Shown here: positions 1 through 64,000 of the stretch, piece after piece | How positions within the stretch are numbered: position 1 is the first letter of the stretch | Layout of the letters: each line of letters starts with the position of its first letter | Virus record (IMG/VR): IMGVR_UViG_3300046333_000090 | DNA from: a virus | Direction: 5' to 3' (one strand) | Length of the DNA stretch: 64,000 bases | Notes under the pieces: model-generated | Told to the model about the DNA's origin: nothing | The model's input: only the letters and a program-made list of their open reading frames with translations | Databases searched by the model: none | Translations under genes and position numbers: made by a program

Positions 1-359
1 TCAATATAGGGAGTAAAAATAACCAGAACTTCGTTCAAGTACCATTTAATGATTTGATAGCTAAACTGCATTACAAATGTGAGTTGGTAGGTATAAAATT
101 TATAGAACAAGAAGAGAGTTATACAAGTAAAGCAAGTTTCTTAGATGCAGATTCAATTCCTACTTACAGTGCAGGTGTAACACACCAGTTCAGCGGTAGA
201 AGACTGCAACGAGGAATGTACAAAGCCAAGAGTGGTCTGAGATTGAATGCAGACATAAATGGTAGTTATAATATCATGAGAAAAGCAATCCCAAACGTGT
301 TCAGCAATGGGATAGAGGGTTTAGTAGTACACCCAGTAAGGATAAAAACTTACAAATGA
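1..359 (+). CDS. tnpB: TnpB (IS200/IS605/IS607 RNA-guided endonuclease), C-terminal part; gene starts before the window
   Basis: The frame is open from the window start (NIGSKNNQNFVQVPF). It has RuvC-II/III motifs EESYTSKASFLD and NADINGSYNI, and the cyanobacterial-type tail GIEGLVVHPVRI. Confidence 0.88.
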   Translation, partial: NIGSKNNQNFVQVPFNDLIAKLHYKCELVGIKFIEQEESYTSKASFLDADSIPTYSAGVTHQFSGRRLQRGMYKAKSGLRLNADINGSYNIMRKAIPNVFSNGIEGLVVHPVRIKTYK

Positions 360-437
360 GTAGTAAAGACTTAAATGTCTATATTATTCGATACTATATT
401 GTCAATGTAGTACACAATTCCAAAATTTTAACAAATA

Positions 438-725
438 ATGAAAAAAATATTAATAACTAATGGATATGGTGCTGGCTGGAGTACATGGAACCCAGCCAAC
501 CAAGAATGTCTTACTGACCCAACTATTATTGCTATGGTTGAAGCCAATACTTCATCAACAGATATTGAAAATAAAGCTAAAGAAATGTGGGCAGATGGTT
601 ATTGGGGCGGCGGTGATAATTTAAAAGTAATAGAAGTAGAGGAAGCAACAGACTTTAGGATAATTGAGCATGACGGGTGGGAAGATATTATGTACAAAAC
701 TGATTATAATTGGATTATTTTGTGA
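438..725 (+). CDS. hypothetical phage protein
   Basis: Clean 95-aa ORF with GYGAGWSTWN and EHDGWE motifs resembling a small conserved phage family. Confidence 0.7.
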   Translation: MKKILITNGYGAGWSTWNPANQECLTDPTIIAMVEANTSSTDIENKAKEMWADGYWGGGDNLKVIEVEEATDFRIIEHDGWEDIMYKTDYNWIIL

Positions 726-800
726 TGACAAGAATATTAAAATTTGTAATAATAGAAATGTGTGTTAAAATAATAATATAAACCTATCTTAATTTAATTA

Positions 801-932
801 ATGTTTAGTACTGCAATTGGCATTTGTCTACTTTTGGTTATGTTTTGTGGTACCATAGCACTTTTGGAGATATTGTTAATTAATATTTTGGATTTTTTTG
901 AATATATTGTAGAATATTGGCACAGAAAATAA
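801..932 (+). CDS. small membrane protein (43 aa)
   Basis: ATG801..TAA932 reads MFSTAIGICLLLVMFCGTIALLEILL, downstream of a TGTGTTAAAAT promoter-like motif. Confidence 0.4.
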   Translation: MFSTAIGICLLLVMFCGTIALLEILLINILDFFEYIVEYWHRK

Positions 933-952
933 CAACATTATTTGCCTCACCT

Positions 953-985
953 AAGGTGAGGCATTCTAGTCACCTCTCAGAGTAT
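953..985 (-). repeat. partial copy of the dispersed intergenic cassette core
   Basis: Reverse complement TACTCTGAGAGGTGACTAGAATGCC matches the core GCTGAGAGGGGTCTAGAATGC. Confidence 0.6.
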
Positions 986-1015
986 ATTTGTAAATTAATC
1001 CCACAATCGAAAAAA

Positions 1016-1969
1016 ATGGAAGAGTATTTGTTTGTAGAGAAATATGCACCCAGAACTGTAGATCAGTGCATTTTACCATCAGAAATCAAGAAAGTATTTA
1101 TAGAATATAGAAATACTGGCAATATTCCTAATTTGATCCTTACATCTCCGCCAGGTGTTGGCAAAACTTCGAGTATTAAGGCATTAGTAAGAGATTTAGG
1201 AATGGATCTATTGTTCGTGAATGGGAGTAATGAGGGACGTTATCTAGATACTATCAGAGATAAGGTTGTGCAATTTTGTTCGTCTGTATCGATGCTGAAT
1301 GACTCACCAAAAAAGAAAGTTGTTATTTTGGATGAGTTTGACAATACATTAGATAACGTACAGTTATGTTTAAGAGGGGTAATTGAAGAATTTCAATCTA
1401 ATGTTATTTTTGTATTTACGGCAAATAATTATAATAAAATTCTCCCAGCCATCATTTCAAGATGTAGTACTATTGAGTATGTGATACCAAAAGAAGAAAA
1501 GAAGCAAATGATGATCGAGGTTTATAAGCGATTAGAATTTGTTCTCAATGAAGAAAATATTTCTTTTGAAAAACCTGTGTTAATCTCACTAGTAAAGAAT
1601 TTATTTCCTGATATTCGCAAAATATTTAATGAAGTACAAAGGCATTCTGTAGGTGGGGTGTTAGATGGTTCTGCTTTCATTATAACTACTAATGATAAAA
1701 TAACTCAATTAGTTGAATTGATGAGAAATAAAAAATTTGAGCAGATCCGCATTTGGGTATCTACTCACAACAATCATCTCACTAACTCTTATCGTTTACT
1801 ATATGATGCGTTAAGATTGGTTTTAGAGGATGCTGGGATTGCTCAATGTATTTTGATCATAGCTGATTATCAACATAAAGCAAATTTTGCTGTCGATCAA
1901 GAAATCAACTATCTTGCTATGATCGTGTCGATAGCCTATGATCCCGATGTCAGGTGGTTAAACAAGTAA
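1016..1969 (+). CDS. 44: sliding clamp loader large subunit (T4 gp44)
   Basis: Motifs FVEKYAP, Walker A SPPGVGKT, Walker B ILDEFD and SRC. The likely start is ATG1016 rather than TTG917. Confidence 0.93.
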   Translation: MEEYLFVEKYAPRTVDQCILPSEIKKVFIEYRNTGNIPNLILTSPPGVGKTSSIKALVRDLGMDLLFVNGSNEGRYLDTIRDKVVQFCSSVSMLNDSPKKKVVILDEFDNTLDNVQLCLRGVIEEFQSNVIFVFTANNYNKILPAIISRCSTIEYVIPKEEKKQMMIEVYKRLEFVLNEENISFEKPVLISLVKNLFPDIRKIFNEVQRHSVGGVLDGSAFIITTNDKITQLVELMRNKKFEQIRIWVSTHNNHLTNSYRLLYDALRLVLEDAGIAQCILIIADYQHKANFAVDQEINYLAMIVSIAYDPDVRWLNK

Positions 1970-1983
1970 AATTTATTTATTAT

Positions 1984-2014
1984 TTTTTATATCCCTAATG
2001 ATAGGGATATTTTT
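1984..2014. terminator. hairpin terminator after gp44
   Basis: ATATCCCTA-ATGA-TAGGGATAT flanked by T-runs. Confidence 0.55.
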
Positions 2015-2130
2015 ATATATGTTAATTTATTGATATATATGTGCCCTACTTTAATTAAAGTAGGAATTTTTTTTAGATAAACGAATAAAACCCTGCTAAA
2101 TACTTATGTAATGCAACGTAAGTATGATAA

Positions 2131-2649
2131 ATGGTAGATTTCAGTAAGTTTGACTGGGTGAGTATTTTTAATGTAGTGGCATCTACTGCAAAAATGACTA
2201 ATAATCAGCGCAGATGTTTAAGAACCGAGATCATAGAATTAGCATTATCAAAGCATTCTGGTGGGCAACTCAAATATGTGGGCGACTCAATGAATGGATG
2301 TGACTTTATTGATAATGATAATATTCGCTACGAGTGTAAATCCAGACAAAAGATGTTTTCTAAATCCAGAAATGGTTGTACTAAAGAAATAATACTAAAG
2401 AACTTTTACAGAAAATCGGAACCCATATCTCACCAAACATTCGATCATATGATTATGATGGATTCTACAGAAAATTCTATTGGAGTAGTTGATTATGAAA
2501 CAGCCATCAAATACAGTAATATTACCGATAGTATTATAACTACCAAGATAGCATTGAATGAAATTAACTATGTGACAGAAAAAGTTGTTACTAATAATGT
2601 CATTGATTTTGAGCAAACCTTGAATACATTAATATTTGCCTCTATTTGA
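2131..2649 (+). CDS. hypothetical protein, PD-(D/E)xK nuclease-like
   Basis: GCDF...YECKS pattern. Confidence 0.55.
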   Translation: MVDFSKFDWVSIFNVVASTAKMTNNQRRCLRTEIIELALSKHSGGQLKYVGDSMNGCDFIDNDNIRYECKSRQKMFSKSRNGCTKEIILKNFYRKSEPISHQTFDHMIMMDSTENSIGVVDYETAIKYSNITDSIITTKIALNEINYVTEKVVTNNVIDFEQTLNTLIFASI

Positions 2650-2674
2650 CAATTTAATATAAATCTATTATAAT
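2646..2674 (+). promoter_or_regulatory. sigma70-type promoter
   Basis: TTGACA-N17-TATAAT upstream of gp62. Confidence 0.65.
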
Positions 2675-2702
2675 AGTATATGACTGACTCGAAATAAATA
2701 AA

Positions 2703-3086
2703 ATGGCACATTCTCTTACCGATTTGCTGAAGGATATAAATGTAAATAAGAAAAATATTATCAGGAATAGCGAAGATAAAAAATATCCATTATATTCAGT
2801 GTTAAAATGCTTGAACGGGATAGATACACTATTATTAGTTAATGAATTAAATCTACGAACTGGGATAGAACCAGCAGTAGCATATGATTATCTAATAAGT
2901 ATTATCCCAAGAAAGACTAGATACAATAAGTGGATAAAAACTCAAACTAATCCTGATATTGATTTGATTATGGAATTTTACTCTTACAGCAGAGATAAGG
3001 CGGTCATCTCATTAGAACTTTTAACCCCACAGCAACTTACGGAAATTAGAAATTGTTATGACATCAGCAGTAGCAGAAAAAAATAG
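2703..3086 (+). CDS. 62: clamp loader small subunit (T4 gp62)
   Basis: DTLLLVNELN, RKTRYNKW and FYSYSRDKA motifs; sits between gp44 and regA. Confidence 0.88.
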   Translation: MAHSLTDLLKDINVNKKNIIRNSEDKKYPLYSVLKCLNGIDTLLLVNELNLRTGIEPAVAYDYLISIIPRKTRYNKWIKTQTNPDIDLIMEFYSYSRDKAVISLELLTPQQLTEIRNCYDISSSRKK

Positions 3087-3531
3087 TTCCGACCAATCTA
3101 CAGAAATCATCCCTCCATATACTCGACCATCTATTGTAGATTGGTCGGAAGAAATGATGGTAGAGATTACTTTACCAAAAACCTCTAATTATAAAAAGGT
3201 CTACGAGATTCTTACTAGAATTGGCGTGGTATCTAAAGACCAAAAAACACTTTATCAGAGTTGCCATATTCTCAAAATGGATGACAAACTTTGGTTAGTA
3301 CACTTTAAAGAATTGTTTGCTTTGCGCGGTAATGGTTCTACCTTTTCCACTGAAGATCTTCGCCGCCGTCAATCTATTATTGCATTATTGACGCAATGGA
3401 ATTATATTACTCCTGTAGTTATGCGTCCAGAATATTCAGAGAAGGTTGATACACGGGGGATCGTGGTTTTACCAACTTCACAAAAAGTTAATTGGTCGTT
3501 AGAGACAAAATATAGTTTACTACAAAATTAA
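3058..3531 (+). CDS. regA: translational repressor RegA
   Basis: EILTRIGV, LYQSCHIL and VHFKELFAL signatures. Confidence 0.92.
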   Translation: MTSAVAEKNSSDQSTEIIPPYTRPSIVDWSEEMMVEITLPKTSNYKKVYEILTRIGVVSKDQKTLYQSCHILKMDDKLWLVHFKELFALRGNGSTFSTEDLRRRQSIIALLTQWNYITPVVMRPEYSEKVDTRGIVVLPTSQKVNWSLETKYSLLQN

Positions 3532-3532
3532 A

Positions 3533-3664
3533 TTTATTAAATTTAATAATCACTTTCTAACTTGTATGGGGAGTGATTATTAATATGTGCTGAGAGTGCC
3601 CCAAAATGCTCTATAACGCACGGAATTCATAAATATGATTACTAGTATATAATCATAATAAACT
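3533..3664 (+). repeat. dispersed intergenic cassette (palindrome, hairpin, core, late-promoter-like CATAAATA)
   Basis: ATTAAATTTAAT, an AATCACT..AGTGATT hairpin, then GCTGAGAGTGCCCCAAAATGCTCTATAACGCACG..ATAAATATGATTACTAGTA. Confidence 0.8.
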
Positions 3665-4354
3665 ATGCTTTTAGAGGAATATATTCAGACGTTGAGATAT
3701 CATTCTGTACTGAATCCTAAGTTATTCACGAATAACAAATTGAAATCACAAATTAGGGATAAGTTGATTCAGATAGCTAATTTATTTGCAATAGATTGTA
3801 ATATATCACAAAAACAGATAATAGACTATTATCTGGTTGGTGCTAATGCCCACTATAATTATACAGAATTGTCTGATATAGATGTACATATAATTATTGA
3901 TTTTAGAACAATCAATGGTGGCGATATCGATCTTGCAGATTACTATAAAGATAAGAAAGAATTATTTACAGATAATCACACTATTACTATAGAAGGGTAT
4001 CCAGTTGAGTTATATGTACAGGATGTTTCCCAACTATCACCAAAAGGACAGGGGATTTATTCATTAACTCAAAATAAATTTTTAATTAAACCACAACAGG
4101 TAGAGATTGATTATAATGATCCTAAACTAATTTCTAAAATAGAATCGTATATTAAGAAGATTGATAATACAGACAGTATAGAAGAAATGCGAAAATTAAA
4201 AACTAAATTAAAGAATATGAGAACAATTGGATTGACGAGAGTAGGGGAATTTTCTATTGAAAATTTGACAGTAAAATCTCTTAGAAATTTGGGGTATATT
4301 GAAAAATTACAAGATAAATATAAATCTTTACTAGATAAAGCTTTATCGATTTGA
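3665..4354 (+). CDS. Pol-beta-superfamily nucleotidyltransferase
   Basis: GANAHYNY...SDIDVH motif followed by PVELYVQD. Confidence 0.7.
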   Translation: MLLEEYIQTLRYHSVLNPKLFTNNKLKSQIRDKLIQIANLFAIDCNISQKQIIDYYLVGANAHYNYTELSDIDVHIIIDFRTINGGDIDLADYYKDKKELFTDNHTITIEGYPVELYVQDVSQLSPKGQGIYSLTQNKFLIKPQQVEIDYNDPKLISKIESYIKKIDNTDSIEEMRKLKTKLKNMRTIGLTRVGEFSIENLTVKSLRNLGYIEKLQDKYKSLLDKALSI

Positions 4355-4406
4355 CATTTAATCAAATTAATGTTAAACTAAAACTAGTTGATTAACTTTA
4401 ACAGTA

Positions 4407-4766
4407 ATGAAAAAAAGTCAAGAACACTATAATTTAGATCCTAAAGGGTATGGAAAATTTTTATCAGAAGTAGTAGAAGAATGTCATGGTTGGTTGAGTA
4501 ATGTTTCTTGGGATTATATGCAGGAATGGGAGCAATTAGAATTGATAACTATTGCTACCGAGTTTATCGATTTGATGATTCGTCATATTGTAGAAAATTT
4601 AGAATTTTCTAATGAAGAACTTGGGTATACTCTTTATGAGATTACTTATCCATATTGGTTCGATCAATATGGAGATATAGAATATGTGTGGGAAGGATAC
4701 GAAGATTGGCAAAAAGAATCATTTACATCACTAGCACAAGAATTAATGGTACTAATATCATGCTAA
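4407..4766 (+). CDS. hypothetical acidic protein
   Basis: ORF downstream of TTGACA-N17-TAAACT. Confidence 0.6.
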   Translation: MKKSQEHYNLDPKGYGKFLSEVVEECHGWLSNVSWDYMQEWEQLELITIATEFIDLMIRHIVENLEFSNEELGYTLYEITYPYWFDQYGDIEYVWEGYEDWQKESFTSLAQELMVLISC

Positions 4767-5092
4767 AAGTCATAGAATTAATTACCCGTCGATTGCTAAT
4801 CGGAGAAGTGAGTATACTGGAAGATGAACCAGCATTGATTATTCAGAATAGCTATTGTGTGGATTATGGTATGGAACTAATAAAGTATCCCTTCCATTCA
4901 GATGAGAATAATACAATATTAAATTCTGCAAATATACTCACTATATATACACCCAATGATGAGTTGACTGAATTGTATTTAAAGCATCCACAATATCCTG
5001 ATATTTTAGCAGATGAGCAAGACGAAGATGCAACTGCTATATTGAATACATTGTATGTGGATGATGTGGAAGTAGGGGTAGAAGATTATTAA
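4759..5092 (+). CDS. hypothetical protein (T4-like conserved, possibly Sm-like)
   Basis: The likely start is ATG4759 (MLKVIELITRRLLIGEV). It resembles the small genes preceding DNA polymerase in cyanomyoviruses. Confidence 0.55.
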
Positions 5093-5337
5093 GAATACTA
5101 GTCCAAAAAATTCAAATTCTATAAAAAATGTTCCTAAAAATTGTTGTTTTTATTGTGGAATTCAATTTGGAAACTTTAGTCCATCCTCAGATAAAAAAAT
5201 GCTCGTAACTAATGGTGATGAAATAATTGGTTGGATGTGTGGTGCTGGTTGTGGTACGAATGATGATTTGTGTGATGATAATAATGAATTGATTTGACAA
5301 TAACAATTAATAGTATTATAATTATAATTATAATTAT

Positions 5338-5641
5338 CGGAGATTTGGGTAAAAACCCCGTCCTGAAGGACGGCTTTCTCCTAATTACTCCTTGACTTTC
5401 TATATTTTCTCCGCTATAATATATACATAGAATAAACTAAACAAAAACCAAGTTTACAATATTCTATATCAATCAAAATGGAAAAAAGTCGGCATCGGTC
5501 ATGGGCACGACTATAAATGTGCGGTGAGAGCAGGTAAGACTAAATAGTAACCCCGTAAGGGGTAATTAGATAGCAATTGTTCTGAGAAACGCAAAGGAAT
5601 CCCTGAGCGAAGCGATGCTTTAGCACAGGGAGGTATGTCAA
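5338..5641 (+). mobile_element. non-autonomous IS200/IS605 derivative (about 304 bp, no ORF)
   Basis: Left-end hairpin AAAACCCCGTCCTGAAGGACGGCTTT is near-identical to 63918-64000, and both copies follow ATTAT. The right end GAATCCCTG..TTTAGCACAGGGAGGTATGTCAA finishes in TCAA. Confidence 0.82.
5392..5420 (+). promoter_or_regulatory. sigma70 promoter inside the IS left end
   Basis: TTGACT-N17-TATAAT. Confidence 0.7.
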
Positions 5642-5660
5642 CTGTTATTTTGTATAAACA
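5485..5660 (+). ncRNA. putative TnpB omega/reRNA scaffold plus flank-derived guide
   Basis: Resembles IS605 right-end RNA (TGCGGTGAGAGCAGGTAAGAC...GAAACGCAAAGGAATCCC...GTATGTCAA) with an internal hairpin ACCCC-GTAA-GGGGT. Confidence 0.55.
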
Positions 5661-5844
5661 AGTTGATTCCAGTATTAATATTAATAATTTTGTTAAGATA
5701 CCTGCAAAATTAAACAATATTTATGGGAAAATTAGTAAATTCAAGGCTATGTTGGTTAATGATAAAGTAGATCATTATATATTGGATTTTAGCCACAATA
5801 ATACTACTGGTTTACTAACTGAACAATTATTTTTTTCCAGATAA
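5635..5844 (+). CDS. hypothetical protein; its start codon is supplied by the IS right end
   Basis: The ATG lies within GGAGGTATGTCAA of the element. Confidence 0.4.
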   Translation: MSTVILYKQVDSSININNFVKIPAKLNNIYGKISKFKAMLVNDKVDHYILDFSHNNTTGLLTEQLFFSR

Positions 5845-5903
5845 ATCAACTACTAATATACAAAAAATAATTGATGATAATTACTGTGTCGATTTAGTAT
5901 TTG

Positions 5904-6230
5904 ATGAATTCAAAACTGTTCAACCCATCCCTTTATTACAGAAAAATTGTGACTAGTTTATTAGAACGTGATCCATCATCAATTAAATGGGTCAAGCATA
6001 CCCTGAAAACAAAAGAATTGGCTGATCCTCGCCCATTAAAATTTAATCCAAAATATCCATCATTTATCACAGGATTTTCTGGAGATTATACTACGGTAGT
6101 GATGTGGTTGCCGGAATCCGAAAATATATTCAAGTATTATGATGACGCTTTCGACATCAAACGAGAATTGTTTGATCGGATTGAATTCACTGACCGACTA
6201 CCACAACCTGATTACTTTATATATTCCTAA
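5904..6230 (+). CDS. hypothetical protein
   Basis: ORF with a DPRP...ITGFS...DRLPQPDYF phage-like pattern. Confidence 0.6.
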   Translation: MNSKLFNPSLYYRKIVTSLLERDPSSIKWVKHTLKTKELADPRPLKFNPKYPSFITGFSGDYTTVVMWLPESENIFKYYDDAFDIKRELFDRIEFTDRLPQPDYFIYS

Positions 6231-6233
6231 ATC

Positions 6234-7244
6234 ATGAAAACTACTCAAGACCTTCTCAAATCTATTAACAATAAAGGTGCTGCATTTTTAGGCGATTCCG
6301 TGTATTATGGTGAGCGGGAACTGATTGCTACTGACATTCCAATCATCAATGTTGCATTGTCTGGTTCTTTAGATGGCGGACTTCAAACAGGGTTGACTCT
6401 TATTGGAGGGGCAAGCAAATCTTATAAGACGGTATTATCGCTGACGTGTGCTAAGGCTTATATGGATAAGTATCCAGAAGCACCTTTATTCTTTTTTGAT
6501 GCGGAGCATGGGGCGAGTATGGATTATTTTACATCTGTTGGAATAGATACAACAAGAGTAGTTCATATTCCAGTAGTTAGCGTAGAGGAATTTAAGAATC
6601 AAGCATATGCACTATTAGATAATATTGAGCGTGGGTATAAGTGTATTATGCTCCTAGATAGTCTTGGTGCATTGGCTAGTAATAAAACTATCGAAGATAC
6701 CACAGCAAATAAGAATACTGCTGATCTTACCAGACCAAAAGCAATCAATTTAGTAGCTAGATTGATTACTCCGCAACTAAACGTGAAAGATATTCCTATG
6801 ATTGTAATTAATCATATTTACGAATCAATGGATCAATACACACCAGCCAAAATGGGGGGGGGCAATGGGATCATATATGCCGCAAATACTGCATTTATTA
6901 TCACCAAAACTAAGATCAAAGATGGTCAAGAACTAGAAGGATTCACTTTCAATCTTAATATTTTTAAGTCAAGATATGTTAAAGAGGGAAAAGTGTTATC
7001 ATTTGATGTATTATATGATAAAGGCATTCAACGTTTATCAGGAATATTAGAGTTAGCAGTAGAATTTGGTGCTATTAAACAGGGAGGTGGTTGGTATACC
7101 TATGTGGGTGAAGATGGAGAACCGATTGGTAGTAAAATGAGATCTAGTTCTACAGAACTAGAAACTATTTTAACTGGATTGTTAGAATGTGATAAGTTTA
7201 AAAAATTTGTAGAAAAGAAATATAAGTTAGTTTATGCTGAATAA
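6234..7244 (+). CDS. uvsX: RecA-like recombinase UvsX
   Basis: NVALSGSLDGG, Walker A GASKSYKT, FFDAE, LDSLGAL and KSRYVKE. Confidence 0.95.
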   Translation: MKTTQDLLKSINNKGAAFLGDSVYYGERELIATDIPIINVALSGSLDGGLQTGLTLIGGASKSYKTVLSLTCAKAYMDKYPEAPLFFFDAEHGASMDYFTSVGIDTTRVVHIPVVSVEEFKNQAYALLDNIERGYKCIMLLDSLGALASNKTIEDTTANKNTADLTRPKAINLVARLITPQLNVKDIPMIVINHIYESMDQYTPAKMGGGNGIIYAANTAFIITKTKIKDGQELEGFTFNLNIFKSRYVKEGKVLSFDVLYDKGIQRLSGILELAVEFGAIKQGGGWYTYVGEDGEPIGSKMRSSSTELETILTGLLECDKFKKFVEKKYKLVYAE

Positions 7245-7301
7245 AACTAACAATATTGAATAGTTTGTGTTATAATTATTGAAAGTCAATATATTGAAAT
7301 T

Positions 7302-9686
7302 ATGGATTTGGAACTTTTAATTTTGTCTGCATTGGTGTTTGACCGAGTATATACTAGTAAAGTCATTACCTTTTTAAAACAGGAATACTTTACTAGTCCT
7401 GGCACTAAAAATATTTTTATTATGATTAATACTCATTTTGAAAAATATAGTAGTTGTCCAACCATAGAAGTGTTGGCTATAGAAGCATTGAATATAACAA
7501 ATATCACTGCCCCACTAGCTAAAGATATTGAATCCAATCTAAACAAATTGTGCAAGACGGAATATAGTTTAGATTGGTTAACTGATGCTACCGAAAAATT
7601 TTGTAAGGAGCGTGCAGTTTACTTGGCAATTGTAGAATCAATTGAGATTCAAGATGGGACTAACCCCAATAAACCCGTAGATGCAATCCCTGATATTTTA
7701 TCAAAGGCATTAGCAGTATCATTTTCCACTGATGTTGGTGTTCAATACCTGACTTCCGCAGAAGAACGATATGACTATTACAATACCGTCGATACTGATA
7801 AAATACCATTTGGTCTGAAACACCTAGACAATATAACTAATAACGGATTAGCCAGAAAAACATTAAATCTGATCGTTGCCTCAGCTTCGACTGGCAAAAT
7901 GCAACCAGTCTCAGAACCAGTTCTAACCCCTCTAGGATGGTCTACTATGGGTGCTATTCGTCCTGGTGACTATGTGATTGGTTCTGCTGGTCTTCCTATC
8001 AAAGTATTAGCTATTCATCCTCAAGGAGTACAGGATGTATATACAGTAAAGACTATGGATGGGGTAGATATACGTTGTGGTAAAGACCATCTATGGTCTG
8101 TACATACAAATGGTAGTAAAAATTTAGTTACTAAAACTACACAAGAACTGATTGATAGTGGATTATACAATAATATTCAAAAAAGAACTGGAAAATATAC
8201 TAAATCTTACAAATATGCTTTGCCTACATTTGTGGGAATACAGGGTGGGAAAAATATTATTTATGCTTATGCACTAGGATATTTTATTTTAGGTGGTCGA
8301 TTTGTTTCAGATACCGTAAGAGTAGTGTGTTATAAACAATACCAACAGAAACTACAGGAATTATTAGAAACTGTATTAGGAACACCTGCACCTATAACAA
8401 TTTCAGGTAATATGTTTTATTCCCTGACAGATATACATACAAAATTAAGACAATATACTAACTGGAACGCTTATCAACTTGGTAATAAACATTTGCCAAT
8501 AACAACAATTAACTGGCAGAATTGGGATTATAATTCTAGGTTAGAACTGCTAAGCGGTATCCTAGATTCTAATTTTATGAAATATAATAAATTTTCATGT
8601 GATTCTAAAGACATTTTGATTTTAGTACAAAATTTAATTCGATCTCTTGGTGGAGTTTGTCAGCCGATAGTATTATCTAAAAATGCTGGGTATTATAGTA
8701 GTGGATTTCATGCCAGTATTAAATTTGTTATGCCAGTATGTCCATATAAACTTCACACAGCATGGAATCCTTGTAATAGTAAGTTTAGAACTAATATTAC
8801 ATCCATCACTAAGGAAGATTATCAGGAAGAGCAAGTTTGTATTACAGTTGATGCAGAGGATCATTTATACGTGACTACTGGGTTTAAATTGACTCATAAT
8901 AGTATCATGTTGTGTCATCATGCAGCTAAGTGTTTAGAGCAAGGTAAAAATGTACTATTTGTCACATTAGAGATGAGTGCCGAAGCTATTAGCCAAAGAA
9001 TCGATGCAAATTTAATGCAGGTGAATATTAATACATTATATAGTGGAACTAAAGACGCATATCTTAATAAATTTAACAAAATAAAACAAAAAACATTAGG
9101 ACAATTGTATATAAAAGAATATCCAATTTCTACTGCTCATGCGGGAAATTTTAATGCGTTGATTGATGAATTAGCAATTAAGAAAAGCTTTCATCCTGAT
9201 ATAATCATTATTGATTATCTTAATATTTGTGCGTCCTCTACAAATAGTAGTAATAGTAATTCGTACGAAAGAGTAAAGTGTATAGCAGAACAATTGCGTT
9301 CATTAGCACAGAAAAGAAATCTTCCTGTACTCAGCGCAATTCAATTAAATCGTTCAGGTAGTGGCAATACCTCACCAGATATGGCAGATATTGCTGATTC
9401 GTATGCGTTGGCTATGGTGGCTGATTTTATTTTAGCATTGGTGACTAATGAATCATTAGCAGAACTGGAACAGATACTATGTTGCCAAATTAAAAATAGA
9501 TATGCAGATGTGGGTAAACCTAAAAAATTTATATTAGGATTAGATAAACCAAAAATGACATTTTATGATGTGAATGTTGAATATAATGATTCTGGAGATA
9601 AATCAGAATTTATAGATGTAGAAGGTAGAGAAGTAGTAATCAGTCTCAATAAAAATAAAAAACAAGTAAGTAGATATATTGAGTAA
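7302..9686 (+). CDS. 41: replicative DnaB-like helicase (T4 gp41) with intein
   Basis: TEKFCKERA, P-loop ASTGK|S, VTLEMS, IIDYLNI and AIQLNRSG. Confidence 0.95.
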   Translation: MDLELLILSALVFDRVYTSKVITFLKQEYFTSPGTKNIFIMINTHFEKYSSCPTIEVLAIEALNITNITAPLAKDIESNLNKLCKTEYSLDWLTDATEKFCKERAVYLAIVESIEIQDGTNPNKPVDAIPDILSKALAVSFSTDVGVQYLTSAEERYDYYNTVDTDKIPFGLKHLDNITNNGLARKTLNLIVASASTGKMQPVSEPVLTPLGWSTMGAIRPGDYVIGSAGLPIKVLAIHPQGVQDVYTVKTMDGVDIRCGKDHLWSVHTNGSKNLVTKTTQELIDSGLYNNIQKRTGKYTKSYKYALPTFVGIQGGKNIIYAYALGYFILGGRFVSDTVRVVCYKQYQQKLQELLETVLGTPAPITISGNMFYSLTDIHTKLRQYTNWNAYQLGNKHLPITTINWQNWDYNSRLELLSGILDSNFMKYNKFSCDSKDILILVQNLIRSLGGVCQPIVLSKNAGYYSSGFHASIKFVMPVCPYKLHTAWNPCNSKFRTNITSITKEDYQEEQVCITVDAEDHLYVTTGFKLTHNSIMLCHHAAKCLEQGKNVLFVTLEMSAEAISQRIDANLMQVNINTLYSGTKDAYLNKFNKIKQKTLGQLYIKEYPISTAHAGNFNALIDELAIKKSFHPDIIIIDYLNICASSTNSSNSNSYERVKCIAEQLRSLAQKRNLPVLSAIQLNRSGSGNTSPDMADIADSYALAMVADFILALVTNESLAELEQILCCQIKNRYADVGKPKKFILGLDKPKMTFYDVNVEYNDSGDKSEFIDVEGREVVISLNKNKKQVSRYIE
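7899..8900 (+). mobile_element. class 3 intein in the helicase P-loop (334 aa, degenerate LAGLIDADG)
   Basis: Runs MQPVSEPVLTP...DHLW...QVCITVD...LTHN|S, with the WCT triad present. Confidence 0.88.
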
Positions 9687-9732
9687 ACTATGTTAACATA
9701 TTGATATCGAGATCACTCACTAATTAAATACT

Positions 9733-10326
9733 ATGACTCACATTTCCGAATATCAATCTTATGTAGTTGACAAAAAATTATCTAGTGCCAGTAAAGACTT
9801 GTTTGAATTTATAACTGCAATAGAAACTATTTCTGAATATGATTATGATTTTTTTCCAAAACTAATTTGTGGAGCAATTGGACAATCTAGTGAGTCTGCG
9901 GAATTATTAGAGGAAGTATTAAAAACATATCCAGAAAAACTTGTTGATGAATTAGGGGACGTTTATTATTACTTAAATGTCTCTGCTACAGCATTAGATA
10001 TTAAACTTCTTGAATACACTTCCCGCAATTATGTTGATGTTGTTTATAATGATTCTTTAACTAAATTGCAAATCGTTCAACAAATATCTATTAATGCTGG
10101 TAAATATTTAGATATCGTGAAAAAACTATTATTTCAAGGAAAACCGTATACTCCTATGATCCAATCATCATTAATGGAGTTGTTGATAAAAATTTATCAT
10201 TATATTAATCAATTATCAGAAATTCTAGGTATTACTTTAGAAGATGTGATCAAAGCAAATCGAGATAAATTGGATGCAAGATATAAAAATCAGTTCACTG
10301 TAAATGAGAGTGAAAATAAAAATTAA
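9733..10326 (+). CDS. mazG: MazG-like nucleotide pyrophosphohydrolase
   Basis: ESAELLE, DELGDVYYY and NRDKLDARY; located after gp41 as in cyanomyoviruses. Confidence 0.75.
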   Translation: MTHISEYQSYVVDKKLSSASKDLFEFITAIETISEYDYDFFPKLICGAIGQSSESAELLEEVLKTYPEKLVDELGDVYYYLNVSATALDIKLLEYTSRNYVDVVYNDSLTKLQIVQQISINAGKYLDIVKKLLFQGKPYTPMIQSSLMELLIKIYHYINQLSEILGITLEDVIKANRDKLDARYKNQFTVNESENKN

Positions 10327-10374
10327 TTATTAAATTTAATAATTCACTCACCTAAACAATTAGGTGAGTTTTTT
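10326..10374. terminator. palindrome plus hairpin terminator
   Basis: TATTAAATTTAATA, then ACTCACCTAA-ACAA-TTAGGTGAGT followed by a T-run. Confidence 0.6.
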
Positions 10375-10429
10375 GTATTTAAAAAAATGCGGATAAATAT
10401 GAATATTAAAAGTATTAAATTTAATAATT

Positions 10430-10900
10430 ATGGGGTATATAACTGAATCGACTACTGCGATGAATGTTGCTAAAAAAATAAATCTATCTCATGTAGGTGG
10501 GGGATTTTATTCGAGTAAAAATGGTGATATTACTCATAAAAGTATTGATGGTATGACATTGACACCAATAAAAAAAAATGATATAGCTAAAAATATTGCC
10601 ACTACCAATAGGTTGTCTGTACAAAAGGATGAAACTTTGCCAGATCCATTAGGACAACCTAGTGGTATATCAAATAATAAAATTTTACCAAAGAAGAAAA
10701 AGAAATCATTAGTAGAGTTTATTTGTGAGCAATCATTACCATTATGGTCAGTACGATATCAATTATCCTCCACCGGATCTAGGATACATAATTTTGAAGT
10801 GGAAGCATTAAATCAAAAAGAAGCATTATTGAAAACTCAAGCATTTTTACATAGTGCAAAATTCATTTTTGCTCCTGTGCGAGTTACAAAAAAACTATAA
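10430..10900 (+). CDS. hypothetical late protein (possible internal virion protein)
   Basis: Follows GATAAATA; N-terminus MGYITES. Confidence 0.6.
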   Translation: MGYITESTTAMNVAKKINLSHVGGGFYSSKNGDITHKSIDGMTLTPIKKNDIAKNIATTNRLSVQKDETLPDPLGQPSGISNNKILPKKKKKSLVEFICEQSLPLWSVRYQLSSTGSRIHNFEVEALNQKEALLKTQAFLHSAKFIFAPVRVTKKL

Positions 10901-10903
10901 ATA
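10896..10903 (+). promoter_or_regulatory. T4-type late promoter
   Basis: TATAAATA about 25 nt upstream of ATG10929. Confidence 0.6.
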
Positions 10904-10928
10904 TAACTATAAACATAAATTTAATACA

Positions 10929-13832
10929 ATGACAGATAACGTTTTACTCACTAAACTTTGCTTAGATTATCCTACACACAGTTTACTAAAAGTTCAGAAT
11001 GTATTTAGACTAGCAGAAAATTTATATTCTATTGGTACGGATGACTATTATGATTATATTGATGCGTATACAGAACCCACGGAAAAAAATATTGCAAATA
11101 TTATGTTTGAATCGATTGCTCTCAATGAATCTACGAGAGAGTATATGGGGGTTACTATATATAAAGAAGATGATGGCAAGTATAGTGTACCGGAATTGGG
11201 TATCTATAATGTTGTCGGAAGTAGCAATTTAAAAGATTATATTAAATCAAAATTAATACAGAAAAATACACGAACATTTAGTGAAGAATGTGAAACGGTA
11301 GTGAATAATATCAATTCTTTAGTTGAATTTGACGAAAATCAATTTTTGAATTTTGTATTAAATGAGATGACCGAAAGTGATTATGAAGTATTGGATGGTA
11401 CTAATTTTAAAAATTTTGTATTAATTATTTCAGAAATTATTGATGGTGACTGGGAAGTTCCTCCATCATTGATTATGGAAAATTATATATTTGATGAAGG
11501 TGTGGGGGATTTTATTAAAAAAATTAAAGGCGCAGTAAGTGATGCACATTTGGAATTAGCATATAAATCACCCAATATAGCTAATACGTTAGGGGATGCT
11601 TATACTCGTCATGACAATGCAACAAAGGCATTGAAAGATAAATTAGAAAATATTGGCAGTAAAGTAAAATCTACAACAAATGCTTTGGGGGATGCCTATG
11701 GTCGCCATAGTGCAGCTACAAAGGCTGCTGGGCAAAAAATTAGTGATGCCAAGGATAAAGCTGGACGAATTTATAGCAAAGTAGATAAAATTTTATCCCC
11801 TGCTCCAAGAAGCAGAAAGGATACTGCGGCGGCTAAGGAAAAGGTGTCTAGAGTATATGGTGCAGTGGATAAAGTATTATCTCCTCCGCCAATGAGTAAA
11901 GAGAATAAAGACGCACTTAAACAAAAGGGATCTAATGTTGGTGGCATTTTAGATCGAATGATTCTATCTCCTCGCCCTAGTAAAAAGTCTGTTGTTGCTC
12001 CAACAGAAACAACAACTAAACCTAGAAGTAATGTTCCAGAAAGAGGTAGAATTGCGAATGATATATTAGATAAGTTAAAAACTGACGGAGATGCAGAGAA
12101 AGCTGAAAACAAAATAGTTGCTAGATATAAACCTAAAAAAATAAGTGCCGCAGAAAGAGAAGCAGCATTAGAAAAAAAATACGATGAAGTGATGAAAGAG
12201 GACTTTGATACTCAATTAGAATTCATTAAAGATTGGTTATACGAAAATGAGATCTTTGATAATTTGGAAGATATTGACAATTATATTTTGGAAGATATGA
12301 CTAGTGAAGAATATGCTACTATTATTAGTGAAATATCTGATGAAGATGGCGATCATGAAGAGGAACTTAAATCTCTTACCAAAGAAGCCAGAAGTTCCAA
12401 ACTTAAAAAGACTGGTGCCAAGATGTCACCAAAAGAAAGACGCAATATTACGGACACTAATACTGCGTTGGATACTGCTGTAAAATTTGGTACACGATAT
12501 CCAAATAATTATATTGGTAATACTGGGGGCAAAAGTAATAGATTTATGACTATTGCCCAAAGACTGGATGCTGGTATAGATAGTGGTATAGATAAATTAT
12601 CTAAAATTAATAGAGACAATAATCCTTATTATGGGGGAGATATATATGGTAGTGTTACTCCACCAAAACCATTAGATATCAAAAAAAATAATAGTGCTTT
12701 TAGACAAAATGGTGGAATATTAGCTACTGCATCTGAGACATCACCATCTTCTACAAGAACAAAAAAAATAAGAAAATCGGAAAGTATAGTAGAACCATAT
12801 CGTTCACGTAGTACTAATGGTGGTACAAATACTCCCACTCAAGATCGAATGGGAGGTAAAAGTTCTGTACCACAAATTGACGATAAACCATTAGCTAAAC
12901 CATTAGGTAGAGCAATACCTGGGAATCAACATTCTCTTATACCTACACCTAGAACTTCGGCATCTTCTAATTCTTCCAAAACATATACACCAATTATTCC
13001 TCATGTGCGGGGTCAAGTAACTGATAGAAATAGAAATACTACATATTCTGACAAGGGGGCAATGTTTAAAGACACTGCTTCTTTAAGATCATCTGAACTC
13101 AGTAGAGATGCTGCGTATCGTGGCGCACTTACTTCTACAAAAATGATTTCTGATCCTAATAACGATGGTAGATTTAAAGATAAATATACACACAAAACCC
13201 CTCATATTGCGGGACAATTGACTAATACCAGAACTGGTATCACTACATATAATGATGATGGACAAGGATTTGCCGATTCTTTAAAGAATAGTTTAGGTAA
13301 AGCTAAAGTTAAACCGTCCTCACTAATATCCACAATTGGCAAAAAATCTAAATCTATAGCAAAAAATGTTATTGGGGGCATTAAGCGCAAACTATATGGA
13401 GAAGAGTTGGCAGAATCAGATATTAAAAACTTTATTACAGAAGAAGAGTTTTTAGAGATTACTGAGTATCTAGTTGAATATGATATTTTTGAAGACGATC
13501 AAGAATTAGAATACTTCTTATTAGAGAAATTAGATTGGGAACTATTAGACATAATTCACGAAAATATTGAAAATGATGCAATTAAACTTATCATAGAGTG
13601 CTTATGTGATGAAGAAACATCAGAACAAACATATTTGGTATTGGAAAGTTTGATTGGCGAAGATATCGATATTTTGATTGAAGAAGCATCAACAATGGTA
13701 GCTAGTGATGTGAATGAATCACCAATGCCAATGAAATTAGCAGATTGTAGTTGTGGCAAATTTGGTTGTAAATCTTGTTCCAAGAGTTCTTGGAAAAGTA
13801 AAGTTTATGATAAAATGAAGGAGGATAAATGA
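10929..13832 (+). CDS. large virion/internal-head-like protein with alternating acidic and basic blocks
   Basis: Has a late promoter. Repeated acidic modules (F..I.E.L.E..IF....L..Y.LE) separate K/R-rich regions. Confidence 0.65.
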   Translation: MTDNVLLTKLCLDYPTHSLLKVQNVFRLAENLYSIGTDDYYDYIDAYTEPTEKNIANIMFESIALNESTREYMGVTIYKEDDGKYSVPELGIYNVVGSSNLKDYIKSKLIQKNTRTFSEECETVVNNINSLVEFDENQFLNFVLNEMTESDYEVLDGTNFKNFVLIISEIIDGDWEVPPSLIMENYIFDEGVGDFIKKIKGAVSDAHLELAYKSPNIANTLGDAYTRHDNATKALKDKLENIGSKVKSTTNALGDAYGRHSAATKAAGQKISDAKDKAGRIYSKVDKILSPAPRSRKDTAAAKEKVSRVYGAVDKVLSPPPMSKENKDALKQKGSNVGGILDRMILSPRPSKKSVVAPTETTTKPRSNVPERGRIANDILDKLKTDGDAEKAENKIVARYKPKKISAAEREAALEKKYDEVMKEDFDTQLEFIKDWLYENEIFDNLEDIDNYILEDMTSEEYATIISEISDEDGDHEEELKSLTKEARSSKLKKTGAKMSPKERRNITDTNTALDTAVKFGTRYPNNYIGNTGGKSNRFMTIAQRLDAGIDSGIDKLSKINRDNNPYYGGDIYGSVTPPKPLDIKKNNSAFRQNGGILATASETSPSSTRTKKIRKSESIVEPYRSRSTNGGTNTPTQDRMGGKSSVPQIDDKPLAKPLGRAIPGNQHSLIPTPRTSASSNSSKTYTPIIPHVRGQVTDRNRNTTYSDKGAMFKDTASLRSSELSRDAAYRGALTSTKMISDPNNDGRFKDKYTHKTPHIAGQLTNTRTGITTYNDDGQGFADSLKNSLGKAKVKPSSLISTIGKKSKSIAKNVIGGIKRKLYGEELAESDIKNFITEEEFLEITEYLVEYDIFEDDQELEYFLLEKLDWELLDIIHENIENDAIKLIIECLCDEETSEQTYLVLESLIGEDIDILIEEASTMVASDVNESPMPMKLADCSCGKFGCKSCSKSSWKSKVYDKMKEDK

Positions 13833-14020
13833 GATATCTGAAGGAAGCTAATGTAATGAAATCTGGTGAAGTGTATATGACTCATATCTCCCCAAATAAA
13901 CCTATTGCTCCAAAATTGATAGATTTAATAAATAAGAAGTTGGAATTATCTGATAACGATTTAGGTTCAGATGACGATTGGGGGAAACTACACCACCGGA
14001 TGCTCCTGAACCTACTATGA
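13829..14020 (+). CDS. N-terminal part of a probable frameshifted virion protein
   Basis: Starts MRYLKEA, overlapping the upstream stop, and meets the next ORF at a G5 run. Confidence 0.5.
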   Translation: MRYLKEANVMKSGEVYMTHISPNKPIAPKLIDLINKKLELSDNDLGSDDDWGKLHHRMLLNLL

Positions 14021-15498
14021 ATAATAATTTGTTACCAATTCGCAAAAAAATCAAATCACAAACTAAAATATCTGAACAATATATGGGATATATAAATGAA
14101 GCAAACCAACGGACTTCTCGAAATTCCAAGAAACCATCATTGGTTGATTTGACTACAGAACCAGCACAACCTGGGGATCGCCGTATGAAGCGGGAAAATT
14201 ATATGACAAGTGGTGTTGATAATACTACACGTCCTGTGGCTAAGACATTGGTTCAGGCAATTTCTACTAAATTGAATATTAAACCATATGGCACCCCTCC
14301 TGTGTCACCAGATGAAGATATAGAAGCAAAAGATCATTGGGGCAAAGAAATAAATACTCCTGAATTAAGATTTCAAAAAAAAGTCTCAAACGAAGATCCT
14401 TGGGAAACTCCTATAGAGAGAGCAGTAGCTATAAAAAATAATGTTAATACTAGACGAGTAAAAAGTGTATTATCTACTATTAAATCACCCCCCCCATCAA
14501 AATCAGAAATCCCTAGATTTACCACATCGGATTGGAAACCTAGAGGCGAAATAAAAAAGATTGTTCTTCCGGATGAATGGAATAATACTTATACCAAAAA
14601 AGATGCTGATAATTATGATCTAAAACAGCGAACAAAAGGAAGACAAACATATAATGAAATTAGACAAAAAATTAATAAAGAAACTAAAGCAAATATAAAT
14701 AATCATGAACAATCTGTTATGAATGGTAAAATTCAAAAAAATATGCAATCTTACGCAGATTATGCTGAACAAAGAAAATTTATACCAGGAAAACCAAAAC
14801 CTTTGCTTGGTGCTAATTTTACAACAATAAAAAAAGATGGCACCCCTGGGAAAACTCTTTTCCCATCATTATATAAAGTTAAATCTAAAAAATCATTGAA
14901 AGAGTTTGTGATGGAGACGATTAACTCCCCAGACCCCAATAAAGTTAGAGCAGATTTGAGAAACAGAAATGCAAAAATTAATAATCCACTATTTAGAGCA
15001 AAAAATGCTGTTAGTGGTGGGGTTAATGCTGTTAGTGGTGGAGTTAATGCGGTGAGGAATGCTGTTAGTCCAACTAGAAATATTATTCCCAATAAAGCAA
15101 CAGTGGGTACAGGCAATATAATTGCAGGAAGAGAATATACTAATAAAAAAACAGATTGGCGGAGTGGAAATGACCCCTATTACTATAATCAAGATAAAGT
15201 AAATGCACGAATAAATACCGCGTATGCACCAAATTCATATAATCAAACATGGAATAATAGTAATTTATTAAACGGAGATAATCTACAAAGACAAACTAAT
15301 CAATCTAATCTAAAAAAAGAACAGGATAAAGCAAAAGCAGCACGAATGGCGCAACGTAGTGAATATTATCAAAACACTTTGAAACCAGCGATTACACGAA
15401 CTGCTTCTAATATTGCCAGAAAAGCAATGAGTCGCAATTATTGGCGTAAAGACATTAAACCAGCATTAAACACTATAGCCGACGCTTTTAGACGTTAA
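13978..15498 (+). CDS. basic virion/internal protein (probably continuous with 13829)
   Basis: K/N/R-rich, with internal (I/L)xE motifs (ISE, INE, LKE) and a short AVSGGVN repeat. Confidence 0.6.
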   Translation: MGETTPPDAPEPTMNNNLLPIRKKIKSQTKISEQYMGYINEANQRTSRNSKKPSLVDLTTEPAQPGDRRMKRENYMTSGVDNTTRPVAKTLVQAISTKLNIKPYGTPPVSPDEDIEAKDHWGKEINTPELRFQKKVSNEDPWETPIERAVAIKNNVNTRRVKSVLSTIKSPPPSKSEIPRFTTSDWKPRGEIKKIVLPDEWNNTYTKKDADNYDLKQRTKGRQTYNEIRQKINKETKANINNHEQSVMNGKIQKNMQSYADYAEQRKFIPGKPKPLLGANFTTIKKDGTPGKTLFPSLYKVKSKKSLKEFVMETINSPDPNKVRADLRNRNAKINNPLFRAKNAVSGGVNAVSGGVNAVRNAVSPTRNIIPNKATVGTGNIIAGREYTNKKTDWRSGNDPYYYNQDKVNARINTAYAPNSYNQTWNNSNLLNGDNLQRQTNQSNLKKEQDKAKAARMAQRSEYYQNTLKPAITRTASNIARKAMSRNYWRKDIKPALNTIADAFRR

Positions 15499-15502
15499 AA
15501 CT

Positions 15503-15679
15503 ATGACTATTACTGCAATCCTTTTATTAGTTGAAGTATTTTGGGCAGCCAATGGCGTATATGTAATGGCTATTTTATTTGCCGTTAGTGAGATATTAGC
15601 AATGGTGCCAAAAGTGAAGGAGAATTCCATGTTGGAATTTTTATTAAAGTTTATAATGTTAGTATCAAGAAAAGGATAA
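15503..15679 (+). CDS. small membrane protein, holin-like (58 aa)
   Basis: MTITAILLLVEVFWAANGVYVMAILFAVSEILAMVPKVKENSMLEFLLKFIMLVSRKG fills the gap between neighbouring genes. Confidence 0.6.
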   Translation: MTITAILLLVEVFWAANGVYVMAILFAVSEILAMVPKVKENSMLEFLLKFIMLVSRKG

Positions 15680-15680
15680 C

Positions 15681-16208
15681 ATGGGATTACCATTACACAA
15701 GATAAGTTCTATAAAATTGACAGACAATTCTAAAATTGTTGAAGATTTTAGTAGTGATGCGAATATTAGTGCAGGAGATATATTGAGTATTATGGGAGTA
15801 GATTATCAAATTGAAAAAATTGATGGTGACGACAAATTAATTTTGTATAAACCATATGTAGCGATTGGAGAACTAGTATCAGACCAATTAACGATAAAGA
15901 TTTTACCTGGATATATAAAAAATCAGGTAAAACAATATGGTGAATTGGTATTGTTTACATTAGAAGATATGACACTAGATGCCACTAAAGGAATGGGAAT
16001 TAAAACTCCTGGGTGGTGGTATATAAATAAATATGTGTCGAAAGGTATTACACGATATCGGAATGAATTGTTAGTAGCAGTCAATCTTAATGATGAAATA
16101 GTTCCGGTTATGGAACCTATTAAACCTATTGAAATAGTTCCGGTTATGGAACCTATTAAACCTGTTAAATCTACTAAATCTGATGTCAACGTATCTACCA
16201 AAAAATAG
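15681..16208 (+). CDS. putative virion structural protein
   Basis: GIKTPGWW...RYRNELLVAV motif typical of T4-like cyanophage structural proteins. Confidence 0.6.
   Translation: MGLPLHKISSIKLTDNSKIVEDFSSDANISAGDILSIMGVDYQIEKIDGDDKLILYKPYVAIGELVSDQLTIKILPGYIKNQVKQYGELVLFTLEDMTLDATKGMGIKTPGWWYINKYVSKGITRYRNELLVAVNLNDEIVPVMEPIKPIEIVPVMEPIKPVKSTKSDVNVSTKK
16095..16166 (+). repeat. 36-bp in-frame tandem duplication (EIVPVMEPIKP)
   Basis: GAAATAGTTCCGGTTATGGAACCTATTAAACCT occurs twice. Confidence 0.9.
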
Positions 16209-16483
16209 TGTCCCCATTAAATGAAAATAATCTGATTATATATGCGTTAGAGAACTATCTATTAAAAGAGTCTGCTAATCGAACAATTTTTTTAGCAGAC
16301 TTCGGCTTAATAAGAACATTTTCTAAGTATCTTGATAAAAATATTGAAAATCGTCCAGAGTTAGTGTATAATAGAATGATGATCTTATTTAATTTATTTG
16401 AATATGATGCAATAATAATTATATTAAAATATATATTGGGGGATAAATATATATTAATATCAACATATATCAGAAATGTTTAA
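16208..16483 (+). CDS. conserved T4-like hypothetical protein
   Basis: LNENNLIIYALENY...LFNLF pattern. Confidence 0.65.
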   Translation: MSPLNENNLIIYALENYLLKESANRTIFLADFGLIRTFSKYLDKNIENRPELVYNRMMILFNLFEYDAIIIILKYILGDKYILISTYIRNV

Positions 16484-16934
16484 TAATAATAATAGAGATA
16501 ATAGAGTAGACTTTATAGAACAAAAGCTGGCATTTTTTGAGGGGTTGTCAAAGGAAATGTCCGTAGAATTTAAAAAAGTTATTGAAAAATTAGTAGAGAA
16601 CAACGCACAAGTTGCTACTCTCGTAACAAAACAAGATCTCAGAATTAATACCTTAGACATTAATGCTCAAACTATTGCATCAGATCTAAAAGATATTTCT
16701 CAAAAAATTGATGCTCAGAATTTGAAACAAGATAATAATATATCTATGATTCATATTAATATGACCGATATGAATAATAAATTGGTTGAGTTGTACAATT
16801 TTCGTACAATTGTCACTTGGTCTGTCACCGCATTAGTGTTTTTTTTAGGGATAGCTGCATCTGCTGGATGGCTATCCCCAGAAAAACTATCTACTCCCAA
16901 ACCACAAATACAAGAACAAACAAAAGTAAATTGA
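16476..16934 (+). CDS. coiled-coil protein with C-terminal transmembrane helix
   Basis: Heptad-rich region followed by IVTWSVTALVFFLGIAASAGW. Confidence 0.65.
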   Translation: MFNNNNRDNRVDFIEQKLAFFEGLSKEMSVEFKKVIEKLVENNAQVATLVTKQDLRINTLDINAQTIASDLKDISQKIDAQNLKQDNNISMIHINMTDMNNKLVELYNFRTIVTWSVTALVFFLGIAASAGWLSPEKLSTPKPQIQEQTKVN

Positions 16935-16935
16935 G

Positions 16936-17904
16936 ATGGATATAATAAGCGATTTGTCTTTAGTATTGGATAAATTCAAAAAAACTGGAGAATCTTATAC
17001 ATTTAGGTGTCCTATTTGTGGAGATAGCAACAAAAATAAGTACATCACTAGAGGCTACCTATTTCTGTCTAAAGAGCGGACTTATATCTACAAGTGCCAC
17101 AACTGCGGAGTGTGTAAGTCTTTAAATAATTTTTTGAAAGACTCATTTCCTGATTTATATCACAAATATCTGTACAGCAATTATACATCTCAACCTGAAA
17201 CTAAAAGGATAGTTACCTTTAAGTCTCCTAATAGAATATATCGACCCATCATCTTTGAAGAATTACCCACTATATCAGAACTTCATAAGAATCACGCTGC
17301 CAAGTTATATTTGCAACATCGCAAAGTACCAGAAGCATTTCTCAGAAATGCTTATTACACAGAGAATTGGAAAAAATTCGCAAATCAGTATAAGCACACT
17401 TATAATAATATAGATAAGGAGGAATCAAGGATTGTTATACCGTTGATCATAAATGATCAGGCAGTAGGGTTTCAAGCGAGACTGTTGGGAGTATCCGTGG
17501 GAATTAGGTACATCACAATCATGCTGGCGGACGCTCCTAAGATATACGGTCATGATCTAATTGATTGGAATAAGCCAGTATATGTTGTGGAGGGCGTGTA
17601 CGATTCACTTTTTGTCCCAAATTGTATCGCAATGCTAGGTTCTAGCATAGATTTAGATTTTCTGAATTCCAAATCCAACACTAAATTTGTATTTCTGTAT
17701 GACAATGAACCATATAATACACAGATTGTTAATCAAATGAAGAAAGTAGTGGATTTGGGGCATTCAGTTTGCATTTGGGACAAATCCTACAAAGAAAAAG
17801 ACATTAATGATTGCCTCATTAATGGTACTGACATTAATCCTGTTATAAATAATGATTATTCTGGCACGAGAGCGAAATTAGAAATTAGTAATTTTATTAA
17901 ATAA
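16936..17904 (+). CDS. 61: DNA primase (T4 gp61)
   Basis: Zn finger FRCPICGDS/YKCHNCG; TOPRIM motifs VVEGVYDS, YDNEP and KDINDC. Confidence 0.95.
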   Translation: MDIISDLSLVLDKFKKTGESYTFRCPICGDSNKNKYITRGYLFLSKERTYIYKCHNCGVCKSLNNFLKDSFPDLYHKYLYSNYTSQPETKRIVTFKSPNRIYRPIIFEELPTISELHKNHAAKLYLQHRKVPEAFLRNAYYTENWKKFANQYKHTYNNIDKEESRIVIPLIINDQAVGFQARLLGVSVGIRYITIMLADAPKIYGHDLIDWNKPVYVVEGVYDSLFVPNCIAMLGSSIDLDFLNSKSNTKFVFLYDNEPYNTQIVNQMKKVVDLGHSVCIWDKSYKEKDINDCLINGTDINPVINNDYSGTRAKLEISNFIK

Positions 17905-18432
17905 TTGTGTTATAATGATGTTGTAATTAATATCACTAGTAGATTTGATATAAGGACAAATGGGCAAAATGTAAAAATCTATGAACTAGTATATGGAGAA
18001 AAGACTAATCAAAACTATGTACTCAATCATTTAGATGACAATCCTAATAATAATAAGCTATGTAATCTAGAATTAGTCACTAATTGGTTCAACTCATCAA
18101 TACAGAAGAAGTCATCTGGACTAGATATTGGTATAAACTATAATCGTGATAATCGTGTTGGCAGTTATCAAACAAAAATTGCTATGCCAAGAGTAAATGG
18201 TAAGAGAATAACTTTTGGTTCACAATCTATTGATTATCTACAAAACTTACATTTCCAATTTGGAGTAAAGTCAGGATTAGTGTCTTCTGAACGATACTTA
18301 CAAGAAGTACCTAATTGGTTGCCAGATCTAACTATCCAATTCAAACCAGAACATCAGATCAAACTAGAACTACTAATTGAAGCACACATAGAGAATCAAC
18401 TTACTTGGGATAAGCCGATTAGGTTGGCATAA
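17905..18432 (+). CDS. HNH endonuclease family copy (5'-shortened; true start uncertain)
   Basis: NHLDDNPNNNKLCNLELVT; the C-terminus is closely similar to 49354-50049 (LQNLHFQFGVKSGLVS...LTWDKPI). Confidence 0.75.
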   Translation: MCYNDVVINITSRFDIRTNGQNVKIYELVYGEKTNQNYVLNHLDDNPNNNKLCNLELVTNWFNSSIQKKSSGLDIGINYNRDNRVGSYQTKIAMPRVNGKRITFGSQSIDYLQNLHFQFGVKSGLVSSERYLQEVPNWLPDLTIQFKPEHQIKLELLIEAHIENQLTWDKPIRLA

Positions 18433-18481
18433 TCTCACTAAGTCTGTTATAATAAAAAGGAACAAAGCATTACGACACAAA

Positions 18482-18850
18482 ATGAAATCGTTAGATCCAA
18501 TTTTCAGCTTTTCCGATCATCCGTCATTAAAAGGCGACCCACGCAGCACGTTATATTGTTGCCCTGATAGAAATAACCATATTAAATTCTACTATGCCAA
18601 CTATGAAGAATTAGTAGAAATCGGATTGAGTAGTTTAGCTTATTGTAACATGGGCGAACCGTATCGAGTACTAGCCAGACTATATTTTATTAAATTTAAT
18701 AATTGTCACAAAGAAACTATTAATATCTCAATGGAAGATGCAGTACGACTATACAAATATTTGCAAAAAATTAATATGATGGTATTAGTATCTAAAGATT
18801 TATTAACTGACAACACTTTTAAAAAATATTTAGAAGTATACGAAGATTAA
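18482..18850 (+). CDS. hypothetical protein
   Basis: Clean ORF with an upstream TGTTATAAT and AAAGGA. Confidence 0.6.
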   Translation: MKSLDPIFSFSDHPSLKGDPRSTLYCCPDRNNHIKFYYANYEELVEIGLSSLAYCNMGEPYRVLARLYFIKFNNCHKETINISMEDAVRLYKYLQKINMMVLVSKDLLTDNTFKKYLEVYED

Positions 18851-18954
18851 TTTTTAATTAAATACTTTATATTATTAAGATGATTCACTTTGATTATACA
18901 ATCATCAGAAGACTAAATTTTTGATTAAATATTAACCCACAACAGTAAAAAATA

Positions 18955-21900
18955 ATGCAAGTATTTAAAAGAGATGGCAGCATAGAACCATTAGATCTAG
19001 AAAAGATTCATACAATGGTATTTCGTGCATGTGAAGGGGTTGACGATGTGTCCCCTTCATTAGTAGTAATGAATAGTAAAATTCAATTAACAGATGGGAT
19101 TGCTACAGAATATATTCAAAATCTATTAGTGACATCTGCTAATAATTTAATTACTATCGAAGAACCAAACTATCAGTACGTGGCAGCACGACTACTACTA
19201 TTTGGACTATATAAATCTTTATATCCACAGTGGAAAACATTTGGGTTAGTACATATATATCACCATATCACTAGATTCAAAAACAAGTATGATTCTATCT
19301 TATTTGACAGTTACTCTAAAGAAGATTGGGACGTACTAAATGAAGCAATTGACCATAGTAAAGATTATAAATTTACATATGCGTCGTTACAACAATTAAT
19401 TGATAAGTATCTAATTCAAGACAGATCTACTGGATTTGTATATGAGATTCCGCAGTATGCGTATATGCTGATTGCCGCCACAGTATTTCATGATTATCCA
19501 GTAGAAACTAGATTAGCTACGGTTATAGATTACTACCATGCAATCTCCGATCATGAAATTAATCTCCCTACGCCTATTATGAGTGGCGTGAGAACTAAAC
19601 AACGCAATTTTTCTAGCTGTTTTCCTGCTGGACAATTAGTGCATACAAGTACTGGATTAAAGCCAATTGAAACTATTTCCGTTGGAAATATGGTGTTGAC
19701 TCATGCTGGAAGAATGATGTCAGTATTAGCTACGAATGCTAAATATTTTGAACAAAAATATGTAGCTATTGATACTTATTCTACTTTGAATGATCAATTT
19801 GTTTCAACTGATGATCATTTAATATTTGCGGCTAAGGATGTCGGATGTATTCGTGGTTCTGAACATCGTTCTTGTATATGCAGTCAGGGTATTTATAAAT
19901 ATTGTGAGAAATATCCCAGACAATATTCTGAAGATTGTATTAATTTATACAAAAATGATTTATTTGAACCAAAATGGACACCAGCAAAAGAATTAGATGA
20001 TAATTATTGGGTACATGTGGCATACAATAAATCTGTAGTAAATACTGAGTATTTAATTATATCAGATATAATTGATATTGGTAGTCGATACGATATCAAT
20101 GAAGAAGGATTGATACATTACAAAAGTTATAGATCTGATATATGGTATGTACCTAATAAAATTTATTTGAATGAAGAGTTATTCAGATTAATTGGGTATT
20201 ATTTGGCGGAAGGACATGCTACTGATGGTGGCAGTATGGGATTTACCTTCGGCAACAAAGATAAATATATTATTGATGATTGTGTAAATATTATTCAAAA
20301 CGTATTTGGGTATACAGTAATTCCCTCTAATAATCCTTACGACAATAGTACTAAAGTTAGTATATGCTCTAAAATTATTACTAACTTGTTTATCCGGCTG
20401 TGTAGCAATAAATTTGATAAAAAGTTTATTTGTTATGAATTAATGAATGCTTCTATAGAATTACAAAAGCAATTACTGATTGGAGTAATTCGGGGAGATG
20501 GTTGTGCGTATTCGCAGGGATTGCAGGTAGGGTTGTCTAATAAACAACTAATTTATCAATTATTTGATATATCTTTGCGATTAAAATTGTCACCAACTAT
20601 AAATGTGCAAAAATATAATGATGGTATACGCCAAGACGTGTATACTATATATTTTCCTAGAAGTGCAAATTATGATTTTATTATGGAAGTTGGTAAAGAT
20701 GTACATAAAGTAAATTATACTAGTAAAACATACGCTTATGGGATATGGAAAGATGACAATTATTTTACTAAAATAAAAAGCGTTAAAATTATTAATAGTA
20801 TTGACGATAATATAGTGTATGATTTACAAATTGCTGGAGATGAAAGTTTTGTAGTTTCTGGATTATCTGTACACAATTGCGCTTTACTTGATTGTGACGA
20901 TTCTACTTTATCTATATCTGCTAATAATCAAGCTACCGCTATGCTCACTGCCGCATCTAGTGGTATTGGTTTAAATGTGGGACGAATGAGGTCTATTGGT
21001 AGTAGTATCAGAAATGGTACAGTTATTCATCCTGGTATCGTCCCATTTTTGAAAATCTTTGAATCGACAGGTAAGGCATTTAGTCAGGCGGCGAGAGGTG
21101 GAAAACTAACCTGCTATTACCATATTTTCGGATACGAGATCGAAACAGTCATTCAACTCAAGAACAATCGTGCAAATGAAGTATCTTCGGTGAAGCATCT
21201 TGATTACTGTATTTGTATTTCAGAATTGTTTTATAAGAGATTTATAAATAACCAAAATATCACACTATTCTGTAATAGTGATACACCAGGATTGTATGAT
21301 GCTTTTGGCACCCCAGCATTTGATAAATTATATGAATATTACGAGAAAAAGGATGGGGTGAGAAAGAAAGTTGTATCTATGCAAAAACTGTTTGTAGATC
21401 TAATGGAACAACGATCTGAAACGGCGCGGATTTACATAATGAATGTCGATCATGCTAATACACATTCTCCGTACTTAGACGGAGTATATATGAGCAACTT
21501 GTGTGTTGCCCCAGAAACATTATTACTCACCAATAAAGGATATTTGCCAATTGGTACGCTAGAAGATCAATCAGTAACGATATGGAATGGATGGGAGTGG
21601 TCTGATACGGTAGTAAGAAAAACTGGAATTGATCAGAAACTAATCAATATTAAATTCCAAGATGATAAAGGTAATATTCATAACATAGAATGTACAGAAT
21701 ATCATAAGTTTTTTATACAATCCCGTAATGATGTAATTGAAGTTCGTGCAAACGATTTGATTGTTGGGCAATATATTCAGAATTGGAATCCTCCAGAATT
21801 TCTAATTGATTCTGATATAACTTTACATCAATATCATAGAGATTGGTGGGTATATAGCACACATAATATCGAAAGATTATCTGATACTTATTGTCTTACC

Positions 21901-22095
21901 GAACCAAAAAGAAATAGAATGGTAATAAATGGGATTCTCTCTGGGCAATGTGTCGAAATCATCCAGCCAAGTCACCCAATATCCGATATCAATGATACTG
22001 GAATTCACGAACATACTGTAGCAGTTAAGAATAATAAATTAGACGAATTTATTAAGCTATCTCAAGACAATGAGTTTCTTGAATTTCCTATCTAA
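18955..22095 (+). CDS. nrdA: class Ia ribonucleotide reductase alpha, fragment a (ATP cone to NLCxE), with two inteins
   Basis: ATP cone VFKRDG; LPTPIMSG.R; FSS|C; SNL|CVE. Confidence 0.93.
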   Translation: MQVFKRDGSIEPLDLEKIHTMVFRACEGVDDVSPSLVVMNSKIQLTDGIATEYIQNLLVTSANNLITIEEPNYQYVAARLLLFGLYKSLYPQWKTFGLVHIYHHITRFKNKYDSILFDSYSKEDWDVLNEAIDHSKDYKFTYASLQQLIDKYLIQDRSTGFVYEIPQYAYMLIAATVFHDYPVETRLATVIDYYHAISDHEINLPTPIMSGVRTKQRNFSSCFPAGQLVHTSTGLKPIETISVGNMVLTHAGRMMSVLATNAKYFEQKYVAIDTYSTLNDQFVSTDDHLIFAAKDVGCIRGSEHRSCICSQGIYKYCEKYPRQYSEDCINLYKNDLFEPKWTPAKELDDNYWVHVAYNKSVVNTEYLIISDIIDIGSRYDINEEGLIHYKSYRSDIWYVPNKIYLNEELFRLIGYYLAEGHATDGGSMGFTFGNKDKYIIDDCVNIIQNVFGYTVIPSNNPYDNSTKVSICSKIITNLFIRLCSNKFDKKFICYELMNASIELQKQLLIGVIRGDGCAYSQGLQVGLSNKQLIYQLFDISLRLKLSPTINVQKYNDGIRQDVYTIYFPRSANYDFIMEVGKDVHKVNYTSKTYAYGIWKDDNYFTKIKSVKIINSIDDNIVYDLQIAGDESFVVSGLSVHNCALLDCDDSTLSISANNQATAMLTAASSGIGLNVGRMRSIGSSIRNGTVIHPGIVPFLKIFESTGKAFSQAARGGKLTCYYHIFGYEIETVIQLKNNRANEVSSVKHLDYCICISELFYKRFINNQNITLFCNSDTPGLYDAFGTPAFDKLYEYYEKKDGVRKKVVSMQKLFVDLMEQRSETARIYIMNVDHANTHSPYLDGVYMSNLCVAPETLLLTNKGYLPIGTLEDQSVTIWNGWEWSDTVVRKTGIDQKLINIKFQDDKGNIHNIECTEYHKFFIQSRNDVIEVRANDLIVGQYIQNWNPPEFLIDSDITLHQYHRDWWVYSTHNIERLSDTYCLTEPKRNRMVINGILSGQCVEIIQPSHPISDINDTGIHEHTVAVKNNKLDEFIKLSQDNEFLEFPI
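19618..20877 (+). mobile_element. intein 1 in NrdA (420 aa, LAGLIDADG homing endonuclease)
   Basis: CFPAGQ...TDDH...LIGYYLAEG...LIGVIRGDG...VYDLQI...VHN|C. Confidence 0.92.
21502..21948 (+). mobile_element. mini-intein 2 in NrdA (149 aa, C-terminal Gln)
   Basis: CVAPETLLLT...CTEYHKF...TYCLTEP...LSGQ|C. Confidence 0.9.
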
Positions 22096-22156
22096 TATCC
22101 TCTCAGACCCCTCTAGGATGCCCTACAACGTACGATAATTAAAAATATGACTACTG
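22096..22156 (+). repeat. cassette core at the nrdA split
   Basis: CTCTCAGACCCCTCTAGGATGCCCTACAACGTACGA..AAATATGACTACT; its ATG is the start of fragment b. Confidence 0.75.
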
Positions 22157-23118
22157 ACATCTTCCGCATAGCAACAGACCGCCAATTCGATCCTAATACC
22201 GAAACATTAGTAGATGATGTAAAGATAATTGACAGACTGCCACCAGGCATCACATCTTGTGTATTAGGCGCAATCAGTTGGGATAAGTTATCTGACAACA
22301 TGTCAGATAACTTTATCAAAATGAAACGATGGTGTGATTTAGAGATCAGATCATTAAATCAGATCATCGACATACAGGAATACAATATCCCTAGTACAGA
22401 GATAGCCACTAAATCCGCAAGATATTTGGGGGTAGGGATTAATGGTTATGCAACATTTGCTGCACGATTAGGTTTATCATATAATCATAAAGAATTGTGG
22501 CAAATCACTCACGATCTTGCAGAAATGCAGATGTTTTGTCTATTATCTGCATCTAATAACTTAGCCAAAGAAGTAGGTGAATGTAAATGGTTTTATAAAA
22601 CTAAATATTCACAAGGAATTCTACCTATCGATCACTACAGGAAAAGTGTAGATGATGTAGTTCCTAATAATCTTAATATGGATTGGGAAGGGTTGAGAGA
22701 ATCAATTTTGATGAATGGACTCAGAAACAGTGCATTTTCTGCGGTGATGCCTGTACAATCATCTTCTGTAATTAGTAACAGTACTAATGGAATCGAACTA
22801 CCTCGCGCACCATTACAAATCATAAAGTCAAAGAATCGATTAATTCGACAAATAGTAAAAGATTTTAAAAAATTAGAAGATAATTATGAGTATTGTTGGG
22901 AAAAAAGTACAAATACAGGATATATCAATATTTGTGCCGTAATTCAAAAATTCTTCGACCAATCTATCTCAGCCAACTTGTATTACGATCCTAAATGGTT
23001 TTCAGACCAAACTATACCAATGGGTACGATGATTGGTGATGTCTTATATGCGTACAAGATGGGATTAAAAACATTGTATTATGCTAATTCAAATGACGGT
23101 CGAGATGATTATGAATAA
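22147..23118 (+). CDS. nrdA: ribonucleotide reductase alpha, fragment b
   Basis: SCVLGAI (C462 equivalent), RYLGVG, GLRNS, STNGIE, DQSISAN and GLKTLYY; there is no terminal CxxC. Confidence 0.92.
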   Translation: MTTDIFRIATDRQFDPNTETLVDDVKIIDRLPPGITSCVLGAISWDKLSDNMSDNFIKMKRWCDLEIRSLNQIIDIQEYNIPSTEIATKSARYLGVGINGYATFAARLGLSYNHKELWQITHDLAEMQMFCLLSASNNLAKEVGECKWFYKTKYSQGILPIDHYRKSVDDVVPNNLNMDWEGLRESILMNGLRNSAFSAVMPVQSSSVISNSTNGIELPRAPLQIIKSKNRLIRQIVKDFKKLEDNYEYCWEKSTNTGYINICAVIQKFFDQSISANLYYDPKWFSDQTIPMGTMIGDVLYAYKMGLKTLYYANSNDGRDDYE

Positions 23119-23181
23119 TCCAGTTAAATGTGTTAAAATAGATAAATAATTAATTACCCACCAATATATAAATCAAGAACC

Positions 23182-23355
23182 ATGCCAGAACAACATCCAG
23201 AATTGCTAACCGAAATATTGCCATCACACCCATTACCAATTCCTCAGCCAGAATTGCTGACAGAAGTACTGTCCACTTCTCCACATAAACGTAAGTATTG
23301 CACACCAATGATCATTAATGATGACACAGAAAGTTGCGAAAGTTGTAACGTTTAA
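23182..23355 (+). CDS. 57-aa ORF carrying the NrdA C-terminal redox Cys pair (fragment c)
   Basis: MPEQHPELLTEILPSHPLPIPQPELLTEVLSTSPHKRKYCTPMIINDDTESCESCNV; same frame as nrdA, with its own TGTGTTAAAAT motif upstream. Confidence 0.72.
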   Translation: MPEQHPELLTEILPSHPLPIPQPELLTEVLSTSPHKRKYCTPMIINDDTESCESCNV

Positions 23356-23435
23356 AAGGTATTAGGTAATATAAATCCCACTAAATCCCACTAAATTTAG
23401 TGGGATTTATTAAAATTATTAAATTTAATAATAAC

Positions 23436-25499
23436 ATGTCAGTAATAAATTTAGACAACTCAATCGACTTCACGAAGCAAACTCAATTTTTCGATCAACA
23501 ATTAAATTTACAACGATACGATAAGTATAGATATCCTCTGTTACATCAACTATACAAGACTCAAAAATCATACTTTTGGAGTCCGACGGAGATAACATTA
23601 CAGAAAGACAAAATAGACTATTCAAACTTGACCGAACAAGAAAAATTTATTTACACATCCAATTTAAAATATCAAATTTTGTTAGATAGTGTGCAATCTA
23701 GAAGTACATTGTTAGCATTTTTGCCATTTGTATCTCTACCAGAATTAGAAAAAAATATAATTATTTGGGGATTTTTTGAGACTATTCATTCGGAATCATA
23801 TACTCATATCATTGAGAATGTATATAATAAGCCATCTGAAATTTTTGATAATATTCTGAATATTCCAGAAATAGTAGAGCGAACCAAACAAGTCACTAAA
23901 TATTATGATGAGTTTATTGATTTTTCTAGTAGTTGGAATACCTCTAGTATAAAGACATTATTAGTAGACGGTAATGTTACCGCTAATCAAACATTATTAG
24001 AATTAAAACGTTCATTATATCTAGCTATAGTGAATGTGAATATCTTAGAAGGTATTAGATTTTATACATCATTCGCTTGCTCATTTGCCTTTGCAGAAAA
24101 TGCTAAAATGATTGGTTCTTCTGATATTATTAGTTTAATTGCCAGAGACGAAGCATGTTATACCACTGGACATGAAGCTTTGACGGATACTGGATGGAAA
24201 CTAATTGAAGATATTACAAAAGAAGATAAAGTGGCACAATACACCAACAATAATGCAGTAGAATTTGTTCACCCCACTGCTATTATTAATAAACAATATA
24301 TTGGTGATGTATATCAATTTATAGACGATTCCGGCAGAATTGAACAAATTGTTACTGCCGATCATCGAATGGTGTGGCGTGAGTTATTTACAGGCAGAAT
24401 GAAAGAATCGGTAGCAGCTACCACTAATTTTACATCAAGTAAGGCAATTGTGGTTAGTGGTATAGTTTTAGCAGGAGCAGTAGAATTAAGTCCTATAGAA
24501 ATTTTAAATATATACACTGAATATTGTGGTACTGTTTTAGAAGTATTAGAACATAAATTAAAGGTGGAGTTTAATGTAAAAAATGAGACTAATTGGAGTA
24601 AATTGGGTAGATCTTTAGTTGCATTAGGAATTAGTTACGATTACTATATTACATATAAAACTGGAGTATATACCATAACTTGCGAGATACCAACAGCTTC
24701 TTTACAAAAATATTTTAGTTGGGTGAATATCCAGGGTAAGTCTACATTATGGGCACAAAATTTAATAAATTTATGTAGGGCGTTGAATGGTAACAAATCT
24801 TGTATGTCTTCCGTTCCTGGTAAGTTTAAATTTACTATCAATCATACTAAGAGTTTGAAAAAGTTACAACAAGTGTTTGCTATTAGTAATTGGAAAATAT
24901 ATCATACTCACCCGTCAAAAAAATATGTTGGGTATAATATTAACGTATTGACTACTAGAAATTCTCATATTACTTCAAAAACAGAGAAGGTTAAACAAAA
25001 TTATAGTGGCAAGGTTTATTGTTTATCTGTTCCTTCTGGTGCATTTTTTGTTAGATATAATGAAAAGGTTTCAGTTGGGGGCAATTGTCATACTCGACTT
25101 ACTGAAACTATTATTAAGAATTGGCAAGCTGGTGAGGATAAAGATATTCTTAATATTATTAAAGAAGAAGAACAATTGGTATATACTATGTTTGATCTAG
25201 CAGTAGCGGCGGAAATAGAGTGGGCAGAATATCTTTTCAAAAATGGTAGTATATTGGGGTTGAATGTAGAACTATTATCACAATATATTAAATTTGTGGC
25301 GAATCGTAGACTTAAAGCGATCAATATGAAGCCACTGTATGACGATGTTTCTGTCAAGAATCCTTTGCCCTGGATCGATAATTATCTGAAGTCTTCTAAT
25401 ATAAGTGTCGCGCCACAAGAAACGGAGGTCTTATCATACCAAATTGGTAATATTGACAAAAATATAAGTGAAGGGCAATTCAGTAATTTTGAATTGTAA
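23436..25499 (+). CDS. nrdB: ribonucleotide reductase beta subunit with intein
   Basis: FWSPTE, LDSVQ, ETIHSESY, LEGIRFY, RDEA|CH and VAPQETE. Confidence 0.95.
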   Translation: MSVINLDNSIDFTKQTQFFDQQLNLQRYDKYRYPLLHQLYKTQKSYFWSPTEITLQKDKIDYSNLTEQEKFIYTSNLKYQILLDSVQSRSTLLAFLPFVSLPELEKNIIIWGFFETIHSESYTHIIENVYNKPSEIFDNILNIPEIVERTKQVTKYYDEFIDFSSSWNTSSIKTLLVDGNVTANQTLLELKRSLYLAIVNVNILEGIRFYTSFACSFAFAENAKMIGSSDIISLIARDEACYTTGHEALTDTGWKLIEDITKEDKVAQYTNNNAVEFVHPTAIINKQYIGDVYQFIDDSGRIEQIVTADHRMVWRELFTGRMKESVAATTNFTSSKAIVVSGIVLAGAVELSPIEILNIYTEYCGTVLEVLEHKLKVEFNVKNETNWSKLGRSLVALGISYDYYITYKTGVYTITCEIPTASLQKYFSWVNIQGKSTLWAQNLINLCRALNGNKSCMSSVPGKFKFTINHTKSLKKLQQVFAISNWKIYHTHPSKKYVGYNINVLTTRNSHITSKTEKVKQNYSGKVYCLSVPSGAFFVRYNEKVSVGGNCHTRLTETIIKNWQAGEDKDILNIIKEEEQLVYTMFDLAVAAEIEWAEYLFKNGSILGLNVELLSQYIKFVANRRLKAINMKPLYDDVSVKNPLPWIDNYLKSSNISVAPQETEVLSYQIGNIDKNISEGQFSNFEL
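24156..25085 (+). mobile_element. intein in the NrdB iron-binding DExxH motif (310 aa)
   Basis: CYTTGHEALT...VTADHRM...VYCLSVPSG...GGN|C. Confidence 0.9.
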
Positions 25500-25552
25500 T
25501 TATTGTTCATAAATCACTATAGAAAAGAGCAATTATGGAGTTGCTCTGATTA

Positions 25553-25630
25553 ACATGCTCTGAGAGGGGTGTAGAATGCTGTGTAACGCACAGAAATTAT
25601 AAATAAGATTATTATTATCAAAATATAAAA
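25553..25630 (+). repeat. dispersed cassette core with TATAAATA
   Basis: GCTCTGAGAGGGGTGTAGAATGCTGTGTAACGCACAGAAATTATAAATAAG. Confidence 0.8.
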
Positions 25631-26092
25631 ATGATCAAAGAATTGATGAAGATCAAAGATCTAACAGAATTTGAATGCGATTGTGAAGGGGTTAGAGACA
25701 AACTATTCAATACTCCAGAATTATTGACAATAACAGAACTGATTTATTTTTTGAGGATGTCTAATAATTTAGATTACTGGATCACTGGTACTCATTATGC
25801 AGTGATGAAATTAGTATCTTTATTAAGAATGCTCGAACCAGTTTATGGGGTATATAAGGAACAAGATAAAGAAAAAAATAGAATTATCACTAGTATTTGT
25901 TTAAATTTTATTAGCAGCGAGAAGGGGTCATTACAGTATGCTGCATTGGATTTGGTAGAGGCTGGGATTTGTGCGGAGTATCAACCAATCGTTGATTTAT
26001 TCCCCGTTATTGAGAAAATAATTATTGGTGACAGACATACCTCCAAATATGTATTATCTCATTTAAAATTAATTAAGGATTCGCATATATGA
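25631..26092 (+). CDS. hypothetical protein
   Basis: ORF directly behind the cassette. Confidence 0.6.
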   Translation: MIKELMKIKDLTEFECDCEGVRDKLFNTPELLTITELIYFLRMSNNLDYWITGTHYAVMKLVSLLRMLEPVYGVYKEQDKEKNRIITSICLNFISSEKGSLQYAALDLVEAGICAEYQPIVDLFPVIEKIIIGDRHTSKYVLSHLKLIKDSHI

Positions 26093-26652
26093 GAGAATTA
26101 GTAGAATCAGTTAAAGTATTTTATCTACTAACAGAAAGTGGAGATAGACCACCATCCAGTGAGATAGAACACGACGAAAAGAATAAACATTTGAAAACAA
26201 AATTAACAAAATACGCATATTCATCTAAGTATAACCACCCAAATCATTTTTCTCCAGATTATTCAGGGACATTTCATGGTGTATCTTGGAATACAGATCA
26301 TGACACTGAAAAAATGGATAAAAACCAAAAAATAGGAATTGTACAAGATGCCATACACTTACAAAAACATTTTGTAAAAAATGTAGCAAAACCTGGCGAT
26401 GTGCTACGAAGTATACCAGATGAAGATGATGATGGCGAAGGTGGTAATAAACGCGGAAAACTATATCAAAAAGTTGGTTTTGGTAAATTAGGAAATAGAA
26501 CTTCTCAGTATGGAATAATTAAACAACATCCTCATGACCACGATGACGAAACTAAACGAGGACAACATTATCTACATCCGTTAGAACACGAAGAAATAGA
26601 ATTGTCTCGAAAAAAATATTACGAAGAACGTGCAAAAAATGGCACCAAATGA
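26089..26652 (+). CDS. hypothetical protein, GNAT-like C-terminal motif
   Basis: NKRGKLYQKVGF motif; N-terminus MRELVES. Confidence 0.55.
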   Translation: MRELVESVKVFYLLTESGDRPPSSEIEHDEKNKHLKTKLTKYAYSSKYNHPNHFSPDYSGTFHGVSWNTDHDTEKMDKNQKIGIVQDAIHLQKHFVKNVAKPGDVLRSIPDEDDDGEGGNKRGKLYQKVGFGKLGNRTSQYGIIKQHPHDHDDETKRGQHYLHPLEHEEIELSRKKYYEERAKNGTK

Positions 26653-26688
26653 GTGCCATTTAATAATTTAAGTGCAATTGGACGCACA

Positions 26689-27114
26689 TCACCCCCCATA
26701 AACCCAACGACGATTATCCCCTAAATCTAGATGAGTGAAAACACTACTATCACCTACGCCACCAATCCATGTTTTAGATAATTTTTCGGTTACGTCACGA
26801 GGATTTACCCCAGAAATAATAATATCTACAGCATGTCCTTCAATATGTTTACTAAATCTAGCACCATTAACGGCACGATTAATGGCAGGTGGTCTATACC
26901 AACTGGTAATTGTAATAGAACGATCTTCAAAGTCCGAACGAACATCTTCCAATGCAGTAGCAATGCGTATAATGTTGCGAGTAATAGTTTCATTTTCAGG
27001 GATTCTAGTACCACCTTTGGTGGCTTCCGCCCAAGTAAAATGTGGACTTTCTAGAGATATTGGAGCATCTAATGCTACAATTTTAGATAATCCTGGTACT
27101 TTAATTGTTTTCAT
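26689..27114 (-). CDS. endolysin, peptidase M15A family
   Basis: SWYRPPAINRAVNG, SKHIEGHAVD and FTHLD (Zn ligands H, D, H). Confidence 0.88.
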   Translation of the reverse strand: MKTIKVPGLSKIVALDAPISLESPHFTWAEATKGGTRIPENETITRNIIRIATALEDVRSDFEDRSITITSWYRPPAINRAVNGARFSKHIEGHAVDIIISGVNPRDVTEKLSKTWIGGVGDSSVFTHLDLGDNRRWVYGG

Positions 27115-27266
27115 GAATATAAATATTATTTTTTAGTACGATATTATTTATCTCAACTAAAAAATACTTTTATCTTCACAAAATTACTAGACCTAATATT
27201 TCTTCAATAATCACAAGAAAAATTTGGACACACATTTAAAATAAATATTATAAATTAATTAAAAAT

Positions 27267-27626
27267 ATGAAGACCAGTTCTGGTAAGGCCAAGGGGCGTG
27301 GATTTCAGCAAGATATTAGGGATGTAATATTAGAAGCATTTCCCACACTAGAACCCGACGATGTGAAATCTACAGGTATGGGACAACAGGGCGAAGATAT
27401 ACAACTCTCCCCCCAAGCCAGAAGACTTTTTCCCTATAGCATCGAAGCGAAGCGGCACGAAAAATTATCAATACCTGCGTGGTGGAGACAGACTATCACC
27501 AATATCAAAGAAAATACTAATCCGGTATTGATCTTTAGACAGTCTAGACAGAAAGCATTGGTGGTAATAACCTTAGATCATTTTATGGAATTAGTTAAAG
27601 AAAATTACGAACTAAAAAACAGATAA
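27267..27626 (+). CDS. PD-(D/E)xK nuclease, Holliday junction resolvase-like
   Basis: KAKGR...GEDI...SIEAK...PVLIF. Confidence 0.7.
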   Translation: MKTSSGKAKGRGFQQDIRDVILEAFPTLEPDDVKSTGMGQQGEDIQLSPQARRLFPYSIEAKRHEKLSIPAWWRQTITNIKENTNPVLIFRQSRQKALVVITLDHFMELVKENYELKNR

Positions 27627-27655
27627 ATAAAGATATAACCACTCAATAAATCATT

Positions 27656-27907
27656 ATGTCAAGCAAAGCAGAAAAGATTGTTACTATTATCGAATATTAT
27701 AAAATCAAATCAGAAACATTTCCAGCGACAGATGTAGAAGAAGTTGTTGAATTGCGTAAGCGCGTTGCCGAATTGGTGAAAGAGTCTGACGAAATCCAAG
27801 CAGTTATTGATAAATATAACAAAGAAGTAGTTGAGGTTCCAGTAGAAGTGGTAGAACCAGTCGCAGTACCACCCAATCCTTATGTCATTAAATATCCAAC
27901 ATTGTAG
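27656..27907 (+). CDS. hypothetical protein
   Basis: Clean ORF after GATAAATA. Confidence 0.6.
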   Translation: MSSKAEKIVTIIEYYKIKSETFPATDVEEVVELRKRVAELVKESDEIQAVIDKYNKEVVEVPVEVVEPVAVPPNPYVIKYPTL

Positions 27908-27989
27908 TGATGATAATTAATTACAATGGGGGGGGGGTAATATCATGCTCTAGCTATCACACATCCTTTGCGGAGGATGTTTAACGAAT

Positions 27990-28110
27990 TTATTAAATTT
28001 AATAATGACCTTCTAATTGATTTTAGAAGGTCATTATTTTTATGATTTGACACTAGTACTCATATTTATAGTTTTTGTGCGTTGTAGAGCATTTTAGCGA
28101 TGTCTGGCAA
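27990..28110 (-). repeat. full dispersed cassette, minus orientation
   Basis: Palindrome, AATGACCTTCTAA..TTAGAAGGTCATT hairpin, TATTTATA and GTGCGTTGTAGAGCATT. Confidence 0.85.
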
Positions 28111-28121
28111 TACATTAATAA

Positions 28122-28223
28122 CTGTGTTATAATGATTATATAGTTTATATTAATAAAATGATTCATTACGATCCTATAGTAAATTTATATCAGGTAACAT
28201 GGGAAGCACCAATTAAATTTTAA
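28122..28223 (+). pseudogene. miniature HNH-family derivative (promoter, first ~12 and last ~9 codons)
   Basis: The upstream region matches the 5' flank of 49354-50049. ORF 28158-28223 (MIHYDPIVNLYQ-VTWEAPIKF) matches MIHFCKILNLYQ...LTWDKPIMF. Confidence 0.65.
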
Positions 28224-28265
28224 TTTAATACTAGCCTAAATATTTGATACAAGCTGATTAAAATT

Positions 28266-28775
28266 ATGAGTATTTTATGCGATAGTAATCAATTTTTGAT
28301 AGGAATCCTGATTAATCAACAACAATATGACACAATAGATGTAGATTATGTAAGAAATCAATATATTAATCGATTGCAGAATTATTCTGCACATTTCTAT
28401 AATTATGGGTCAGTAATTTTATGTTTTGATAATAATAATTACTGGCGGAAGGACGTGTTTCCTTATTATAAGTATAGTAGAAAGGAAGATCGGAAAAAAT
28501 CGACAATCGACTGGTCAAAAATATTTAATGACATCAATATGATTAAACAGGCATTAAAAAATACTTCATATTCCGTAATGGAAGTAGATGGTGCCGAAGC
28601 CGACGATATTATTGCAGTTATCTCAAAACACGAATATATTAATAATACTAGCACTATGATTATCTCTGGTGATAAAGATTTTGTCCAGTTATTAAAGTAT
28701 CCAACAGTTAGTATTTATAATAGTCAGAAAAATATTTTATTAAAGGGAAAAATTTGTGAAAACCAATTTTTATGA
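28266..28775 (+). CDS. rnh: RNase H / 5'-3' exonuclease (T4 rnh), N-terminal part
   Basis: YWRKDVFPYYK, EADDII and SGDKDFVQL. Confidence 0.85.
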   Translation: MSILCDSNQFLIGILINQQQYDTIDVDYVRNQYINRLQNYSAHFYNYGSVILCFDNNNYWRKDVFPYYKYSRKEDRKKSTIDWSKIFNDINMIKQALKNTSYSVMEVDGAEADDIIAVISKHEYINNTSTMIISGDKDFVQLLKYPTVSIYNSQKNILLKGKICENQFL

Positions 28776-29115
28776 TCAAGAACAATTGAGTGAACTACTA
28801 TCATTACATATAGCTAAAGGTGATCGCAGTGATGGTATACCTAATATTCATTCAGATGACAATACATTTGTTGATAAAATAAGACAGGTTCCTGTAACCA
28901 AAAAAATTCTAAGTAAATTTCATATAGACCCTGAGCAATATTGTCAGGATTGTGATATAATAGATAATTATCGGAGAAATAAATTATTAATAGATTTCTC
29001 TATGATTCCAGACGAGATAGAACAGACTATCTTAGAGGAATACAAAAAGACTAAAAAGCCAAAATTACTAAAATCAAAAACATATGACTTCCAAAAACAT
29101 AAATCCAGCATCTAA
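28756..29115 (+). CDS. rnh: RNase H, C-terminal part (+1 frame)
   Basis: KGDRSDGIPNI and RNKLLIDF; GTG start preceded by AAGGGA. Confidence 0.8.
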   Translation: MKTNFYDQEQLSELLSLHIAKGDRSDGIPNIHSDDNTFVDKIRQVPVTKKILSKFHIDPEQYCQDCDIIDNYRRNKLLIDFSMIPDEIEQTILEEYKKTKKPKLLKSKTYDFQKHKSSI

Positions 29116-29635
29116 TGATCTGCTATTCCCAGAAATATTTGCTAAAATTTCTAAAGTAGTAGGGAATAAAAAAAAAGCAGACCTAATTACAGAATTTCGC
29201 AATTCTGTTCATGGAGATGCCTTAAAAACGTTAGTATTATTGATCTATAATCATGAATTGAAATTTCGTTTACCAGAAGGAGAACCACCCTATACTCCTA
29301 ATGTAGTCCCTATTGGCACCGATCATTCTCGGTTATTGGTAGAACACCGAAATTTATATCGATTTATAGTTGGTGGTGCCCCTCAACTATCTCAAAATAA
29401 AATTGAAATGCTGTATATCGAATTATTAGAATCTCTACATGAATCAGAATCAGATCTGCTGATCCGAATTTTCAATCGGTCATTTGATACTATCTGGAAA
29501 GGTACTCGCAAGTATGTCATTCCATTTGATGCTATTAAATTAGCATTTCCTGAGATCCAATGGAAAGAACCTCCACTTAAAGAGCGATTAATTGACGCAG
29601 AAATTATTCGAGATTACTCACCAGAATCTGTATGA
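29084..29635 (+). CDS. conserved T4-like hypothetical protein
   Basis: LPEGEPPY...LYRFI...ELLESLH pattern. Confidence 0.7.
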   Translation: MTSKNINPASNDLLFPEIFAKISKVVGNKKKADLITEFRNSVHGDALKTLVLLIYNHELKFRLPEGEPPYTPNVVPIGTDHSRLLVEHRNLYRFIVGGAPQLSQNKIEMLYIELLESLHESESDLLIRIFNRSFDTIWKGTRKYVIPFDAIKLAFPEIQWKEPPLKERLIDAEIIRDYSPESV

Positions 29636-29720
29636 TTTCCTAAATTTGTGCTATAATAAAAGAAGAAAGATATAGATATCTTTCTTCTTTCCCCCAAAAT
29701 TATTAATTCTAATAAAACAA

Positions 29721-30560
29721 ATGACCCCAGACTTAATGTTGGATGAATTGCTGAGAATTACTCAGTACAATAAAGATAACGGTATTGTTGATGTTAGTAT
29801 ATTAGCAGATAGTATTAGTGAACATGGGGATAGAATTACATCATTTTTACTGCATAGATTTGCGAAAGGGCATTGTCAAGCGGAATTGAATAAATCAAGA
29901 ACTGTTGCTAATAATAGCTTTTCTTCTCGTGCGGTAAATAAACAGAAATTTATTGATAATATTGTTGCGGATTGTTATATTCCCATCTGGACATCAGATC
30001 GTCCTGGTATGGTTGGTGATATAATAGTAGATCGGAAGCAAATAGATGACTTAAATTCTTCTTACCTCACTAAGATGTATAGTGATATTGAATATATAAA
30101 AAATAATTATAGTGGTATACACAAACAAGACACTAATTCGCAATTAGATGGTTATGCCAGAATCCCTATTATTGTAACCTCTACTAATTTCCCATATTTC
30201 TTCAGGTTACGTTGTGCAGATGGAGTAAAGCCAGAATTTAGAAGGATTGCTTTAATTATGGAAGAATTATTTAACAATTCTTCCCCAAAATTGACTGATT
30301 GGCATCTCCCTTGGATAAAACCAGAAGAAGAGTCGATGAACTTGGGGGACAAGTTGACTATGTGTGCCGCTCGTAGTGCATGGCTGAGTTATTCCAATCA
30401 CAATAAGCAATGTTCTATAGATGCTGCTAAAAAATTAGTTGATAAGTTGATTGGGTCTAAGCACTATAGCGTTTTCGATCATGCTGCATATGTCGATAGT
30501 GGTAGAGTTGGGGGTATATATAAAGGTTGGCGTGAACATAGACAATTAATTTTATATTAA
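29721..30560 (+). CDS. thyX: flavin-dependent thymidylate synthase ThyX (divergent phage type)
   Basis: ILADSIS, AELNKSR...SSRA, FFRLRC, WHLPW, ARSAWLSY and HYSVFDH. Confidence 0.72.
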   Translation: MTPDLMLDELLRITQYNKDNGIVDVSILADSISEHGDRITSFLLHRFAKGHCQAELNKSRTVANNSFSSRAVNKQKFIDNIVADCYIPIWTSDRPGMVGDIIVDRKQIDDLNSSYLTKMYSDIEYIKNNYSGIHKQDTNSQLDGYARIPIIVTSTNFPYFFRLRCADGVKPEFRRIALIMEELFNNSSPKLTDWHLPWIKPEEESMNLGDKLTMCAARSAWLSYSNHNKQCSIDAAKKLVDKLIGSKHYSVFDHAAYVDSGRVGGIYKGWREHRQLILY

Positions 30561-30564
30561 AAAA

Positions 30565-30768
30565 ATGGAAAATAAAGATACAACGTATGATAATCGAACA
30601 ATAGAACAAAAGTTTGCTCAAATAACATTTGAAAAACAAGTGAATCAAATGAGTCACAAACAAGCACAGCAATTTTTGATATATATGCACAAAATGAATA
30701 CTATCAAAGAAAACAGTTATCAGGCTATGTTAAAGCAATCTTGGTTCAAAGATTTTGTCCATGACTAA
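30565..30768 (+). CDS. nblA: phycobilisome degradation protein NblA
   Basis: TIEQKF..TFEKQVNQMSHKQAQQFL...KENSYQAMLKQSW matches the NblA consensus. Confidence 0.85.
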   Translation: MENKDTTYDNRTIEQKFAQITFEKQVNQMSHKQAQQFLIYMHKMNTIKENSYQAMLKQSWFKDFVHD

Positions 30769-31048
30769 AAGAAGAACTATTTTTCAAGTAATATGCTTTG
30801 AACATGAATATTTGGTCGTTAGTCGTCCTTCTATGGATGAAAATGAACTGATCCGTATACTACTACACACATTGAGTGAGGAATTTAAGAATAAAGTCTC
30901 TAAGGGATTAGTAGACTGGATTGAAGGGGTATACTTTGTCGCTAAATTAGAGGATGCCGCTGGTTTTGATAAGGTATACCACATCACCAATATCGAGGAA
31001 GATATATTCCCAGTGCCTAGTTGGGAAGAACTATTTTTAAGAGGATAA
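30755..31048 (+). CDS. hypothetical protein
   Basis: ORF translationally coupled to its neighbours. Confidence 0.55.
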   Translation: MSMTKRRTIFQVICFEHEYLVVSRPSMDENELIRILLHTLSEEFKNKVSKGLVDWIEGVYFVAKLEDAAGFDKVYHITNIEEDIFPVPSWEELFLRG

Positions 31049-31052
31049 AATC

Positions 31053-31892
31053 ATGACAGAAGCAGTACATTATCCATTTCCCAAGATCGCACAATTTAGA
31101 AATGTAGTAAAGTTGGCACAAAAAAACTTTGATACATTCATGCCAACCGTAGTACCTTATATTGGAAGAATTAAAACTAACGGTTCCAACTCAAGCATTG
31201 TGATCAATAAAGATGGTAGTTTTTATGCACAATCTCGAAAAAAAATTATTCATCCAGATAATGATAATTATGAATTTGCCAAATGGGTGTTTGCTAATAT
31301 TGTAGAAATACAAGAGGTAGTAAAAAATGATATTATTAATACATTTGCTGATGTAGAAAGTGTAGTTCTATATGGAGAATGGATAGGTAATGGTGTCCAG
31401 TCTGGGGTAGCAGTATCAAAAATTCATAAAACATTCATAGTATTTTCTATCAAGGTGATATACCCCAATGAGTTAGAACATTTTTATAATAACTTTATTG
31501 AATTTGAACCAAACCGTGAGATAGGATTGTACCATATAGACAACTTTCCAACTTACGAGATAGATGTTGATTTTAAAAATCCACAAGCAGCACAAGATTT
31601 ATTGGTACAATATACTAAAGAAGTAGAAACCCATTGCCCAGTCGGTGCATATTTTGGAGTCGATGGTATTGGTGAAGGATTAGTATTTTCACCAAAATAT
31701 GCTTATTCTCACCTTACTGATTTTGATTATGTATTTAAGTCCGTAGGGGAAAAATTTTCTGGTCTGGGTATTACTAATTATTTATCTGGGATTAAATTGA
31801 CGGCAGCAGATGAACAAAAATTAATCAATCTCTGTCTTCAAAATAATATTAAAGATTTTGATTTTTCCTTTTATGAAGACCACGTTTGTTAA
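31053..31892 (+). CDS. Rnl2-family RNA ligase, catalytic N-terminal part
   Basis: FPKI, motif I KTNGSN, QSR, YGEWIG, GEGLVF and FKSVGEK. Confidence 0.78.
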   Translation: MTEAVHYPFPKIAQFRNVVKLAQKNFDTFMPTVVPYIGRIKTNGSNSSIVINKDGSFYAQSRKKIIHPDNDNYEFAKWVFANIVEIQEVVKNDIINTFADVESVVLYGEWIGNGVQSGVAVSKIHKTFIVFSIKVIYPNELEHFYNNFIEFEPNREIGLYHIDNFPTYEIDVDFKNPQAAQDLLVQYTKEVETHCPVGAYFGVDGIGEGLVFSPKYAYSHLTDFDYVFKSVGEKFSGLGITNYLSGIKLTAADEQKLINLCLQNNIKDFDFSFYEDHVC

Positions 31893-32634
31893 CTCTTCCG
31901 TTACTTTTAAATGAAAATCCATTGCTACCATCTTTACATCTTTTATTAATCTGATAACGGGATAATTTATCTTTGTTTAATTCTGACATCGATGCTTGGT
32001 TTGGGGAATCAAATATACCAAAAGGTGTAATAAATTCTCCAAGAGAAGTAATTTGTCTAATTAGTTGAGTGTGTTCTTTAGTTTGTGGACGAGGAACACC
32101 TGAATATAAATCACTGAGTCTTTTGATTCCTTCTGGGGAAATATTATTAACCCCTTTTCTAGATTCACTTTGTTTTTTTCTTAATTCAACACCTTTAGGA
32201 GATTGTCTATAAATTTTAAAAGATTCTTTCATTTTAGCAACGGTACTGGGATCGTGCATTGGATTTGTTAATCTCATTGCTGCTGAGTTGGCAATTCTAG
32301 CTTGCTCAAATAACTTAGAAGATACATTTAATCTACCGGAATTACATTCACCAACTCTACTCATGCTACCAAATGCTTTTAACATTAAAAATCTTTGTCT
32401 GTTCTTGGTAAATACTTTAGATAGAATCCAATGTGCAATAAAATGTTGTCTGGCGGTAAGTTTTACTAAATTTTTAGGTTCTAATCTAAATTCAGAAAAT
32501 ATGCTTATTGGCAAAATATGATGATTTTCTGAGTAATCATTCAGATCTGATTTACAATTTATAATGAATTTTAAGTATCGGTTTAAATAGTGATAGTTTA
32601 CCTCAAATGAATTGAATAACATTAAATAATCCAC
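31849..32634 (-). CDS. MobE-like HNH homing endonuclease
   Basis: YSENHHILP...NLVKLTARQHFIAH, a basic NUMOD-like tail, and TATAAATA upstream on the minus strand (32671-32678). Confidence 0.8.
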   Translation of the reverse strand: MDYLMLFNSFEVNYHYLNRYLKFIINCKSDLNDYSENHHILPISIFSEFRLEPKNLVKLTARQHFIAHWILSKVFTKNRQRFLMLKAFGSMSRVGECNSGRLNVSSKLFEQARIANSAAMRLTNPMHDPSTVAKMKESFKIYRQSPKGVELRKKQSESRKGVNNISPEGIKRLSDLYSGVPRPQTKEHTQLIRQITSLGEFITPFGIFDSPNQASMSELNKDKLSRYQINKRCKDGSNGFSFKSNGRVNKRGLHKRKNQNL

Positions 32635-32698
32635 CGTGGCATTTCCCCTTTGGTTATAAAGTATTAATTATATTTATAGTAAATTAGTAGGAGAATAT

Positions 32699-33103
32699 AT
32701 GAGATTATTAATTAAACAAAGTAATAAAGAATTTATTCTAGAAAATGTAGAATTGAATAATAATCCTCTAGCGGGGAAAGGAACTTTCTATGCTGGAAAT
32801 AACGTTTCTACTATTGGTAAAGTACAAATTGAAGGAATTGAAGATATTAATGCGATGGTTACTTGGTTACTAGATACTTCATCAGAAAACCGAGTTGCAC
32901 AACAACTTCGGATATTGAAAGAATTGGGAACGCCTATGGATGACATTAAATATATCAAATGTTTAATTGACGCAGTATTAGATGATATTGATTCAGATCA
33001 TAAGGATGACATTATCAGTTCAGGATTACCTAATAAAGTAATTTATGGAAAATTAACTAAAAGAATTAAAGAATATTACCAAAATACTTTGCAAATTTGG
33101 TAA
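32699..33103 (+). CDS. probable C-terminal domain of the split RNA ligase
   Basis: VSTIGKVQIE.IEDI..MV...SENRV.Q...DAVLDDI resembles the helical tail that normally follows FKxKGEK in this ligase family; strong AGGAG RBS. Confidence 0.6.
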   Translation: MRLLIKQSNKEFILENVELNNNPLAGKGTFYAGNNVSTIGKVQIEGIEDINAMVTWLLDTSSENRVAQQLRILKELGTPMDDIKYIKCLIDAVLDDIDSDHKDDIISSGLPNKVIYGKLTKRIKEYYQNTLQIW

Positions 33104-33218
33104 AGTTGTGTTATAATAAAAAAGGATTGTGGCGACGGCGATTGAAGATATACTTAGTGATAAAGTAATTTATCACTATATCTTTAATCGTCTTTTTTAT
33201 TCTGATAAACATATCAGA

Positions 33219-33298
33219 CATACGTTGATAGGGGGTTAGAATGCCCTACAACGCATGACAACTTAAATAATGACTACTAGTACTAAATCATAAAACTA
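33219..33298 (+). repeat. dispersed cassette core
   Basis: CGTTGATAGGGGGTTAGAATGCCCTACAACGCATGA..AAATAATGACTACTAGTAC. Confidence 0.8.
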
Positions 33299-33526
33299 AT
33301 GCCAACCTACTGCTTCCGAGATACTAATACTCATGAAAGAACGGAAAAGTTCTTACGAATTGCAGAATTAGATCAATACAAAGAGGACAATCCACATTTA
33401 ATACAAACTCCAGTGATCCTGAATGCCGTCGGGCAAATTGGTGGGATAAAGATGGATGACGGATTTAAGGATCTAATGAATAACATCAAGAGAAATACTC
33501 CGGGCAACTCTATGAATAGCTTTTAG
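33299..33526 (+). CDS. small conserved T4-like protein (FmdB-like N-terminus)
   Basis: MPTYCFRD...NPH...GFKDLM. Confidence 0.65.
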   Translation: MPTYCFRDTNTHERTEKFLRIAELDQYKEDNPHLIQTPVILNAVGQIGGIKMDDGFKDLMNNIKRNTPGNSMNSF

Positions 33527-33551
33527 GCGAGATTTATTAAATTTAATAATT

Positions 33552-34214
33552 ATGACCATAGAATTGGATTTTTGGAATAACCAGCATTACGAAAGAATAG
33601 ATATTGATGGGGTGCGGCATTATGACATATCTGGTCAATATTACCCATCAGTTACTAGTATAGTTGGGGAATTTGGTAAGGATAAATTAAACAAATGGAG
33701 GAAACGAGTAGGAGAAGTAGAAGCGCAACGAATATGTGATGTCGCTTCTGCCAACGGTACTTATATTCATCACTTAGCAGAACAATATCTATTGGGTAAT
33801 CCAATAGATCATAAAGATTCTACTGGATTACAAAAGATGGTATTTGGTAAATTTAAAGAGTCTATCAATAAGATCTCTAAAGTACATTTGCTTGAACATA
33901 CTTTATATTCGCATAAACTTAAATTGGCGGGAACTGTTGATTGTGTTGGCTATTACAATGGTGTATTGTCTGTGATTGACTTCAAGACAAGCAAAAAAGA
34001 AAAACCAATTGAATGGATTGAAAATTATTTTGTACAAACTTGTATCTATGCTATGTGCATTTATGAGATGTATGAAATATGGATTTCACAAATTGTATTA
34101 TTGTTCGCATGTAGTGATCTTACCACACCAATTGTTGTAAAACAAATTGATCGCGAACTTATAGAGTTAACCAAAAAATATTATTATCATTATAAAAATA
34201 ATCATGCTAAATAA
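33552..34214 (+). CDS. Cas4-like PD-(D/E)xK exonuclease
   Basis: YPSVTS, WRKRVG, AGTVDC, VIDFKTS and YFVQ. Confidence 0.85.
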   Translation: MTIELDFWNNQHYERIDIDGVRHYDISGQYYPSVTSIVGEFGKDKLNKWRKRVGEVEAQRICDVASANGTYIHHLAEQYLLGNPIDHKDSTGLQKMVFGKFKESINKISKVHLLEHTLYSHKLKLAGTVDCVGYYNGVLSVIDFKTSKKEKPIEWIENYFVQTCIYAMCIYEMYEIWISQIVLLFACSDLTTPIVVKQIDRELIELTKKYYYHYKNNHAK

Positions 34215-34464
34215 AAAAGGAATAGATATGTTACTAACAGATACACTACTTATTGCGGACAAATTTAATAATATTATCGAATTTAATCGACATAAATTTG
34301 ATAATTATCTAGAAACAATTCTCAATTATTGTATCGAGTATAATATGGAAATGATCCACGTTAAAAAATTATTGAATCCGCAGATTTTGTCCAAAATGAC
34401 AGCAGAATGCGAATCGGATAATTTAATCACTAGAACATCAAATACAGTATCACTGTTCGATTAG
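34204..34464 (+). CDS. 33: late transcription coactivator (T4 gp33)
   Basis: NYLETILNYC..VKKLL..K; position upstream of gp59. Confidence 0.75.
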   Translation: MLNKKGIDMLLTDTLLIADKFNNIIEFNRHKFDNYLETILNYCIEYNMEMIHVKKLLNPQILSKMTAECESDNLITRTSNTVSLFD

Positions 34465-34476
34465 GAAGGATTATTT

Positions 34477-35073
34477 ATGGCAATGATGGGATATACGGCA
34501 TACATTACATATATTGGGATCAAAACCCATTTCTGTAACAAATCTTATAACTATTTTAGACACAAAGGTGCAAAAATTACAGAAGGTGCGCTACAAAAAC
34601 ATCGAGATCGGTATTGGTTCATTCGATTGCAAGATCGATATAGTGATAAGGAGTTAGAAACATTCTTTCTGTCTCAATTCACTCAATACAATCATTCATA
34701 TTGGGTGGGGGACTCCTTTTGTGATGTATGTCAAGATTCGTACACCAATCATAAGAAAAAGATTGCCAACCTCACCAGAACATTTAATCGAGAAATGAGA
34801 GATTTTTATGAAAAATTTCCAGATTGTGAAACTATGTATCAAACTACATCTGGATACCCAAAAATAATCACTGAGTATATGGCAGATAGACTGTCACTAG
34901 AGACAGTGATTATGTTAGATGACATAAATGCCTGGACAGTAAATAATCCTAGCTTAGAGGGCATTCTAGGTGCGCCTATATTGAATAAAATTAACAAGTA
35001 TCGACCATTTTTAAACTACAATATAGATCCTGTAAGAAAAAATTATAACGAATTAAATTTTGCAAAGCAATAA
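34477..35073 (+). CDS. 59: helicase loader (T4 gp59)
   Basis: YIGIKTHF...YNYF, RDRYWF, LSLETV and KYRPFL. Confidence 0.85.
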   Translation: MAMMGYTAYITYIGIKTHFCNKSYNYFRHKGAKITEGALQKHRDRYWFIRLQDRYSDKELETFFLSQFTQYNHSYWVGDSFCDVCQDSYTNHKKKIANLTRTFNREMRDFYEKFPDCETMYQTTSGYPKIITEYMADRLSLETVIMLDDINAWTVNNPSLEGILGAPILNKINKYRPFLNYNIDPVRKNYNELNFAKQ

Positions 35074-35163
35074 TGGTACTATTTCAAAAAAACTTTTAAA
35101 GTAATTGTATAATTAGATTCATTTATATGATATTATTGATGTATACACAAACAAAAAAAATTA

Positions 35164-35352
35164 ATGTTAGTAATTGCTTGGATTCTTTCGGGAGTAATAT
35201 TGAATGTGTTCATGATTAATAATAATGAACACGAAAATAATATTCTGATTATATTATTAGCATTCACTACTAATATGATATTTTCTCCAATTTTATTGGT
35301 AACAAATATTTCGGCAAAAATTGCAAAAGAATCAAATTTTGTGTTAAAATAA
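35164..35352 (+). CDS. small membrane protein
   Basis: Two hydrophobic stretches. Confidence 0.4.
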   Translation: MLVIAWILSGVILNVFMINNNEHENNILIILLAFTTNMIFSPILLVTNISAKIAKESNFVLK

Positions 35353-35382
35353 GATAACTTCCAACAAACAAAAATATCTATT

Positions 35383-36294
35383 ATGGCTTTAGATTTACAA
35401 TCATTCAAAACAAGACAACGCGCAACTAGTCTAAGCAACATTACTGATTCATTTGCACCAAAGAGTTCGGCGTATACTGATTCTCGTTATTGGAAAATCA
35501 CTACTCCTGATAAAAAGGATGGCGCGGCAAATTCCGCTATTATTCGCTTTCTGCCCTCACATAATCCCGAAAAACCATTTGTTTCATCATTCAGCTATTC
35601 GTTTACTGGAGTAGGTGGGCAATATATTGAAAATAGTTTGGAATCTATTGGACAACTCGATCCAGTCAAAGAGTACAATACTAAACTTTGGAATAGTGGC
35701 GACCCAGAAAAAAAAGAAGACACAAAAAAACGTAATCGCAAACTACATTATATTGGGAATATCTTGGTGGTCAATGATGTAAGTCATCCCGAAAATAATG
35801 GAAAGGTGTTTTTGTATCAGTTTGGTTCCAAAATCATGGCTAAAATCACTGCCATCATGACTGGGGATCCAGCAGTTTCTCAACCACCAGTAGATATTTT
35901 TGATTTTGATAACGGTGCTAATTTTTATTTAAAAATGCACTATGAGGGGAAAAGTGGATTTTATTCTTACGATTCCTCCCATTTTAATCGGGAATCATCT
36001 ATTGGGGAAGAAGCATATCAATCTTCTATCATTCAACAGATTTATGATCTAGATAATTGTGAACCAGTAAAGTATAAACCATATGAAGAACTTCAGACTC
36101 GGTTCCGATTGGTAATGTGTCCGCCAAAAGTAGAAGATGAGTTTGGTCTGGCATCTCCCCCCCCTTCTCAAGTAGTGATCCCTACCCCACCAACTACCCC
36201 TCTAGTTAAAGTATCCATACCCCCAACTTCTTCGTCATCAACTGATGATGAGTTCTCTGATTTTGACTCTCTGATTGACAACATTCCGTTCTAA
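35383..36294 (+). CDS. 32: single-stranded DNA-binding protein (T4 gp32)
   Basis: DSRYW, AIIRFLP, YIENS, PENNGKVFLY, GANF and an acidic tail. Confidence 0.95.
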   Translation: MALDLQSFKTRQRATSLSNITDSFAPKSSAYTDSRYWKITTPDKKDGAANSAIIRFLPSHNPEKPFVSSFSYSFTGVGGQYIENSLESIGQLDPVKEYNTKLWNSGDPEKKEDTKKRNRKLHYIGNILVVNDVSHPENNGKVFLYQFGSKIMAKITAIMTGDPAVSQPPVDIFDFDNGANFYLKMHYEGKSGFYSYDSSHFNRESSIGEEAYQSSIIQQIYDLDNCEPVKYKPYEELQTRFRLVMCPPKVEDEFGLASPPPSQVVIPTPPTTPLVKVSIPPTSSSSTDDEFSDFDSLIDNIPF

Positions 36295-36295
36295 T

Positions 36296-36328
36296 ATAAA
36301 AAGGATACTCATTGAGTATCCTTTTTTT
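36296..36328. terminator. bidirectional terminator between convergent modules
   Basis: AAAAAGGATACTCA-T-TGAGTATCCTTTTT. Confidence 0.8.
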
Positions 36329-36935
36329 AAATTTCTTCAAATTTGGTACCATCTTCAGTAAGTATATTTGTATTATACCTGATAAGATTACCAAATTCGT
36401 CATCCATATTAAATACTATTGATGGGTTTAGTAATAGTATTTTTCGTTTGTTTTCATTCTGTTCTACAAAATCTTCTCGGTATGTGATAGATGTTTTAGT
36501 AGTACTACCTTGATATAGTACTCCATCTATAGTTACAGAAAAGTCCGAATTGACTATTAGATTAGCAGGGATAATTACTTTTCCATTACTATTTTTTATC
36601 TCTACCGTTTTATAAAATTTAATAGCATTTTGATTAGGTAGTGTATATAATAATTTTTCCACTTGTTCACTATTGACCACCCAATCATTATTACTGGTGA
36701 TATTATTGAATAGTAGAATAGACCAGTAATACTTAGTGTCTCCATAATAATTAAATGCTATCTGTTCTGGTCTTTCCTCATCTTTTACATAATATGTTGT
36801 ATAGAATTGTTTGTTATTTTTTAATTCTTTTATGGTGATGAGTAATCGTCGAAATATATCCGTTACCTTTACATCTTCACCATTAATAGGATTAGTGATA
36901 GTGATTTTAGGATACTCGGTGAAATATGAAGTCAT
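36327..36935 (-). CDS. 53: baseplate wedge subunit (T4 gp53)
   Basis: YF..YP, DIFRR, ERPEQIA.NYYG and YWSILLFN. Confidence 0.85.
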   Translation of the reverse strand: MTSYFTEYPKITITNPINGEDVKVTDIFRRLLITIKELKNNKQFYTTYYVKDEERPEQIAFNYYGDTKYYWSILLFNNITSNNDWVVNSEQVEKLLYTLPNQNAIKFYKTVEIKNSNGKVIIPANLIVNSDFSVTIDGVLYQGSTTKTSITYREDFVEQNENKRKILLLNPSIVFNMDDEFGNLIRYNTNILTEDGTKFEEI

Positions 36936-36944
36936 ATAGTGGAT

Positions 36945-37024
36945 ATAATAAATTTTTGATACCAGTAGTCATATTTATAGTTTTCCTGCGTTGTAGGGCA
37001 TTCTAGTCCCCTATCAACGCATAT
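36945..37024 (-). repeat. dispersed cassette core providing TATAAATA to gene 53
   Basis: Reverse complement GCGTTGATAGGGGACTAGAATGCCCTACAACGCAGGAAAACTATAAATATGACTACTGG. Confidence 0.82.
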
Positions 37025-37044
37025 TAATACCCGTTTAATTCTAC

Positions 37045-38070
37045 TTAGTATCCTTGATCGCATTCTACACTGGTGATAATTTCGACCTCATGAAATGATA
37101 GGACAATTTCTATAGCCGCAGGAGCAGGTGTAAGTCTTCTAGTTGTTGTATCCTGACGATCATTTTCAGTGAGATGAGTCACCCATGCTCCATCTGGAGT
37201 ATAATTAGTAGAGATTCCAGTTATGATCATTGGTTTTAATTTTGGTAGATGAAAAATTTCATCAGCACCCTCAAACATAAATCTAACATCACAAACGTTA
37301 GGAGTAGTAAGCCAACGATCACCTAACGACGACAACAGATTGTTTGGGTTATCCTGATTTTCTTTGGTCAATCCTTGTCTACTATAATTAGGTAGTGCAT
37401 TCATTCTTAATTTTTTAATTATATTGTAAATACTGCGTTGTTCAATTTGATTTCTGGGGACAAGCTTATACTTTGCCGAAAAGGATCTTGGTTCCAATCC
37501 CTTGAAAATTTGTTCATGGTACGGATTTAAAATCTTACCTGCAAATCCTTGAGTGATAGCTTGTCCAGATGAGAATACGTTCAAGCCTTCGATTATACCT
37601 ATGATTCCTTCAGGGATACCAGATGATGCCAATGATGCTAATGTTTCTGCGGTATTAGTTTGATCCCCCCCCCTAGCAAATTGTTCCGCGATAGTTGGAG
37701 CAAATCTGCCTATTGTTCTCAGATCCTCAAGGTTCCAGGCAATAGTGTCGTCGAACTGAATACTATCTGGCATAGGCAATCGAAATATATCAATCACATT
37801 ACCTTTAATAAATCTTTCTCTCGCAATTCCTCTACCACCATTATCTTCACCAAATGGTGTTCTTTTGATTACACTAGGAGGAGGTGCCCCTGGGATGGGT
37901 ATTAATGGTGGGGTGTCTGTGGAAACAAAAAATTCTGATAAAGATACATATTTATATGTCTTTATTCTCATTTCATCTCCATACTCGGATAGGTTGTCTG
38001 GATAAGTATATATATTACTGTTTGGTCGAGTTTGAGGGGGGGTTTTCGATGATGCTAATATTTGTGGCAT
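37045..38070 (-). CDS. 48: baseplate tail tube cap (T4 gp48)
   Basis: LPMP, NPYHEQIFKG..RSF, L.PRN..E and NYTPDG. Confidence 0.82.
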   Translation of the reverse strand: MPQILASSKTPPQTRPNSNIYTYPDNLSEYGDEMRIKTYKYVSLSEFFVSTDTPPLIPIPGAPPPSVIKRTPFGEDNGGRGIARERFIKGNVIDIFRLPMPDSIQFDDTIAWNLEDLRTIGRFAPTIAEQFARGGDQTNTAETLASLASSGIPEGIIGIIEGLNVFSSGQAITQGFAGKILNPYHEQIFKGLEPRSFSAKYKLVPRNQIEQRSIYNIIKKLRMNALPNYSRQGLTKENQDNPNNLLSSLGDRWLTTPNVCDVRFMFEGADEIFHLPKLKPMIITGISTNYTPDGAWVTHLTENDRQDTTTRRLTPAPAAIEIVLSFHEVEIITSVECDQGY

Positions 38071-38072
38071 AA

Positions 38073-38513
38073 TTATACTCCTAATTCTTGTTCTGTAATT
38101 ATTTTAAATTCCATATTTTTGGATCTACCGTACTCTTTTGCTGCATTCCATTTAGCTATATTTTTATTATATAATACTAATGATTCGACATAACTTTTGG
38201 ATATTCGTTTTGGCTTCTTAGGTGGCAAAGTTTGGTTCAAAGGCTTCACTTCGATCAGTATTAATTTTTCGATGCCATCTTTGGTTAATATTTTTATTAG
38301 GAAATCTACATAATAATTATGCGGAGTATTATTCTCGTCCAAATATGGGATCTTTACCCCTTCAGAATTCCAACTTAATACATTTGGGTTAGTATCACAT
38401 AAAACGCAGAACTTTCGCTCCCAGCTTGATCTGCATTTGATCGATTTTGTACCTACATACTTTTCTGGGTGTTTTGGTACATATATGGATTGGTGATAGT
38501 GCTTCCGACTCAT
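38073..38513 (-). CDS. 4: head completion nuclease (T4 gp4)
   Basis: PKHPEKYVG, RSSWE, YYVDF, IEVKP, KWNAA and ITE.ELG. Confidence 0.9.
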   Translation of the reverse strand: MSRKHYHQSIYVPKHPEKYVGTKSIKCRSSWERKFCVLCDTNPNVLSWNSEGVKIPYLDENNTPHNYYVDFLIKILTKDGIEKLILIEVKPLNQTLPPKKPKRISKSYVESLVLYNKNIAKWNAAKEYGRSKNMEFKIITEQELGV

Positions 38514-38572
38514 TTTTCTGACAAATATTAATATAAAAAAAGGAAAAATTTGGAAACATGTAATAGTTTAAA

Positions 38573-39457
38573 TTACTTTTGAAACCATTGTACTAAAGGC
38601 AACATTACAGCAACTCTTATCTCACTAGCGTCAATAGTATAAAGTGGCGATCTCAAATATTTTTGATCTAGCAAATACGTGTGCCACATGTCATCTGGGA
38701 ATGGAATATTAGTATTTCCAGATTCAATCTCATCAATCAGGTCAAATGCTATATTATTACTCACTGCCCAATGGAAGTTAATTCCAGTGAACCTATCGCC
38801 GTCAACAGAAGTTACATATACTAAAGGAGAACGATCAAATTTTGGTAGAGTATTCCAGTTTTTGGCAAAATATCTAAAACTCATATAACTACCTACTACT
38901 GGGCGATCATAGATGATTCTTCTATTATTCTCTACATATGATCTAGTGGTAGATAATCCACTATATTGATTAAATGCCCGACGATAGGCAAAAATATCAT
39001 TAGCTGGACTGATATTTTTCACAAAGGTGAATATATTTTTTTCTGTTCTTTGAGAAGGAGGTGCTAGTCGTTCGGCTTCTTTTTCTTCTCTTTTTTTCTC
39101 TCTTTTGTAAAAGTTTTGAATATTTGTAAATTCTGCACTTTTTTGAGCATAAGTTTTGCTATCTTTATCTTTTTCTACGTCTCGATCTACTTTTAATTTA
39201 TCCTTTCGTTCTTTTCTGAAGCCATCAATAATATCTTTGACCCCTTTAGCCTTTTCTTGATATGTAGCATTATCAAGGAATGATTCTTCCTCTGTGGAAT
39301 TCATACCCTTGATAATCTGATCGACCATATCAATTTTTTGTCTATAAGTATATCGCTTAGTCGGGTCGAACGCATTCATCACTGCATCGTCTGTTTCTAA
39401 TTTTGCTCTGATTCTTGCTCTAGCATCTGCCAATTGTCTATTATTGAGTTTAGCCAT
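38573..39457 (-). CDS. 2: DNA end protector-like protein (T4 gp2-like) with N-terminal extension
   Basis: F.Y.AK...FDRSPLV...FTGINFH..HTYL; adjacent to gene 4. Confidence 0.6.
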   Translation of the reverse strand: MAKLNNRQLADARARIRAKLETDDAVMNAFDPTKRYTYRQKIDMVDQIIKGMNSTEEESFLDNATYQEKAKGVKDIIDGFRKERKDKLKVDRDVEKDKDSKTYAQKSAEFTNIQNFYKREKKREEKEAERLAPPSQRTEKNIFTFVKNISPANDIFAYRRAFNQYSGLSTTRSYVENNRRIIYDRPVVGSYMSFRYFAKNWNTLPKFDRSPLVYVTSVDGDRFTGINFHWAVSNNIAFDLIDEIESGNTNIPFPDDMWHTYLLDQKYLRSPLYTIDASEIRVAVMLPLVQWFQK

Positions 39458-39458
39458 T

Positions 39459-40181
39459 TTATGATATTACCTCTAGTTCTGGTTTAAGATTACTATTGCT
39501 AGAATATAGTGGATATTCGTATTTGAATGTAACAGACACTCTATTCAATTGACTACTTCCACTATTTAATGGAATAGAACTAATAGTTGTAGGATAAGCA
39601 TTGTGTAATATTGTAGTATACTTTAACACATTATTAGGCATAGTTGATTTAGGACTACCAGGGATTACTGGAACTGTAGGTATAGCATTTTTCGTCGGTA
39701 TTATTATTTTTCCATTACCATATCTTTCGTACTTTTCAATGGTGATATTTGACACATACTCATCTCGATAACGCAGTCTCATTCTCCTAAAACTAGTGGG
39801 TTGATTGGATATTGGTTTTATAAATTCTATCCATTTGTCAAATATTTTTTTCTGAGATAGATAGGCATCCAATATGAATGTAATGCTTATTTCTGGATAT
39901 ACTATATCAGTGGCATAACTGTATGCGGGGGAATTATTTATTTTGTATGTACTAGTAGTCACTTGTTCTCCTGGTAATGTCACTTCATCTGTATAGAATT
40001 GAAGCCACTGGCTTGGGTTATATGTTAGCGTATCGGTTGCAAATTGTGTTTTAAGATTTTTAAATAAACTGGAAGAATTAGTTTCTTCTATTCTCCCGAA
40101 GTTAATGTCGTATATATTCGATGAAGATATTCCATTTTCTTGAATTAAATTTTGAAACGACGCGAAGGTGGGATATGCCAT
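39459..40181 (-). CDS. tail tube initiator / gp54-gp19 family protein
   Basis: VTLPG, ITF..D, FDKW, AYPT.I..I.L and VTFKY. Confidence 0.7.
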   Translation of the reverse strand: MAYPTFASFQNLIQENGISSSNIYDINFGRIEETNSSSLFKNLKTQFATDTLTYNPSQWLQFYTDEVTLPGEQVTTSTYKINNSPAYSYATDIVYPEISITFILDAYLSQKKIFDKWIEFIKPISNQPTSFRRMRLRYRDEYVSNITIEKYERYGNGKIIIPTKNAIPTVPVIPGSPKSTMPNNVLKYTTILHNAYPTTISSIPLNSGSSQLNRVSVTFKYEYPLYSSNSNLKPELEVIS

Positions 40182-40258
40182 AGAATGATGTTATATAATC
40201 TATTGGTATTTATTCAATAACTGTGCTATATTGATTAAATATTTTATATTATTGTAAT

Positions 40259-40614
40259 ATGAGACATTTCAATTCGATGCTCAATCTTTGGCAATTTGAT
40301 CGACCTCACCATGATTCAATGTATGTCAAACTATTAGTGGTAATAGCTATTTAATACAAATTTGTTTACCAAGAATAAATAAACTTGTAAGTTTTGGTTC
40401 TAAAGATCTTAACTACCTTCAAAATCTGCATTACCAATTTGCTACTAAATCAGGATTAGTTACTTCTGAACGATATCTCCAAGAACTACCAAACTGGCTA
40501 CCTGACCATAATATCCAATTTACTCCAAAACATCAGAACAAACTAGAACAATTGATTGAAGCGCACATAGTAAATCAACTTATGTGGGATAAGCCAATTA
40601 TCCTCACTAAATAA
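40259..40614 (+). pseudogene. internally deleted, frameshifted HNH-family copy
   Basis: N-terminus MRHFNSMLNLWQFDRPHH is joined out of frame to the conserved C-terminus (YLQNLHYQF..KSGLV..ERYL...WDKPI); the HNH motif is missing. Confidence 0.8.
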
Positions 40615-40643
40615 TAAATATATTAAATTTAATAATTTAACTG

Positions 40644-41369
40644 ATGAAACTCCCACAAATTGCATACCAGACTTACGAGATGACCTCCGCTATCTCTAAA
40701 AATAAAATTAAATATCGTCCATTTTTGACTGGGGAAGAAAAAATATTATATTTAGCACAAAAAACTGGAGATAATAAACAGATCAAAGATGCGGTGATTC
40801 AAGTTTTGAATAATTGTATCATCACCCCAGGAGTGATTGCGGAAGAATTGTCTGTATTTGATTTGGAGAAACTGTTGTTATCGGTTCGGGCAAAGGCTGT
40901 TGGTGAAGTAATTGATGTACAGATTCCCTGCGATTTAGAACCAGAGGATAATGGTCAACCAGTATATGTGCCAGTTAAGATCAACATCGAAGATATCCTA
41001 GTACATATTCCCCCAGATCATACAAATAAAATAGAAGTTAATGAAAATACTACATTAGTGATGAAATATCCAGGGTTGGATGATTTTTTGTTGGATAACT
41101 TTATTGATGAAGATAGTCAAAAAAATATGTTTGAAATTACCTTATTGTGCTTGGATAAATTAGTAGTAGGAGATGAGATATATGATTTTAATGATGCGTC
41201 TGATGACGATTTGAATGGATTTTTAGACAGTATGCCAACTAAAATATTTGATAAAATTACTAACTTTTTCACCAACCCGCCGAAATTATATCATGATGTA
41301 GTTGTTTATCACCCTGTTTCGGGCAATATTACAAAATTGCGTTTAGAGGGTATACAAGCTTTTTTTTAA
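40644..41369 (+). CDS. 26: baseplate hub subunit / tail assembly chaperone (annotated gp26 in T4-like phages)
   Basis: KLP, YRPFL.GEEK.L, FDLE..LL..RAKAVGE, MKYP and LEGIQAFF. Confidence 0.85.
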   Translation: MKLPQIAYQTYEMTSAISKNKIKYRPFLTGEEKILYLAQKTGDNKQIKDAVIQVLNNCIITPGVIAEELSVFDLEKLLLSVRAKAVGEVIDVQIPCDLEPEDNGQPVYVPVKINIEDILVHIPPDHTNKIEVNENTTLVMKYPGLDDFLLDNFIDEDSQKNMFEITLLCLDKLVVGDEIYDFNDASDDDLNGFLDSMPTKIFDKITNFFTNPPKLYHDVVVYHPVSGNITKLRLEGIQAFF

Positions 41370-41551
41370 TCGCATTTGGTTATAATAGTTTAGAAAATAT
41401 TTTCCAGAGAAATTTTGATTTGTTATATATACATAAAATCTCAGCGGAATTTGTTGAATTTAGTGTCCCTTGGGAATTAGATGTCCATATGCAGAGGATC
41501 GCACAATATCAAGATGACCTAAAATATCAAAGAGATACTGCTAATAATTAA
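41360..41551 (+). CDS. 51: gp51-like hub assembly protein in the -1 frame, with no own start codon
   Basis: FLIAFGYNSLENIFQRNFDLLYIHKISAEFVEFSVPWELDVHM begins at a T8 run. Confidence 0.65.
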   Translation, partial: FFLIAFGYNSLENIFQRNFDLLYIHKISAEFVEFSVPWELDVHMQRIAQYQDDLKYQRDTANN

Positions 41552-41640
41552 ATTTAATCCCCCTCTAATTAATTAGAGGGGGATTATCATATTTATGATT
41601 TTCGTGCGTTGAGGGGCATATTAACGGCATCTGAGATTAT
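41547..41640 (-). repeat. dispersed cassette, minus orientation
   Basis: Palindrome, AATCCCCCTCTAAT/ATTAGAGGGGGATT hairpin and CATATTTATGATTTTCGTGCGTTGAGGGGCAT. Confidence 0.82.
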
Positions 41641-41641
41641 A

Positions 41642-44341
41642 CTAGACGAAAATACTGTCCGTAACATCTCCACGTATACTAGATATTGCCGTGAATCTGT
41701 GCAAATCAGAGGAAAAATTGAAATTTGCGGTGGAATACACAGTTTTATTAGCAGTATTGATGACATCACCTCCGATGATTGTATTGCTGTTTATTGGATT
41801 CGCAGATAGCGTAGGGAGTGGAGTAACTTTAGGGACAGTTTTGTATGGTGTATTGGGTGTTGAAAGTGGGGTAACTTTAGGGACAGGGTTATATGATGGA
41901 GAATTGAATGTGGGGGGGGTTGGGACTGGTGTATATACTGGGGATATATTTTTTAATTTAGTGCTCTTTTTCTTACCACTGCCACTATTAGGAGTCATAC
42001 TTTTCTTGCCAGTACCACTGCTATCTGGATTATCCATTATAGTTTCCATATTTACATTAGGTAGTGGAGTTACTTTCGGAACAGGATTATATCCACTGGG
42101 AGTATCTTTGTATGTTAATTTGTTTTGTTCTGGAATAGGTTCTATATCTTTACCTTTACCTAACCCCAACATTTGTGTAAGAGTAGTAAATGCCCCACCT
42201 ACTTTTCCATAATCAATATTGCGTGTAGTAGCTACTGGAGCAACAGGAGTAGGAGTAGTATTTGTAGGATTTGTAGTAGGGGTACCGAGAGCAGTATTAT
42301 TATTATTATCTAATAATCTTACGGCTTGGGCAAATTTTAATACTTCGCCATTTTTGCCATTACTGCCACTAGTTCCTGTATTTATTCTGGTTCCAACTTT
42401 TTTACTATGGTGCCAATATCTCCCATCTCCCAAATATATGCCAACGTGGGTTATTTCTCCATCATTTTTTATTCCATTTATACCAGCATAGGTATCTTTC
42501 CACTGAACAATATCCCCACGTTTTATTTTAGCTTTATCATATATTATCTGATTTGGGGCACCAAAACTGTTTGCTCTTGCCGGATTAGTTTGTTTTCCTA
42601 TACCCGTAAGGGCAAAATCTGCTGGAGTATCTGTTATTCCCATATCAATATTTAATTTTTTTCCTATATTTCTGACGGAATTTGCACATTGTACTGGTAT
42701 GCCTTTATATAATCCTAAAGTTTTTTCCGCAGTACTAGCAATTTTTTCATTTATATCAGATACTACCCCCCCCTTACTATATCCATTTACCCCCATACTT
42801 CCATCAGTTTCTAATACATTACTCGCCATATTAGGTACATCATATCCCTTATCAATAGCTTCCTTTATCCTAATACTGGTTAAATTTTTATTGGTCTTGG
42901 TGGCTGGAGTATCATATGGAATTACAAAACTACTGTCATTGGTTTTATGCTTACTCACGTATTCGCTACCATGTCCAATAAAACTAGTACTTTTGCCCCC
43001 ATTTAATGATACCGGATATCCATTATAACTACCACTAATCCAACCACTACCTTTACCAGATACACTACCACCAATAGACTTAGTGGGTAATGGTGTGTCA
43101 CTTGGAATTTTACTAATAAAGGCATTTAATATATCTGCTAATAATCCTCTAACTGTTGTGTCATTAGAACTTTGGAATGTACCTTCTCCGCCTACACTAT
43201 CTATATTGGGATTAGATGTACCTATTATCTTATCTAAACTGTGATTATTGTTTGTAGATGGACTGATTTTTCCTAGGTGCAGTTCAGTTTTTGTATCTCC
43301 TATGGGAACATCAAACATCTTCCCTATGCTATTGATTAGTGGAAATAATGTGTTACTAGAATCTGGATTGTCTTTCATGGAAGATTTCAATATACCAACA
43401 ATGCTACTTCCTATAATAGAAAATGGCAATTTCATTAAATCATGAAATTTTGGTGCGATGCTTTTTATATCCTTATTAAAAGTTTCATTATTAGTGACTC
43501 CAGTTAATAATGAATTTAATGGTTTAATATTATTTTTTTGTGATGTATTTTCTACCACTCCACCTTTGGCGAGTTTTGGTAAATTTGGATTTATATCTTT
43601 TTTAGTGGAGTCGGGGTTAGTTAGATTAACTAATGATTGTGGTTGAACTGGTGTTTCTGGTACAGTTGGTTGACTAAAAATTTCTGGGTTTGGTTCAGAT
43701 TTTTGTGTTGGTGCTAGATCAGTTACACCTTGTTTTATCGTTTTGTTCGCAGCTTCTACTGATTTTTCTGCAACACCACCTAAATTTTTATTGATTCCTT
43801 CTAATAATCCATTAAACGCTTTACTTATAGTTTTTGGTGTGTCTGTTATTATCTTACCAATGCTATATAAAGGAGAAACCAATACTTTAATAAATCCGAC
43901 TGTACCATTAAAAAAATCTCCAAATACTTTACCAAGCTTGAGTAGATTAGATATACTACCTCCTACCCACCAAAACACCCCATCAACAAAATTTAATATA
44001 AACTTGCCGATGTTATAAAATCCCTTCAGGATATTAGCTAGTTTTTTTGTATTTTTTGGATTTGCGACCCATTCTGCAATTTTATATGCCGCAAATAGTG
44101 TTCCAATTTTTCCGATAAAGTTTAGGAAGTCACTAATTATCCCTCCCGATTTTTTTGATTCTCTGTCGTACTTTGTGTTGTACGTTTGTTTTGCAATATT
44201 TTCTTCTTTTTCTGCGGTTTTGCTTTGGTATTTTTCCTTTTTTTTATTTCTGTATTCGTAATCTTTTTGTTCAAGTGATATTAGTTTATCAATATTTTTA
44301 TTTAATTTTTCTATCTGTGGTATACTGATGTTAATGGACAT
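41642..44341 (-). CDS. tape-measure/hub-like virion protein with NlpC/P60 hydrolase domain
   Basis: Helical G/hydrophobic N-terminus; QCANSV...RGDIVQW...ITHVGIYLGDG; late promoter at 44369-44376. Confidence 0.7.
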   Translation of the reverse strand: MSINISIPQIEKLNKNIDKLISLEQKDYEYRNKKKEKYQSKTAEKEENIAKQTYNTKYDRESKKSGGIISDFLNFIGKIGTLFAAYKIAEWVANPKNTKKLANILKGFYNIGKFILNFVDGVFWWVGGSISNLLKLGKVFGDFFNGTVGFIKVLVSPLYSIGKIITDTPKTISKAFNGLLEGINKNLGGVAEKSVEAANKTIKQGVTDLAPTQKSEPNPEIFSQPTVPETPVQPQSLVNLTNPDSTKKDINPNLPKLAKGGVVENTSQKNNIKPLNSLLTGVTNNETFNKDIKSIAPKFHDLMKLPFSIIGSSIVGILKSSMKDNPDSSNTLFPLINSIGKMFDVPIGDTKTELHLGKISPSTNNNHSLDKIIGTSNPNIDSVGGEGTFQSSNDTTVRGLLADILNAFISKIPSDTPLPTKSIGGSVSGKGSGWISGSYNGYPVSLNGGKSTSFIGHGSEYVSKHKTNDSSFVIPYDTPATKTNKNLTSIRIKEAIDKGYDVPNMASNVLETDGSMGVNGYSKGGVVSDINEKIASTAEKTLGLYKGIPVQCANSVRNIGKKLNIDMGITDTPADFALTGIGKQTNPARANSFGAPNQIIYDKAKIKRGDIVQWKDTYAGINGIKNDGEITHVGIYLGDGRYWHHSKKVGTRINTGTSGSNGKNGEVLKFAQAVRLLDNNNNTALGTPTTNPTNTTPTPVAPVATTRNIDYGKVGGAFTTLTQMLGLGKGKDIEPIPEQNKLTYKDTPSGYNPVPKVTPLPNVNMETIMDNPDSSGTGKKSMTPNSGSGKKKSTKLKNISPVYTPVPTPPTFNSPSYNPVPKVTPLSTPNTPYKTVPKVTPLPTLSANPINSNTIIGGDVINTANKTVYSTANFNFSSDLHRFTAISSIRGDVTDSIFV

Positions 44342-44425
44342 TTTATTAAATTTAATAATTTATACCAATATTTATAATAATAGTCTATTTTCTAAATATT
44401 GATATCAAGCATTAAATTTAATAAA

Positions 44426-47284
44426 ATGTTATTTTCCGCAATCAATACAAAATTTGATAGATTAGTCAAGATCAAAGAAAAACAAATAAAATTAAATCTA
44501 TATCGACAAGAAAAATATCAGATAGAGCAAGAAGAACAAAAAAAAGTAGTAACTATAACAAAGATAAAGCGAAATGGATTCAGAGAATCATTATTAGATA
44601 AAATAATTAAATTTGGTGTGATGTATGGTGCAGTTAAAGTCGCACAATTTGTAGCAGACAAGAAAAATATTGGAACAGTTGCAGGAATATTGAAAACAGC
44701 TAAGGGGTTGTTTGATGTAGCAACCGCAGTGGGAGAATTTGGTGCGGGGAATTTGATGGATGGATTAAGCAAAGTAGCAGGTGATAAAACAATATTAGCT
44801 AAATTTTCTGGAGGTATACAGGCGGCAGTAGGATTTATCTCACTCAGATGGTTAATAAACCCATTCAAAATAATTAGTGATATCAAATCTTTACCTTCTT
44901 TGTTAGGTAAAGTTAATCGTGCTGCTAAATTTTTGAGTATGAGTTTATCGGATTTAGCAAGTTGGTCAAAAATATTTGTCAAAGGATTGTTTAAAGGTAT
45001 AGATCAATTTTTTAGTAGAGCAATATTAAAGGTATTTGGTAAACCAATTTGGAGTTATTTGCGTAGATTGGTGAATGGATTATATAAAACTGTGGGAGGA
45101 GCAGTAGGTGGTGTGATTGGTAAAGCAAGTGCTGGAGTTGGGCAATTAGCAAGTAAATTTATACCTAAAGCAGTAATCCGAGCAGCCGGATCATTTTTAA
45201 CTAAAATTCCAATAGTAGGTTCATTATTAGGATTCGGGATAAATTTAATATTGGGAGATCCCATACAAAAAGCCGCATTTAAACTAGGAACATCTACAGC
45301 AGGTGCAGCATTAGGTGGAGCAGTGGGGTTAGCATTTCCTCCAGCAATACCATTTACCGCAGCTATAGGTGGATTTTTGGGGGATTGGTTAGGCGATACA
45401 TTGTATGATAAATTTATCCCACCAAAGTTAGCATTAGGTGGTGTGGTATCCCATACTTCTAAGAAAGGGACTCATGTAATCGTAGCAGAAAATGAGGATG
45501 AGGTAGTTATTCCACTATCAATGCTGACAATGAATAATGATATTGGTGCTAAATTATTTGAACCGATTAAACTAGTTGCATCAAATATTTTGGGTGCTAT
45601 TGATTCGGTAATTGATAAAAATGACACTATATATGGTAATATAAGTTCTGATATTACTAATTCTTTAGTAACATTGACAAATACATTTGGTTCTGCTACA
45701 GTAGTTAGTAAGTCTATAACCTCACCATATATCGATACAAATAATAATGAAGTAAATAATTCAAAATCAACTAACACAAATTCAGACATATTTGGTACAG
45801 AAAATATAAACCAAGTTTCTCAATCAGACACATTAAGTACTATAAATAATAATACCAGTGTCAGAGGATTATTACGTTCAATATTGGATGTAATGGTAAA
45901 TACTGATGCTATAGGAGGAAATTTTATGAATATTAGTCCGGCTGGTGGTATTACTCCACCTCCAGCAATAGTCCAAAGTTATTCGGCTAGTGCAGATGTA
46001 CCAGGTACATTAATTGCTACTGGTAGAGCAACATATTATGATCCATATGACCCCACCGATAAAACTTCTGGAGGGAAAAAATTATCTACGGGGGGGTATT
46101 ATAGTCGTACGGAATTTGAGGGTGCCGTATTCCCAGATCTCATATTGAGATTACCAGAAAGATATACTGCGCGTACCAATGAACGACCAGCATATTTTAG
46201 AGGTAAGACTATCAAAAAGCCTTTTATGGTTAAATTGGTACATAAGAAAACTGGTAAACAGGCGTATGTTAAGATAAACGATGTCGGTATTGGTAAGAAG
46301 GGAGATACTAGTAGACTAATTGACATGAATAGTACCACCAAACAATATTTTGGTGGAGATAGTGGGGGGATAGAAGTATATTTGGCACCAGATGATGCTA
46401 AACCTGGTGCATTACCAGATCTGCCAAAATTTGAACAAGGTGGAGAATATGTATATAATGAATTACCACATAAAAGATGGGCGGGAAAAAGGCGCGCAGG
46501 GAGAAAACATGCAGGCGAAGATATTGCTATGCGTACCGATGGAACATTCCAGAGTTTTGTTGGTGGTAAAGTGATGTTCAAGGGATTCCAAGCTGGTAAG
46601 AATAAATATGGTCATTATATCGATATATATAATGACAAATTGAAGGTTACAGAAAGAATCGCAGAAGCTGGTCAATTTTTTGTGAAGCCAGGAGATTTAG
46701 TAAAACCTGGACAAATAGTATCTACTGGGACAAGTACTGGGATGATCCACTACGAAATAAGACCAACTCCAAAATACACTATTCCACAATATTATTTTGC
46801 AGGCACCGTCGATCCAGTAAAATATCTACAATCTGTTGGGGCATTGACAATTGCTAGTAACACTATTAAAAATAATGGTCTACAGTCTTTATTGGATGGG
46901 ACTACCCTTACTGCTAACATGGATAGTAGTACTGTTATGGCTACTCCTGGTGCGACTGCTTCTACTGCCAACATGGATAGTAGTACTGTTATGGCTACTC
47001 CTGGTGCGACTACTTCTACTGCTGCTACGGCACCAAAGCCGATCCCAATTGACTATAGTAAGATCGGCAAAGCATTTACCGATCTTACGCAAATGCTGGG
47101 GGTGAATAGTACTCAGCAGGTAGCCGCACAACCGAAGGCAAACAACAAATCTACCACTGCCAATAAAAACCTGATTAACAATATTAATTTGATCAGATCT
47201 GGCAACAGTGCTAATGTGATCACGGTGGAACAGAAAATAATTACACCCACTAAACAACCGGACGCGCGATTAAGAAGTCTTTAG
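44426..47284 (+). CDS. tape-measure/hub-like virion protein with RlpA/DPBB-like and M23 peptidase domains
   Basis: GRATYY...VKINDVG...RLIDM; HAGED...YGHYI...IHYE; paralog of 41642-44341; start uncertain. Confidence 0.72.
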   Translation: MLFSAINTKFDRLVKIKEKQIKLNLYRQEKYQIEQEEQKKVVTITKIKRNGFRESLLDKIIKFGVMYGAVKVAQFVADKKNIGTVAGILKTAKGLFDVATAVGEFGAGNLMDGLSKVAGDKTILAKFSGGIQAAVGFISLRWLINPFKIISDIKSLPSLLGKVNRAAKFLSMSLSDLASWSKIFVKGLFKGIDQFFSRAILKVFGKPIWSYLRRLVNGLYKTVGGAVGGVIGKASAGVGQLASKFIPKAVIRAAGSFLTKIPIVGSLLGFGINLILGDPIQKAAFKLGTSTAGAALGGAVGLAFPPAIPFTAAIGGFLGDWLGDTLYDKFIPPKLALGGVVSHTSKKGTHVIVAENEDEVVIPLSMLTMNNDIGAKLFEPIKLVASNILGAIDSVIDKNDTIYGNISSDITNSLVTLTNTFGSATVVSKSITSPYIDTNNNEVNNSKSTNTNSDIFGTENINQVSQSDTLSTINNNTSVRGLLRSILDVMVNTDAIGGNFMNISPAGGITPPPAIVQSYSASADVPGTLIATGRATYYDPYDPTDKTSGGKKLSTGGYYSRTEFEGAVFPDLILRLPERYTARTNERPAYFRGKTIKKPFMVKLVHKKTGKQAYVKINDVGIGKKGDTSRLIDMNSTTKQYFGGDSGGIEVYLAPDDAKPGALPDLPKFEQGGEYVYNELPHKRWAGKRRAGRKHAGEDIAMRTDGTFQSFVGGKVMFKGFQAGKNKYGHYIDIYNDKLKVTERIAEAGQFFVKPGDLVKPGQIVSTGTSTGMIHYEIRPTPKYTIPQYYFAGTVDPVKYLQSVGALTIASNTIKNNGLQSLLDGTTLTANMDSSTVMATPGATASTANMDSSTVMATPGATTSTAATAPKPIPIDYSKIGKAFTDLTQMLGVNSTQQVAAQPKANNKSTTANKNLINNINLIRSGNSANVITVEQKIITPTKQPDARLRSL
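46910..47017 (+). repeat. 54-bp in-frame tandem duplication
   Basis: TANMDSSTVMATPGAT(A/T)S occurs twice. Confidence 0.9.
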
Positions 47285-47315
47285 TTGACAGCCACATTCA
47301 TATATGATATAGTTA

Positions 47316-47684
47316 ATGGAGAAAGTAAATCGAAACAATACCCACATGAAGACCATTAAATATCAGCAACTCGTTAGTGCCCATATCGATTATCTAGATT
47401 CAAATGTATATGATGTAGCACCAGAACTACTTTTTTCATTCAAACCAAAAATGAAAAAAGTAACTTGCAATATGTATGTTCAAAAATTCCCAGAACAAGA
47501 TGATATGTTTAAATCTTATCAAATAGTGGTATCTGGTGAGATTATTATGGGAACTAAGAATTGGTTAGAAAAATACCCATCTAGCAGTTATTTTTTAGAA
47601 TTGCATGTATTACCAGAATACAATGATAAAATTCAATGTGATTTTGATGATAATGAGGAGGAACTAAAGACAGAAATAGTGTAG
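47316..47684 (+). CDS. hypothetical protein
   Basis: Follows TTGACA-N17-TATAGT. Confidence 0.55.
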   Translation: MEKVNRNNTHMKTIKYQQLVSAHIDYLDSNVYDVAPELLFSFKPKMKKVTCNMYVQKFPEQDDMFKSYQIVVSGEIIMGTKNWLEKYPSSSYFLELHVLPEYNDKIQCDFDDNEEELKTEIV

Positions 47685-47909
47685 ATATCAGATTAGAGGC
47701 ATCAAACAGATGTCTCTAAATTTTTATCAAATTAATAAACTTGCAAATAACATATGATTCGGTAATTTATTATATGTTTCCAAGACAATATAATATGTTT
47801 GGCAAACCTAATTATATAACTGCCTATCTAGATTATTATGAGTAATTTAATATGATTCACGATATAGTCCTACTCATAAATATTAGTAGGACTATTAAAT
47901 TTAATAATT

Positions 47910-49238
47910 ATGCAGTTTGTTGGGGATTACTCATTAACCAATGTATTTTTATCAAACAAAGATAAAATAATAGATATCAAGGAGATGATCGCAGAGATCA
48001 ATATATATGAGTCGGTCAATAGTGTAGCTATCAGTGCAGATCTTACTATATCTGATAATAAGAATATATTAGAATCATTTCCTATAGTTGGTGGGGAATT
48101 TATTACTATATATGTTGGTACAAATAATGACAAATATGTATTAGATTTTGTAATATATAAAATAGATTCAAAAGTAATCTCAGAAAAAAGTCAAGTATAC
48201 ATTTTACGACTTTGTACTAAGGATACCATCACTAATGAAACTAGTAGGTTTAGTAGAAGATTCAAGAATAAATTTAGTGATGAGGTGACTAAAGACCTAC
48301 TAAAAAATTATATTAAAACTACTAAAAAGATTGATGTTGACCAAACCATTTACCCACTAAATTTTGTATCACCTAATTGGCGGGTGTTCGATCTTATTAC
48401 TTGGATGGCTAGGAAAAGTACAAGTATAAAGAATGTTCAATCTGCTGGATACCTTTTTTATGAAGGACTTGATTCTTACCACTACAAAAGTATAGATAAT
48501 TTGTTTGCTCAAACAAGTAAGAATGAGAACATACCATTTACTTATGTTCCTGCAAAAACAAGTACGGATGCTGATAAAAACTATAGAATCGTTAAATATG
48601 TGAGCGATTCATATTTTGATGTATTAGAACAATCCAGGATGGGGGCACTGTCCCATTTTAATGAGCGAATAGATTTTACTAGTAGAACCAAAACTCTTAC
48701 AAAAAGTACACTTAGTAGTATTTGGAAACACCAATCACACTTAGGTGGTGGTAATATTCCAGCACAGATAAACAATTTATTATTTGCTAATCCGTCAAGA
48801 GTAATATATACTCCAATAATTAATCAATTGTTTGGTGAATCTATTGTGTATGACGGAGACGACGATAAAATTAATAAGCTAATAAATCGCAGTGTATATA
48901 GATATACATCGATGGATTTCTTTACTATTAATATTGAGATCGCTGGTAATTTGGGTATTAGAGCGGGTGCTGTTTACACACTGAATATCCCTTCCCCCAA
49001 CCCAGATTCAAATGCCAACAGGAATAGACAAACAGATAATGATCTTAGTGGCAATTGGATGTGCCACAGCATAAAGACATCAATAAACCGTACTTCTACT
49101 ACCAGTATAGTAAGATTATGTAGGGACAGTGTAGGTGGAACAAAAATTCCTATTATAGGTACTTCTGCTAAAAGTATTAATAATGTAGATAGAAGTATTA
49201 TTGATACTGATATTAGGGAACTTAAAAATATAGTCTGA
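47910..49238 (+). CDS. baseplate hub / tail protein (gp27-like)
   Basis: IYES...PIVGGE, FV.PNW, YLFYE..D.Y.YKSIDNL and LSGNW; located upstream of gp5. Confidence 0.7.
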   Translation: MQFVGDYSLTNVFLSNKDKIIDIKEMIAEINIYESVNSVAISADLTISDNKNILESFPIVGGEFITIYVGTNNDKYVLDFVIYKIDSKVISEKSQVYILRLCTKDTITNETSRFSRRFKNKFSDEVTKDLLKNYIKTTKKIDVDQTIYPLNFVSPNWRVFDLITWMARKSTSIKNVQSAGYLFYEGLDSYHYKSIDNLFAQTSKNENIPFTYVPAKTSTDADKNYRIVKYVSDSYFDVLEQSRMGALSHFNERIDFTSRTKTLTKSTLSSIWKHQSHLGGGNIPAQINNLLFANPSRVIYTPIINQLFGESIVYDGDDDKINKLINRSVYRYTSMDFFTINIEIAGNLGIRAGAVYTLNIPSPNPDSNANRNRQTDNDLSGNWMCHSIKTSINRTSTTSIVRLCRDSVGGTKIPIIGTSAKSINNVDRSIIDTDIRELKNIV

Positions 49239-49352
49239 GCGGGGTCTAGAATGCTCTACAACGCATGATAACTCAAATAATGACTATTAGGACAACTCAT
49301 AAAAATAATGACCTTCTAATTGATTAGAAGGTCATTTTATTAAATTTAATAA
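49234..49352 (+). repeat. full dispersed cassette abutting the HNH 3' end
   Basis: CTGAGCGGGGTCTAGAATGCTCTACAACGCATGA...ATGACCTTCTAATTGATTAGAAGGTCAT..TATTAAATTTAATA. Confidence 0.88.
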
Positions 49353-49353
49353 A

Positions 49354-50049
49354 TTAGAACATAATAGGTTTATCCCAAGTAAGCTGATTTTCTATGTGTG
49401 TAGCAATTAATTGGTCTAGTTTTATCTGATGTTCTGGTTTGAATTGAATGGTAGAATCTGGCAACCAATTGTGAACTTCTTTGAGGTATCGTTCTGGACT
49501 GACTAATCCAGATTTTACTCCAAACTGATAATGCAAGTTCTGGAGATAATTCATATCTTCAGAACCAAAATTTATTCTCTCACTATTTCTAGGCATATGA
49601 ATTTGTGTTCTATAGCTACTACTACCATTATTATATATTGCACCAATAGGTAGTCCAGATGACTTCTTTCGTAATACTGTATTAAACCAATTAGTAACTA
49701 CTTCTAAATTAGTAAGTTTATTATTACTAGGATCGCCATCTATATGATTAATTACATAGTTATTATTAGTCTTGACTCCAAATACTAATTCATGAATATA
49801 TGTAGTTTGTCCATCTTTATGAGTATGAAATCTACCTCCACTATCAGGATTAAAATTATATAGTTTTAACAATTCTACTTTATCAAGATCTATAGAATTA
49901 GTATATAATTTACCAGATTTAGTATTGAGTAGATGTAATAGATCATCTACAAATAATTGATTATATGTAAGTTTTTGATTACTTTTATTGAGATTATGGT
50001 GAGGTTGATCGAATTGATAGAGATTTAAAATTTTACAGAAATGAATCAT
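49354..50049 (-). CDS. HNH endonuclease (longest member of the repeated family)
   Basis: YIHELVF...INHIDGDPSNNKLTNLEVVT; TGTGTTATAAT promoter upstream. Confidence 0.85.
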   Translation of the reverse strand: MIHFCKILNLYQFDQPHHNLNKSNQKLTYNQLFVDDLLHLLNTKSGKLYTNSIDLDKVELLKLYNFNPDSGGRFHTHKDGQTTYIHELVFGVKTNNNYVINHIDGDPSNNKLTNLEVVTNWFNTVLRKKSSGLPIGAIYNNGSSSYRTQIHMPRNSERINFGSEDMNYLQNLHYQFGVKSGLVSPERYLKEVHNWLPDSTIQFKPEHQIKLDQLIATHIENQLTWDKPIMF

Positions 50050-50125
50050 TTTAATACAATATAAACTGTATAATCATTATAACACAGATTTCATAAATAT
50101 GAATAGAATTACCAAATCATTGTAA

Positions 50126-52585
50126 ATGAATCCCAACTTCAATCACACAAATAACTTAACCCAAAGCAACTTTTTCTATGGCGTAATCGAAAGTACATCT
50201 GATGCCAGTGGGTTGCATAGAGTAAAAGTAAGGATCGTCGGTGTACATAGCGATGATAGAAAAATGTTACCTACTGAGGATCTACAGTGGAGTTTAGTCG
50301 CCAACAGTACAAACTCCACCGGAAAGCATACACTTAAACCAGGGAATTTTGTTGTATGCACATTTCTTGATGCAGATATGCAACAAGCTATTGTGCTATT
50401 TTCATTATTAAGTAAAATCAAACAAAAGGGGGTAGTACTGAACAGTATTCAAGATGCCCAAACCCCAGGGGGAGTATTCATAAACTACAATTCTCCGCCA
50501 TCGCCATCTACAGATAGCGATCAATCTATATATACAGGAACTATACCAGTAGAAACAATAGCCAAATCTCAAGATGGGGCAAATATAGGTAATCCGTTCG
50601 GCAAGAACACCCAAGCAATCGCAGCTAATGGTAAAAATGGTGGTACAGGAATGTTTGCCGATATCGAACGAGAAATCATCTCGTTGGGTAATATATTCAA
50701 ACACGTAGTGTTGTATGATACTGACGACATTACCTTATCCGCAGACATAGATAGCGAAATAGGTATCATACCACTGAGTAGAGTAAACAACATTCCAAAA
50801 TCAGGAATTATAAAAATCGGCGACGAAATAATCACTTATTCTGGTATAGCTGATACAGGATTGTCAGGGCAAATATTGAGAGGAAGTCCAGATAGAAATA
50901 GTATAATATCTACCAAAAAAGCAGAACATAAAGCTGGAGACATAGTAACTTGGATATACCCAAAAGTAAAGAACGACAAAGCACCATTATTTTATAGTCA
51001 ACTCACCGGACAAGCTATAGATTTCGCCAAAGAGATCAAAAAAAGGATGTCAGTAGTCAATGGATACATTACATGGTTAGTAAATAAAATTTCTAGTCAG
51101 ATTGTATCTACATTAAGTGAATTAATTGCTGGCATAACATTAGCACTCAAAACTCCTACTGCATTGATTGGTAAGATCATAGTAGATGCACTACTATTGG
51201 TTCTATCTCAAGTATTATGTTCTTTTGATAAGGCAACTGTTGACTCATTAGTACTATCAATAGAGCAATATATTACAGATCAAGTAACTACATTAATTAG
51301 GAGTTTTTATGAAAATGCCACAGCTATTCAACAGTTCATCAGTGATTGTACTAATAAAATATTTGATGCCGTATTACAATTTGCTAGTATTATTCAATCT
51401 ATTGGCAACCTAATTACAAATATTACAAGGATATTCCCTGGTGCTAGTGGCGAAGCTATTAAGGTAATCGACACTAATTCAGAACCGGATACTTTGAATA
51501 AGGATAAGGTAAATGGTATATCATTTCCGGATCTAACCAATACTGCAAATATCGTAGCAAAATTATTAAATTTTTTAGGATTGGGTTGTAAGCAAGAAGT
51601 TGGGGAAAATATTAATGTTCCTGAATGTGTGACTACTGGATATTTCCCACCAGCTAATTTATGCGATCCTAATCCTGACCTTATATCAGCACTGAATAAT
51701 TTGTGGCGACCTTTACCTCAGTTTATCACTAATTATGACTTTGGTGGTGGTCTGAAGGCTGAGTATGACGGTACGCCAGGGGTAGAGAGGACGTTATTGT
51801 CATCTCCTGCGGGTACTTATACAGAAGTGTTCAATGATGGAACTAGTCGCACAGTAATTTCCAAAGATTCGTATACACTCATTTTGAATGATAACAATAT
51901 CGAGATAAAAGGCAATTGCAATTGGAAAGTTGATGGTAATTTCGGTTTAAAAGTATCTGGGAATCTAGATTTGGAGGTTGGTAAAGAATTACGAATGTCT
52001 ATCGGTGGTAGTAGCAAGATTACATATGGCGGTTCACATAATACAATTTACGGTGGGGACAGTGTGATAAATGCGACAAATAAGTTGAATATAACTGGAA
52101 GTCAAATTGGGTTAGTTGCTTCTGGTGTAGTAGACATCAAAGGTGGAGTATTCGATGTACTTACCAGTGAGATCAATCTTACATCATCTGGTAGTTTGAG
52201 TTTGATTTCATTGCATAGTAATTTTGTTAGTGGGGTATCGCATAAGGAGATACATAGCGGAACCGTAGATAAACTTGTGGTTGGTTCGCAGAAAAAGATT
52301 AATCTTGGTAGTTACGTTGGTGACGCTATAGGAAATCATCAAACTAATTATATGAGTACTAAGACCTCTAACGTGGCAGGAATTCATACAATTACTAACA
52401 ATTCTTTGTACACCATTAGTAGTAATATTAAAACAGAAAAAGTAGAGCAATTAAGTACATTTAATACAAAAGTACTACAAATTAACGCAAATAATAAAAT
52501 TGAGACAATCAACGGTAGTAGTCTTAACTATGCAAATGGCTTGGCATTGCGTCAAACTAGTGGGGGTATAAACATGGATTCCTGA
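50126..52585 (+). CDS. 5: baseplate central spike (T4 gp5-like)
   Basis: OB-fold G.IE..D..RVKVRIVG.H..L.W; D.TPG.ER; C-terminal beta-helix repeats; no recognisable lysozyme domain. Confidence 0.82.
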   Translation: MNPNFNHTNNLTQSNFFYGVIESTSDASGLHRVKVRIVGVHSDDRKMLPTEDLQWSLVANSTNSTGKHTLKPGNFVVCTFLDADMQQAIVLFSLLSKIKQKGVVLNSIQDAQTPGGVFINYNSPPSPSTDSDQSIYTGTIPVETIAKSQDGANIGNPFGKNTQAIAANGKNGGTGMFADIEREIISLGNIFKHVVLYDTDDITLSADIDSEIGIIPLSRVNNIPKSGIIKIGDEIITYSGIADTGLSGQILRGSPDRNSIISTKKAEHKAGDIVTWIYPKVKNDKAPLFYSQLTGQAIDFAKEIKKRMSVVNGYITWLVNKISSQIVSTLSELIAGITLALKTPTALIGKIIVDALLLVLSQVLCSFDKATVDSLVLSIEQYITDQVTTLIRSFYENATAIQQFISDCTNKIFDAVLQFASIIQSIGNLITNITRIFPGASGEAIKVIDTNSEPDTLNKDKVNGISFPDLTNTANIVAKLLNFLGLGCKQEVGENINVPECVTTGYFPPANLCDPNPDLISALNNLWRPLPQFITNYDFGGGLKAEYDGTPGVERTLLSSPAGTYTEVFNDGTSRTVISKDSYTLILNDNNIEIKGNCNWKVDGNFGLKVSGNLDLEVGKELRMSIGGSSKITYGGSHNTIYGGDSVINATNKLNITGSQIGLVASGVVDIKGGVFDVLTSEINLTSSGSLSLISLHSNFVSGVSHKEIHSGTVDKLVVGSQKKINLGSYVGDAIGNHQTNYMSTKTSNVAGIHTITNNSLYTISSNIKTEKVEQLSTFNTKVLQINANNKIETINGSSLNYANGLALRQTSGGINMDS

Positions 52586-52587
52586 TA

Positions 52588-52712
52588 ACATACGCTGAGA
52601 GGGGGATAGGATGCCCCTCAACATATGAAAAACAGAAATATGACTACTGGCATCAAATCATAAAAATAATGACTTCCTAATTAATTTTAGAAGGTCATTA
52701 TTAAATTTAATA
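52588..52712 (+). repeat. full dispersed cassette
   Basis: CGCTGAGAGGGGGATAGGATGCCCCTCAACATATGA..AATATGACTACT, then hairpin and palindrome. Confidence 0.85.
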
Positions 52713-52933
52713 TTTAATAATGTTGCATACATCCAATAAATGTGTTATAATGATTATAACCTACGCCAGTCTTACATGATTGTCTTAAAAGTGAGAAAAT
52801 CTGTCAACAACATTATTAACAACCATTATTGGTTTCCTAAAATTTTGTATCAGATCGGCACCAGCAAAATTAAAATTTATATGTTATACTAGTAGCATAT
52901 CGAAAAAATAAGCAAATTATATGTATATACCCC

Positions 52934-53140
52934 ATGACAGAAGATACAGCCATACTAGAACGAGTGATATTCGACATTTCATTAAGAGAGGTATGTTTTA
53001 TCTCAGATACAGCAAACCCACGATATATATCATGGAATAATACAGAAGAATTTATGAGAATATGGCGTGAGTGTCAAAGTATTAAAGATAATGTTGAGAT
53101 CTCATATACCTTTCGCACAAAGGATAGGCCGACTAAATAG
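52934..53140 (+). CDS. hypothetical protein
   Basis: 68-aa ORF. Confidence 0.55.
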   Translation: MTEDTAILERVIFDISLREVCFISDTANPRYISWNNTEEFMRIWRECQSIKDNVEISYTFRTKDRPTK

Positions 53141-53166
53141 TATATATTATTAAATTTAATAAAACT

Positions 53167-53346
53167 ATGGCTAAGAAGGTTGCTACAATTAATATCAAGA
53201 CATATGAGGTAGAGGTGTTCGATCATAATGCCTCAGTAGGAAAACGAAAGGGGACAATTGCTATCAGCCATGCTAATGAATTTGTGTCAATCGTAAAATC
53301 ATTACAAAAGAATGATACTGAGTACCAATTGAAGTACGTTAGATAA
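53167..53346 (+). CDS. hypothetical protein (59 aa)
   Basis: MAKKVATINIKTYEVEVF..., directly after the palindrome. Confidence 0.55.
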   Translation: MAKKVATINIKTYEVEVFDHNASVGKRKGTIAISHANEFVSIVKSLQKNDTEYQLKYVR

Positions 53347-53420
53347 TCTTTATTATCTCTTAAAATACTCACTCTACATTTAGTGTAGGGTGAGTATTTT
53401 TAATAAATAGGAATATACAT

Positions 53421-53542
53421 ATTAAATTTAATAAACCCGTTCTAGAATGCGTTAGAACGGGTTTATTTTTATATTTTAATACTAGTAGTCGTATTTATGG
53501 TTATCATGCCTTGTAGGGTATACTAAAACCATCTTAAAGTAT
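53421..53542 (-). repeat. dispersed cassette, minus orientation
   Basis: Palindrome, AAACCCGTTCTA..TAGAACGGGTTT hairpin and ACTAGTAGTCGTATTTATGG..CATGCCTTGTAGGGTAT. Confidence 0.75.
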
Positions 53543-53624
53543 AATCGGTTTGCTCCAATATAAATTATATAATAATTATAACATAAATATAGTTAATGCA
53601 ATTAAATATATATATACATATAAT

Positions 53625-56600
53625 ATGAGTATAAGTCGGATACCACCAGAAGGACTGGAATCAGGAAATAAAGTAAATTTATCAAATATTAATGCTTCTG
53701 CTCCAAATATAGTACCACCAATTAATTTTTTCAATGATCTTGGTACTGGTATATTTTCACCAGAACCAGGAGTAGTAGGAGTGGCATCACAAGGGAAAGA
53801 GTTACTGCGGTTTACTCCTGCTGGTATTACTGCTGGTGGATCTATCTACGGTGGGCAAAATCCTGACTTCACTAGCAGTAATGTAGTATTATACGTGAAT
53901 ATTGGCGACAAGAATTGTACTGATTCTGTACTGAATACTGGTGGTAACTTGAATGCTCCATTTAAAACTATTGAACGGGCATTACTAGAAGCAGCAAAAC
54001 GGTCATTTGTATCTGGATTAAATAATGATAAAAATAATGGGTATACTATAATAGTGTATCCTGGGGAATATTTGGTAGATAACCGACCAGGATTAAAGTC
54101 ACAAACATTGATTGCAAATATTGTAAATTTAGAAACAGAACTGTATAAATTTAACCCCGTAGGTGGTGGGTTAATTGTCCCCAGAGGTACGTCTATAATC
54201 GCCATAGACCCACGGAAAACAGTTATTAAACCTAAGTATGTACCAGATCCTACCGTGACGGTGCCAGGGGTCATGTTTGATGGGGCGAATCTGATTGAAA
54301 AAAATAGAGGATATATAATAGAACAAACATATCTACAAATATTGCAAGACTATCCATCAATAGTAAATATAAATCTAACATGTAAACGAGATATAGGATT
54401 TATATTGACCGCGATAACTGAAGATTTAAAAAATGGTGGTAATACTAATAGTTTTATGGCTGGAGAAGCCTATATAGATGGCACCAGTATCGTATATTTG
54501 AGTGGTAGTGAAGTGCTAGTAACTATCGCAGCAATAGAAAAAATAAAACAATTAGCTATAGCTACTGTATTAAATAACTGGACATCTGTAGTAGAAATAA
54601 CAGTAAACAAAACTATTAATAGATATGTGCCAACAGTAGTAATAGATTATGCTGCTAATGGGGATTGTTCATCTGTGGCATCAGCAATTGATAGTTTAAG
54701 TAATATTATCATTGGAATTATATCAGATCCAGTTGGTTATGCTAGTACATTTGTTAAGACTAATGGTATATATGATTCTACTCCAATTTTTAAAGTAACT
54801 GGTTCCACCTACTTTGCAAATCTAACATTTAGTGATGCCAAAATAACACCATACAAAGCTGTATCATATACTGGTGATATTCCCGCATTTGTGATTGCTA
54901 CGAATGCACAATATTCACATAATAAACTAGTAGCATTCGGTTTTGTAGAACAAAGAAATGCCTATGGTGAATTGACAGAATATTATAAAAAAATTAATAC
55001 TTGGGATCTAGTTGTTGACGGTGGCGGCAATAGAGAAGTATTAGTGGATGAATATACAATTGTATCCAAATTATCATCACCAAACTCTGTTAAAGGTGCA
55101 TCCCCCTATGTATTTGGTTGTGCAGTCAGATCGATATATGGGTTAAATGGATTATTAGTAGATGGTAAAAAAGTAGCAAATGATAGTTTTAAATCATTTG
55201 TACTTGCTCAATTCACCACCATCTCATTGCAATTAGATCCGAATGCTTTTATTGGCGATCCTACTGATGCGATAGATTCTACCAATTATGCGCCAAATTA
55301 TAAACATTACGCTTATAAAGTAATAAATAATGCTTATGCCCAAATAGTAAGTTGTTTTGCAATTGGACAAGCACAACAATTTGTAACGGAAACTGGTGGA
55401 GAAGTAAGTATTAATAATAGTACTTCCAACTTCGGTGGAGTATCTTTATATTCTTCTGGCAATTCTCCATATCCATTAAATCAAGATATTGGTCATAATA
55501 TTCTGAAATTGATTCCCCCAAAATTGATTGGTAGTGATTATAGAAGATTAGTTGTTGGTGGATTAGATACAACAAGTACTAATCTGTTTCAATTATATGT
55601 AAATAATTTGAATGACAATAATGGGAATATTATATTCCCACTGAATTCTTACTTTTATGTGGCAGTACCGAATCCACAAAATCCTTCCCAAATATTGAAA
55701 TTACAAGTTAAATTAAATGCAACTGGGTCAAATTCTGGTATTTTTTCTGTTTATGATTATGGAGATTCAAATACAGAAAATACTTTAGCCTTGTATATGT
55801 TTTGTGTTGGGGGTTATCGATTTGAATCTTCTTGGTACGATTCTAATGATCCAAGACCTATTGGAGTTCAAGCGGCTAGCGAAAGTGATAGACGCAGACA
55901 AGAAATTAATAATAGTGATGTTTTTGTAGAAAGATTAGTAGATGACCGAACAGTAGATGAAAAAAATTATTCGTTTTTAGTAGTATCACCATCTACTATC
56001 AGATTGCCTACCAACAACTATATTGTTTCTCAATTGTCCGTGGATAATAATACGGTTGTCAATAAGTATTTTGTTACAAATATTGCGGCAGTAGCAGCTA
56101 ACCAAGTCACTAACAATTATACTACTCAAGGTAATTTGACTACATTGAAAATATTACGAGCGAACAGATTCTCTACACTTAACGATCAATATCCTGATAA
56201 CATTGCAGATCTTAATCCTAGTAGTGCGTATACATTGCTGACTAATAATCTCGATCCACGATTATATACTGATACTACTGCGGTTTCTATAGACAATACA
56301 AATATTAGTTATCTGAGTGTAAAGCAATTACTTTTAGATTTTGGATATTCTACTATTGATGTGGACACATTGTTATTACCAAATGGAGGTACAACATTAC
56401 TGACCAGAGTTAGAAGTTTTATTACTAATGGTAACACTAATAGTACACTCACTGGAGCAGCTATTAAATTTAATATGTTGAAACCATCGATATTGAGATG
56501 TAGTAATCATACATGGGAATATGTAGGATATAAAAATTATACTACCGCATTACCTCAGCTACAAGTAAATATTCTATCAACTGCTGCTAAGTATAAAGCT

Positions 56601-57365
56601 ATTCAGACATCTGTTAATGGGGGAGTAGTATATGCAACAGGTATGGATGAGGTTGGTAATTTATATCAAGGCAATAGTGTAATCAGTCTTGCTGACGGAA
56701 GTACTAATGATGTTAGATTTGATGGGGTGGTTAATAGTGTTGGTACAGGTAGTGCTAATAAATACTTCACTGATATAGTAGTCAACAATACTGCTAAAAT
56801 CAATATTGCTAGTATTAACACATTGACTAGTACTTTATTGCAATTTAATTCATCTTCGGCATTGAAAATGAATCTTGGTGGGGTACTTTCTGATCTGGTT
56901 GATACAAATATTCCTATAGGATTAAGAGCAACTGCTGATAAATATGGATTGGTTCGTAAAGCAACTGCGGTAGAATTATCAACTAATACTGGTGGTGGCT
57001 ACGTGACTCCACCAGATATAGCTGGTGTTGCTAGGGGAATTACATACGGTAGTTATCATTTTATATTTGGTAACATACAGATGATATGGGGGGAAATGTA
57101 TATGGAGAGAGATAATGTTAGGGATAATGGTGGTGCCCCTTGGGATGATGGTGGCGCAGCATTATGGGGCGGACTTTATAATAGTCCTGGGATGCAACCA
57201 TTTATTGACGTACTATCTGTTTCTGGTACATCAGATAAATTAATTGTACTTCAGGTTGTGCCAGGATTAACGGGGTTAACTGGATATGGGGATTCAGTTA
57301 ACGGGGTTAATCAAGGAAGTGGTGCTGTCTTTAAATATTTTGTGGTTGGTACAATTGCATTATAA
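53625..57365 (+). CDS. long tail fibre / virion structural protein
   Basis: VLYVN...PFKTIERALLEAA, ASPYVFGC.VRS.YG and RCSNHTWEYVGY, of cyanomyovirus fibre type. Confidence 0.78.
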   Translation: MSISRIPPEGLESGNKVNLSNINASAPNIVPPINFFNDLGTGIFSPEPGVVGVASQGKELLRFTPAGITAGGSIYGGQNPDFTSSNVVLYVNIGDKNCTDSVLNTGGNLNAPFKTIERALLEAAKRSFVSGLNNDKNNGYTIIVYPGEYLVDNRPGLKSQTLIANIVNLETELYKFNPVGGGLIVPRGTSIIAIDPRKTVIKPKYVPDPTVTVPGVMFDGANLIEKNRGYIIEQTYLQILQDYPSIVNINLTCKRDIGFILTAITEDLKNGGNTNSFMAGEAYIDGTSIVYLSGSEVLVTIAAIEKIKQLAIATVLNNWTSVVEITVNKTINRYVPTVVIDYAANGDCSSVASAIDSLSNIIIGIISDPVGYASTFVKTNGIYDSTPIFKVTGSTYFANLTFSDAKITPYKAVSYTGDIPAFVIATNAQYSHNKLVAFGFVEQRNAYGELTEYYKKINTWDLVVDGGGNREVLVDEYTIVSKLSSPNSVKGASPYVFGCAVRSIYGLNGLLVDGKKVANDSFKSFVLAQFTTISLQLDPNAFIGDPTDAIDSTNYAPNYKHYAYKVINNAYAQIVSCFAIGQAQQFVTETGGEVSINNSTSNFGGVSLYSSGNSPYPLNQDIGHNILKLIPPKLIGSDYRRLVVGGLDTTSTNLFQLYVNNLNDNNGNIIFPLNSYFYVAVPNPQNPSQILKLQVKLNATGSNSGIFSVYDYGDSNTENTLALYMFCVGGYRFESSWYDSNDPRPIGVQAASESDRRRQEINNSDVFVERLVDDRTVDEKNYSFLVVSPSTIRLPTNNYIVSQLSVDNNTVVNKYFVTNIAAVAANQVTNNYTTQGNLTTLKILRANRFSTLNDQYPDNIADLNPSSAYTLLTNNLDPRLYTDTTAVSIDNTNISYLSVKQLLLDFGYSTIDVDTLLLPNGGTTLLTRVRSFITNGNTNSTLTGAAIKFNMLKPSILRCSNHTWEYVGYKNYTTALPQLQVNILSTAAKYKAIQTSVNGGVVYATGMDEVGNLYQGNSVISLADGSTNDVRFDGVVNSVGTGSANKYFTDIVVNNTAKINIASINTLTSTLLQFNSSSALKMNLGGVLSDLVDTNIPIGLRATADKYGLVRKATAVELSTNTGGGYVTPPDIAGVARGITYGSYHFIFGNIQMIWGEMYMERDNVRDNGGAPWDDGGAALWGGLYNSPGMQPFIDVLSVSGTSDKLIVLQVVPGLTGLTGYGDSVNGVNQGSGAVFKYFVVGTIAL

Positions 57366-57406
57366 GAATTATATAAATATTAATATTAATATTAAAAATA
57401 TAAAAT

Positions 57407-59020
57407 ATGGCAGTCAACTCAAGATTTAAAATTAGAAGAAGTACCACATATAATGGTGCTGTATCAGCTATCCCCGCAGCAGTCGCGGAACTAGTTCACA
57501 TTACCACCAACGCCAACAACTATGTCACTAGAGTAGGACATAAATTGTATGTTGGTGTGGGTACTGAAATTGCCGGACAAGCATCCGAATTTGAGTCTAT
57601 TGGTGGACAGTACTATACTCAGCTTCTAGATGGTGTAGCTGGGGTTCTCAATCCTTCTGCTGCAATTATTACTGATGCAAATAGTCGCATTTCTGGCTTG
57701 AATATTGCTAGTGCTGGTACACTGGCACTCAACAACACTGCAAACACCTTTAGCACCACAATTAAAGCTGCTCCTGGTCTAGCTGCAAACTATGCACTAA
57801 CCCTACCTACTGTAGTTGGTTCTCCTGGGCAAGCACTATTGACTGATGGTACAGGTATATTATCTTGGGGTGCCCCAGCAAACAACATTAACAGCACTAT
57901 TCCTCTTAACACTACTGCTGCGTATGTATTGGCTGACACTGGTGCTAATACATATTTACAAATTAATACTAACACTGGTGCTAATGCTATCACCATTGGT
58001 AACATCATTACTACTCAAGGTACTGTAGTAAAACCAAATACCACTGCTGCGTACACGATTACTGATGGTACAAATACCTTTTTAAGAATCAATACCACTA
58101 CTGTAACACCATTAACTATTCTGGGTTTTGGTAACGTAGATGTAACCAACACCTTAACTGTTACTGGTGGTGTCCTTGCAACTGGTGCCGCTACCTCTAG
58201 CGTATTCAATACTGTAGCTACCACATTATCTATTGGTGGTGCTGCTACATCTGTAAGTATTGGTGCTGCTACTGGCACTACTACTGTTAATAACGGGTTA
58301 TTTATTGGTCTTGGTAGTATTACTACACTAGCTACCACTGCTTCTGTTTTTAATACTACTGCTATTACCTTAAACATTGGTGGTGCAGCTACCGTTGTCA
58401 ATATTGGTGCGGTCACTGGCACCACTACCGTAAGAAATAATTTGGCTGTGACTGGTGGTGGTATTAGCACTACTGCTCTTACCGCTAGTGTTTTTAACAC
58501 TACCGCTACTACAGTAAACCTTGCTGGTGCGGCAACTACCGTAACTATTGGTGCGGGTACTGGTACTACTTCTGTTAATAACAACTTAGTGGTAGCGGGG
58601 AACTTAACTGTTAGTGGGACAACTACTACATTTAATGCAGTCAATGTTTCTGTTCAAGATAGCATCATTCAACAAGGTCTAGTTGGTGGTGCTGCTCCTA
58701 CAGTAGCTACTACATTTGATTTAGGTGCCAAATATAGTTATTTTGATACTACTGCTAAAAATTCTGCTTTTTTCTTCCAGCGGACTAGTAGACGATTTGT
58801 ATTAGCGAATAACTCTACGGAAGCGGCCAGTGTCATTTCTGTCGCTACTCCAACAATCAGCAACACCGATTATGCTCCCCTTGTACTCGGTTCTCTGTAT
58901 TTGAACGATGAGGCGTGTTCGGTGTTAGGAACGGCGGAACCAGTGATCGCATACCGGACAAATAATGGTGTAACTGGCAGATTTTTGGATGGAGTAATTT
59001 TAGACGCGGGGATTTTCTAG
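57407..59020 (+). CDS. tail fibre protein with T/G/A-rich repeats
   Basis: Three ~43-aa repeats (SVFNTTATT..IGGAAT.V.IGA.TGTTTV.N) and GNLTVSGTTT; late promoter at 57372-57379. Confidence 0.78.
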   Translation: MAVNSRFKIRRSTTYNGAVSAIPAAVAELVHITTNANNYVTRVGHKLYVGVGTEIAGQASEFESIGGQYYTQLLDGVAGVLNPSAAIITDANSRISGLNIASAGTLALNNTANTFSTTIKAAPGLAANYALTLPTVVGSPGQALLTDGTGILSWGAPANNINSTIPLNTTAAYVLADTGANTYLQINTNTGANAITIGNIITTQGTVVKPNTTAAYTITDGTNTFLRINTTTVTPLTILGFGNVDVTNTLTVTGGVLATGAATSSVFNTVATTLSIGGAATSVSIGAATGTTTVNNGLFIGLGSITTLATTASVFNTTAITLNIGGAATVVNIGAVTGTTTVRNNLAVTGGGISTTALTASVFNTTATTVNLAGAATTVTIGAGTGTTSVNNNLVVAGNLTVSGTTTTFNAVNVSVQDSIIQQGLVGGAAPTVATTFDLGAKYSYFDTTAKNSAFFFQRTSRRFVLANNSTEAASVISVATPTISNTDYAPLVLGSLYLNDEACSVLGTAEPVIAYRTNNGVTGRFLDGVILDAGIF

Positions 59021-59030
59021 TAATATATAA

Positions 59031-59152
59031 TTATTAAATTTAATAAACCCCCTCTAGATGATTCTAGAGGGGGTTTATTTATGATTTGATACTAGTGTCA
59101 TTATTCTAGTTTCTATGCTCTACAAGTCATCCTAGACCCCTCTCAGCACATA
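59031..59152 (-). repeat. full dispersed cassette fused to the 3' end of an HNH remnant
   Basis: Reverse complement WDKPIMC-stop runs directly into TGTGCTGAGAGGGGTCTAGGATG, then hairpin and palindrome. Confidence 0.85.
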
Positions 59153-59410
59153 ATAGGTTTATCCCATGTAAGCTGATTTTCTAAGTGTGCTTCTATTAAT
59201 TGATCTAGTTTTGTTTGATGTTCTGCTGGGAATACAATATTAGGATCTGGCAACCAATTATCTACTTCTAATAGATATCTTTCTGGACTGACTAAACCAG
59301 ATTTTACTCCAAACTGGTAATGAATGTTTTGTAAGTAATTAATTAAGATCTTTTGAACAAAAATTTATTCGTTTCTTTATTCTTGGTCTAGCAATTCGTG
59401 TTTCATAGCT
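59143..59410 (-). pseudogene. 3' remnant of an HNH-family gene
   Basis: Encodes QFGVKSGLVSPERYL...HLENQLTWDKPIMC with a frameshift and no HNH motif. Confidence 0.8.
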
Positions 59411-59495
59411 ATTAATATATTGTCAGAATACTCTAGAATACTTTAGAATCGATAGTAACTATAAATATGAATAGAAATATTAAATTTAATAAGAC

Positions 59496-60407
59496 ATGGC
59501 TGCTATACAATTATTAAGAAAAAGTAGTACTAATGGAGTAATACCTACTACTGCTCAATTATTATTAGGAGAATTGGCGATCAATACATTTGAGGGGAGA
59601 TTATTCAGTAAAAAAAATAACGGCATAGAATCAATCACTGAGTTTGTAAGTACTACCGGAAATTTTATAGGTACAATAGATACGATACCCATTGGTAGAG
59701 GTACTGGAGGATTAGCAGGAAATATTAGAATAGGTATCGGAGCATTAGCAAATAATACAGGAAGTACCTCAAATATAGCGGTAGGAACAAATGCACTAGC
59801 CAGTCTTAATGTGGTTAATACTGGCAATAATATTGGATTGGGACAGAATACCCTAACTGCCAATATTAGTGGTACGGATAATATAGCAATAGGTACAGGC
59901 GCATTATCCGCCAATACAGTAAGTGGTGGTTTGGCAATAGGTGTCAATGCAGGTAGTAACAGTACTATTGGTGCGGGAAATATATTTTTGGGAAACAATA
60001 CTACATTAGCTGCTGCTGCTAACACTAATTCAATCGTAATTGGCAATGGTACGGCTGGATTAGGTAATAATACTACTGTCATCGGGACTACTGCTACGAC
60101 ATTTACTAAATTGTGGGGAAAATTATCACTAGATAGTACAATTGTTACTGTTGCTGCTACTACATTTACTATTAATAAACCAGCAGGAATTCTTCTTTGT
60201 TCTGTGGGCAACGCAATCATTACCGTAAATAATAGTTTGGTGACAGTTAATAGTATAGTGTCAGTACAGTTAAGAAATATTCCTTCCCCGACTACTGCTG
60301 TTATCCGTAATGTGGTAGTCAATAATGGGTCATTTACCATCAACTTTGCGGCAACTCCTACAGTCACCCAACCAAGAATATCATTTATTGTTATTGAGAC
60401 AATCTAA
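59496..60407 (+). CDS. tail fibre / fibre-like structural protein
   Basis: IQL.R...PT...GELAIN..EG.LF N-terminus and NxAxGxxAL repeats; late promoter at 59460-59467. Confidence 0.75.
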   Translation: MAAIQLLRKSSTNGVIPTTAQLLLGELAINTFEGRLFSKKNNGIESITEFVSTTGNFIGTIDTIPIGRGTGGLAGNIRIGIGALANNTGSTSNIAVGTNALASLNVVNTGNNIGLGQNTLTANISGTDNIAIGTGALSANTVSGGLAIGVNAGSNSTIGAGNIFLGNNTTLAAAANTNSIVIGNGTAGLGNNTTVIGTTATTFTKLWGKLSLDSTIVTVAATTFTINKPAGILLCSVGNAIITVNNSLVTVNSIVSVQLRNIPSPTTAVIRNVVVNNGSFTINFAATPTVTQPRISFIVIETI

Positions 60408-60408
60408 A

Positions 60409-60490
60409 TATACGCGGAGAGGGGTCTAGACTGCCTTACAACGCACGAAAACTCCAAATATGACTACAAGTACCAGATTACCTAAATAAT
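60409..60490 (+). repeat. dispersed cassette core
   Basis: CGCGGAGAGGGGTCTAGACTGCCTTACAACGCACGAAAACTCCAAATATGACTAC. Confidence 0.82.
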
Positions 60491-60510
60491 TAATATTAAT
60501 AATAAAAATT

Positions 60511-61014
60511 ATGTCATTATTACAAACATTAGAAATAGTAGATTTGATTAGTAACAGTATTAATCAAATCTCTAACACCAAAATTGCTTTATCGAATCAA
60601 GTCGATCAGTTACTAATCAAATTAGAACACCCAGATGTATTAAAATCGATTAGCAATGAAGAATTGCAACGATGTATCGATGTAATTAATGATGCTGGAG
60701 TAGTACTGAATAGAACTTATCCTAATAAAATTGTTCCTTACCCCCGCCCCATTGAATTTAAAAAATACTGTACTAATAAGGCGAACCCAGTATACACAGT
60801 GTATCAGAAAATTATGTATGCTGCTACTAAAGATCTGGCTAAATTCTCCGCATTATATATATTTTCCGAGTTGCTCTGGTATGATGTGTATGAGGTGGAT
60901 AGAGTTGAGCAATCTTTAAAGTACGTGTTATCATTAATTCCGCTTTCTTCCGAGGAATTACAGATAATGCAGTTAGCTTGTGATAAGCATTATTTAAACA
61001 TTAATTTAAGCTAA
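60511..61014 (+). CDS. hypothetical protein
   Basis: Clean ORF after the fibre genes. Confidence 0.6.
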   Translation: MSLLQTLEIVDLISNSINQISNTKIALSNQVDQLLIKLEHPDVLKSISNEELQRCIDVINDAGVVLNRTYPNKIVPYPRPIEFKKYCTNKANPVYTVYQKIMYAATKDLAKFSALYIFSELLWYDVYEVDRVEQSLKYVLSLIPLSSEELQIMQLACDKHYLNINLS

Positions 61015-61065
61015 TTTTTTGATTATAAATAATAATAATAATAATACAATTGCAAATAATATATC

Positions 61066-61311
61066 ATGAAATTACAAGAATTCCGCGATGACTTTCAATT
61101 ACAACTACAACAAGTATCACAAAAAATTCAAGAATTGACTACTGAGTTGCAAGGCTTACAACAGCAAGCTTTGAAGCTTCAAGGGGCATGTGAGGCGGTA
61201 GATCTAATTGATCAAAATATGGATTTAGTAGTACCACAAGTAGTGGATTTTGAAGAACCATCCATTATTGATGTAGAATCCACACCAATTAAACGAACTA
61301 CTAAGAAATAA
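61066..61311 (+). CDS. coiled-coil hypothetical protein
   Basis: Late promoter at 61024-61031; KLQGA.E motif. Confidence 0.6.
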   Translation: MKLQEFRDDFQLQLQQVSQKIQELTTELQGLQQQALKLQGACEAVDLIDQNMDLVVPQVVDFEEPSIIDVESTPIKRTTKK

Positions 61312-61316
61312 TAAAT

Positions 61317-61556
61317 ATGGATGTATCTAAACTGCTGGAATCTATTGATACTTTGTCTACTCAAGCCATGACCACAATTAGTAATACATTTGATAGTGCC
61401 GGAATTACTAATGACCAACTTGCTACTACAAGAATGGCAACTTGTGTTAATTGTCCTCATTTTGTATCATCTTCTGCCAAGTGTAGTATTTGTGGGTGCT
61501 ACATGAAACTCAAATGTAGGTTAATTGGTGCAAAATGTCCAGAAAATTTGTGGTAA
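61317..61556 (+). CDS. small Cys-rich Zn-binding protein
   Basis: R...CxxC...CxxCGC...K......CP...W. Confidence 0.7.
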   Translation: MDVSKLLESIDTLSTQAMTTISNTFDSAGITNDQLATTRMATCVNCPHFVSSSAKCSICGCYMKLKCRLIGAKCPENLW

Positions 61557-61565
61557 CTATTCCCT

Positions 61566-61645
61566 AATGTTCTCTCAGATGCCCCTAGAATGCCTTGTAA
61601 GGTCTTTTGGGGCATTTTGATATAAATCCATATTAAATTTAATAC
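61566..61645 (+). repeat. degenerate cassette copy with palindrome
   Basis: TCTCTCAGATGCCCCTAGAATGCC...TATTAAATTTAATA. Confidence 0.6.
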
Positions 61646-61815
61646 CATGTTGCTGTAGCCAATTCTCGTTAGACTTAATGTTATTACAAATCTTTCAAAA
61701 GAAATATCAAAAAAGATCGAATATCCTCTTGACATTCGATATTCGATAATGTTAGCTTTAGTGCATGGGGAAAACAAACACCCCAACTAACCACTAAACA
61801 GCTAAACGAAATTAT

Positions 61816-63045
61816 ATGTCAATCGAAGTCGTAAACCATACTACAGCAACAGCAACAGGTAAAGTAAAAAGTCCTTCTGCCTACCTCAAATCTATTACAG
61901 ACGCAAAGAAAATTGGCGAATTTTTCACAATTCCTTTATCAGCCTTAGAAATATACCCAAACTTCAACAAGCGCACTGACTATAAACTCGATGAATTGAA
62001 ATTATTTATTGAACAAAACAGTGTTAGTGCATTACCAGCTATCAAGCTAATGTATATCGATGGCAAATTGTATGTAGAAGAAGGGCATCGGCGACAAAAA
62101 GCTTGTGTTGAACTGGACTTGCCCCCAGAAACCCCAATCAAAGTATTTATTGGGGAACCATCATCTTCCGCAGAAAGACTAGCGCGCCAAATTTCCAGTA
62201 ATTCTGGGGAGAAATATAATTTTGTAGAGATGGTGGCGGTGGTTAAAGAGTTGATTCAAAAGGAAGGTATGACCCAGACTCAAGTAGCCAAGATGATTGG
62301 TAAAACTCAAGGTTCTGTAAGTCAGATGTCTTTGTTCTTCAATTACAGCAATCTCTTGCTGCTCGAAATTCAACATGGTTCCATCAAGTATACACGAGTA
62401 ATGGAATTACAAAAATCTGGTTATACCGAAGAACAGATTTTAGAAGTAATCAAGAAAAGTACTCATAATTCTACTTCAGATAAAGCACCAGTACCACCAA
62501 TAAATCCTGATTCTGATAAATTAAACCAATTGTTAGGCGACGATCATCCGATAGATGATAAAAATACATCTGGTGGTAAGCGGAAAGGTAGTAAATCTGG
62601 TGGTAAGCAGAAAGGTAGTAAATCTGGGGGTACGCGGAAAGGGGATGAACCCGTAGAAGAGGATCTGATTAATGCGGAATCCCTAGAAAACCCAGAAGAG
62701 GATCTGATTAATGCGGAATCCCTAGAAAACTCAGAAGAGGATCTGATTAATGCGGAATCCCTAGAAAACTCAGAAGAGGATCTGATTAATGCGGAATCCC
62801 TAGAAAACTCAGAAGATTATGATGACGAAGAACTAAAAAAAGCGGTAATACTCAAAGATAGCGGTGTTGCTCCCAATAAACCAACTGCAACAGAGACTAG
62901 TATTAAAAAAGTTAATGTAAAATTGGTGTTGGTCAATTTCTTCATTGATGCCAAGATTGTTGATAATGGCGATGGTACTGTTTCATACAACATCACCCAA
63001 GAACAGCACGCTGAGTTTCAGCGTAATTGTATGAATATCCAGTAA
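61816..63045 (+). CDS. ParB-like CTPase domain + HTH protein with acidic repeat tail
   Basis: FNKR, EGHRRQKA (ParB GxRR box) and HTH GMTQTQVAKMIGKTQGSVSQ. Confidence 0.78.
   Translation: MSIEVVNHTTATATGKVKSPSAYLKSITDAKKIGEFFTIPLSALEIYPNFNKRTDYKLDELKLFIEQNSVSALPAIKLMYIDGKLYVEEGHRRQKACVELDLPPETPIKVFIGEPSSSAERLARQISSNSGEKYNFVEMVAVVKELIQKEGMTQTQVAKMIGKTQGSVSQMSLFFNYSNLLLLEIQHGSIKYTRVMELQKSGYTEEQILEVIKKSTHNSTSDKAPVPPINPDSDKLNQLLGDDHPIDDKNTSGGKRKGSKSGGKQKGSKSGGTRKGDEPVEEDLINAESLENPEEDLINAESLENSEEDLINAESLENSEEDLINAESLENSEDYDDEELKKAVILKDSGVAPNKPTATETSIKKVNVKLVLVNFFIDAKIVDNGDGTVSYNITQEQHAEFQRNCMNIQ
62569..62643 (+). repeat. 27-bp tandem repeat x3 (SGGK(R/Q)KGSK)
   Basis: TCTGGTGGTAAGC.GAAAGGTAGTAAA units. 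Confidence 0.8.
62656..62811 (+). repeat. 39-bp tandem repeat x4 (EEDLINAESLEN(P/S))
   Basis: GAAGAGGATCTGATTAATGCGGAATCCCTAGAAAAC(C/T)CA occurs four times. Confidence 0.95.
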
Positions 63046-63177
63046 TTTAATAAGGGAACGCTTGATACCGATCCCTTTAATGACAAGAAGGTATTAAGTC
63101 AAACTACTTCAATTTTAACCTTTTTTTAACCATTTACTACTTGACTTATTAACGTCGTATGTACTATACTAACTGTA

Positions 63178-63444
63178 ATGAGTCTAAAACTCACGTCTTC
63201 TAACCCAAACAAGGAATATCGAAACATGAACGCTAAAGATATGATCATTTCATCGGTAGACTCTAATGGAGATGTCACTATTCTTGCCACTAAGTACGAT
63301 CCCACAATTCTCCACCCTATCACGGTGTTTGCCAACACTGGATTTTACGGGTGGATTCTAAAAATCCACGACAACAAAACTACGATTAATAATGATGCTC
63401 CTACCAGCATCTTAAATCGAGTATATAACTTAATCACTTGGTAG
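63178..63444 (+). CDS. hypothetical protein
   Basis: 88-aa ORF. Confidence 0.5.
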   Translation: MSLKLTSSNPNKEYRNMNAKDMIISSVDSNGDVTILATKYDPTILHPITVFANTGFYGWILKIHDNKTTINNDAPTSILNRVYNLITW

Positions 63445-63459
63445 ATTCTATGTCCAATC

Positions 63460-63493
63460 CAACTAAGTCCACACATTTGTGTGGACTTAGTTG
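63460..63493. terminator. long perfect hairpin
   Basis: CAACTAAGTCCACAC-ATTT-GTGTGGACTTAGTTG. Confidence 0.6.
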
Positions 63494-63585
63494 ATGCTAC
63501 TTTAGTATTATAAACTTTCTTCTCTGTTTCTGTTTACCCACTTCAAAAAAAAAATATAACTAAAAAGTTATCTTTTTTTTGTTAT

Positions 63586-63732
63586 TGGGATAAGCCAATT
63601 ATGCTCTCAGATCCGTCTAGAGTGCCCCTCAACGCACGAAAACTAGAATAATGACTTACTATATCAAATTACAGCTGTCGTGCCTTACAGAGCATTCTAG
63701 AGGGATATTAAATTTGATATAGTAAGTCATCA
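63586..63732. repeat. HNH 3' tip plus cassette core, followed by rearranged inverted cassette fragments
   Basis: TGGGATAAGCCAATTATG-CTCTCAGATCCGTCTAGAGTGCCCCTCAACGCACG; ATGACTTACTATATCAAATT and AATTTGATATAGTAAGTCAT form an inverted pair. Confidence 0.7.
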
Positions 63733-63917
63733 TATTAATATTGGGATATCCGCCATTGTGCTTAATCTGTTAAAATGGCTTGCAATTAGATCGGATTAGT
63801 GAGATAGTTAAAACAGTTAAACAAGACAACCAAAATAATATGACATATCTTGAATTATACGATGTATTACACAAGCTGTTCCCAGATCTGGTAGGAGAAC
63901 TCAACAATCTAGATTAT

Positions 63918-64000
63918 CGGAGATTTGGGTAAAAACCCCGTCCTGAAGGACGGCTTTCTTCTAATTGCTCCTTGACTTTCTATATTTTCTCCGCTATACT
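63918..64000 (+). mobile_element. left end of a second copy of the IS200/IS605 element (runs off the window)
   Basis: Near-identical to 5338-5420; follows ATTAT and interrupts an ORF starting at 63840. Confidence 0.85.

Follow-up and report, generated by a model that had tools for sequence, protein, structure and literature searches.

Mobile regulatory cassettes named PeSLs and PmSLs are known from the T4-type phages RB49/phi1, PST/T4 and nt-1/KVP40 (PMC2839356, PMC4122927), and they are the precedents for the elements described here. They are repeated composites of a promoter and a stem-loop which extend from an upstream stop codon to a downstream start codon, sit at junctions that differ among related phages and offer portable homology for shuffling; our elements share this layout and such variable junctions, with a strong hairpin in part of the copies, and may offer similar homology. 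The sequence-only reading had named PeSLs as the known analogue, and the analogy is apt. Our elements are dispersed, modular, orientation-independent intergenic cassettes at junctions differing between phages. However, the common part of PeSLs and PmSLs is a sigma-70 early or a Mot-box middle promoter, whereas the promoter of our cassettes, where present, is of the late type TATAAATA, and their common part is an additional GC-rich core of 35 bp (the G core) without promoter consensus. They also differ in lying within the core replication and baseplate modules and in being tied to junctions of homing-endonuclease genes (HEGs). They are a new form of such mobile regulatory cassettes.

Small dispersed repeats carrying promoters or terminators are also found in bacteria, including Correia of Neisseria, BOX, RUP and REP/BIME. 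Such repeats (reviews PMC3184786, PMC10969869) resemble our cassettes in being modular and intergenic, about 100-150 bp long and present in both orientations, and in that they may supply promoters or terminators to neighbouring genes, but they are bounded by terminal inverted repeats, duplicate their target and depend on transposases for movement, features not seen for our cassettes. In T4, HEG insertion displaces promoters; the free-standing seg and mob genes occupy intergenic spaces of conserved genes, with the promoter of the downstream gene inside or just 3' of the HEG and with flanking DNA co-converted (PMC2988022), and trans-homing by MobE has been described (PMC2790892). The T4 HEGs are not known to share a common repeated trailer or to have left one as many solo copies, whereas in the clade studied here one element lies 3' of both HNH and GIY-YIG genes and outnumbers the HEGs. 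The gene-60-type bypass cassette linked to mobA is similarly short, travels with an HNH HEG and keeps the interrupted host function expressed, but it lies inside coding sequence and acts on the ribosome (bioRxiv 10.1101/2022.08.31.505936), whereas our cassettes are intergenic and carry predicted transcription and translation start or stop signals.

The window, that is, the whole stretch of 64,000 nucleotides analysed, belongs to an uncultured freshwater T4-like phage and contains about 17 cassettes, each a modular spacer of 85-130 bases between genes. The repeat family is genuine, and we consider it an evenly balanced proposition that it is one lineage-specific set of intergenic regulatory cassettes which, together with free-standing HEGs, belongs to the mobile fraction of this phage clade and spreads by recombination. 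A profile search of the window (nhmmer, profile built from 8 copies) gave 13 strong copies with E of about 2e-22 to 2e-8, with profile position 1 at 3575+, 22087+, 25545+, 28123-, 33210+, 37032-, 41650-, 49220+, 52580+, 53552-, 59161-, 60400+ and 63591+, and 5 partial copies at 956-992(-), 61565-61600(+), 63668-63701(-), 50087-50122(+) and 59409-59483(+). The copies thus align significantly; all 15 places named in the sequence-only reading are real and three further fragments were added, and both orientations, as had been claimed, were recovered by repeat finding as well as by nhmmer. The core motif with up to 3 mismatches matched 4 times in the window and 0 times in 100 shuffles, and 13 of 13 strong copies fall in the non-coding 12.4% of the window (P about 2e-12). 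The core, described before as GC-richer, has a GC content of 52% over about 35 bp, against 22% in the rest of the element and 33% in the window. It has two 5' subtypes, A-type and B-type, and the second subtype reported earlier is found as CTCTCAGA at 22093, 41644, 61565 and 63597. In line with the module shuffling noted before, a core accompanied by its own hairpin stands separately at 938-995 and at 61565, and at 50087 only the promoter-leader is present. Comparison of repeats within the window found no identical or near-identical copies; the best identity was 87-92% over 40-50 nt, and therefore there is no sign of very recent movement. The copies and one associated gene are as follows.

938 to 995, minus strand: partial copy, the 5' half of an A-type core, then its own hairpin (GCCTCACC..GGTGAGGC) (nhmmer E 1.4e-5, sequence, fold).
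3577 to 3664, plus strand: c3581, A-type; core, CATAAATA, leader and ATG of 3665, with the promoter 30 nt 5' of that ATG and a regA-like gene (regA Pfam match) upstream (nhmmer E 9e-20).
22092 to 22160, plus strand: c22093, B-type, separating nrdA-a from nrdA-b; the nrdA-a stop is the first triplet TAA, and the first nrdA-b codons come from ATGACTACT (nhmmer E 1.4e-12, junction against relative, Pfam nrdA-b).
25547 to 25630, plus strand: c25551, A-type, 3' of nrdB, with TATAAATA 26 nt 5' of the ATG of 25631; an HNH gene is present at this junction in relative G002 (nhmmer, promoter geometry).
27990 to 28121, minus strand: c28117, reversed among plus-strand genes; core, TATAAATA, leader, hairpin 28001-28038 and palindrome, adjoining an HNH-cassette promoter remnant at 28117-28200(+) (nhmmer, fold, repeats I25, I18, D14).
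33216 to 33298, plus strand: c33216, A-type with a hairpin-folding core, leading into 33299 (phrog_385 regulator); right edge of a 2.5-kb block missing in G002 (nhmmer, fold).
36936 to 37030, minus strand: c37026, A-type, between the gp48-like and gp53 genes, with TATAAATA 37 nt 5' of the gp53 ATG (nhmmer, promoter geometry).
41547 to 41643, minus strand: c41644, B-type; core, CATAAATA, two-way terminator 41555-41586 and half palindrome; the stop codon of gene 41642-44341(-) is provided by its first triplet, TAG (nhmmer, terminator scan).
49222 to 49352, plus strand: c49226, A-type; core, then a promoter that has decayed, leader, hairpin 49307-49336 and palindrome; the copy overlaps the stop codon of tail gene 47910-49238, and the hairpin is predicted also to terminate the convergent HNH gene (nhmmer, terminator scan, fold).
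49354 to 50049, minus strand: complete gene for an HNH_3 homing endonuclease, which has an extended -10 promoter of its own at 50058-50087 (Pfam HNH_3).
50087 to 50125, plus strand: lone promoter-leader module, CATAAATA 27 nt 5' of the gp5 ATG (nhmmer profile positions 49-84).
52582 to 52716, plus strand: c52586, A-type; core, decayed promoter, leader, hairpin 52665-52702 and palindrome, 1 nt 3' of the gp5 stop; left arm of a 127-nt inverted pair (nhmmer, repeat I4, fold).
53416 to 53543, minus strand: c53546, reversed, with terminator 53430-53467; right arm of the 127-nt inverted pair, which encloses three small ORFs (nhmmer, repeat I4, terminator scan, fold).
59031 to 59154, minus strand: c59155, A-type, with terminator 59042-59079 and palindrome; its CTGA is the stop-codon source for the truncated HNH gene 59145-59414(-) (nhmmer, terminator scan).
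59409 to 59495, plus strand: decayed copy with a barely recognisable core, retaining TATAAATA (29 nt 5' of the ATG of 59496), leader and palindrome (nhmmer E 0.003).
60403 to 60510, plus strand: c60406, A-type, separating 59496-60407 from 60511-61014 (nhmmer, junction against relative).
61565 to 61640, plus strand: partial B-type copy whose core and a downstream GGGGCAT form a terminator-like hairpin, followed by the palindrome (nhmmer, fold).
63597 to 63730, plus strand: c63597, B-type, with an inverted partial core at 63668-63701 downstream, a core-loop-inverted-core form also seen in three copies in relatives (nhmmer, fold).

The order of parts is stop codons, G core of about 35 bp, a generic unit of late promoter and leader, and an end. 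Stop codons form the 5' end, with TAA or TAG at alignment columns 1-3 and TGA at columns 11-13, and a real upstream stop codon lies at the 5' edge in 11 of 18 copies from the window and relatives, usually within the first 13 columns. The 3' end is either the ATG of the next gene, as in six window copies, or a strong, predicted two-way terminator hairpin with the palindrome TATTAAATTTAATA; where a gene follows, the cassette thus spans the interval from upstream stop to downstream start codon as PeSLs do. Such a design would stop upstream translation and give the downstream gene a start region and often a late promoter, making insertion among tightly packed genes non-polar, and in reversed or terminal copies the promoter would fire directly into the cassette's own terminator.

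Within the window, the motif (T/C)ATAAATA precedes 11 start codons by 26-37 nt, in cassettes for 4 and outside them, with the same geometry, for 7; 17 of its 30 occurrences are in the non-coding 12% of the window, and it is also used by G002. This is the arrangement of a T4-type late promoter, with a TATAAATA-type box at about -10, no -35 and a position shortly 5' of late genes; the term 'late promoter' is absent from the 2014 PeSL paper. A PeSL-type sigma-70 promoter (-35, spacer of 16-18 nt, -10) was not found in the cassette consensus, and a sigma-70 scan of 41-61 kb gave one weak in-copy site (59130-59103, 9/12), with counts overall equal to those in shuffles. The claim that cassettes point late promoters into genes holds for 3665, 25631 and gene 53, but canonical ATAAATA is kept in only 6 of the 13 strong copies ((T/C)ATAAATA being in 6 of 13 strong and 2 partial copies). 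Similarly, the label of late-promoter/terminator cassette fits in part: in some copies a T4-type late promoter is directed at a gene, in others there is a terminator, but the late promoter is not the defining part, being absent from the relatives' copies, which have no usable -10 or late box, while other late promoters of the window have no G core.

Intrinsic terminators, as GC-containing hairpins with a T-run, were recognised at 41555-41586 (both strands), 49307-49336, 53430-53467 and 59042-59079; these four hairpins top the list of terminator-like sites, often with T-runs on both strands, and hairpins 28001-28038 and 52665-52702 are supported by folding. Strong hairpins occur in 6 to 8 copies, and gene-leading copies have only a weak, unconserved core fold. 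Promoter and terminator activity of the cassettes is predicted from motif geometry. An RNA role, either as small RNA genes driven by the late promoter (about 50-70 nt, ending in the hairpin) or as a 3'-UTR element stabilising or processing the upstream mRNA, would agree with the succession of promoter, conserved leader and strong hairpin in six copies (3 of 6 with canonical ATAAATA), with hairpins that fold far better than shuffles (z-scores -3.7 to -6.1) and with a core that begins at the upstream stop codon. However, the promoter has decayed in 3 of these 6 copies, hairpin sequences vary from copy to copy, and the opposite strand often has the better T-run. RNAalifold found neither a consensus fold nor compensatory change in the G core, for all 14 copies or for 9 A-type copies, and a search of Rfam gave no covariance-model match to any family at gathering or E-value thresholds, so the structured RNA proposed earlier finds no support and we regard an RNA role as quite improbable.

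Insertion polymorphism became apparent by comparison with relative G002, which is collinear with the window between 6.2 and 61.5 kb, its proteins being about 55-65% identical. In the 59 kb of G002 there are just 2 strong copies, neither sharing both site and arrangement with a window copy, so that copies do not occupy identical positions in all relatives and do mark variable junctions, as had been suggested. The comparison of empty and filled sites gave two clean cases: the gp48|gp53 junction measures 109 nt in the window against 1 nt in G002, and the 59496|60511 junction 103 nt against 4 nt. Conversely, G002 has an HNH gene and element where the window has 59 nt. While contig joints between copies are ambiguous as to recombination between copies, junction polymorphism against G002 is observed. 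The idea that the element splits genes is not supported in that form: in G002, nrdA is interrupted at the same codon, its pieces lie 1 nt apart and the element is absent, therefore the window element occupies an older junction and the split predates it.

Movement by a transposase, as for a non-autonomous transposon of the MITE type, would suit short, dispersed, intergenic copies in both orientations, in four of which about 85-100 nt separate the core from an inverted partial core. However, most copies lack terminal inverted repeats, neither these nor target-site duplications were found at the two clean filled-versus-empty sites, the window and the examined relative contigs yielded no transposase gene, and the cassette's 3' edge runs into the opening codons of the gene that follows, suggesting recombination instead of cut-and-paste. 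This origin is extremely improbable, and a MITE or Correia-like assignment, which calls for both repeats and duplications, was rejected at these junctions.

The G core is strongly conserved: 11 invariant and 9 nearly invariant columns are interspersed with variable ones, and 19 of 19 bases agree between phages with about 60% protein identity. A purely passive footprint does not explain conservation of this degree, which points to a binding partner. We infer that the G core serves a protein as a recognition or homology site. In a rival reading such a protein would be a phage-encoded regulator, with the core as its operator or activator site, the copies as its regulon and repetition arising from regulatory need and not from mobility; one candidate is a middle/late hybrid promoter in which a MotA-box-like AATGC(C/T)CTA lies about 14 bp 5' of TATAAA. 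Conservation in sequence but not in fold, persistence across phages at about 60% protein identity and the position directly 5' of a promoter-like module all agree with a regulon, as do the Mot-box PmSL cassettes of vibriophage nt-1 and the I-TevI operator, which overlaps a late promoter. We nevertheless consider a regulon rather unlikely, as the core is absent from late promoters outside cassettes, half of the copies face a terminator or run antisense to their neighbours, relatives' copies lack a usable -10 or late box, copy positions differ between collinear genomes, and the 14-bp spacing lies outside the 12 +/- 1 bp of T4. A MotA search of the relative contigs gave no match, but the controls likewise gave no response.

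Coding could also conserve the core, as a peptide of about 20 residues (MPLECPTTH.NY..Y) or a uORF of 5-8 codons (MPYNA..), which could serve translational coupling across the spacer or act as a leader peptide. In 4 of 4 relatives' copies examined an in-frame ATG overlaps or lies 3' of the upstream stop and opens about 20 codons, an ATG is found at alignment columns 26-28 in 16 of 19 copies, and third positions of that frame are the most variable. However, start codons (ATG, GTG or TTG) are missing ahead of the peptide in 9 of 13 window copies, the periodicity lacks significance (permutation P 0.18), the synonymous share of differences (0.27) does not set this frame apart from another (0.25), and Shine-Dalgarno sites are not used by the genome (8 of 69 genes, background 9.8%), making a micro-protein very unlikely.

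Six copies in four phages adjoin an HNH or GIY-YIG gene, and 5 of 6 begin at the stop codon of that gene. The element begins at an HNH stop codon in the window (59155), G002, G001 and a fourth phage, G004, where the HNH gene is stop-riddled, and in G002 it begins also at the stop of a GIY-YIG gene; with two different HEG families preceding it, the element is not the private trailer of one HEG. Of the 6 G002 junctions with a HEG, 5 have, in the window, either an element or the remnant of an HNH gene (hypergeometric P 0.005), or 4 if only the element is counted (P 0.02). Most window copies have no adjacent HEG, and most HNH genes of the relative have no element. In solo A-type copies, the 12 nt 5' of GAGAGG match the last codons of element-linked HNH genes (ATT ATG YKC TGA), and the window HNH copies form a decay series of whole gene, truncated gene and promoter only.

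Under the preferred reading of a recombination-spread cassette family, copies would be gained and lost at gene junctions, mostly those used by HEGs. The route of spread that we infer is HEG-triggered gene conversion together with recombination between repeated modules, after which the HEG reading frame would decay and leave solo cassettes; these would keep flanking genes expressed as PeSLs do, but with late-type signals and an extra core. It is possible, if doubtful, that the G core is the site via which the clade's homing endonucleases or a partner DNA-binding protein mobilise the non-autonomous cassette in trans. If so, the cassette would be a phage counterpart of a MITE, driven by homing instead of transposition, whose own stop codons, late promoter and terminator would permit harmless landing between any two genes, and which would have multiplied in the window phage to about one copy per 4 kb.

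In the 3' slot where element-linked HNH genes have the element, other HNH copies of the relative contigs show TTGACT and then, mostly after 17 nt, a TATAAT-like hexamer (7 copies), and the slot is therefore a place for a downstream-expression module. The link to HEGs had escaped the sequence-only reading.

Among the few gene-shuffling engines proposed for T4-type phages are mobile regulatory cassettes, and to our knowledge those described hitherto are only promoter stem-loops of cultured coliphages and vibriophages, either early (PeSL) or middle (PmSL). In this study, repeat finding on the window of an uncultured T4-like myophage retrieved a family of dispersed cassettes on both strands, the core motif gave four matches at three or fewer mismatches versus none in shuffled sequence, and an nhmmer profile recovered 13 copies (E-values 2e-22 to 2e-8) and five partial copies, so that the places named in the sequence-only reading are all real. 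Every one of the 13 strong copies lies between genes (P about 2e-12). The element has four modules: a 5' edge with TAATAT, where TAA or TAG frequently serves as stop codon of the upstream gene; a core of about 35 bp, here called G, which starts with GCTGAGAGGGG in A-type and CTCTCAGATGCC in B-type copies and continues in both with TCTAGAATGCCCTACAACGCA; a promoter-like box AACTATAAATA; and a leader TGACTACTAGTATCAAATCATAAAAATAATG. The GC content of G is 52%, versus 22% in the rest of the element and 33% in the window, bearing out the proposed GC-richer core. What follows the leader takes one of two forms:

Leader runs into the next gene: 3665, nrdA-b, 25631, 33299, gp53, 60511
Leader followed by a long perfect hairpin and the palindrome TATTAAATTTAATA: copies 28117, 41644, 49226, 52586, 53546, 59155

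The two subtypes are not the arms of one hairpin, being separated by 4-5 substitutions, and no avoidance of CTAG or TCTAGA was found outside the elements. One copy of a relative (L112, G001:10372-10481) has five tandem repeats of an 11-nt unit of the core, CTCTAAAATGC. Inversion or cassette exchange may act on two inverted pairs of elements: the pair at 33216-37030 encloses a 3.7-kb block, its promoters facing inward, and the pair at 52582-53543 encloses three small ORFs, its terminators facing inward. Contigs assembled from four DNA runs on 41-61 kb join repeat copies, such as 50087 with 52636, and one joint (52628 to 59128) connects copies on opposite strands; such joints may equally be paralogous loci or assembly artefacts and were left out of the evidence.

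The window carries genes of replication and regulation (clamp loader, RegA, UvsX, an intein-bearing helicase, primase), nucleotide metabolism (a split NrdA, NrdB), the baseplate (gp48-like, gp53, gp5) and tail fibres. No near match exists among 50,697 phage records, and the best protein matches, at 28% identity, are to Pelagibacter phage HTVC008M and to cyanophages; a protein search did find relatives at 98% and 85% identity, whose proteins are present in public assemblies. The DNA runs containing the window are freshwater metagenomes, and among 24 freshwater runs listed none of those containing it is an RNA run. Over the whole window, Shine-Dalgarno sites precede 8 of 69 genes versus a background of 9.8%, that is, they are not used, and A-rich sequence precedes start codons; together these are a clue to a host with Shine-Dalgarno-independent initiation. 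A 39-nt tandem repeat of five copies (62616-62849) lies inside a ParB/HTH-like ORF (61816-63045) as an in-frame peptide repeat.

Several parts of the cassette are generic. The motif (T/C)ATAAATA occurs 30 times in the window, 17 of them in the 12% that is non-coding, and 11 sites lie 26-37 nt before start codons, mostly of structural genes; it is the predicted late promoter of this phage and of the relative as well. Late promoters outside the family (10896, 44376, 47875, 53582, 57372) have a similar downstream leader and nothing like G upstream, and at 50087, before gp5, promoter and leader stand without other modules. Promoter plus leader putatively make up the general 5' region of late genes in this phage. 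At 59409 promoter and leader survive and G has decayed, while copies 49226 and 52586 show the opposite. Since ATAAATA is retained in only 6 of the 13 copies and promoter-leader also occurs outside the family, the family-defining unit is G; the late promoter previously read in several copies is thus present in these six but does not define the family. Within 41-61 kb the cassette hairpins belong to the top-ranking terminator-like sites, with folding z-scores of -3.7 to -6.1 and a T-run often on both strands. In reversed copies the hairpin would serve as terminator of the neighbouring forward gene, the cassette's own predicted promoter pointing into it. The palindrome often lies between a late promoter box and ATG, or 0-4 nt from ATG, hence inside the 5' untranslated region of several genes:

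Palindrome near gene starts: 10402, 23406, 33527, 44336-44429, 47876, 59461

The sequence TTAAATTTAA has 20 copies in the window, and nine genes have one within 30 nt upstream.

Outside the window, the core 19-mer matches one contig in IMG/VR, and a tail-protein search returned 80 T4-like loci; a copy is present in just one of them, the closest, which comes from the same sample and has 61% identity. Four contigs carry full or partial copies:

G001, 30 kb: two strong copies, B-type, without ATAAATA
G002, 59 kb: two strong copies, B-type, without ATAAATA
G003, 29 kb: no strong copy and a single partial one, where an inverted partial core lies downstream of the core
G004, a fourth phage, 6.6 kb: one strong copy, A-type

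Searches of IMG/VR with A-type and B-type patterns added nothing to these known contigs, 1.19 Mb of other T4-like IMG/VR loci held no copies, INPHARED phages matched neither the element, nor the surrounding 4 kb, nor the HNH protein, and the 19-mer pattern gave only chance matches, in GC-rich or coding DNA, among JGI metagenome contigs and 185,579 species genomes. The family is confined to this clade, and its density in the phage of the window, one per 4-5 kb, is about four to six times that of the relative. An otherwise unrelated viral contig of 34% GC (L142, IMG/VR 3300023179_000104) has at 870-900 a full terminator hairpin GACCCCTC-CTGA-GAGGGGTC, followed by TAGAATGAC; the right arm of this hairpin corresponds to the A-type core in its 5' half.

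Comparison with G002, whose gene order matches that of the window between 6.2 and 61.5 kb and whose proteins are about 55-65% identical, showed 42 shared junctions, with an element at 10 in the window (11 including nrdA-a/nrdA-b) and at two in G002. The only junction with an element in both genomes is 57407/59496, where orientation and context differ.

gp48-like/gp53: window 109 nt with element; G002 1 nt
59496/60511: window 103 nt with element; G002 4 nt
Left of 33299: window 2.5-kb block with copy 33216 at its right edge; G002 without block
38073/38573: window 59 nt; G002 HNH gene and element

Element sites are thus mostly unshared, with two clean filled/empty cases, in keeping with the earlier proposal of a cassette marking module junctions. 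Neither a target duplication nor a terminal inverted repeat was found at the two clean sites, and the element does not qualify as a MITE. The element had also been thought to split genes; nrdA, however, is split at the identical codon in G002, where the pieces lie 1 nt apart and no element is present (window 22095/22147; G002 15210/15212), so the split is older than the element, which in the window provides both the stop codon ending nrdA-a and the three codons that open nrdA-b. At 1046 aa, versus 619 aa in the relative, nrdA-a of the window therefore holds an intein-like insert of about 420 aa that the relative lacks.

The cassettes are further linked to homing-endonuclease genes (HEGs). The 200-nt repeats of the window are paralogues of an HNH_3 gene, and three of five copies adjoin elements:

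49354-50049, minus strand: whole copy
17905-18432, plus strand: short copy
28117-28200, plus strand: remnant
40216-40600, plus strand: remnant
59145-59414, minus strand: remnant

Each of these has a TGTGTTATAAT-type promoter; the HNH_3 family of the window has no relative in INPHARED, and the relative phage has at least nine whole copies. Six HNH genes and one GIY-YIG gene are present in G002, and at five of the six junctions with a HEG there, the window has an element or a remnant of an HNH gene (P 0.005), at four of six an element (P 0.02). In five cases the element starts at the HEG stop codon:

Window HNH, copy 59155: PIMC-stop inside CTGAGAGG
G002 HNH
G001 HNH
G004 HNH: gene stop-riddled, element intact
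G002 GIY-YIG

A sixth HEG-linked copy, in G001, is separated from a downstream GIY-YIG gene by an ORF of 60 codons. In the relative contigs, seven further HNH copies have, in the same 3' slot, TTGACT with a TATAAT-like hexamer mostly 17 nt on, and window copy 17905 has an extended -10 there. In T4, HEG insertion displaces promoters, and the seg and mob genes have the promoters of the downstream gene inside or right after them (PMC2988022). The element therefore fills the slot of a downstream-expression module. The best reading, to which we give about an even chance, is that these are HEG-associated intergenic cassettes spread by recombination. The cassette would render insertion between packed genes harmless and furnish late promoters and terminators, copies would spread by recombination, and deletion of the HEG frame would yield solo cassettes. 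GAGAGG of solo A-type copies is preceded by 12 nt similar to the final codons of element-linked HNH genes, which fits an origin from HNH-linked cassettes that lost the reading frame by deletion.

The role of G itself was narrowed by exclusion. A structured RNA had been suggested, but RNAalifold (14 copies; nine A-type cores) found three invariant pairs, zero covariation and no conserved fold, and Rfam gave no match at gathering or E-value thresholds; good folding of the core is seen in two copies only (33216, 37026), the others folding poorly, and ARAGORN found no tRNA-like gene in the window. Peptide coding was rejected: an open frame (..LECPTTHENYKYDY) crosses G and is intact with ATG in relatives, yet 9 of 13 window copies lack a start, and neither codon periodicity (P 0.18) nor a synonymous-difference test was significant. 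The G-run GAGAGGGG is not a ribosome-binding site because this genome uses no Shine-Dalgarno sites. No sigma-70 promoter is present in G. A Mot-box-like AATGC(C/T)CTA is separated from TATAAA by 14 bp, a distance beyond the 12 +/- 1 bp seen in T4, and a MotA family search of the relative contigs gave no match, with controls equally silent. Since G is conserved across phages about 40% different in their proteins, a binding partner is pointed to, candidates being a HEG or another DNA-binding protein, and the 35-bp core its candidate site.

PeSL and PmSL are the closest known relatives of the family. The stop-to-start span of PeSL is shared, and junctions vary between the window and G002, while the defining sigma-70 promoter core is missing and a conserved GC-rich core is added; the suggested analogy thus holds for the presumed mode of working and not for membership. 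The family extends the cassette idea to an uncultured freshwater clade and, judging from the motif, to late promoters, brings cassettes into conserved replication and baseplate modules, and ties them physically to homing-endonuclease junctions. It further provides a concrete case in which one can test how a phage tolerates repeated insertions between translationally coupled essential genes and, for annotation in this clade, marks putative late promoters, terminators and HEG hot spots. Distinct from the G family, a PeSL-like early promoter-terminator cassette, an 86-nt repeat 98% identical between 5333-5418 and 63913-63998, has TTGACT and a -10-like box placed after a GC hairpin.

Follow-up and report, generated by a model that had tools for sequence, protein, structure and literature searches.

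A crowded family of putative phage homing endonuclease genes and its probable association with a portable promoter module

The HNH genes and gene remnants scattered along the 64,000-nucleotide stretch of viral DNA analysed here (the window) probably represent a free-standing homing endonuclease family that carries a portable promoter/terminator module and passes through cycles of invasion, decay and re-filling; the system is best read as a denser version of homing genes already known from phages, and not as a transposon. The window (32% GC) is a segment of a T4-like myophage contig of ~157 kb (156,966 bp), from an uncultured phage that is probably a cyanophage, because NblA is present. The usual account of a homing endonuclease is of one gene that invades one site, decays and is lost; in this phage a single HNH family sits at no fewer than a dozen junctions of the genome, with every stage of decay visible. 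Six HNH paralogs are found on the 156,966-bp contig, 6-7 on the 59-kb contig G001 and 3 on the 30-kb contig G002 of a sister lineage, and the density of copies or remnants is about one per 8-10 kb.

The HNH genes and their remnants

The full gene, P0001 (231 aa; 49354-50049, minus strand), is an intact open frame that matches Pfam HNH_3 (E 7e-7) and PHROG HNH endonuclease families. Used with its flanks as the query for self-BLAST, and with translations compared, it bore out the series of full, 5'-truncated, internally deleted, 3'-remnant and mini-ORF copies that a sequence-only reading had proposed. Its 5'UTR and putative extended -10 promoter (50050-50100, minus strand; TGTGTTATAAT at 50076-50086) overlap a plus-strand late-promoter box, CATAAATA (50092), for the baseplate-hub gene starting at 50126. 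The paralog P0002 (175 aa; 17905-18432, plus strand) is open and matches Pfam HNH_3, is short of ~72 N-terminal codons, keeps the HNH motif and a promoter (17906-17916), and is joined directly to the stop of a 322-aa gene; it aligns with P0001 at 17939-18425 (76% nucleotide identity, E 3e-101) and by tblastn over residues 73-229 (E 5e-68), and its site holds a full-length HNH gene in the sister lineage.

The remaining copies are more decayed. The pseudogene at 40181-40614 (plus strand) consists of a promoter (40222), codons 1 to ~24 and codons ~140-231: from 40259 onward, ~19-24 N-terminal codons are followed by 92 open C-terminal codons in another frame and with no start codon, after which come an AT palindrome (40620-40635) and a baseplate gene at 40644. 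Self-BLAST matches 40181-40320 to the HNH promoter and first codons (E 5e-15) and 40337-40635 to the full gene (70% nucleotide identity, E 4e-36). The 3' remnant at 59145-59417 (minus strand; 79%, E 3e-62) is frameshifted and retains codons ~145-231. At 28123-28223 (plus strand) only the promoter, the 5'UTR and a 21-codon mini-ORF (28158-28223) are left, 12 N-terminal and 9 C-terminal codons translating as MIHYDPIVNLYQ followed by VTWEAPIKF and a stop; the deletion junction falls at a common ATCA(A/G) microhomology, and 28122-28167, spanning the promoter, the 5'UTR and the first codons, is 92% identical to the full gene (E 8e-13). Three weaker traces from the same reading are plausible only in context: a 3' tip (TGGGATAAGCCAATTATG; 63585-63607; 87% over 23 nt, E 0.2 taken alone) that runs into a core at the junction known from nine other copies (tip and core together 63585-63678, plus strand), beside a partial inverted core at 63668-63706; a 5'UTR-like stretch with the first 4-5 codons (18862-18915, plus strand; ATGATTCAC, MIHF...) upstream of nrdA; and, between the 819-aa and 1271-aa genes, an HNH-type promoter remnant with no ORF behind it (52738-52760, plus strand; TGTGTTATAATGATTATA), at a site that holds an intact HNH gene in the sister lineage.

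Pfam HNH_3 is detected in 28 of 28 family members tested, residues H102, N109, N110, N114 and N123 are invariant, and the C-terminal half of paralogs from different sites is nearly so. The sole match in a PDB profile search was I-HmuI (1U3E; E 0.023), over the HNH motif; the C-terminal region 165-231 is confined to this narrow family, which had no match among 50,697 cultured-phage records. The best reading of these similarities is a narrow, lineage-specific family of free-standing I-HmuI/mob-like homing endonucleases, presumably active as nucleases.

The core and its predicted late leader

The non-coding cassette is a composite, ordered as an ~87-nt core, a hairpin and the AT palindrome TTATTAAATTTAATAA. 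Its abundance in the window is far above chance, with 13 complete cores, 4-5 partial ones and 16 occurrences of the palindrome where 0.04 would be expected. Sequence in the 3' half of the core fits a T4-type late promoter, (C/T)ATAAATA, and the accompanying 5'UTR. This box lies 25-36 nt before the ATG of 10 genes, about half of them outside cores; the products of these genes are tail, baseplate-hub, tail-fibre and virion proteins, and the phage also has a gene for a gp33-like late coactivator. The palindrome sits between box and ATG, and hairpin and palindrome belong to the ordinary late-gene leader of this phage, the hairpins of different composites showing compensating sequence differences. 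The earlier picture of the cassette as an anonymous MITE is lost with these observations. The 5' half (~45 nt, containing CTCTGAGAGGGGTCTAGAATGCCCTACAACGCACG) is conserved in sequence; no conserved RNA stem or covariation was found in it, and it was not found at late promoters outside cores. Motif, spacing and gene class suggest that the HNH/core modules act as promoters and terminators.

Promoters of host type lie outside the core. The HNH copies have their own extended -10 promoter, AATAACTGTGTTATAATGATTATA, and in the sister lineage TTGACT-N17-TATAAT directly follows the HNH stop in 5 of 9 G001/G002 copies, and also in L159. A sigma70-like early promoter (TTGACA-N17-TATAAT) sought within the core was not found; on its opposite strand a TTGAYA-like word lies merely 14 nt from a TATAGT-like word.

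Some cores stand beside HNH sequence. The composite at 59031-59160 (minus strand; core 59074-59160, hairpin 59047-59073, palindrome 59031-59046) follows the 3' remnant in the arrangement that is usual in relatives. The composite at 27990-28122 (minus strand) lies upstream of the mini copy and inverted relative to it. That a cassette adjoins the full gene at 49352 holds good, but this composite (49221-49352, plus strand) follows the stop of the tail gene 47910-49238, and the HNH gene, encoded on the opposite strand, adjoins its palindrome end; because of this opposite orientation the intact gene is an atypical reference. Other cores are solo: composites at 52581-52713 (plus strand), beginning at the stop codon of a baseplate-hub gene, and, inverted, at 53419-53552 (minus strand), upstream of a tail-fibre gene; cores directly upstream of genes at 3576-3662 (plus strand; gene at 3665, palindrome and hairpin preceding the core) and 33210-33296 (plus strand; gene at 33299, same site kept in L160); after nrdB at 25546-25632 (plus strand), with a TATAAATA box 25 nt before the ATG at 25631, where the sister lineage has an intact HNH gene; between a 341-aa gene and gp53 at 36945-37031 (minus strand), with a TATAAATA box 36 nt before the gp53 ATG, where in the sister lineage the core is missing and the two genes abut; and at 60400-60486 (plus strand), beginning at the stop codon of the structural gene 59496-60407. 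The core at 41563-41649 (minus strand) begins at the stop of an 899-aa gene, between convergent genes. Variable ORFs adjoin cores.

One core lies in a split nrdA gene (22088-22174, plus strand), between the nrdA-a stop (22095) and the start of nrdA-b (22147), for which its ATGACTACT provides the start codon. The split separates the NLCxE motif from the C462-equivalent cysteine, and both pieces have extra tails. In the sister lineage nrdA is divided in the same way, the junction there being TAATATG and lacking a core. Translational bypass at this core was considered and rejected: nrdA-a ends in TAA, nrdA-b has its own ATG, and the sister junction leaves no gap.

Junction of gene and core

The HNH 3' end runs straight into the core at 59150 and 63600, as had been read from the window, and the same junction recurs in relatives. 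The core contains the final codons of HNH together with their TGA stop, and the joint, TGGGATAAACCTATTATG followed directly by CTCTGAGAGGGG, is the same in L001, L002 (four copies), L011, L160 and the window (59160, and 63592 with the HNH tip only), always at one left margin and in nine or more copies from several genomes. At these junctions gene and core are thus one physical unit. In 3 of ~8 fused copies the late promoter of the core faces a convergent gene, and therefore cannot serve a downstream one.

The co-occurrence proposed for gene and cassette is obligatory in neither direction. About 7 of 10 HNH copies in G001, G002 and L159, and one in L157, have no core, and some solo cores, such as the one upstream of gp53, stand where there is no HNH trace. 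HNH genes are abundant in both lineages, the core only in that of the window; the sister lineage has four cores, two of them fused to HNH 3' ends. Because many solo cores (e.g. 37031, 3576) have no recognisable HNH tip, an origin as relics need not apply to all.

Sites, decay and copying

The HNH genes stand free at gene junctions, and their presence or absence at the same site varies between relatives. Between the TnsA-like gene and gp2, promoter, HNH and core are filled in as a block in L160 and L006, and the site is empty in the window (38514-38572). Between the neck gene and gp15, L001 has a full-length HNH gene and L002 a mini copy, which supports decay in place. The sister lineage has HNH at several sites shared with the window, including intact genes at sites where the window has the core only; at the 442/819 site HNH runs in opposite directions in the two lineages. 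A graded series thus runs from intact gene to mini copy to tip. Deletion breakpoints lie at codons ~12/222 (28158), ~24/140 (40259), ~44/138 (L002 7909) and ~37/208 (L002 19319); because they differ, the deleted forms are independent decays and not copies of one deleted element.

HNH copies group by phage lineage and not by site. Identity is 69-75% within a lineage and 54-56% between lineages, same-site copies of the two lineages (53.9%) being no closer than copies from different sites (55.8 +/- 3.2%), and both lineage clades are strongly supported in the HNH tree (99/98 and 100/100). Paralogs are 61-77% identical (mean 69%) in the window's lineage and 70-79% in the sister lineage. This grouping indicates that HNH sequence was copied between sites after the lineages split, and the movement of the HNH gene envisaged by the sequence-only reading is borne out to this extent, within each lineage, as well as by the block at the TnsA-like/gp2 site. 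Sharing of several sites without an orthology signal points to repeated refilling or to concerted evolution within genomes. Two L002 sites share a 131-nt tract, comprising the HNH 3' end and core, at 92% identity, against 76% for their 5' parts; a scan for conversion tracts is confounded by rate differences along the gene, and the clustering could stem from repeated independent invasion instead of gene conversion.

A probable cycle of invasion, decay and re-filling

The cycle that we think probable would run as follows. Each HNH copy is a self-contained module of an extended -10 promoter, an ORF and a downstream-facing module, the last being core, hairpin and palindrome in the window's lineage and usually a sigma70-type promoter in the sister lineage. 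Such modules occupy gene junctions (one core lies at the nrdA split), where, because the module brings a downstream-facing promoter, insertion between a stop and a start would not silence the next phage gene; the HNH gene would limit its own cost in this way, with either type of promoter. After fixation the ORF would decay through nonsense mutations, microhomology deletions, deletions in a linker around codon 140 that is prone to slippage, and displacement by a different small element. The regulatory ends would be kept because neighbouring genes presumably use them, so that decay in place would account for the nested series and for some, at least, of the solo cores, and the promoter block may outlive the HNH gene and join the regulatory layout of the phage. 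Remnants and cores retain 50-130 nt of homology on both sides, for which reason intact paralogs could refill or overwrite sites, through ectopic gene conversion or through homing in co-infected cells, which would account for clustering by lineage rather than site.

It is conceivable, though unlikely, that the core is instead a regulatory repeat in its own right, older than the fusion and equivalent to the PeSL/PmSL cassettes discussed below except for its late promoter, and that it spread and was shuffled by recombination alone and was joined once to an HNH gene. Three solo cores (3576, 33210, 37031) lie directly upstream of genes at promoter spacing and show no HNH trace, the window and L160 have cores at corresponding positions, the 5' half and the 3' half are also found apart (956-994, 61563-61602, 50083-50126, 59460), and the core, as already noted, is abundant in one lineage only. 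Against this, the sister lineage, poor in cores as it is, has two of its four joined to HNH 3' ends, ORF tips persist on some solo cores (63592, L007 12786), G001 has intact HNH genes at the window's core-only sites, and there is the graded series from intact gene to tip. With an independent core, the fusion would have been copied along with the HNH gene, and most solo cores would have been HNH-free from the start.

We regard as improbable the proposal, close to the binding-site idea of the sequence-only reading, that all paralogs bind, nick or cut DNA at the 5' half of the core, so that solo cores are targets of multi-site homing. The constant left margin of the joint would agree with it, as would a 5' half conserved like a protein site without RNA structure, a region 165-231 unique to the family, and a presumably DNA-binding C-terminal half that, unlike that of T4 seg and mob proteins, is nearly invariant among paralogs. 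But the sister lineage has proliferated equally well with almost no cores, its HNH copies mostly preceding a sigma70-type promoter instead, so that the core is not needed for spread; and at least 13 targets in the phage's own genome would demand a protection mechanism, of which none is evident. Should the enzyme's DNA site prove to be the core, the phage would offer a natural example of multi-site homing. T4-type late transcription is activated by a sliding clamp loaded at DNA nicks, and for this reason an HNH nick beside a late promoter could act as an enhancer; the fuller proposal of a family-wide recognition or nicking site, with remnants as landing pads and the nick as late-promoter enhancer, is a long shot, which if true would make a selfish HNH gene useful to the phage.

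Very improbable is an autonomous transposon-like element with MITE-like derivatives, moving by excision or insertion: the nested deletions with both ends kept, the element 59031-59492 bracketed by inverted cores and palindromes, the AATATG-like direct repeats around the core 5' half (in AT-rich sequence) and the precise 51-nt insert at the nrdA TAATATG junction would suit it, but neither consistent terminal inverted repeats nor clear target-site duplications are present, the flanks vary (core, palindrome only, sigma70-type promoter or nothing), the breakpoints differ, the kept ends are a promoter and a regulatory module whose retention could equally reflect use by neighbours, and I-HmuI-type HNH_3 enzymes are nicking or homing nucleases, not transposases. 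What survives of the original transposon/MITE interpretation is the nested decay series, the physical unit and the movement, and what falls is MITE identity, defined ends and the obligatory link. As in MITE/transposon pairs, short non-coding forms outnumber the coding element and internal deletion derivatives occur; unlike them, there is no transposase, the short element has an ordinary regulatory reading, and no single deletion derivative copied to many sites was found among the breakpoints compared.

Relation to known systems

Divergence among the mob and seg paralogs of T4 is far greater, and their targets differ, whereas the paralogs described here are 61-77% identical and group by lineage; also unlike T4 mob, the HNH ORF is fused at its 3' end to a repeated late-promoter core. 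The nrdA split region is presumably similar to the one in Aeromonas phage Aeh1. The generalisation that free-standing homing endonucleases usually occupy one site was too strong, T4 mobA-E and seg being multi-copy families of such genes (PMC2988022). MobE lies between nrdA and nrdB, and in Aeh1 mobE splits nrdA (PMC2988022, PMC2790892, PMC3045599). Like mob genes of T4-like phages, the HNH genes lie between genes under their own putative promoters, near or inside nucleotide-metabolism and structural genes, with several paralogs per genome, sites polymorphic between relatives and decay after fixation.

In T4, mobA and the 50-nt bypass insert of gene 60 are reported to move as a cassette (Bonocora et al. 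2011). There, a ~50-nt non-coding insert travels with an HNH gene, and in a 'hit and run' the insert persists after the HNH gene is lost (Manning and Atkins, bioRxiv 10.1101/2022.08.31.505936). One core is comparable, forming the 51-nt gap between the nrdA pieces; unlike the gene-60 insert, the core is mostly intergenic, carries a putative promoter, and occurs in at least 13 copies per 64 kb and not at one site.

The PeSL and PmSL cassettes of T4-type phages are mobile combinations of a promoter, a stem-loop and AT-rich sequence, with sigma70-type early promoters in PeSLs and Mot-box middle promoters in PmSLs (PMC2839356, PMC4122927). The composites resemble them in being repeated between genes, with a terminator-type stem-loop and an AT-rich region, in flanking variable ORFs and, possibly, in offering homology for modular shuffling; they differ in the late-type (C/T)ATAAATA box, in the additional conserved ~45-nt 5' half and in fusion of the core to the coding end of a putative homing endonuclease.

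Phage setting and HNH gene copies

The window (GC content 32%) belongs to a metagenomic contig (156,966 bp) that derives from a T4-like myophage. Its genes include nrdB and an nrdA that is split and intein-bearing, gp32, gp53, and those for a DnaB-like helicase, a gp33-like late coactivator, and baseplate, tail and tail-fibre proteins. Syntenic relatives encode NblA, and the host is therefore probably a cyanobacterium. Searches of 50,697 phage records returned no cultured relative (megablast, 4-kb probe) and zero matches to the HNH protein P0001 (tblastn).

The dispersed HNH copies located by the sequence-only reading are borne out by self-comparison of the window: an intact HNH_3 gene (P0001, 231 aa; 49354-50049, minus strand), a 5'-truncated paralog (175 aa; 17905-18432; 76% DNA identity), a 3' remnant (59145-59417, minus strand; 79% identical), an internally deleted copy (40181-40614) and a 21-codon mini-ORF (28158-28223) in which the promoter and 5'UTR survive together with 12 codons of the N terminus and 9 of the C terminus. 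Three smaller traces, at 18865, 52741 and 63586, are informative by their context despite their shortness. The copies have a common extended -10 promoter, AATAACTGTGTTATAATGATTATA; other genes have a generic TGTG(T/C)TATAAT promoter, from which the HNH type is told apart by the sequence 3' of the -10.

The HNH family is narrow (only 7 clusters below E 1e-30 among 1.8 billion representatives), and residues 165-231 are unique to it. The C-terminal domain may be 'AP2-like'; the family has no Pfam match to AP2, and the AF2 model of P0001 (28-sequence family alignment; mean pLDDT 57) is too poor for fold searches. Frames that contain only this domain are open at 40336-40614 in the window, at 8047-8313 in the metagenomic contig L002 and in protein P0050 (92, 88 and 103 codons), and several full-length paralogs have an internal Met just ahead of it. 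It is conceivable that the C-terminal domain is made separately, as a DNA-binding fragment.

A fixed junction between HNH genes and the core

The HNH ORF enters the ~87-nt core repeat at one fixed junction, ..TGGGATAAACCTATTATG/CTCTGAGAGGGG.., with its TGA stop inside the core. This junction is common to intact, frameshifted, internally deleted and mini copies, and it recurs, beyond the window, both in the same genome and in its close relatives (contigs L001, L002, L007, L011 and L160). The proposal that HNH ends run directly into the cassette holds at 59160, which is the usual junction, and at 63592 for what is an HNH tip only; the exception is the gene at 49354: here a composite sits behind the upstream tail gene, and the HNH gene abuts it from the other strand. 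The junction between the TnsA-like gene and gp2 is occupied by promoter, HNH gene and core in L160 and L006 and is a 59-nt empty site in the window, which shows that this block is gained or lost as a unit. No empty site was found for the P0001 insertion; an HNH gene is present in every contig that has the neighbouring tail gene.

The TnsA-like gene itself (38073-38513, minus strand; an N-terminal endonuclease domain) adjoins this polymorphic HNH site and is conserved in three lineages; its family name rests on Pfam matches of syntenic relatives.

Anatomy of the core

With a profile derived from seven copies, 13 full and 4-5 partial cores are detected in the 64 kb. Read in the HNH-following direction, a composite comprises the upstream ORF's stop codon, a core 5' half of ~45 nt containing ..ATATGCTCTGAGAGGGGTCTAGAATGCCCTACAACGCACG.., a core 3' half reading ..AAAACTATAAATATGACTACTAGTATCAAATCATAAAAAT, a hairpin of variable sequence with compensating changes, and the palindrome TTATTAAATTTAATAA, which occurs 16 times in the window against 0.04 expected (sites include 10327, 23416, 33534, 44343, 47892, 53147 and 59477). 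By its sequence, the 3' half matches a late promoter. Ten genes have a (C/T)ATAAATA box 25-36 nt upstream of their start codon, and about half of these boxes lie outside any core; the products of the genes are gp53 and tail, baseplate-hub, tail-fibre and virion proteins, and a gp33-like late coactivator is encoded by the phage. The palindrome is placed between box and ATG, 2-3 nt before the ATG of many late genes, and looks like part of the late-gene leader, possibly an operator or translation signal; a partition site is a less fitting interpretation.

The core 5' half is conserved in sequence and missing from late promoters outside cores. It contains an imperfect palindrome whose pairing is not kept by covariation. 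An interpretation of the core as a structured RNA is not supported, because the window yields zero Rfam matches at gathering thresholds and no tRNAs, RNAalifold finds no consensus structure in 26 cores, and the 5'-half palindrome pairs in 59.6% of cells, which is not above shuffles (304/500). A sigma70 promoter read from the core's other strand was also rejected (14-nt spacing only, and a poorly conserved -35-like word). Viral, genome and metagenome collections, scanned for the core pattern with a check by nhmmer, gave only chance-level matches outside the phage group, except in G001, G002 and L001; contigs L012 and L015 have only a 21-nt match. In one HNH-fused core of G002 (~10383-10447), TCTAAAATGCC is tandemly repeated five times, a slippage within the 5' half.

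The core at 22088 sits precisely between the stop of nrdA-a and the start of nrdA-b, for which its ATGACTACT supplies the start codon. The nrdA gene (18955-23118) breaks into two ORFs at a point between the NLCxE motif and the C462-equivalent cysteine, each piece has an extra tail, and there are two inteins: one of the LAGLIDADG type and a mini-intein at the NL/C active-site cysteine. G001 has the same split with the coreless junction TAATATG, which indicates that the core at nrdA is a 51-nt insert at a stop/start junction; nothing here argues for bypassing. The split has a parallel in the mobE-split nrdA of phage Aeh1 (PMC3045599).

HNH genes without cores, and copying between sites

The sister lineage is represented by two IMG/VR contigs, 59 kb (G001) and 30 kb (G002) long, whose core proteins are ~54-74% identical to those of the window; they carry 6-7 and 3 HNH copies, respectively, and two cores each, 2 of the 4 being HNH-fused. 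Comparison of co-occurrence dispenses with an obligatory tie of HNH gene to cassette: in 5 of 9 sister-lineage copies a sigma70-type TTGACT-N17-TATAAT promoter directly follows the HNH stop in place of the core, as it also does in L159, and L157 has an HNH gene of the same family with no core within 20 kb. These replacements point to the downstream-facing promoter as the recurrent feature and to the particular core as lineage-specific.

Both lineages have HNH genes at several shared junctions (322-aa gene/nrdA, 442/819, TnsA-like/gp2 and the terL site), on opposite strands at 442/819 (tail and baseplate genes). An intact HNH gene follows nrdB in G001, versus only cores in the window; at 819/1271, where G001 also has an intact gene, the window has only cores and the HNH-type promoter at 52741. 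The copies nevertheless split into two lineage clades (support 99/98 and 100/100), and between-lineage identity at the same site (53.9%) is not above that at different sites (55.8 +/- 3.2%); identity among paralogs within each lineage is 68.9% and 75.2%. This pattern implies that HNH sequence was transferred from site to site after the two lineages had separated, through re-invasion or gene conversion. Two L002 sites share a 131-nt tract (HNH end plus core) at 92% identity, against 76% in their 5' parts. A pairwise maximum chi-square conversion scan is confounded by within-gene rate differences, and only this 3' tract stands out.

Decay, and what the copies represent

At the neck/gp15 site, L001 has a full-length HNH copy with nonsense mutations and L002 a mini copy in which a short form of another small element takes the place of the middle. 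Deletion breakpoints vary among the remnants, which have therefore decayed independently and are not a single derivative copied to several places. An indel-rich linker near codon 140 contains several of the 3' breakpoints, and the junction of the mini-ORF at 28158 is at a shared ATCA(A/G) word. The variable breakpoints, with the absence of a transposase, of terminal repeats and of consistent duplications, make a weak case of the transposon/MITE interpretation, in which HNH gene and core form an autonomous element with MITE-like derivatives, as the sequence-only reading had proposed.

The reading that we favour, with moderate confidence, is that of a family of free-standing homing endonucleases coupled to a portable promoter/terminator module, which at a fixed set of junctions goes through cycles of invasion, decay and refilling. 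The retained ends and cores would be regulatory DNA for neighbouring genes and would also provide homology for refilling. On this model, late transcripts would start 6-8 nt past the (C/T)ATAAATA box of a core and early ones after TGTGTTATAAT, and transcript 3' ends would fall at the hairpins. Three known themes come together in it: the free-standing mob/seg endonucleases of T4 (PMC2988022), T4 mobA, an HNH gene travelling with the gene-60 insert (bioRxiv 10.1101/2022.08.31.505936), and PeSL cassettes (PMC2839356, PMC4122927); the system described here departs from these in how dense and how similar its paralogs are, in having the ORF end fused to a late-promoter core, and in showing no orthology signal at shared sites.

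Other dispersed and repeated sequences

A second dispersed element starts with ATTATCGGAGATTTGGGTAAAAACCCC, carries a TTGACT-N17-TATAAT promoter and ends with GGAGGTATGTCAA (Shine-Dalgarno and ATG). Its window copies, at 5333-5641 and 63913-64000 (running off the end), share 98% identity across the 86 nt compared; in L002 (19405-19519) a shortened version of 115 nt that retains both ends lies inside the mini-HNH, and a right end truncates another HNH gene at codon 98 in G002 (~30266-30356). The element has no significant Rfam match (best E 0.14). The occurrence of GTATGTCAA at the 40321 deletion junction was judged to be chance and not a trace of this element, the same 9-mer occurring elsewhere. 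An IS607-type element with serine-recombinase (Resolvase) and TnpB (OrfB_IS605/Cas12f-like) genes is present inside the phage outside the window (L002 3455-5431), followed by a 67-aa ORF whose stop is within a core (L002 5427). In the window, five to six tandem 39-nt repeats (62616-62849; 99% identical mid-array) lie inside the ORF at 61816-63045 and encode a repeated acidic 13-residue unit.

Follow-up and report, generated by a model that had tools for sequence, protein, structure and literature searches.

A phage class Ia ribonucleotide reductase large subunit encoded by three genes, with its terminal cysteine pair on a 57-residue ORF

The C-terminal cysteine tail of class I ribonucleotide reductases (RNRs) is disordered in structures, and both its reach to the active site and its alternation with the tail of the beta subunit are poorly understood. 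An uncultured T4-like phage codes its RNR large subunit by nrdA-a and nrdA-b, the two enzyme halves, and a 57-aa ORF, here called c. These genes lie in a window of 64 kb, the whole stretch of DNA that was analyzed. NrdA-b ends without the cysteine pair, and the locus raises the question of whether a tail can serve the enzyme from a gene of its own. We lean towards the reading that this class Ia large subunit is made of three separately translated products, with c supplying the lost function of the cysteine tail in trans.

Three genes for one large subunit

In the ORF list nrdA-a, nrdA-b, and c are three separate genes (Table 1). In Pfam, a and b together show the domains of a class Ia NrdA, an ATP-cone, an all-alpha N domain, and a ten-stranded barrel, and the Ribonuc_red_lgC model is divided between them. 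Alignment to P-SSM2 NrdA showed that all catalytic residues are present, with the equivalents of C225, N437, C439, and E441 on a. As an earlier note on this DNA had claimed, b supplies the equivalent of C462 (C38, in ITSCVLGAISW) and the tyrosine pair (Y730/Y731 equivalents, in KTLYYANSND). The C225 and C439 equivalents are the +1 cysteines of inteins 1 (SSC/CALLD) and 2 (SNL-CVE), respectively. Intein 1 holds a LAGLIDADG-like domain and was not found in the homologous a genes of the relatives L004 and L087. Intein 2 has Gln instead of Asn as its terminal residue; its homolog in L004 ends in LAGN and that in L096 also ends in GQ, while nrdA-a of L087 lacks it. The gene was said to stop about 45 codons after the second splice junction, and we found 48 (C-extein, aa 999-1046). 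Both a and b are under strong purifying selection (dN/dS 0.06-0.14).

Table 1. Features of the RNR region, in positions of the window.
Feature	Position	Strand	Description
nrdA-a	18955..22095	+	1046 aa; ATP-cone, all-alpha N domain, first half of catalytic barrel, two inteins (Pfam ATP-cone, Ribonuc_red_lgN, Ribonuc_red_lgC positions 2-213; alignment to P-SSM2 NrdA)
Intein 1	19618..20877	+	420 aa, CFPAG...SVHN; Pfam Hint_2, Intein_splicing, LAGLIDADG_3
Intein 2	21502..21948	+	149-aa mini-intein, CVAPETLL...ILSGQ
NrdA-a C-terminal extension	22003..22092	+	about 30 aa without counterpart in unsplit NrdA, kept in relatives (alignment)
a/b gap	22093..22146	+	one copy of a repeated intergenic cassette of about 60 nt, core CTAGGATGCCC at 22113-22123
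nrdA-b	22147..23118	+	323 aa; second barrel half; Pfam Ribonuc_red_lgC positions 224-522
NrdA-b N-terminal extension	22147-22248	+	first 34 aa or so
b/c spacer	23119..23181	+	four in-frame TAA; TGTGTTAAAAT at 23129-23139; ATAAATA at 23142-23148
c	23182..23355	+	57-aa mini-protein (orthologs, dN/dS, profile search)
c LLTE(I/V) motifs	23200-23220, 23251-23271	+	ELLTEIL (aa 7-13), ELLTEVL (aa 24-30)
c CxxC	23335-23346	+	two residues from the C-terminus
Hairpin	23365..23420	+	directly 3' of c, before nrdB; stable, fold z-score -4.2
nrdB	23436..25499	+	beta subunit; Pfam Ribonuc_red_sm in two stretches

The pieces might still form one polypeptide if the breaks were assembly errors or were bridged by read-through, recoding, an intron, or translational bypassing. 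All three are in frame 1 in the window, and the a/b gap of about 50 nt is similar in size to the coding gap of T4 gene 60 (10.1101/2022.08.31.505936). Against this, the gaps contain six stops of two kinds (TAA and TAG between a and b, four TAA between b and c), no Rfam intron was found, and each piece begins with a conserved ATG of its own. Identity to the window is 100% in three independent JGI assemblies (L090-L092), over stretches of 2.4-3.2 kb that cross both breaks, which speaks against assembly errors. The identical c protein is present on 17 contigs from at least seven samples. Relatives also differ in their frames and gap lengths: the a/b spacing is 51 nt in the window and 1 nt in L004, and a NUMOD3 endonuclease gene sits between a and b in L087. 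Since b and c are out of frame in L004 and L086, read-through is excluded. A single polypeptide is almost certainly not what this locus makes; the three-piece alpha subunit described in the earlier note is real and is conserved in relatives.

The missing tail and the c family

Class I RNRs need a disordered C-terminal tail with two cysteines to re-reduce the active site (PMC9669993, PMC5704485). NrdA-b of the window ends in DGRDDYE, as had been noticed before, and the cysteine pair is found only on c. Orthologs of NrdA-b at 93, 90, and 74% identity have equal length and the same truncated end. A terminal CxxCxx is present in 86 of 94 related NrdA 3' ends; the eight tailless ends all come from the clade of the window, and in each case c comes next. 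The b/c spacer is probably a remnant of a former coding region for a fused tail. In L003 it is as long as the tail-coding region and reads like a frameshifted relic of NKC..CYN-stop.

Four sister lineages (L087, L093, L094/L095, and L096) carry c together with a fused tail, on b or on an unsplit NrdA. These sister phages keep an intermediate state with both a fused and a free tail. The history preferred by the tree has the fused tail lost twice independently, each time in a lineage with c, and a single loss was not rejected (p-AU 0.095). Because only one or two evolutionary events are involved, the complementary pattern of tail loss carries little statistical weight.

The small ORF ends in DDTESCESCNV and has a duplicated ELLTE(I/V)L motif, both of which the earlier note had pointed out, together with a KRKY patch and an acidic stretch. 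It is short, proline-rich, and of low complexity, and it has no Pfam match at E <= 0.01. Alignments and a profile search place it in a family of nine distinct members of 49-64 aa, always encoded between nrdA(-b) and nrdB; each has LLTE(I/V) once or twice, a patch of the type KRxY, and an acidic stretch that leads into a C-terminal CxxCxx. The CxxC is the only invariant one in the family, and most members carry a third cysteine (CxxCxC), which fused tails do not have. A search of related phages for a conserved c ORF had been proposed, and c-like ORFs were present in all 13 clade loci for which downstream sequence was available, whereas about 80 cyanophage-like loci had none. Among 1.84 billion representatives, the profile search detected standalone small proteins only and no fused forms of c.

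The reading frame of c stays open with dN/dS of 0.05-0.42 at saturated dS, and c is a real gene under purifying selection. It could otherwise be taken for a spurious ORF or for the displaced end of a gene, in either case a remnant in decay beside an RNR that is crippled, limited to a single turnover, or dependent on small-molecule thiols; c is small and simple in composition, and the RNR genes here are heavily invaded by inteins and endonucleases. This is very unlikely, because nine diverged c sequences under such selection keep their frame, start codon, motifs, and CxxCxx, while in the b/c spacer the true relic of a fused tail, in contrast to c, has decayed. The selection on a and b likewise argues against a crippled enzyme.

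Several expression signals surround c. The earlier note had given it an upstream sequence of its own, and an extended -10-like sequence, TGTGTTAAAAT, does precede it. A late-promoter-like ATAAATA box lies 33 nt before its start, and an invariant ATAAATA box is found about 30 nt upstream of c in seven loci. In the window, 18 of the 61 ATAAATA boxes precede an ORF of 80 aa or more by 15-45 nt, compared with 1.6% of positions by chance. Hairpins occur at the same place 3' of c in L003 (z -4.3) and L004 (z -6.6, then a U run). The hairpin or terminator follows c instead of preceding it, and thus c belongs to the nrdA unit. Downstream, NrdB exceeds P-SSM2 NrdB in length by about 300 aa and probably holds an intein. 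Comparison of C-termini showed that its own C-terminal tail (APQETEVLSYQIG...FSNFEL) is intact.

A candidate redox tail acting in trans

Every c ends as all 86 fused tails do, such as that of cyanophage P-SSM2 NrdA, with an acidic stretch, CxxC, and exactly two residues, and both kinds of tail close the nrdA unit, with nrdB next. Upstream of the cysteines, the motif L[LI]x[DEQN][LIVM] occurs 5-9 residues before CxxC in 42 of 67 distinct fused tails (1.65 expected in shuffles) and is of the same class as LLTE(I/V) of c. Real fused tails score no higher than shuffled ones against the c profile once the last six residues are fixed; homology between c and the tails therefore rests on short motifs. 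In contrast to a fused tail, c has a start and promoter-like boxes of its own and would be translated separately. Its motif occurs twice, at a distance of about 25 residues from CxxC, and c has the basic KRxY patch and often the third cysteine.

Because no other piece carries the terminal cysteine pair, c probably is a detached redox tail that acts in trans. We propose that NrdA-a, after its two inteins are spliced out, and NrdA-b assemble non-covalently, as in Aeromonas phage Aeh1, and that the conserved extension tails at the break may aid this assembly. NrdA-b would have lost the flexible tail with the cysteine pair, and c would supply its function. Thioredoxin or glutaredoxin would reduce the acidic CxxCxx end of c. 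The peptide would then reduce the disulfide between the C225 and C462 equivalents, which would form across a and b at each turnover. The LLTE(I/V) motifs (one or two) and the KRxY patch may hold c on the enzyme. Expression of c, its binding to a/b, docking through the repeats, and electron shuttling are all predicted from sequence. A motif scan found no thioredoxin- or glutaredoxin-like CxxC protein in the 64-kb window, which counts against a tail in trans.

It is possible, if rather unlikely, that c is a genuine CxxC mini-protein associated with RNR but has another job, and that the tailless a/b enzyme is reduced by another route. Such a protein could act at the docking site of the tail or of the beta tail, as a regulator or a competitor, or it could be a diffusing mini-redox carrier for more than one enzyme or a metal-binding helper for cofactor assembly in NrdB, in a position analogous to YfaE or NrdI. 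Its coexistence with intact fused tails, the third cysteine in most members, its place directly upstream of nrdB, and a late-promoter-like box of its own, where RNR genes are typically early, all fit another job. However, c shares its end geometry and LLxE(L/I/V) motif class with the fused tails, fused tails were lost only where c exists, and the terminator puts c in the nrdA unit. Moreover, a monomer with one invariant CxxC could not provide enough ligands for a cluster.

Returning to c as a tail in trans, the earlier proposal of a swinging-arm peptide on its own ORF stands in part: c has the hallmarks of a redox tail, and b is tailless only where c exists. The coexistence of c and a fused tail in four lineages indicates that c is not simply the severed end of b but an additional gene resembling a tail, which may originally have done something other than replace the tail. 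We suggest that c came into being beside a fused tail that was still present, and that the fused tail became dispensable and then decayed in the window's lineage. By this account c would be a second tail that took over, and the relatives with both would form a series of evolutionary stages in which redundancy, and then loss, leads to gene fission. There is about an even chance that the class I redox tail is now a free-standing mini-protein, a dockable and exchangeable electron carrier between a cellular reductant and the a/b active site in place of a tethered swinging arm. Because c has its own promoter-like signals, the supply of tail could be regulated separately from the enzyme. If true, the 57-aa tail could be titrated, mutated, labeled, or trapped apart from the enzyme, and the LLxE(L/I/V) motif, which is kept in many phage NrdA tails, is a candidate docking element.

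Comparison with known split RNRs and redoxins

The earlier note knew of no precedent for this arrangement, but partial ones exist. Phage Aeh1 has a class Ia RNR split into NrdA-a and NrdA-b (Friedrich et al. 2007; Crona et al. 2011, PMC3045599), with Cys-431 on NrdA-a and Cys-31 on NrdA-b (PMC3045599). The a/b break of the window is in the same loop, bearing out an Aeh1-like split. In both phages two independently translated genes break between the C439 and C462 equivalents (here aa 999 of a and C38 of b), so that the active-site cysteines are shared out over two polypeptides, and non-RNR extensions flank the break. Here the extensions on a and b are kept in L004 and L087, and in the unsplit L094 the extension of a runs continuously into the head of b. 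A link to homing endonucleases is also common to both, here through the NUMOD3 gene of L087. Unlike Aeh1, the window has no homing endonuclease (mobE-type) gene in its short a/b gap, which instead holds the repeat cassette, running into the start of b (ATG ACT ACT). Also, a has two inteins, b lacks the redox tail while Aeh1 NrdA-b is described as a complete C-terminal part, and a third gene bears the cysteine pair. The Aeh1 paradigm would thereby extend from two to three pieces (five segments including inteins), showing how far mobile elements can fragment an essential enzyme that is still maintained.

The second partial precedent is the split class II RNR NrdJa/NrdJb, for example of Pseudomonas aeruginosa, in which the redox cysteine module is on a separate gene (PMC5704485, PMC9669993). 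As with c, which lies between nrdA-b and nrdB throughout the clade, a C-terminal cysteine module implicated in terminal reduction is a separate gene adjoining the catalytic gene. Besides the RNR class (II, compared with Ia here), the modules differ: NrdJb is a folded, cysteine-rich zinc-finger or IscU-like domain of 150-220 aa, while c is a far smaller proline-rich peptide outside any Pfam family, with a single CxxC at its very end. No sequence similarity between NrdJb and c has been reported or was seen. Like the redoxins (thioredoxin, glutaredoxin, NrdH, and T4 NrdC), c is small, has a CxxC, is encoded among RNR genes, and may be expected to hand reducing equivalents to RNR. However, at 57 aa it is too short for a thioredoxin fold and matches no such Pfam family, and its CxxC is at the extreme C-terminus and not at the start of helix 1. 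Among the known split RNRs, Aeh1 NrdA-a/b and class II NrdJa/NrdJb, the RNR of the window is a new variant.

Reading frames of the nrdA locus

The nrdA locus of the window, which has a GC content of ~32% and comes from an uncultured T4-like myovirus, holds nrdA-a (a), nrdA-b (b) and a small ORF (c). The gene order gp61 primase, nrdA, nrdB is shared with cyanophage P-SSM2, and NrdA is only ~49% identical to that of the closest deposited phages. Two stops lie between a and b and four TAA codons between b and c. Assembly errors, which according to the earlier note would undo the three-piece reading, are probably not the source of these stops, since the sequence of both breaks is identical in three independent assemblies. 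In 18000-26500, an E-value scan with Rfam matched neither an intron nor any further RNA family. The description of the three ORFs in that note also held: a continues for 48 codons past NL|CVE (about 45 had been claimed), b supplies C38, equivalent to C462, together with the YY pair, and its RDDYE end has no Cys pair, and c carries the duplicated ELLTE(I/V)L motif and the acidic CxxC end.

Coordinates of the features of the nrdA region and of related contigs
Feature	Sequence	Position	Description
HNH_3 endonuclease ORF, free-standing	window	17905-18432	between gp61 primase and ORFan upstream of nrdA
ORF a	window	18955-22095	1046 aa; ATP-cone, N domain, barrel positions 2-213 (Pfam)
Intein 1	window	aa 222-641 of a	LAGLIDADG-like domain; +1 Cys is the C225 equivalent
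Intein 2 (mini-intein, C439 site)	window	21502-21948 (aa 850-998 of a)	+1 Cys is the C439 equivalent
C439-site intein	L096	36-959	
Repeated intergenic cassette, ~60 nt	window	22093-22156	TAATAT...CTAGRATGCCCTACAACG...AAATATGACTACTG; copy filling a/b gap
Further cassette copies	window	near 959, 33236, 34959, 36996, 49246, 52606, 61585, 63617, 63690	
ORF b	window	22147-23118	323 aa; barrel positions 224-522 (Pfam)
ORF c	window	23182-23355	57 aa; two ELLTE(I/V)L motifs, KRKY, acidic run, terminal CESCNV
nrdB	window	23436-25499	~300 aa longer than P-SSM2 nrdB; Pfam matches in two stretches
ATAAATA examples	window	3629, 10393, 16443, 23142, 25599, 47876, 50093, 57373, 59461	
NUMOD3-domain homing endonuclease gene	L087	1857-2702	exactly between nrdA-a and nrdA-b; L087 71% identical
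NrdA, broken upstream of the a/b loop	L094	3-3295	break after ...RGG|C; Hint-like halves flank non-coding stretch (PT-HINT match)
77-aa ORF	L096	2051-2284	extra, between tailed nrdA-b and c

In both the window and the related contig L096, the last residue of the C439-site mini-intein is Gln (..SGQ|C); the L096 version additionally hosts a LAGLIDADG domain. The homologue in contig L004 has the canonical terminal Asn (..AGN|C), and nrdA-a of L087 is free of inteins. The long nrdB of the window likely carries an intein as well, from about ...RDEA|CYTTGH to ...VGGN|CHT, and long nrdB genes were likewise seen in L003, L004, and L093. In L004, HNH_3 genes occur at positions comparable to that of the window, on both flanks of the RNR genes. 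A motif scan of the window found no thioredoxin- or glutaredoxin-type gene.

The break between nrdA-a and nrdA-b

The a/b split is of a known kind and lies in the same loop as the NrdA-a/NrdA-b split of phage Aeh1, whose activity depends on the extension tails flanking the break (PMC3045599). The ~30-aa tail of a and the ~34-aa head of b are kept in relatives. A NUMOD3 endonuclease gene, the likely trigger of the split, still separates nrdA-a from nrdA-b in L087; the window no longer has it. The a/b gap of L004 is 1 nt. In L094, NrdA is unsplit at this loop and both extensions form one continuous insertion of ~70 aa; its break is further upstream and looks like that of a split-intein "fractured gene". 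According to a preprint, nrdA is interrupted by MobE in several other myoviruses as well, and the extensions there are conserved (10.1101/2022.08.31.505936). Moreover, NrdA-b-type fragments with a similar N-terminal head (e.g., ..QLFEIV.. ahead of the C462 equivalent) were found in P0037, P0010, P0026 and Proteus phages H28 and H29, all with fused tails. Since the phages concerned, those of Proteus among them, belong to groups that are not related to one another, breaks in this nrdA loop seem to be widespread.

The a/b gap of the window, L003, and L086 consists of one copy of the repeated cassette, which is the source of the ATG ACT ACT start of b; the cassette is absent from L004. Its core was matched 10 times in the window versus 0.94 expected, and tiny ORFs beginning MTT follow other copies. 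Possibly the cassette is mobile and serves in regulation or translation initiation.

ORF c as a conserved gene

Judged from its sequence conservation, c is a real, conserved gene. The identical c protein was present in 17 contigs from at least 7 samples, and the b orthologues of L086, L003, and L004 (93, 90, and 74% identity) stop at the same point and are followed by a c ORF. The earlier note had proposed looking for c in related phages. A profile search of 1.84 billion representatives matched standalone proteins only, 49-64 aa long, encoded between nrdA(-b) and nrdB wherever context exists; on the P0131 contig a DUF8296 ORF is immediately 5' of c. The nine distinct members have in common one or two LLTE(I/V) motifs, KRxY, a hydrophobic-acidic stretch, and a CxxC exactly two residues before the C-terminus. 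Pairwise dN/dS was 0.05-0.42, with dS saturated. Matches of c to 50,697 phage records (tblastn) were at chance level only, and an ESM Atlas look-up with c gave no usable match. Scanning viral contigs with b gave no match by pattern and recovered only the L004 contig by alignment. Most matches of the metagenome scan were cyanophage-like NrdA sequences of at most 50% identity, and these served as the background set.

An ATAAATA box ~30 nt 5' of c is invariant in seven loci. Of the 61 ATAAATA boxes in the window, 18 fall 15-45 nt upstream of same-strand ORF starts, where 1.6% of positions would do so by chance (about 18-fold enrichment). This pattern fits a late promoter core of the T4 type in use across the phage. 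The extended -10-like TGTGTTAAAAT had 15 matches versus 5.7 expected. Stable hairpins are located 3' of c in three loci, that of L004 differing in sequence and having a U run. A sigma-70 and terminator consensus scan gave no informative signal in this AT-rich DNA.

Relation of c to the fused NrdA tail

Among 94 related NrdA 3' ends, 86 have the CxxCxx ending. The eight tailless ends are confined to the clade of the window, and all eight are accompanied by c; a c-like ORF follows none of ~80 cyanophage-like nrdA genes. An L[LI]x[DEQN][LIVM] motif lies 5-9 residues ahead of CxxC in 42 of 67 distinct fused tails, versus 1.65 in shuffles. The same motif class occurs in c, but duplicated and farther from CxxC. 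These motifs suggest that c and the fused tail may share descent; homology is not demonstrable by profile score, because with the c HMM real tails score no better than shuffled tails. The repeats of c were also compared with the NrdB tail motif (QETEVLSY), but mimicry was rejected, as only 4-5 residues are alike and there is no co-variation across loci.

In the sister lineages L087, L093, L094/L095, and L096, c is present alongside an upstream b or NrdA that has kept a short fused CxxC tail, so c cannot be explained simply as a cut-off end of b. The L003 spacer between b and c (67 nt) is close in length to the tail-coding sequence of L087 (66 nt), can be read as a frameshifted relic (...NK.C..C..stop), and ends at the same TAG before the ATAAATA box; the window spacer is probably a shorter remnant of the tail-coding sequence. 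The b tree favours two separate losses of the tail, one in L004 and one in the window group, although a single loss is not rejected (p-AU 0.095). The most economical history is that c arose beside a tailed NrdA, became redundant with its tail, and the fused tail then decayed.

In class I RNR, a C-terminal Cys pair is required to relay electrons to the active-site disulfide, with thioredoxin or glutaredoxin as the donor (PMC9669993, PMC5704485). Since c holds the only such pair in the window lineage, we infer that c may work as a detached NrdA tail: it would dock on the a/b complex via its LLTE(I/V) and KRxY elements and then serve as the redox tail. An L004 co-fold (a N-extein, a C-extein, and b, with c as partner and with alignments) scored below the mark for a verdict, with the fold of c itself uncertain, and counts neither for nor against docking. 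The observation of the earlier note is confirmed (three separate pieces, a conserved c, and a Cys pair on c only), and its interpretation of c as a trans-acting "swinging arm" is partly supported. Only class II NrdJb offers a precedent for a redox module encoded by a gene of its own, and there the module is a folded zinc-finger domain (PMC5704485); the three-piece alpha subunit extends the already known split RNRs.
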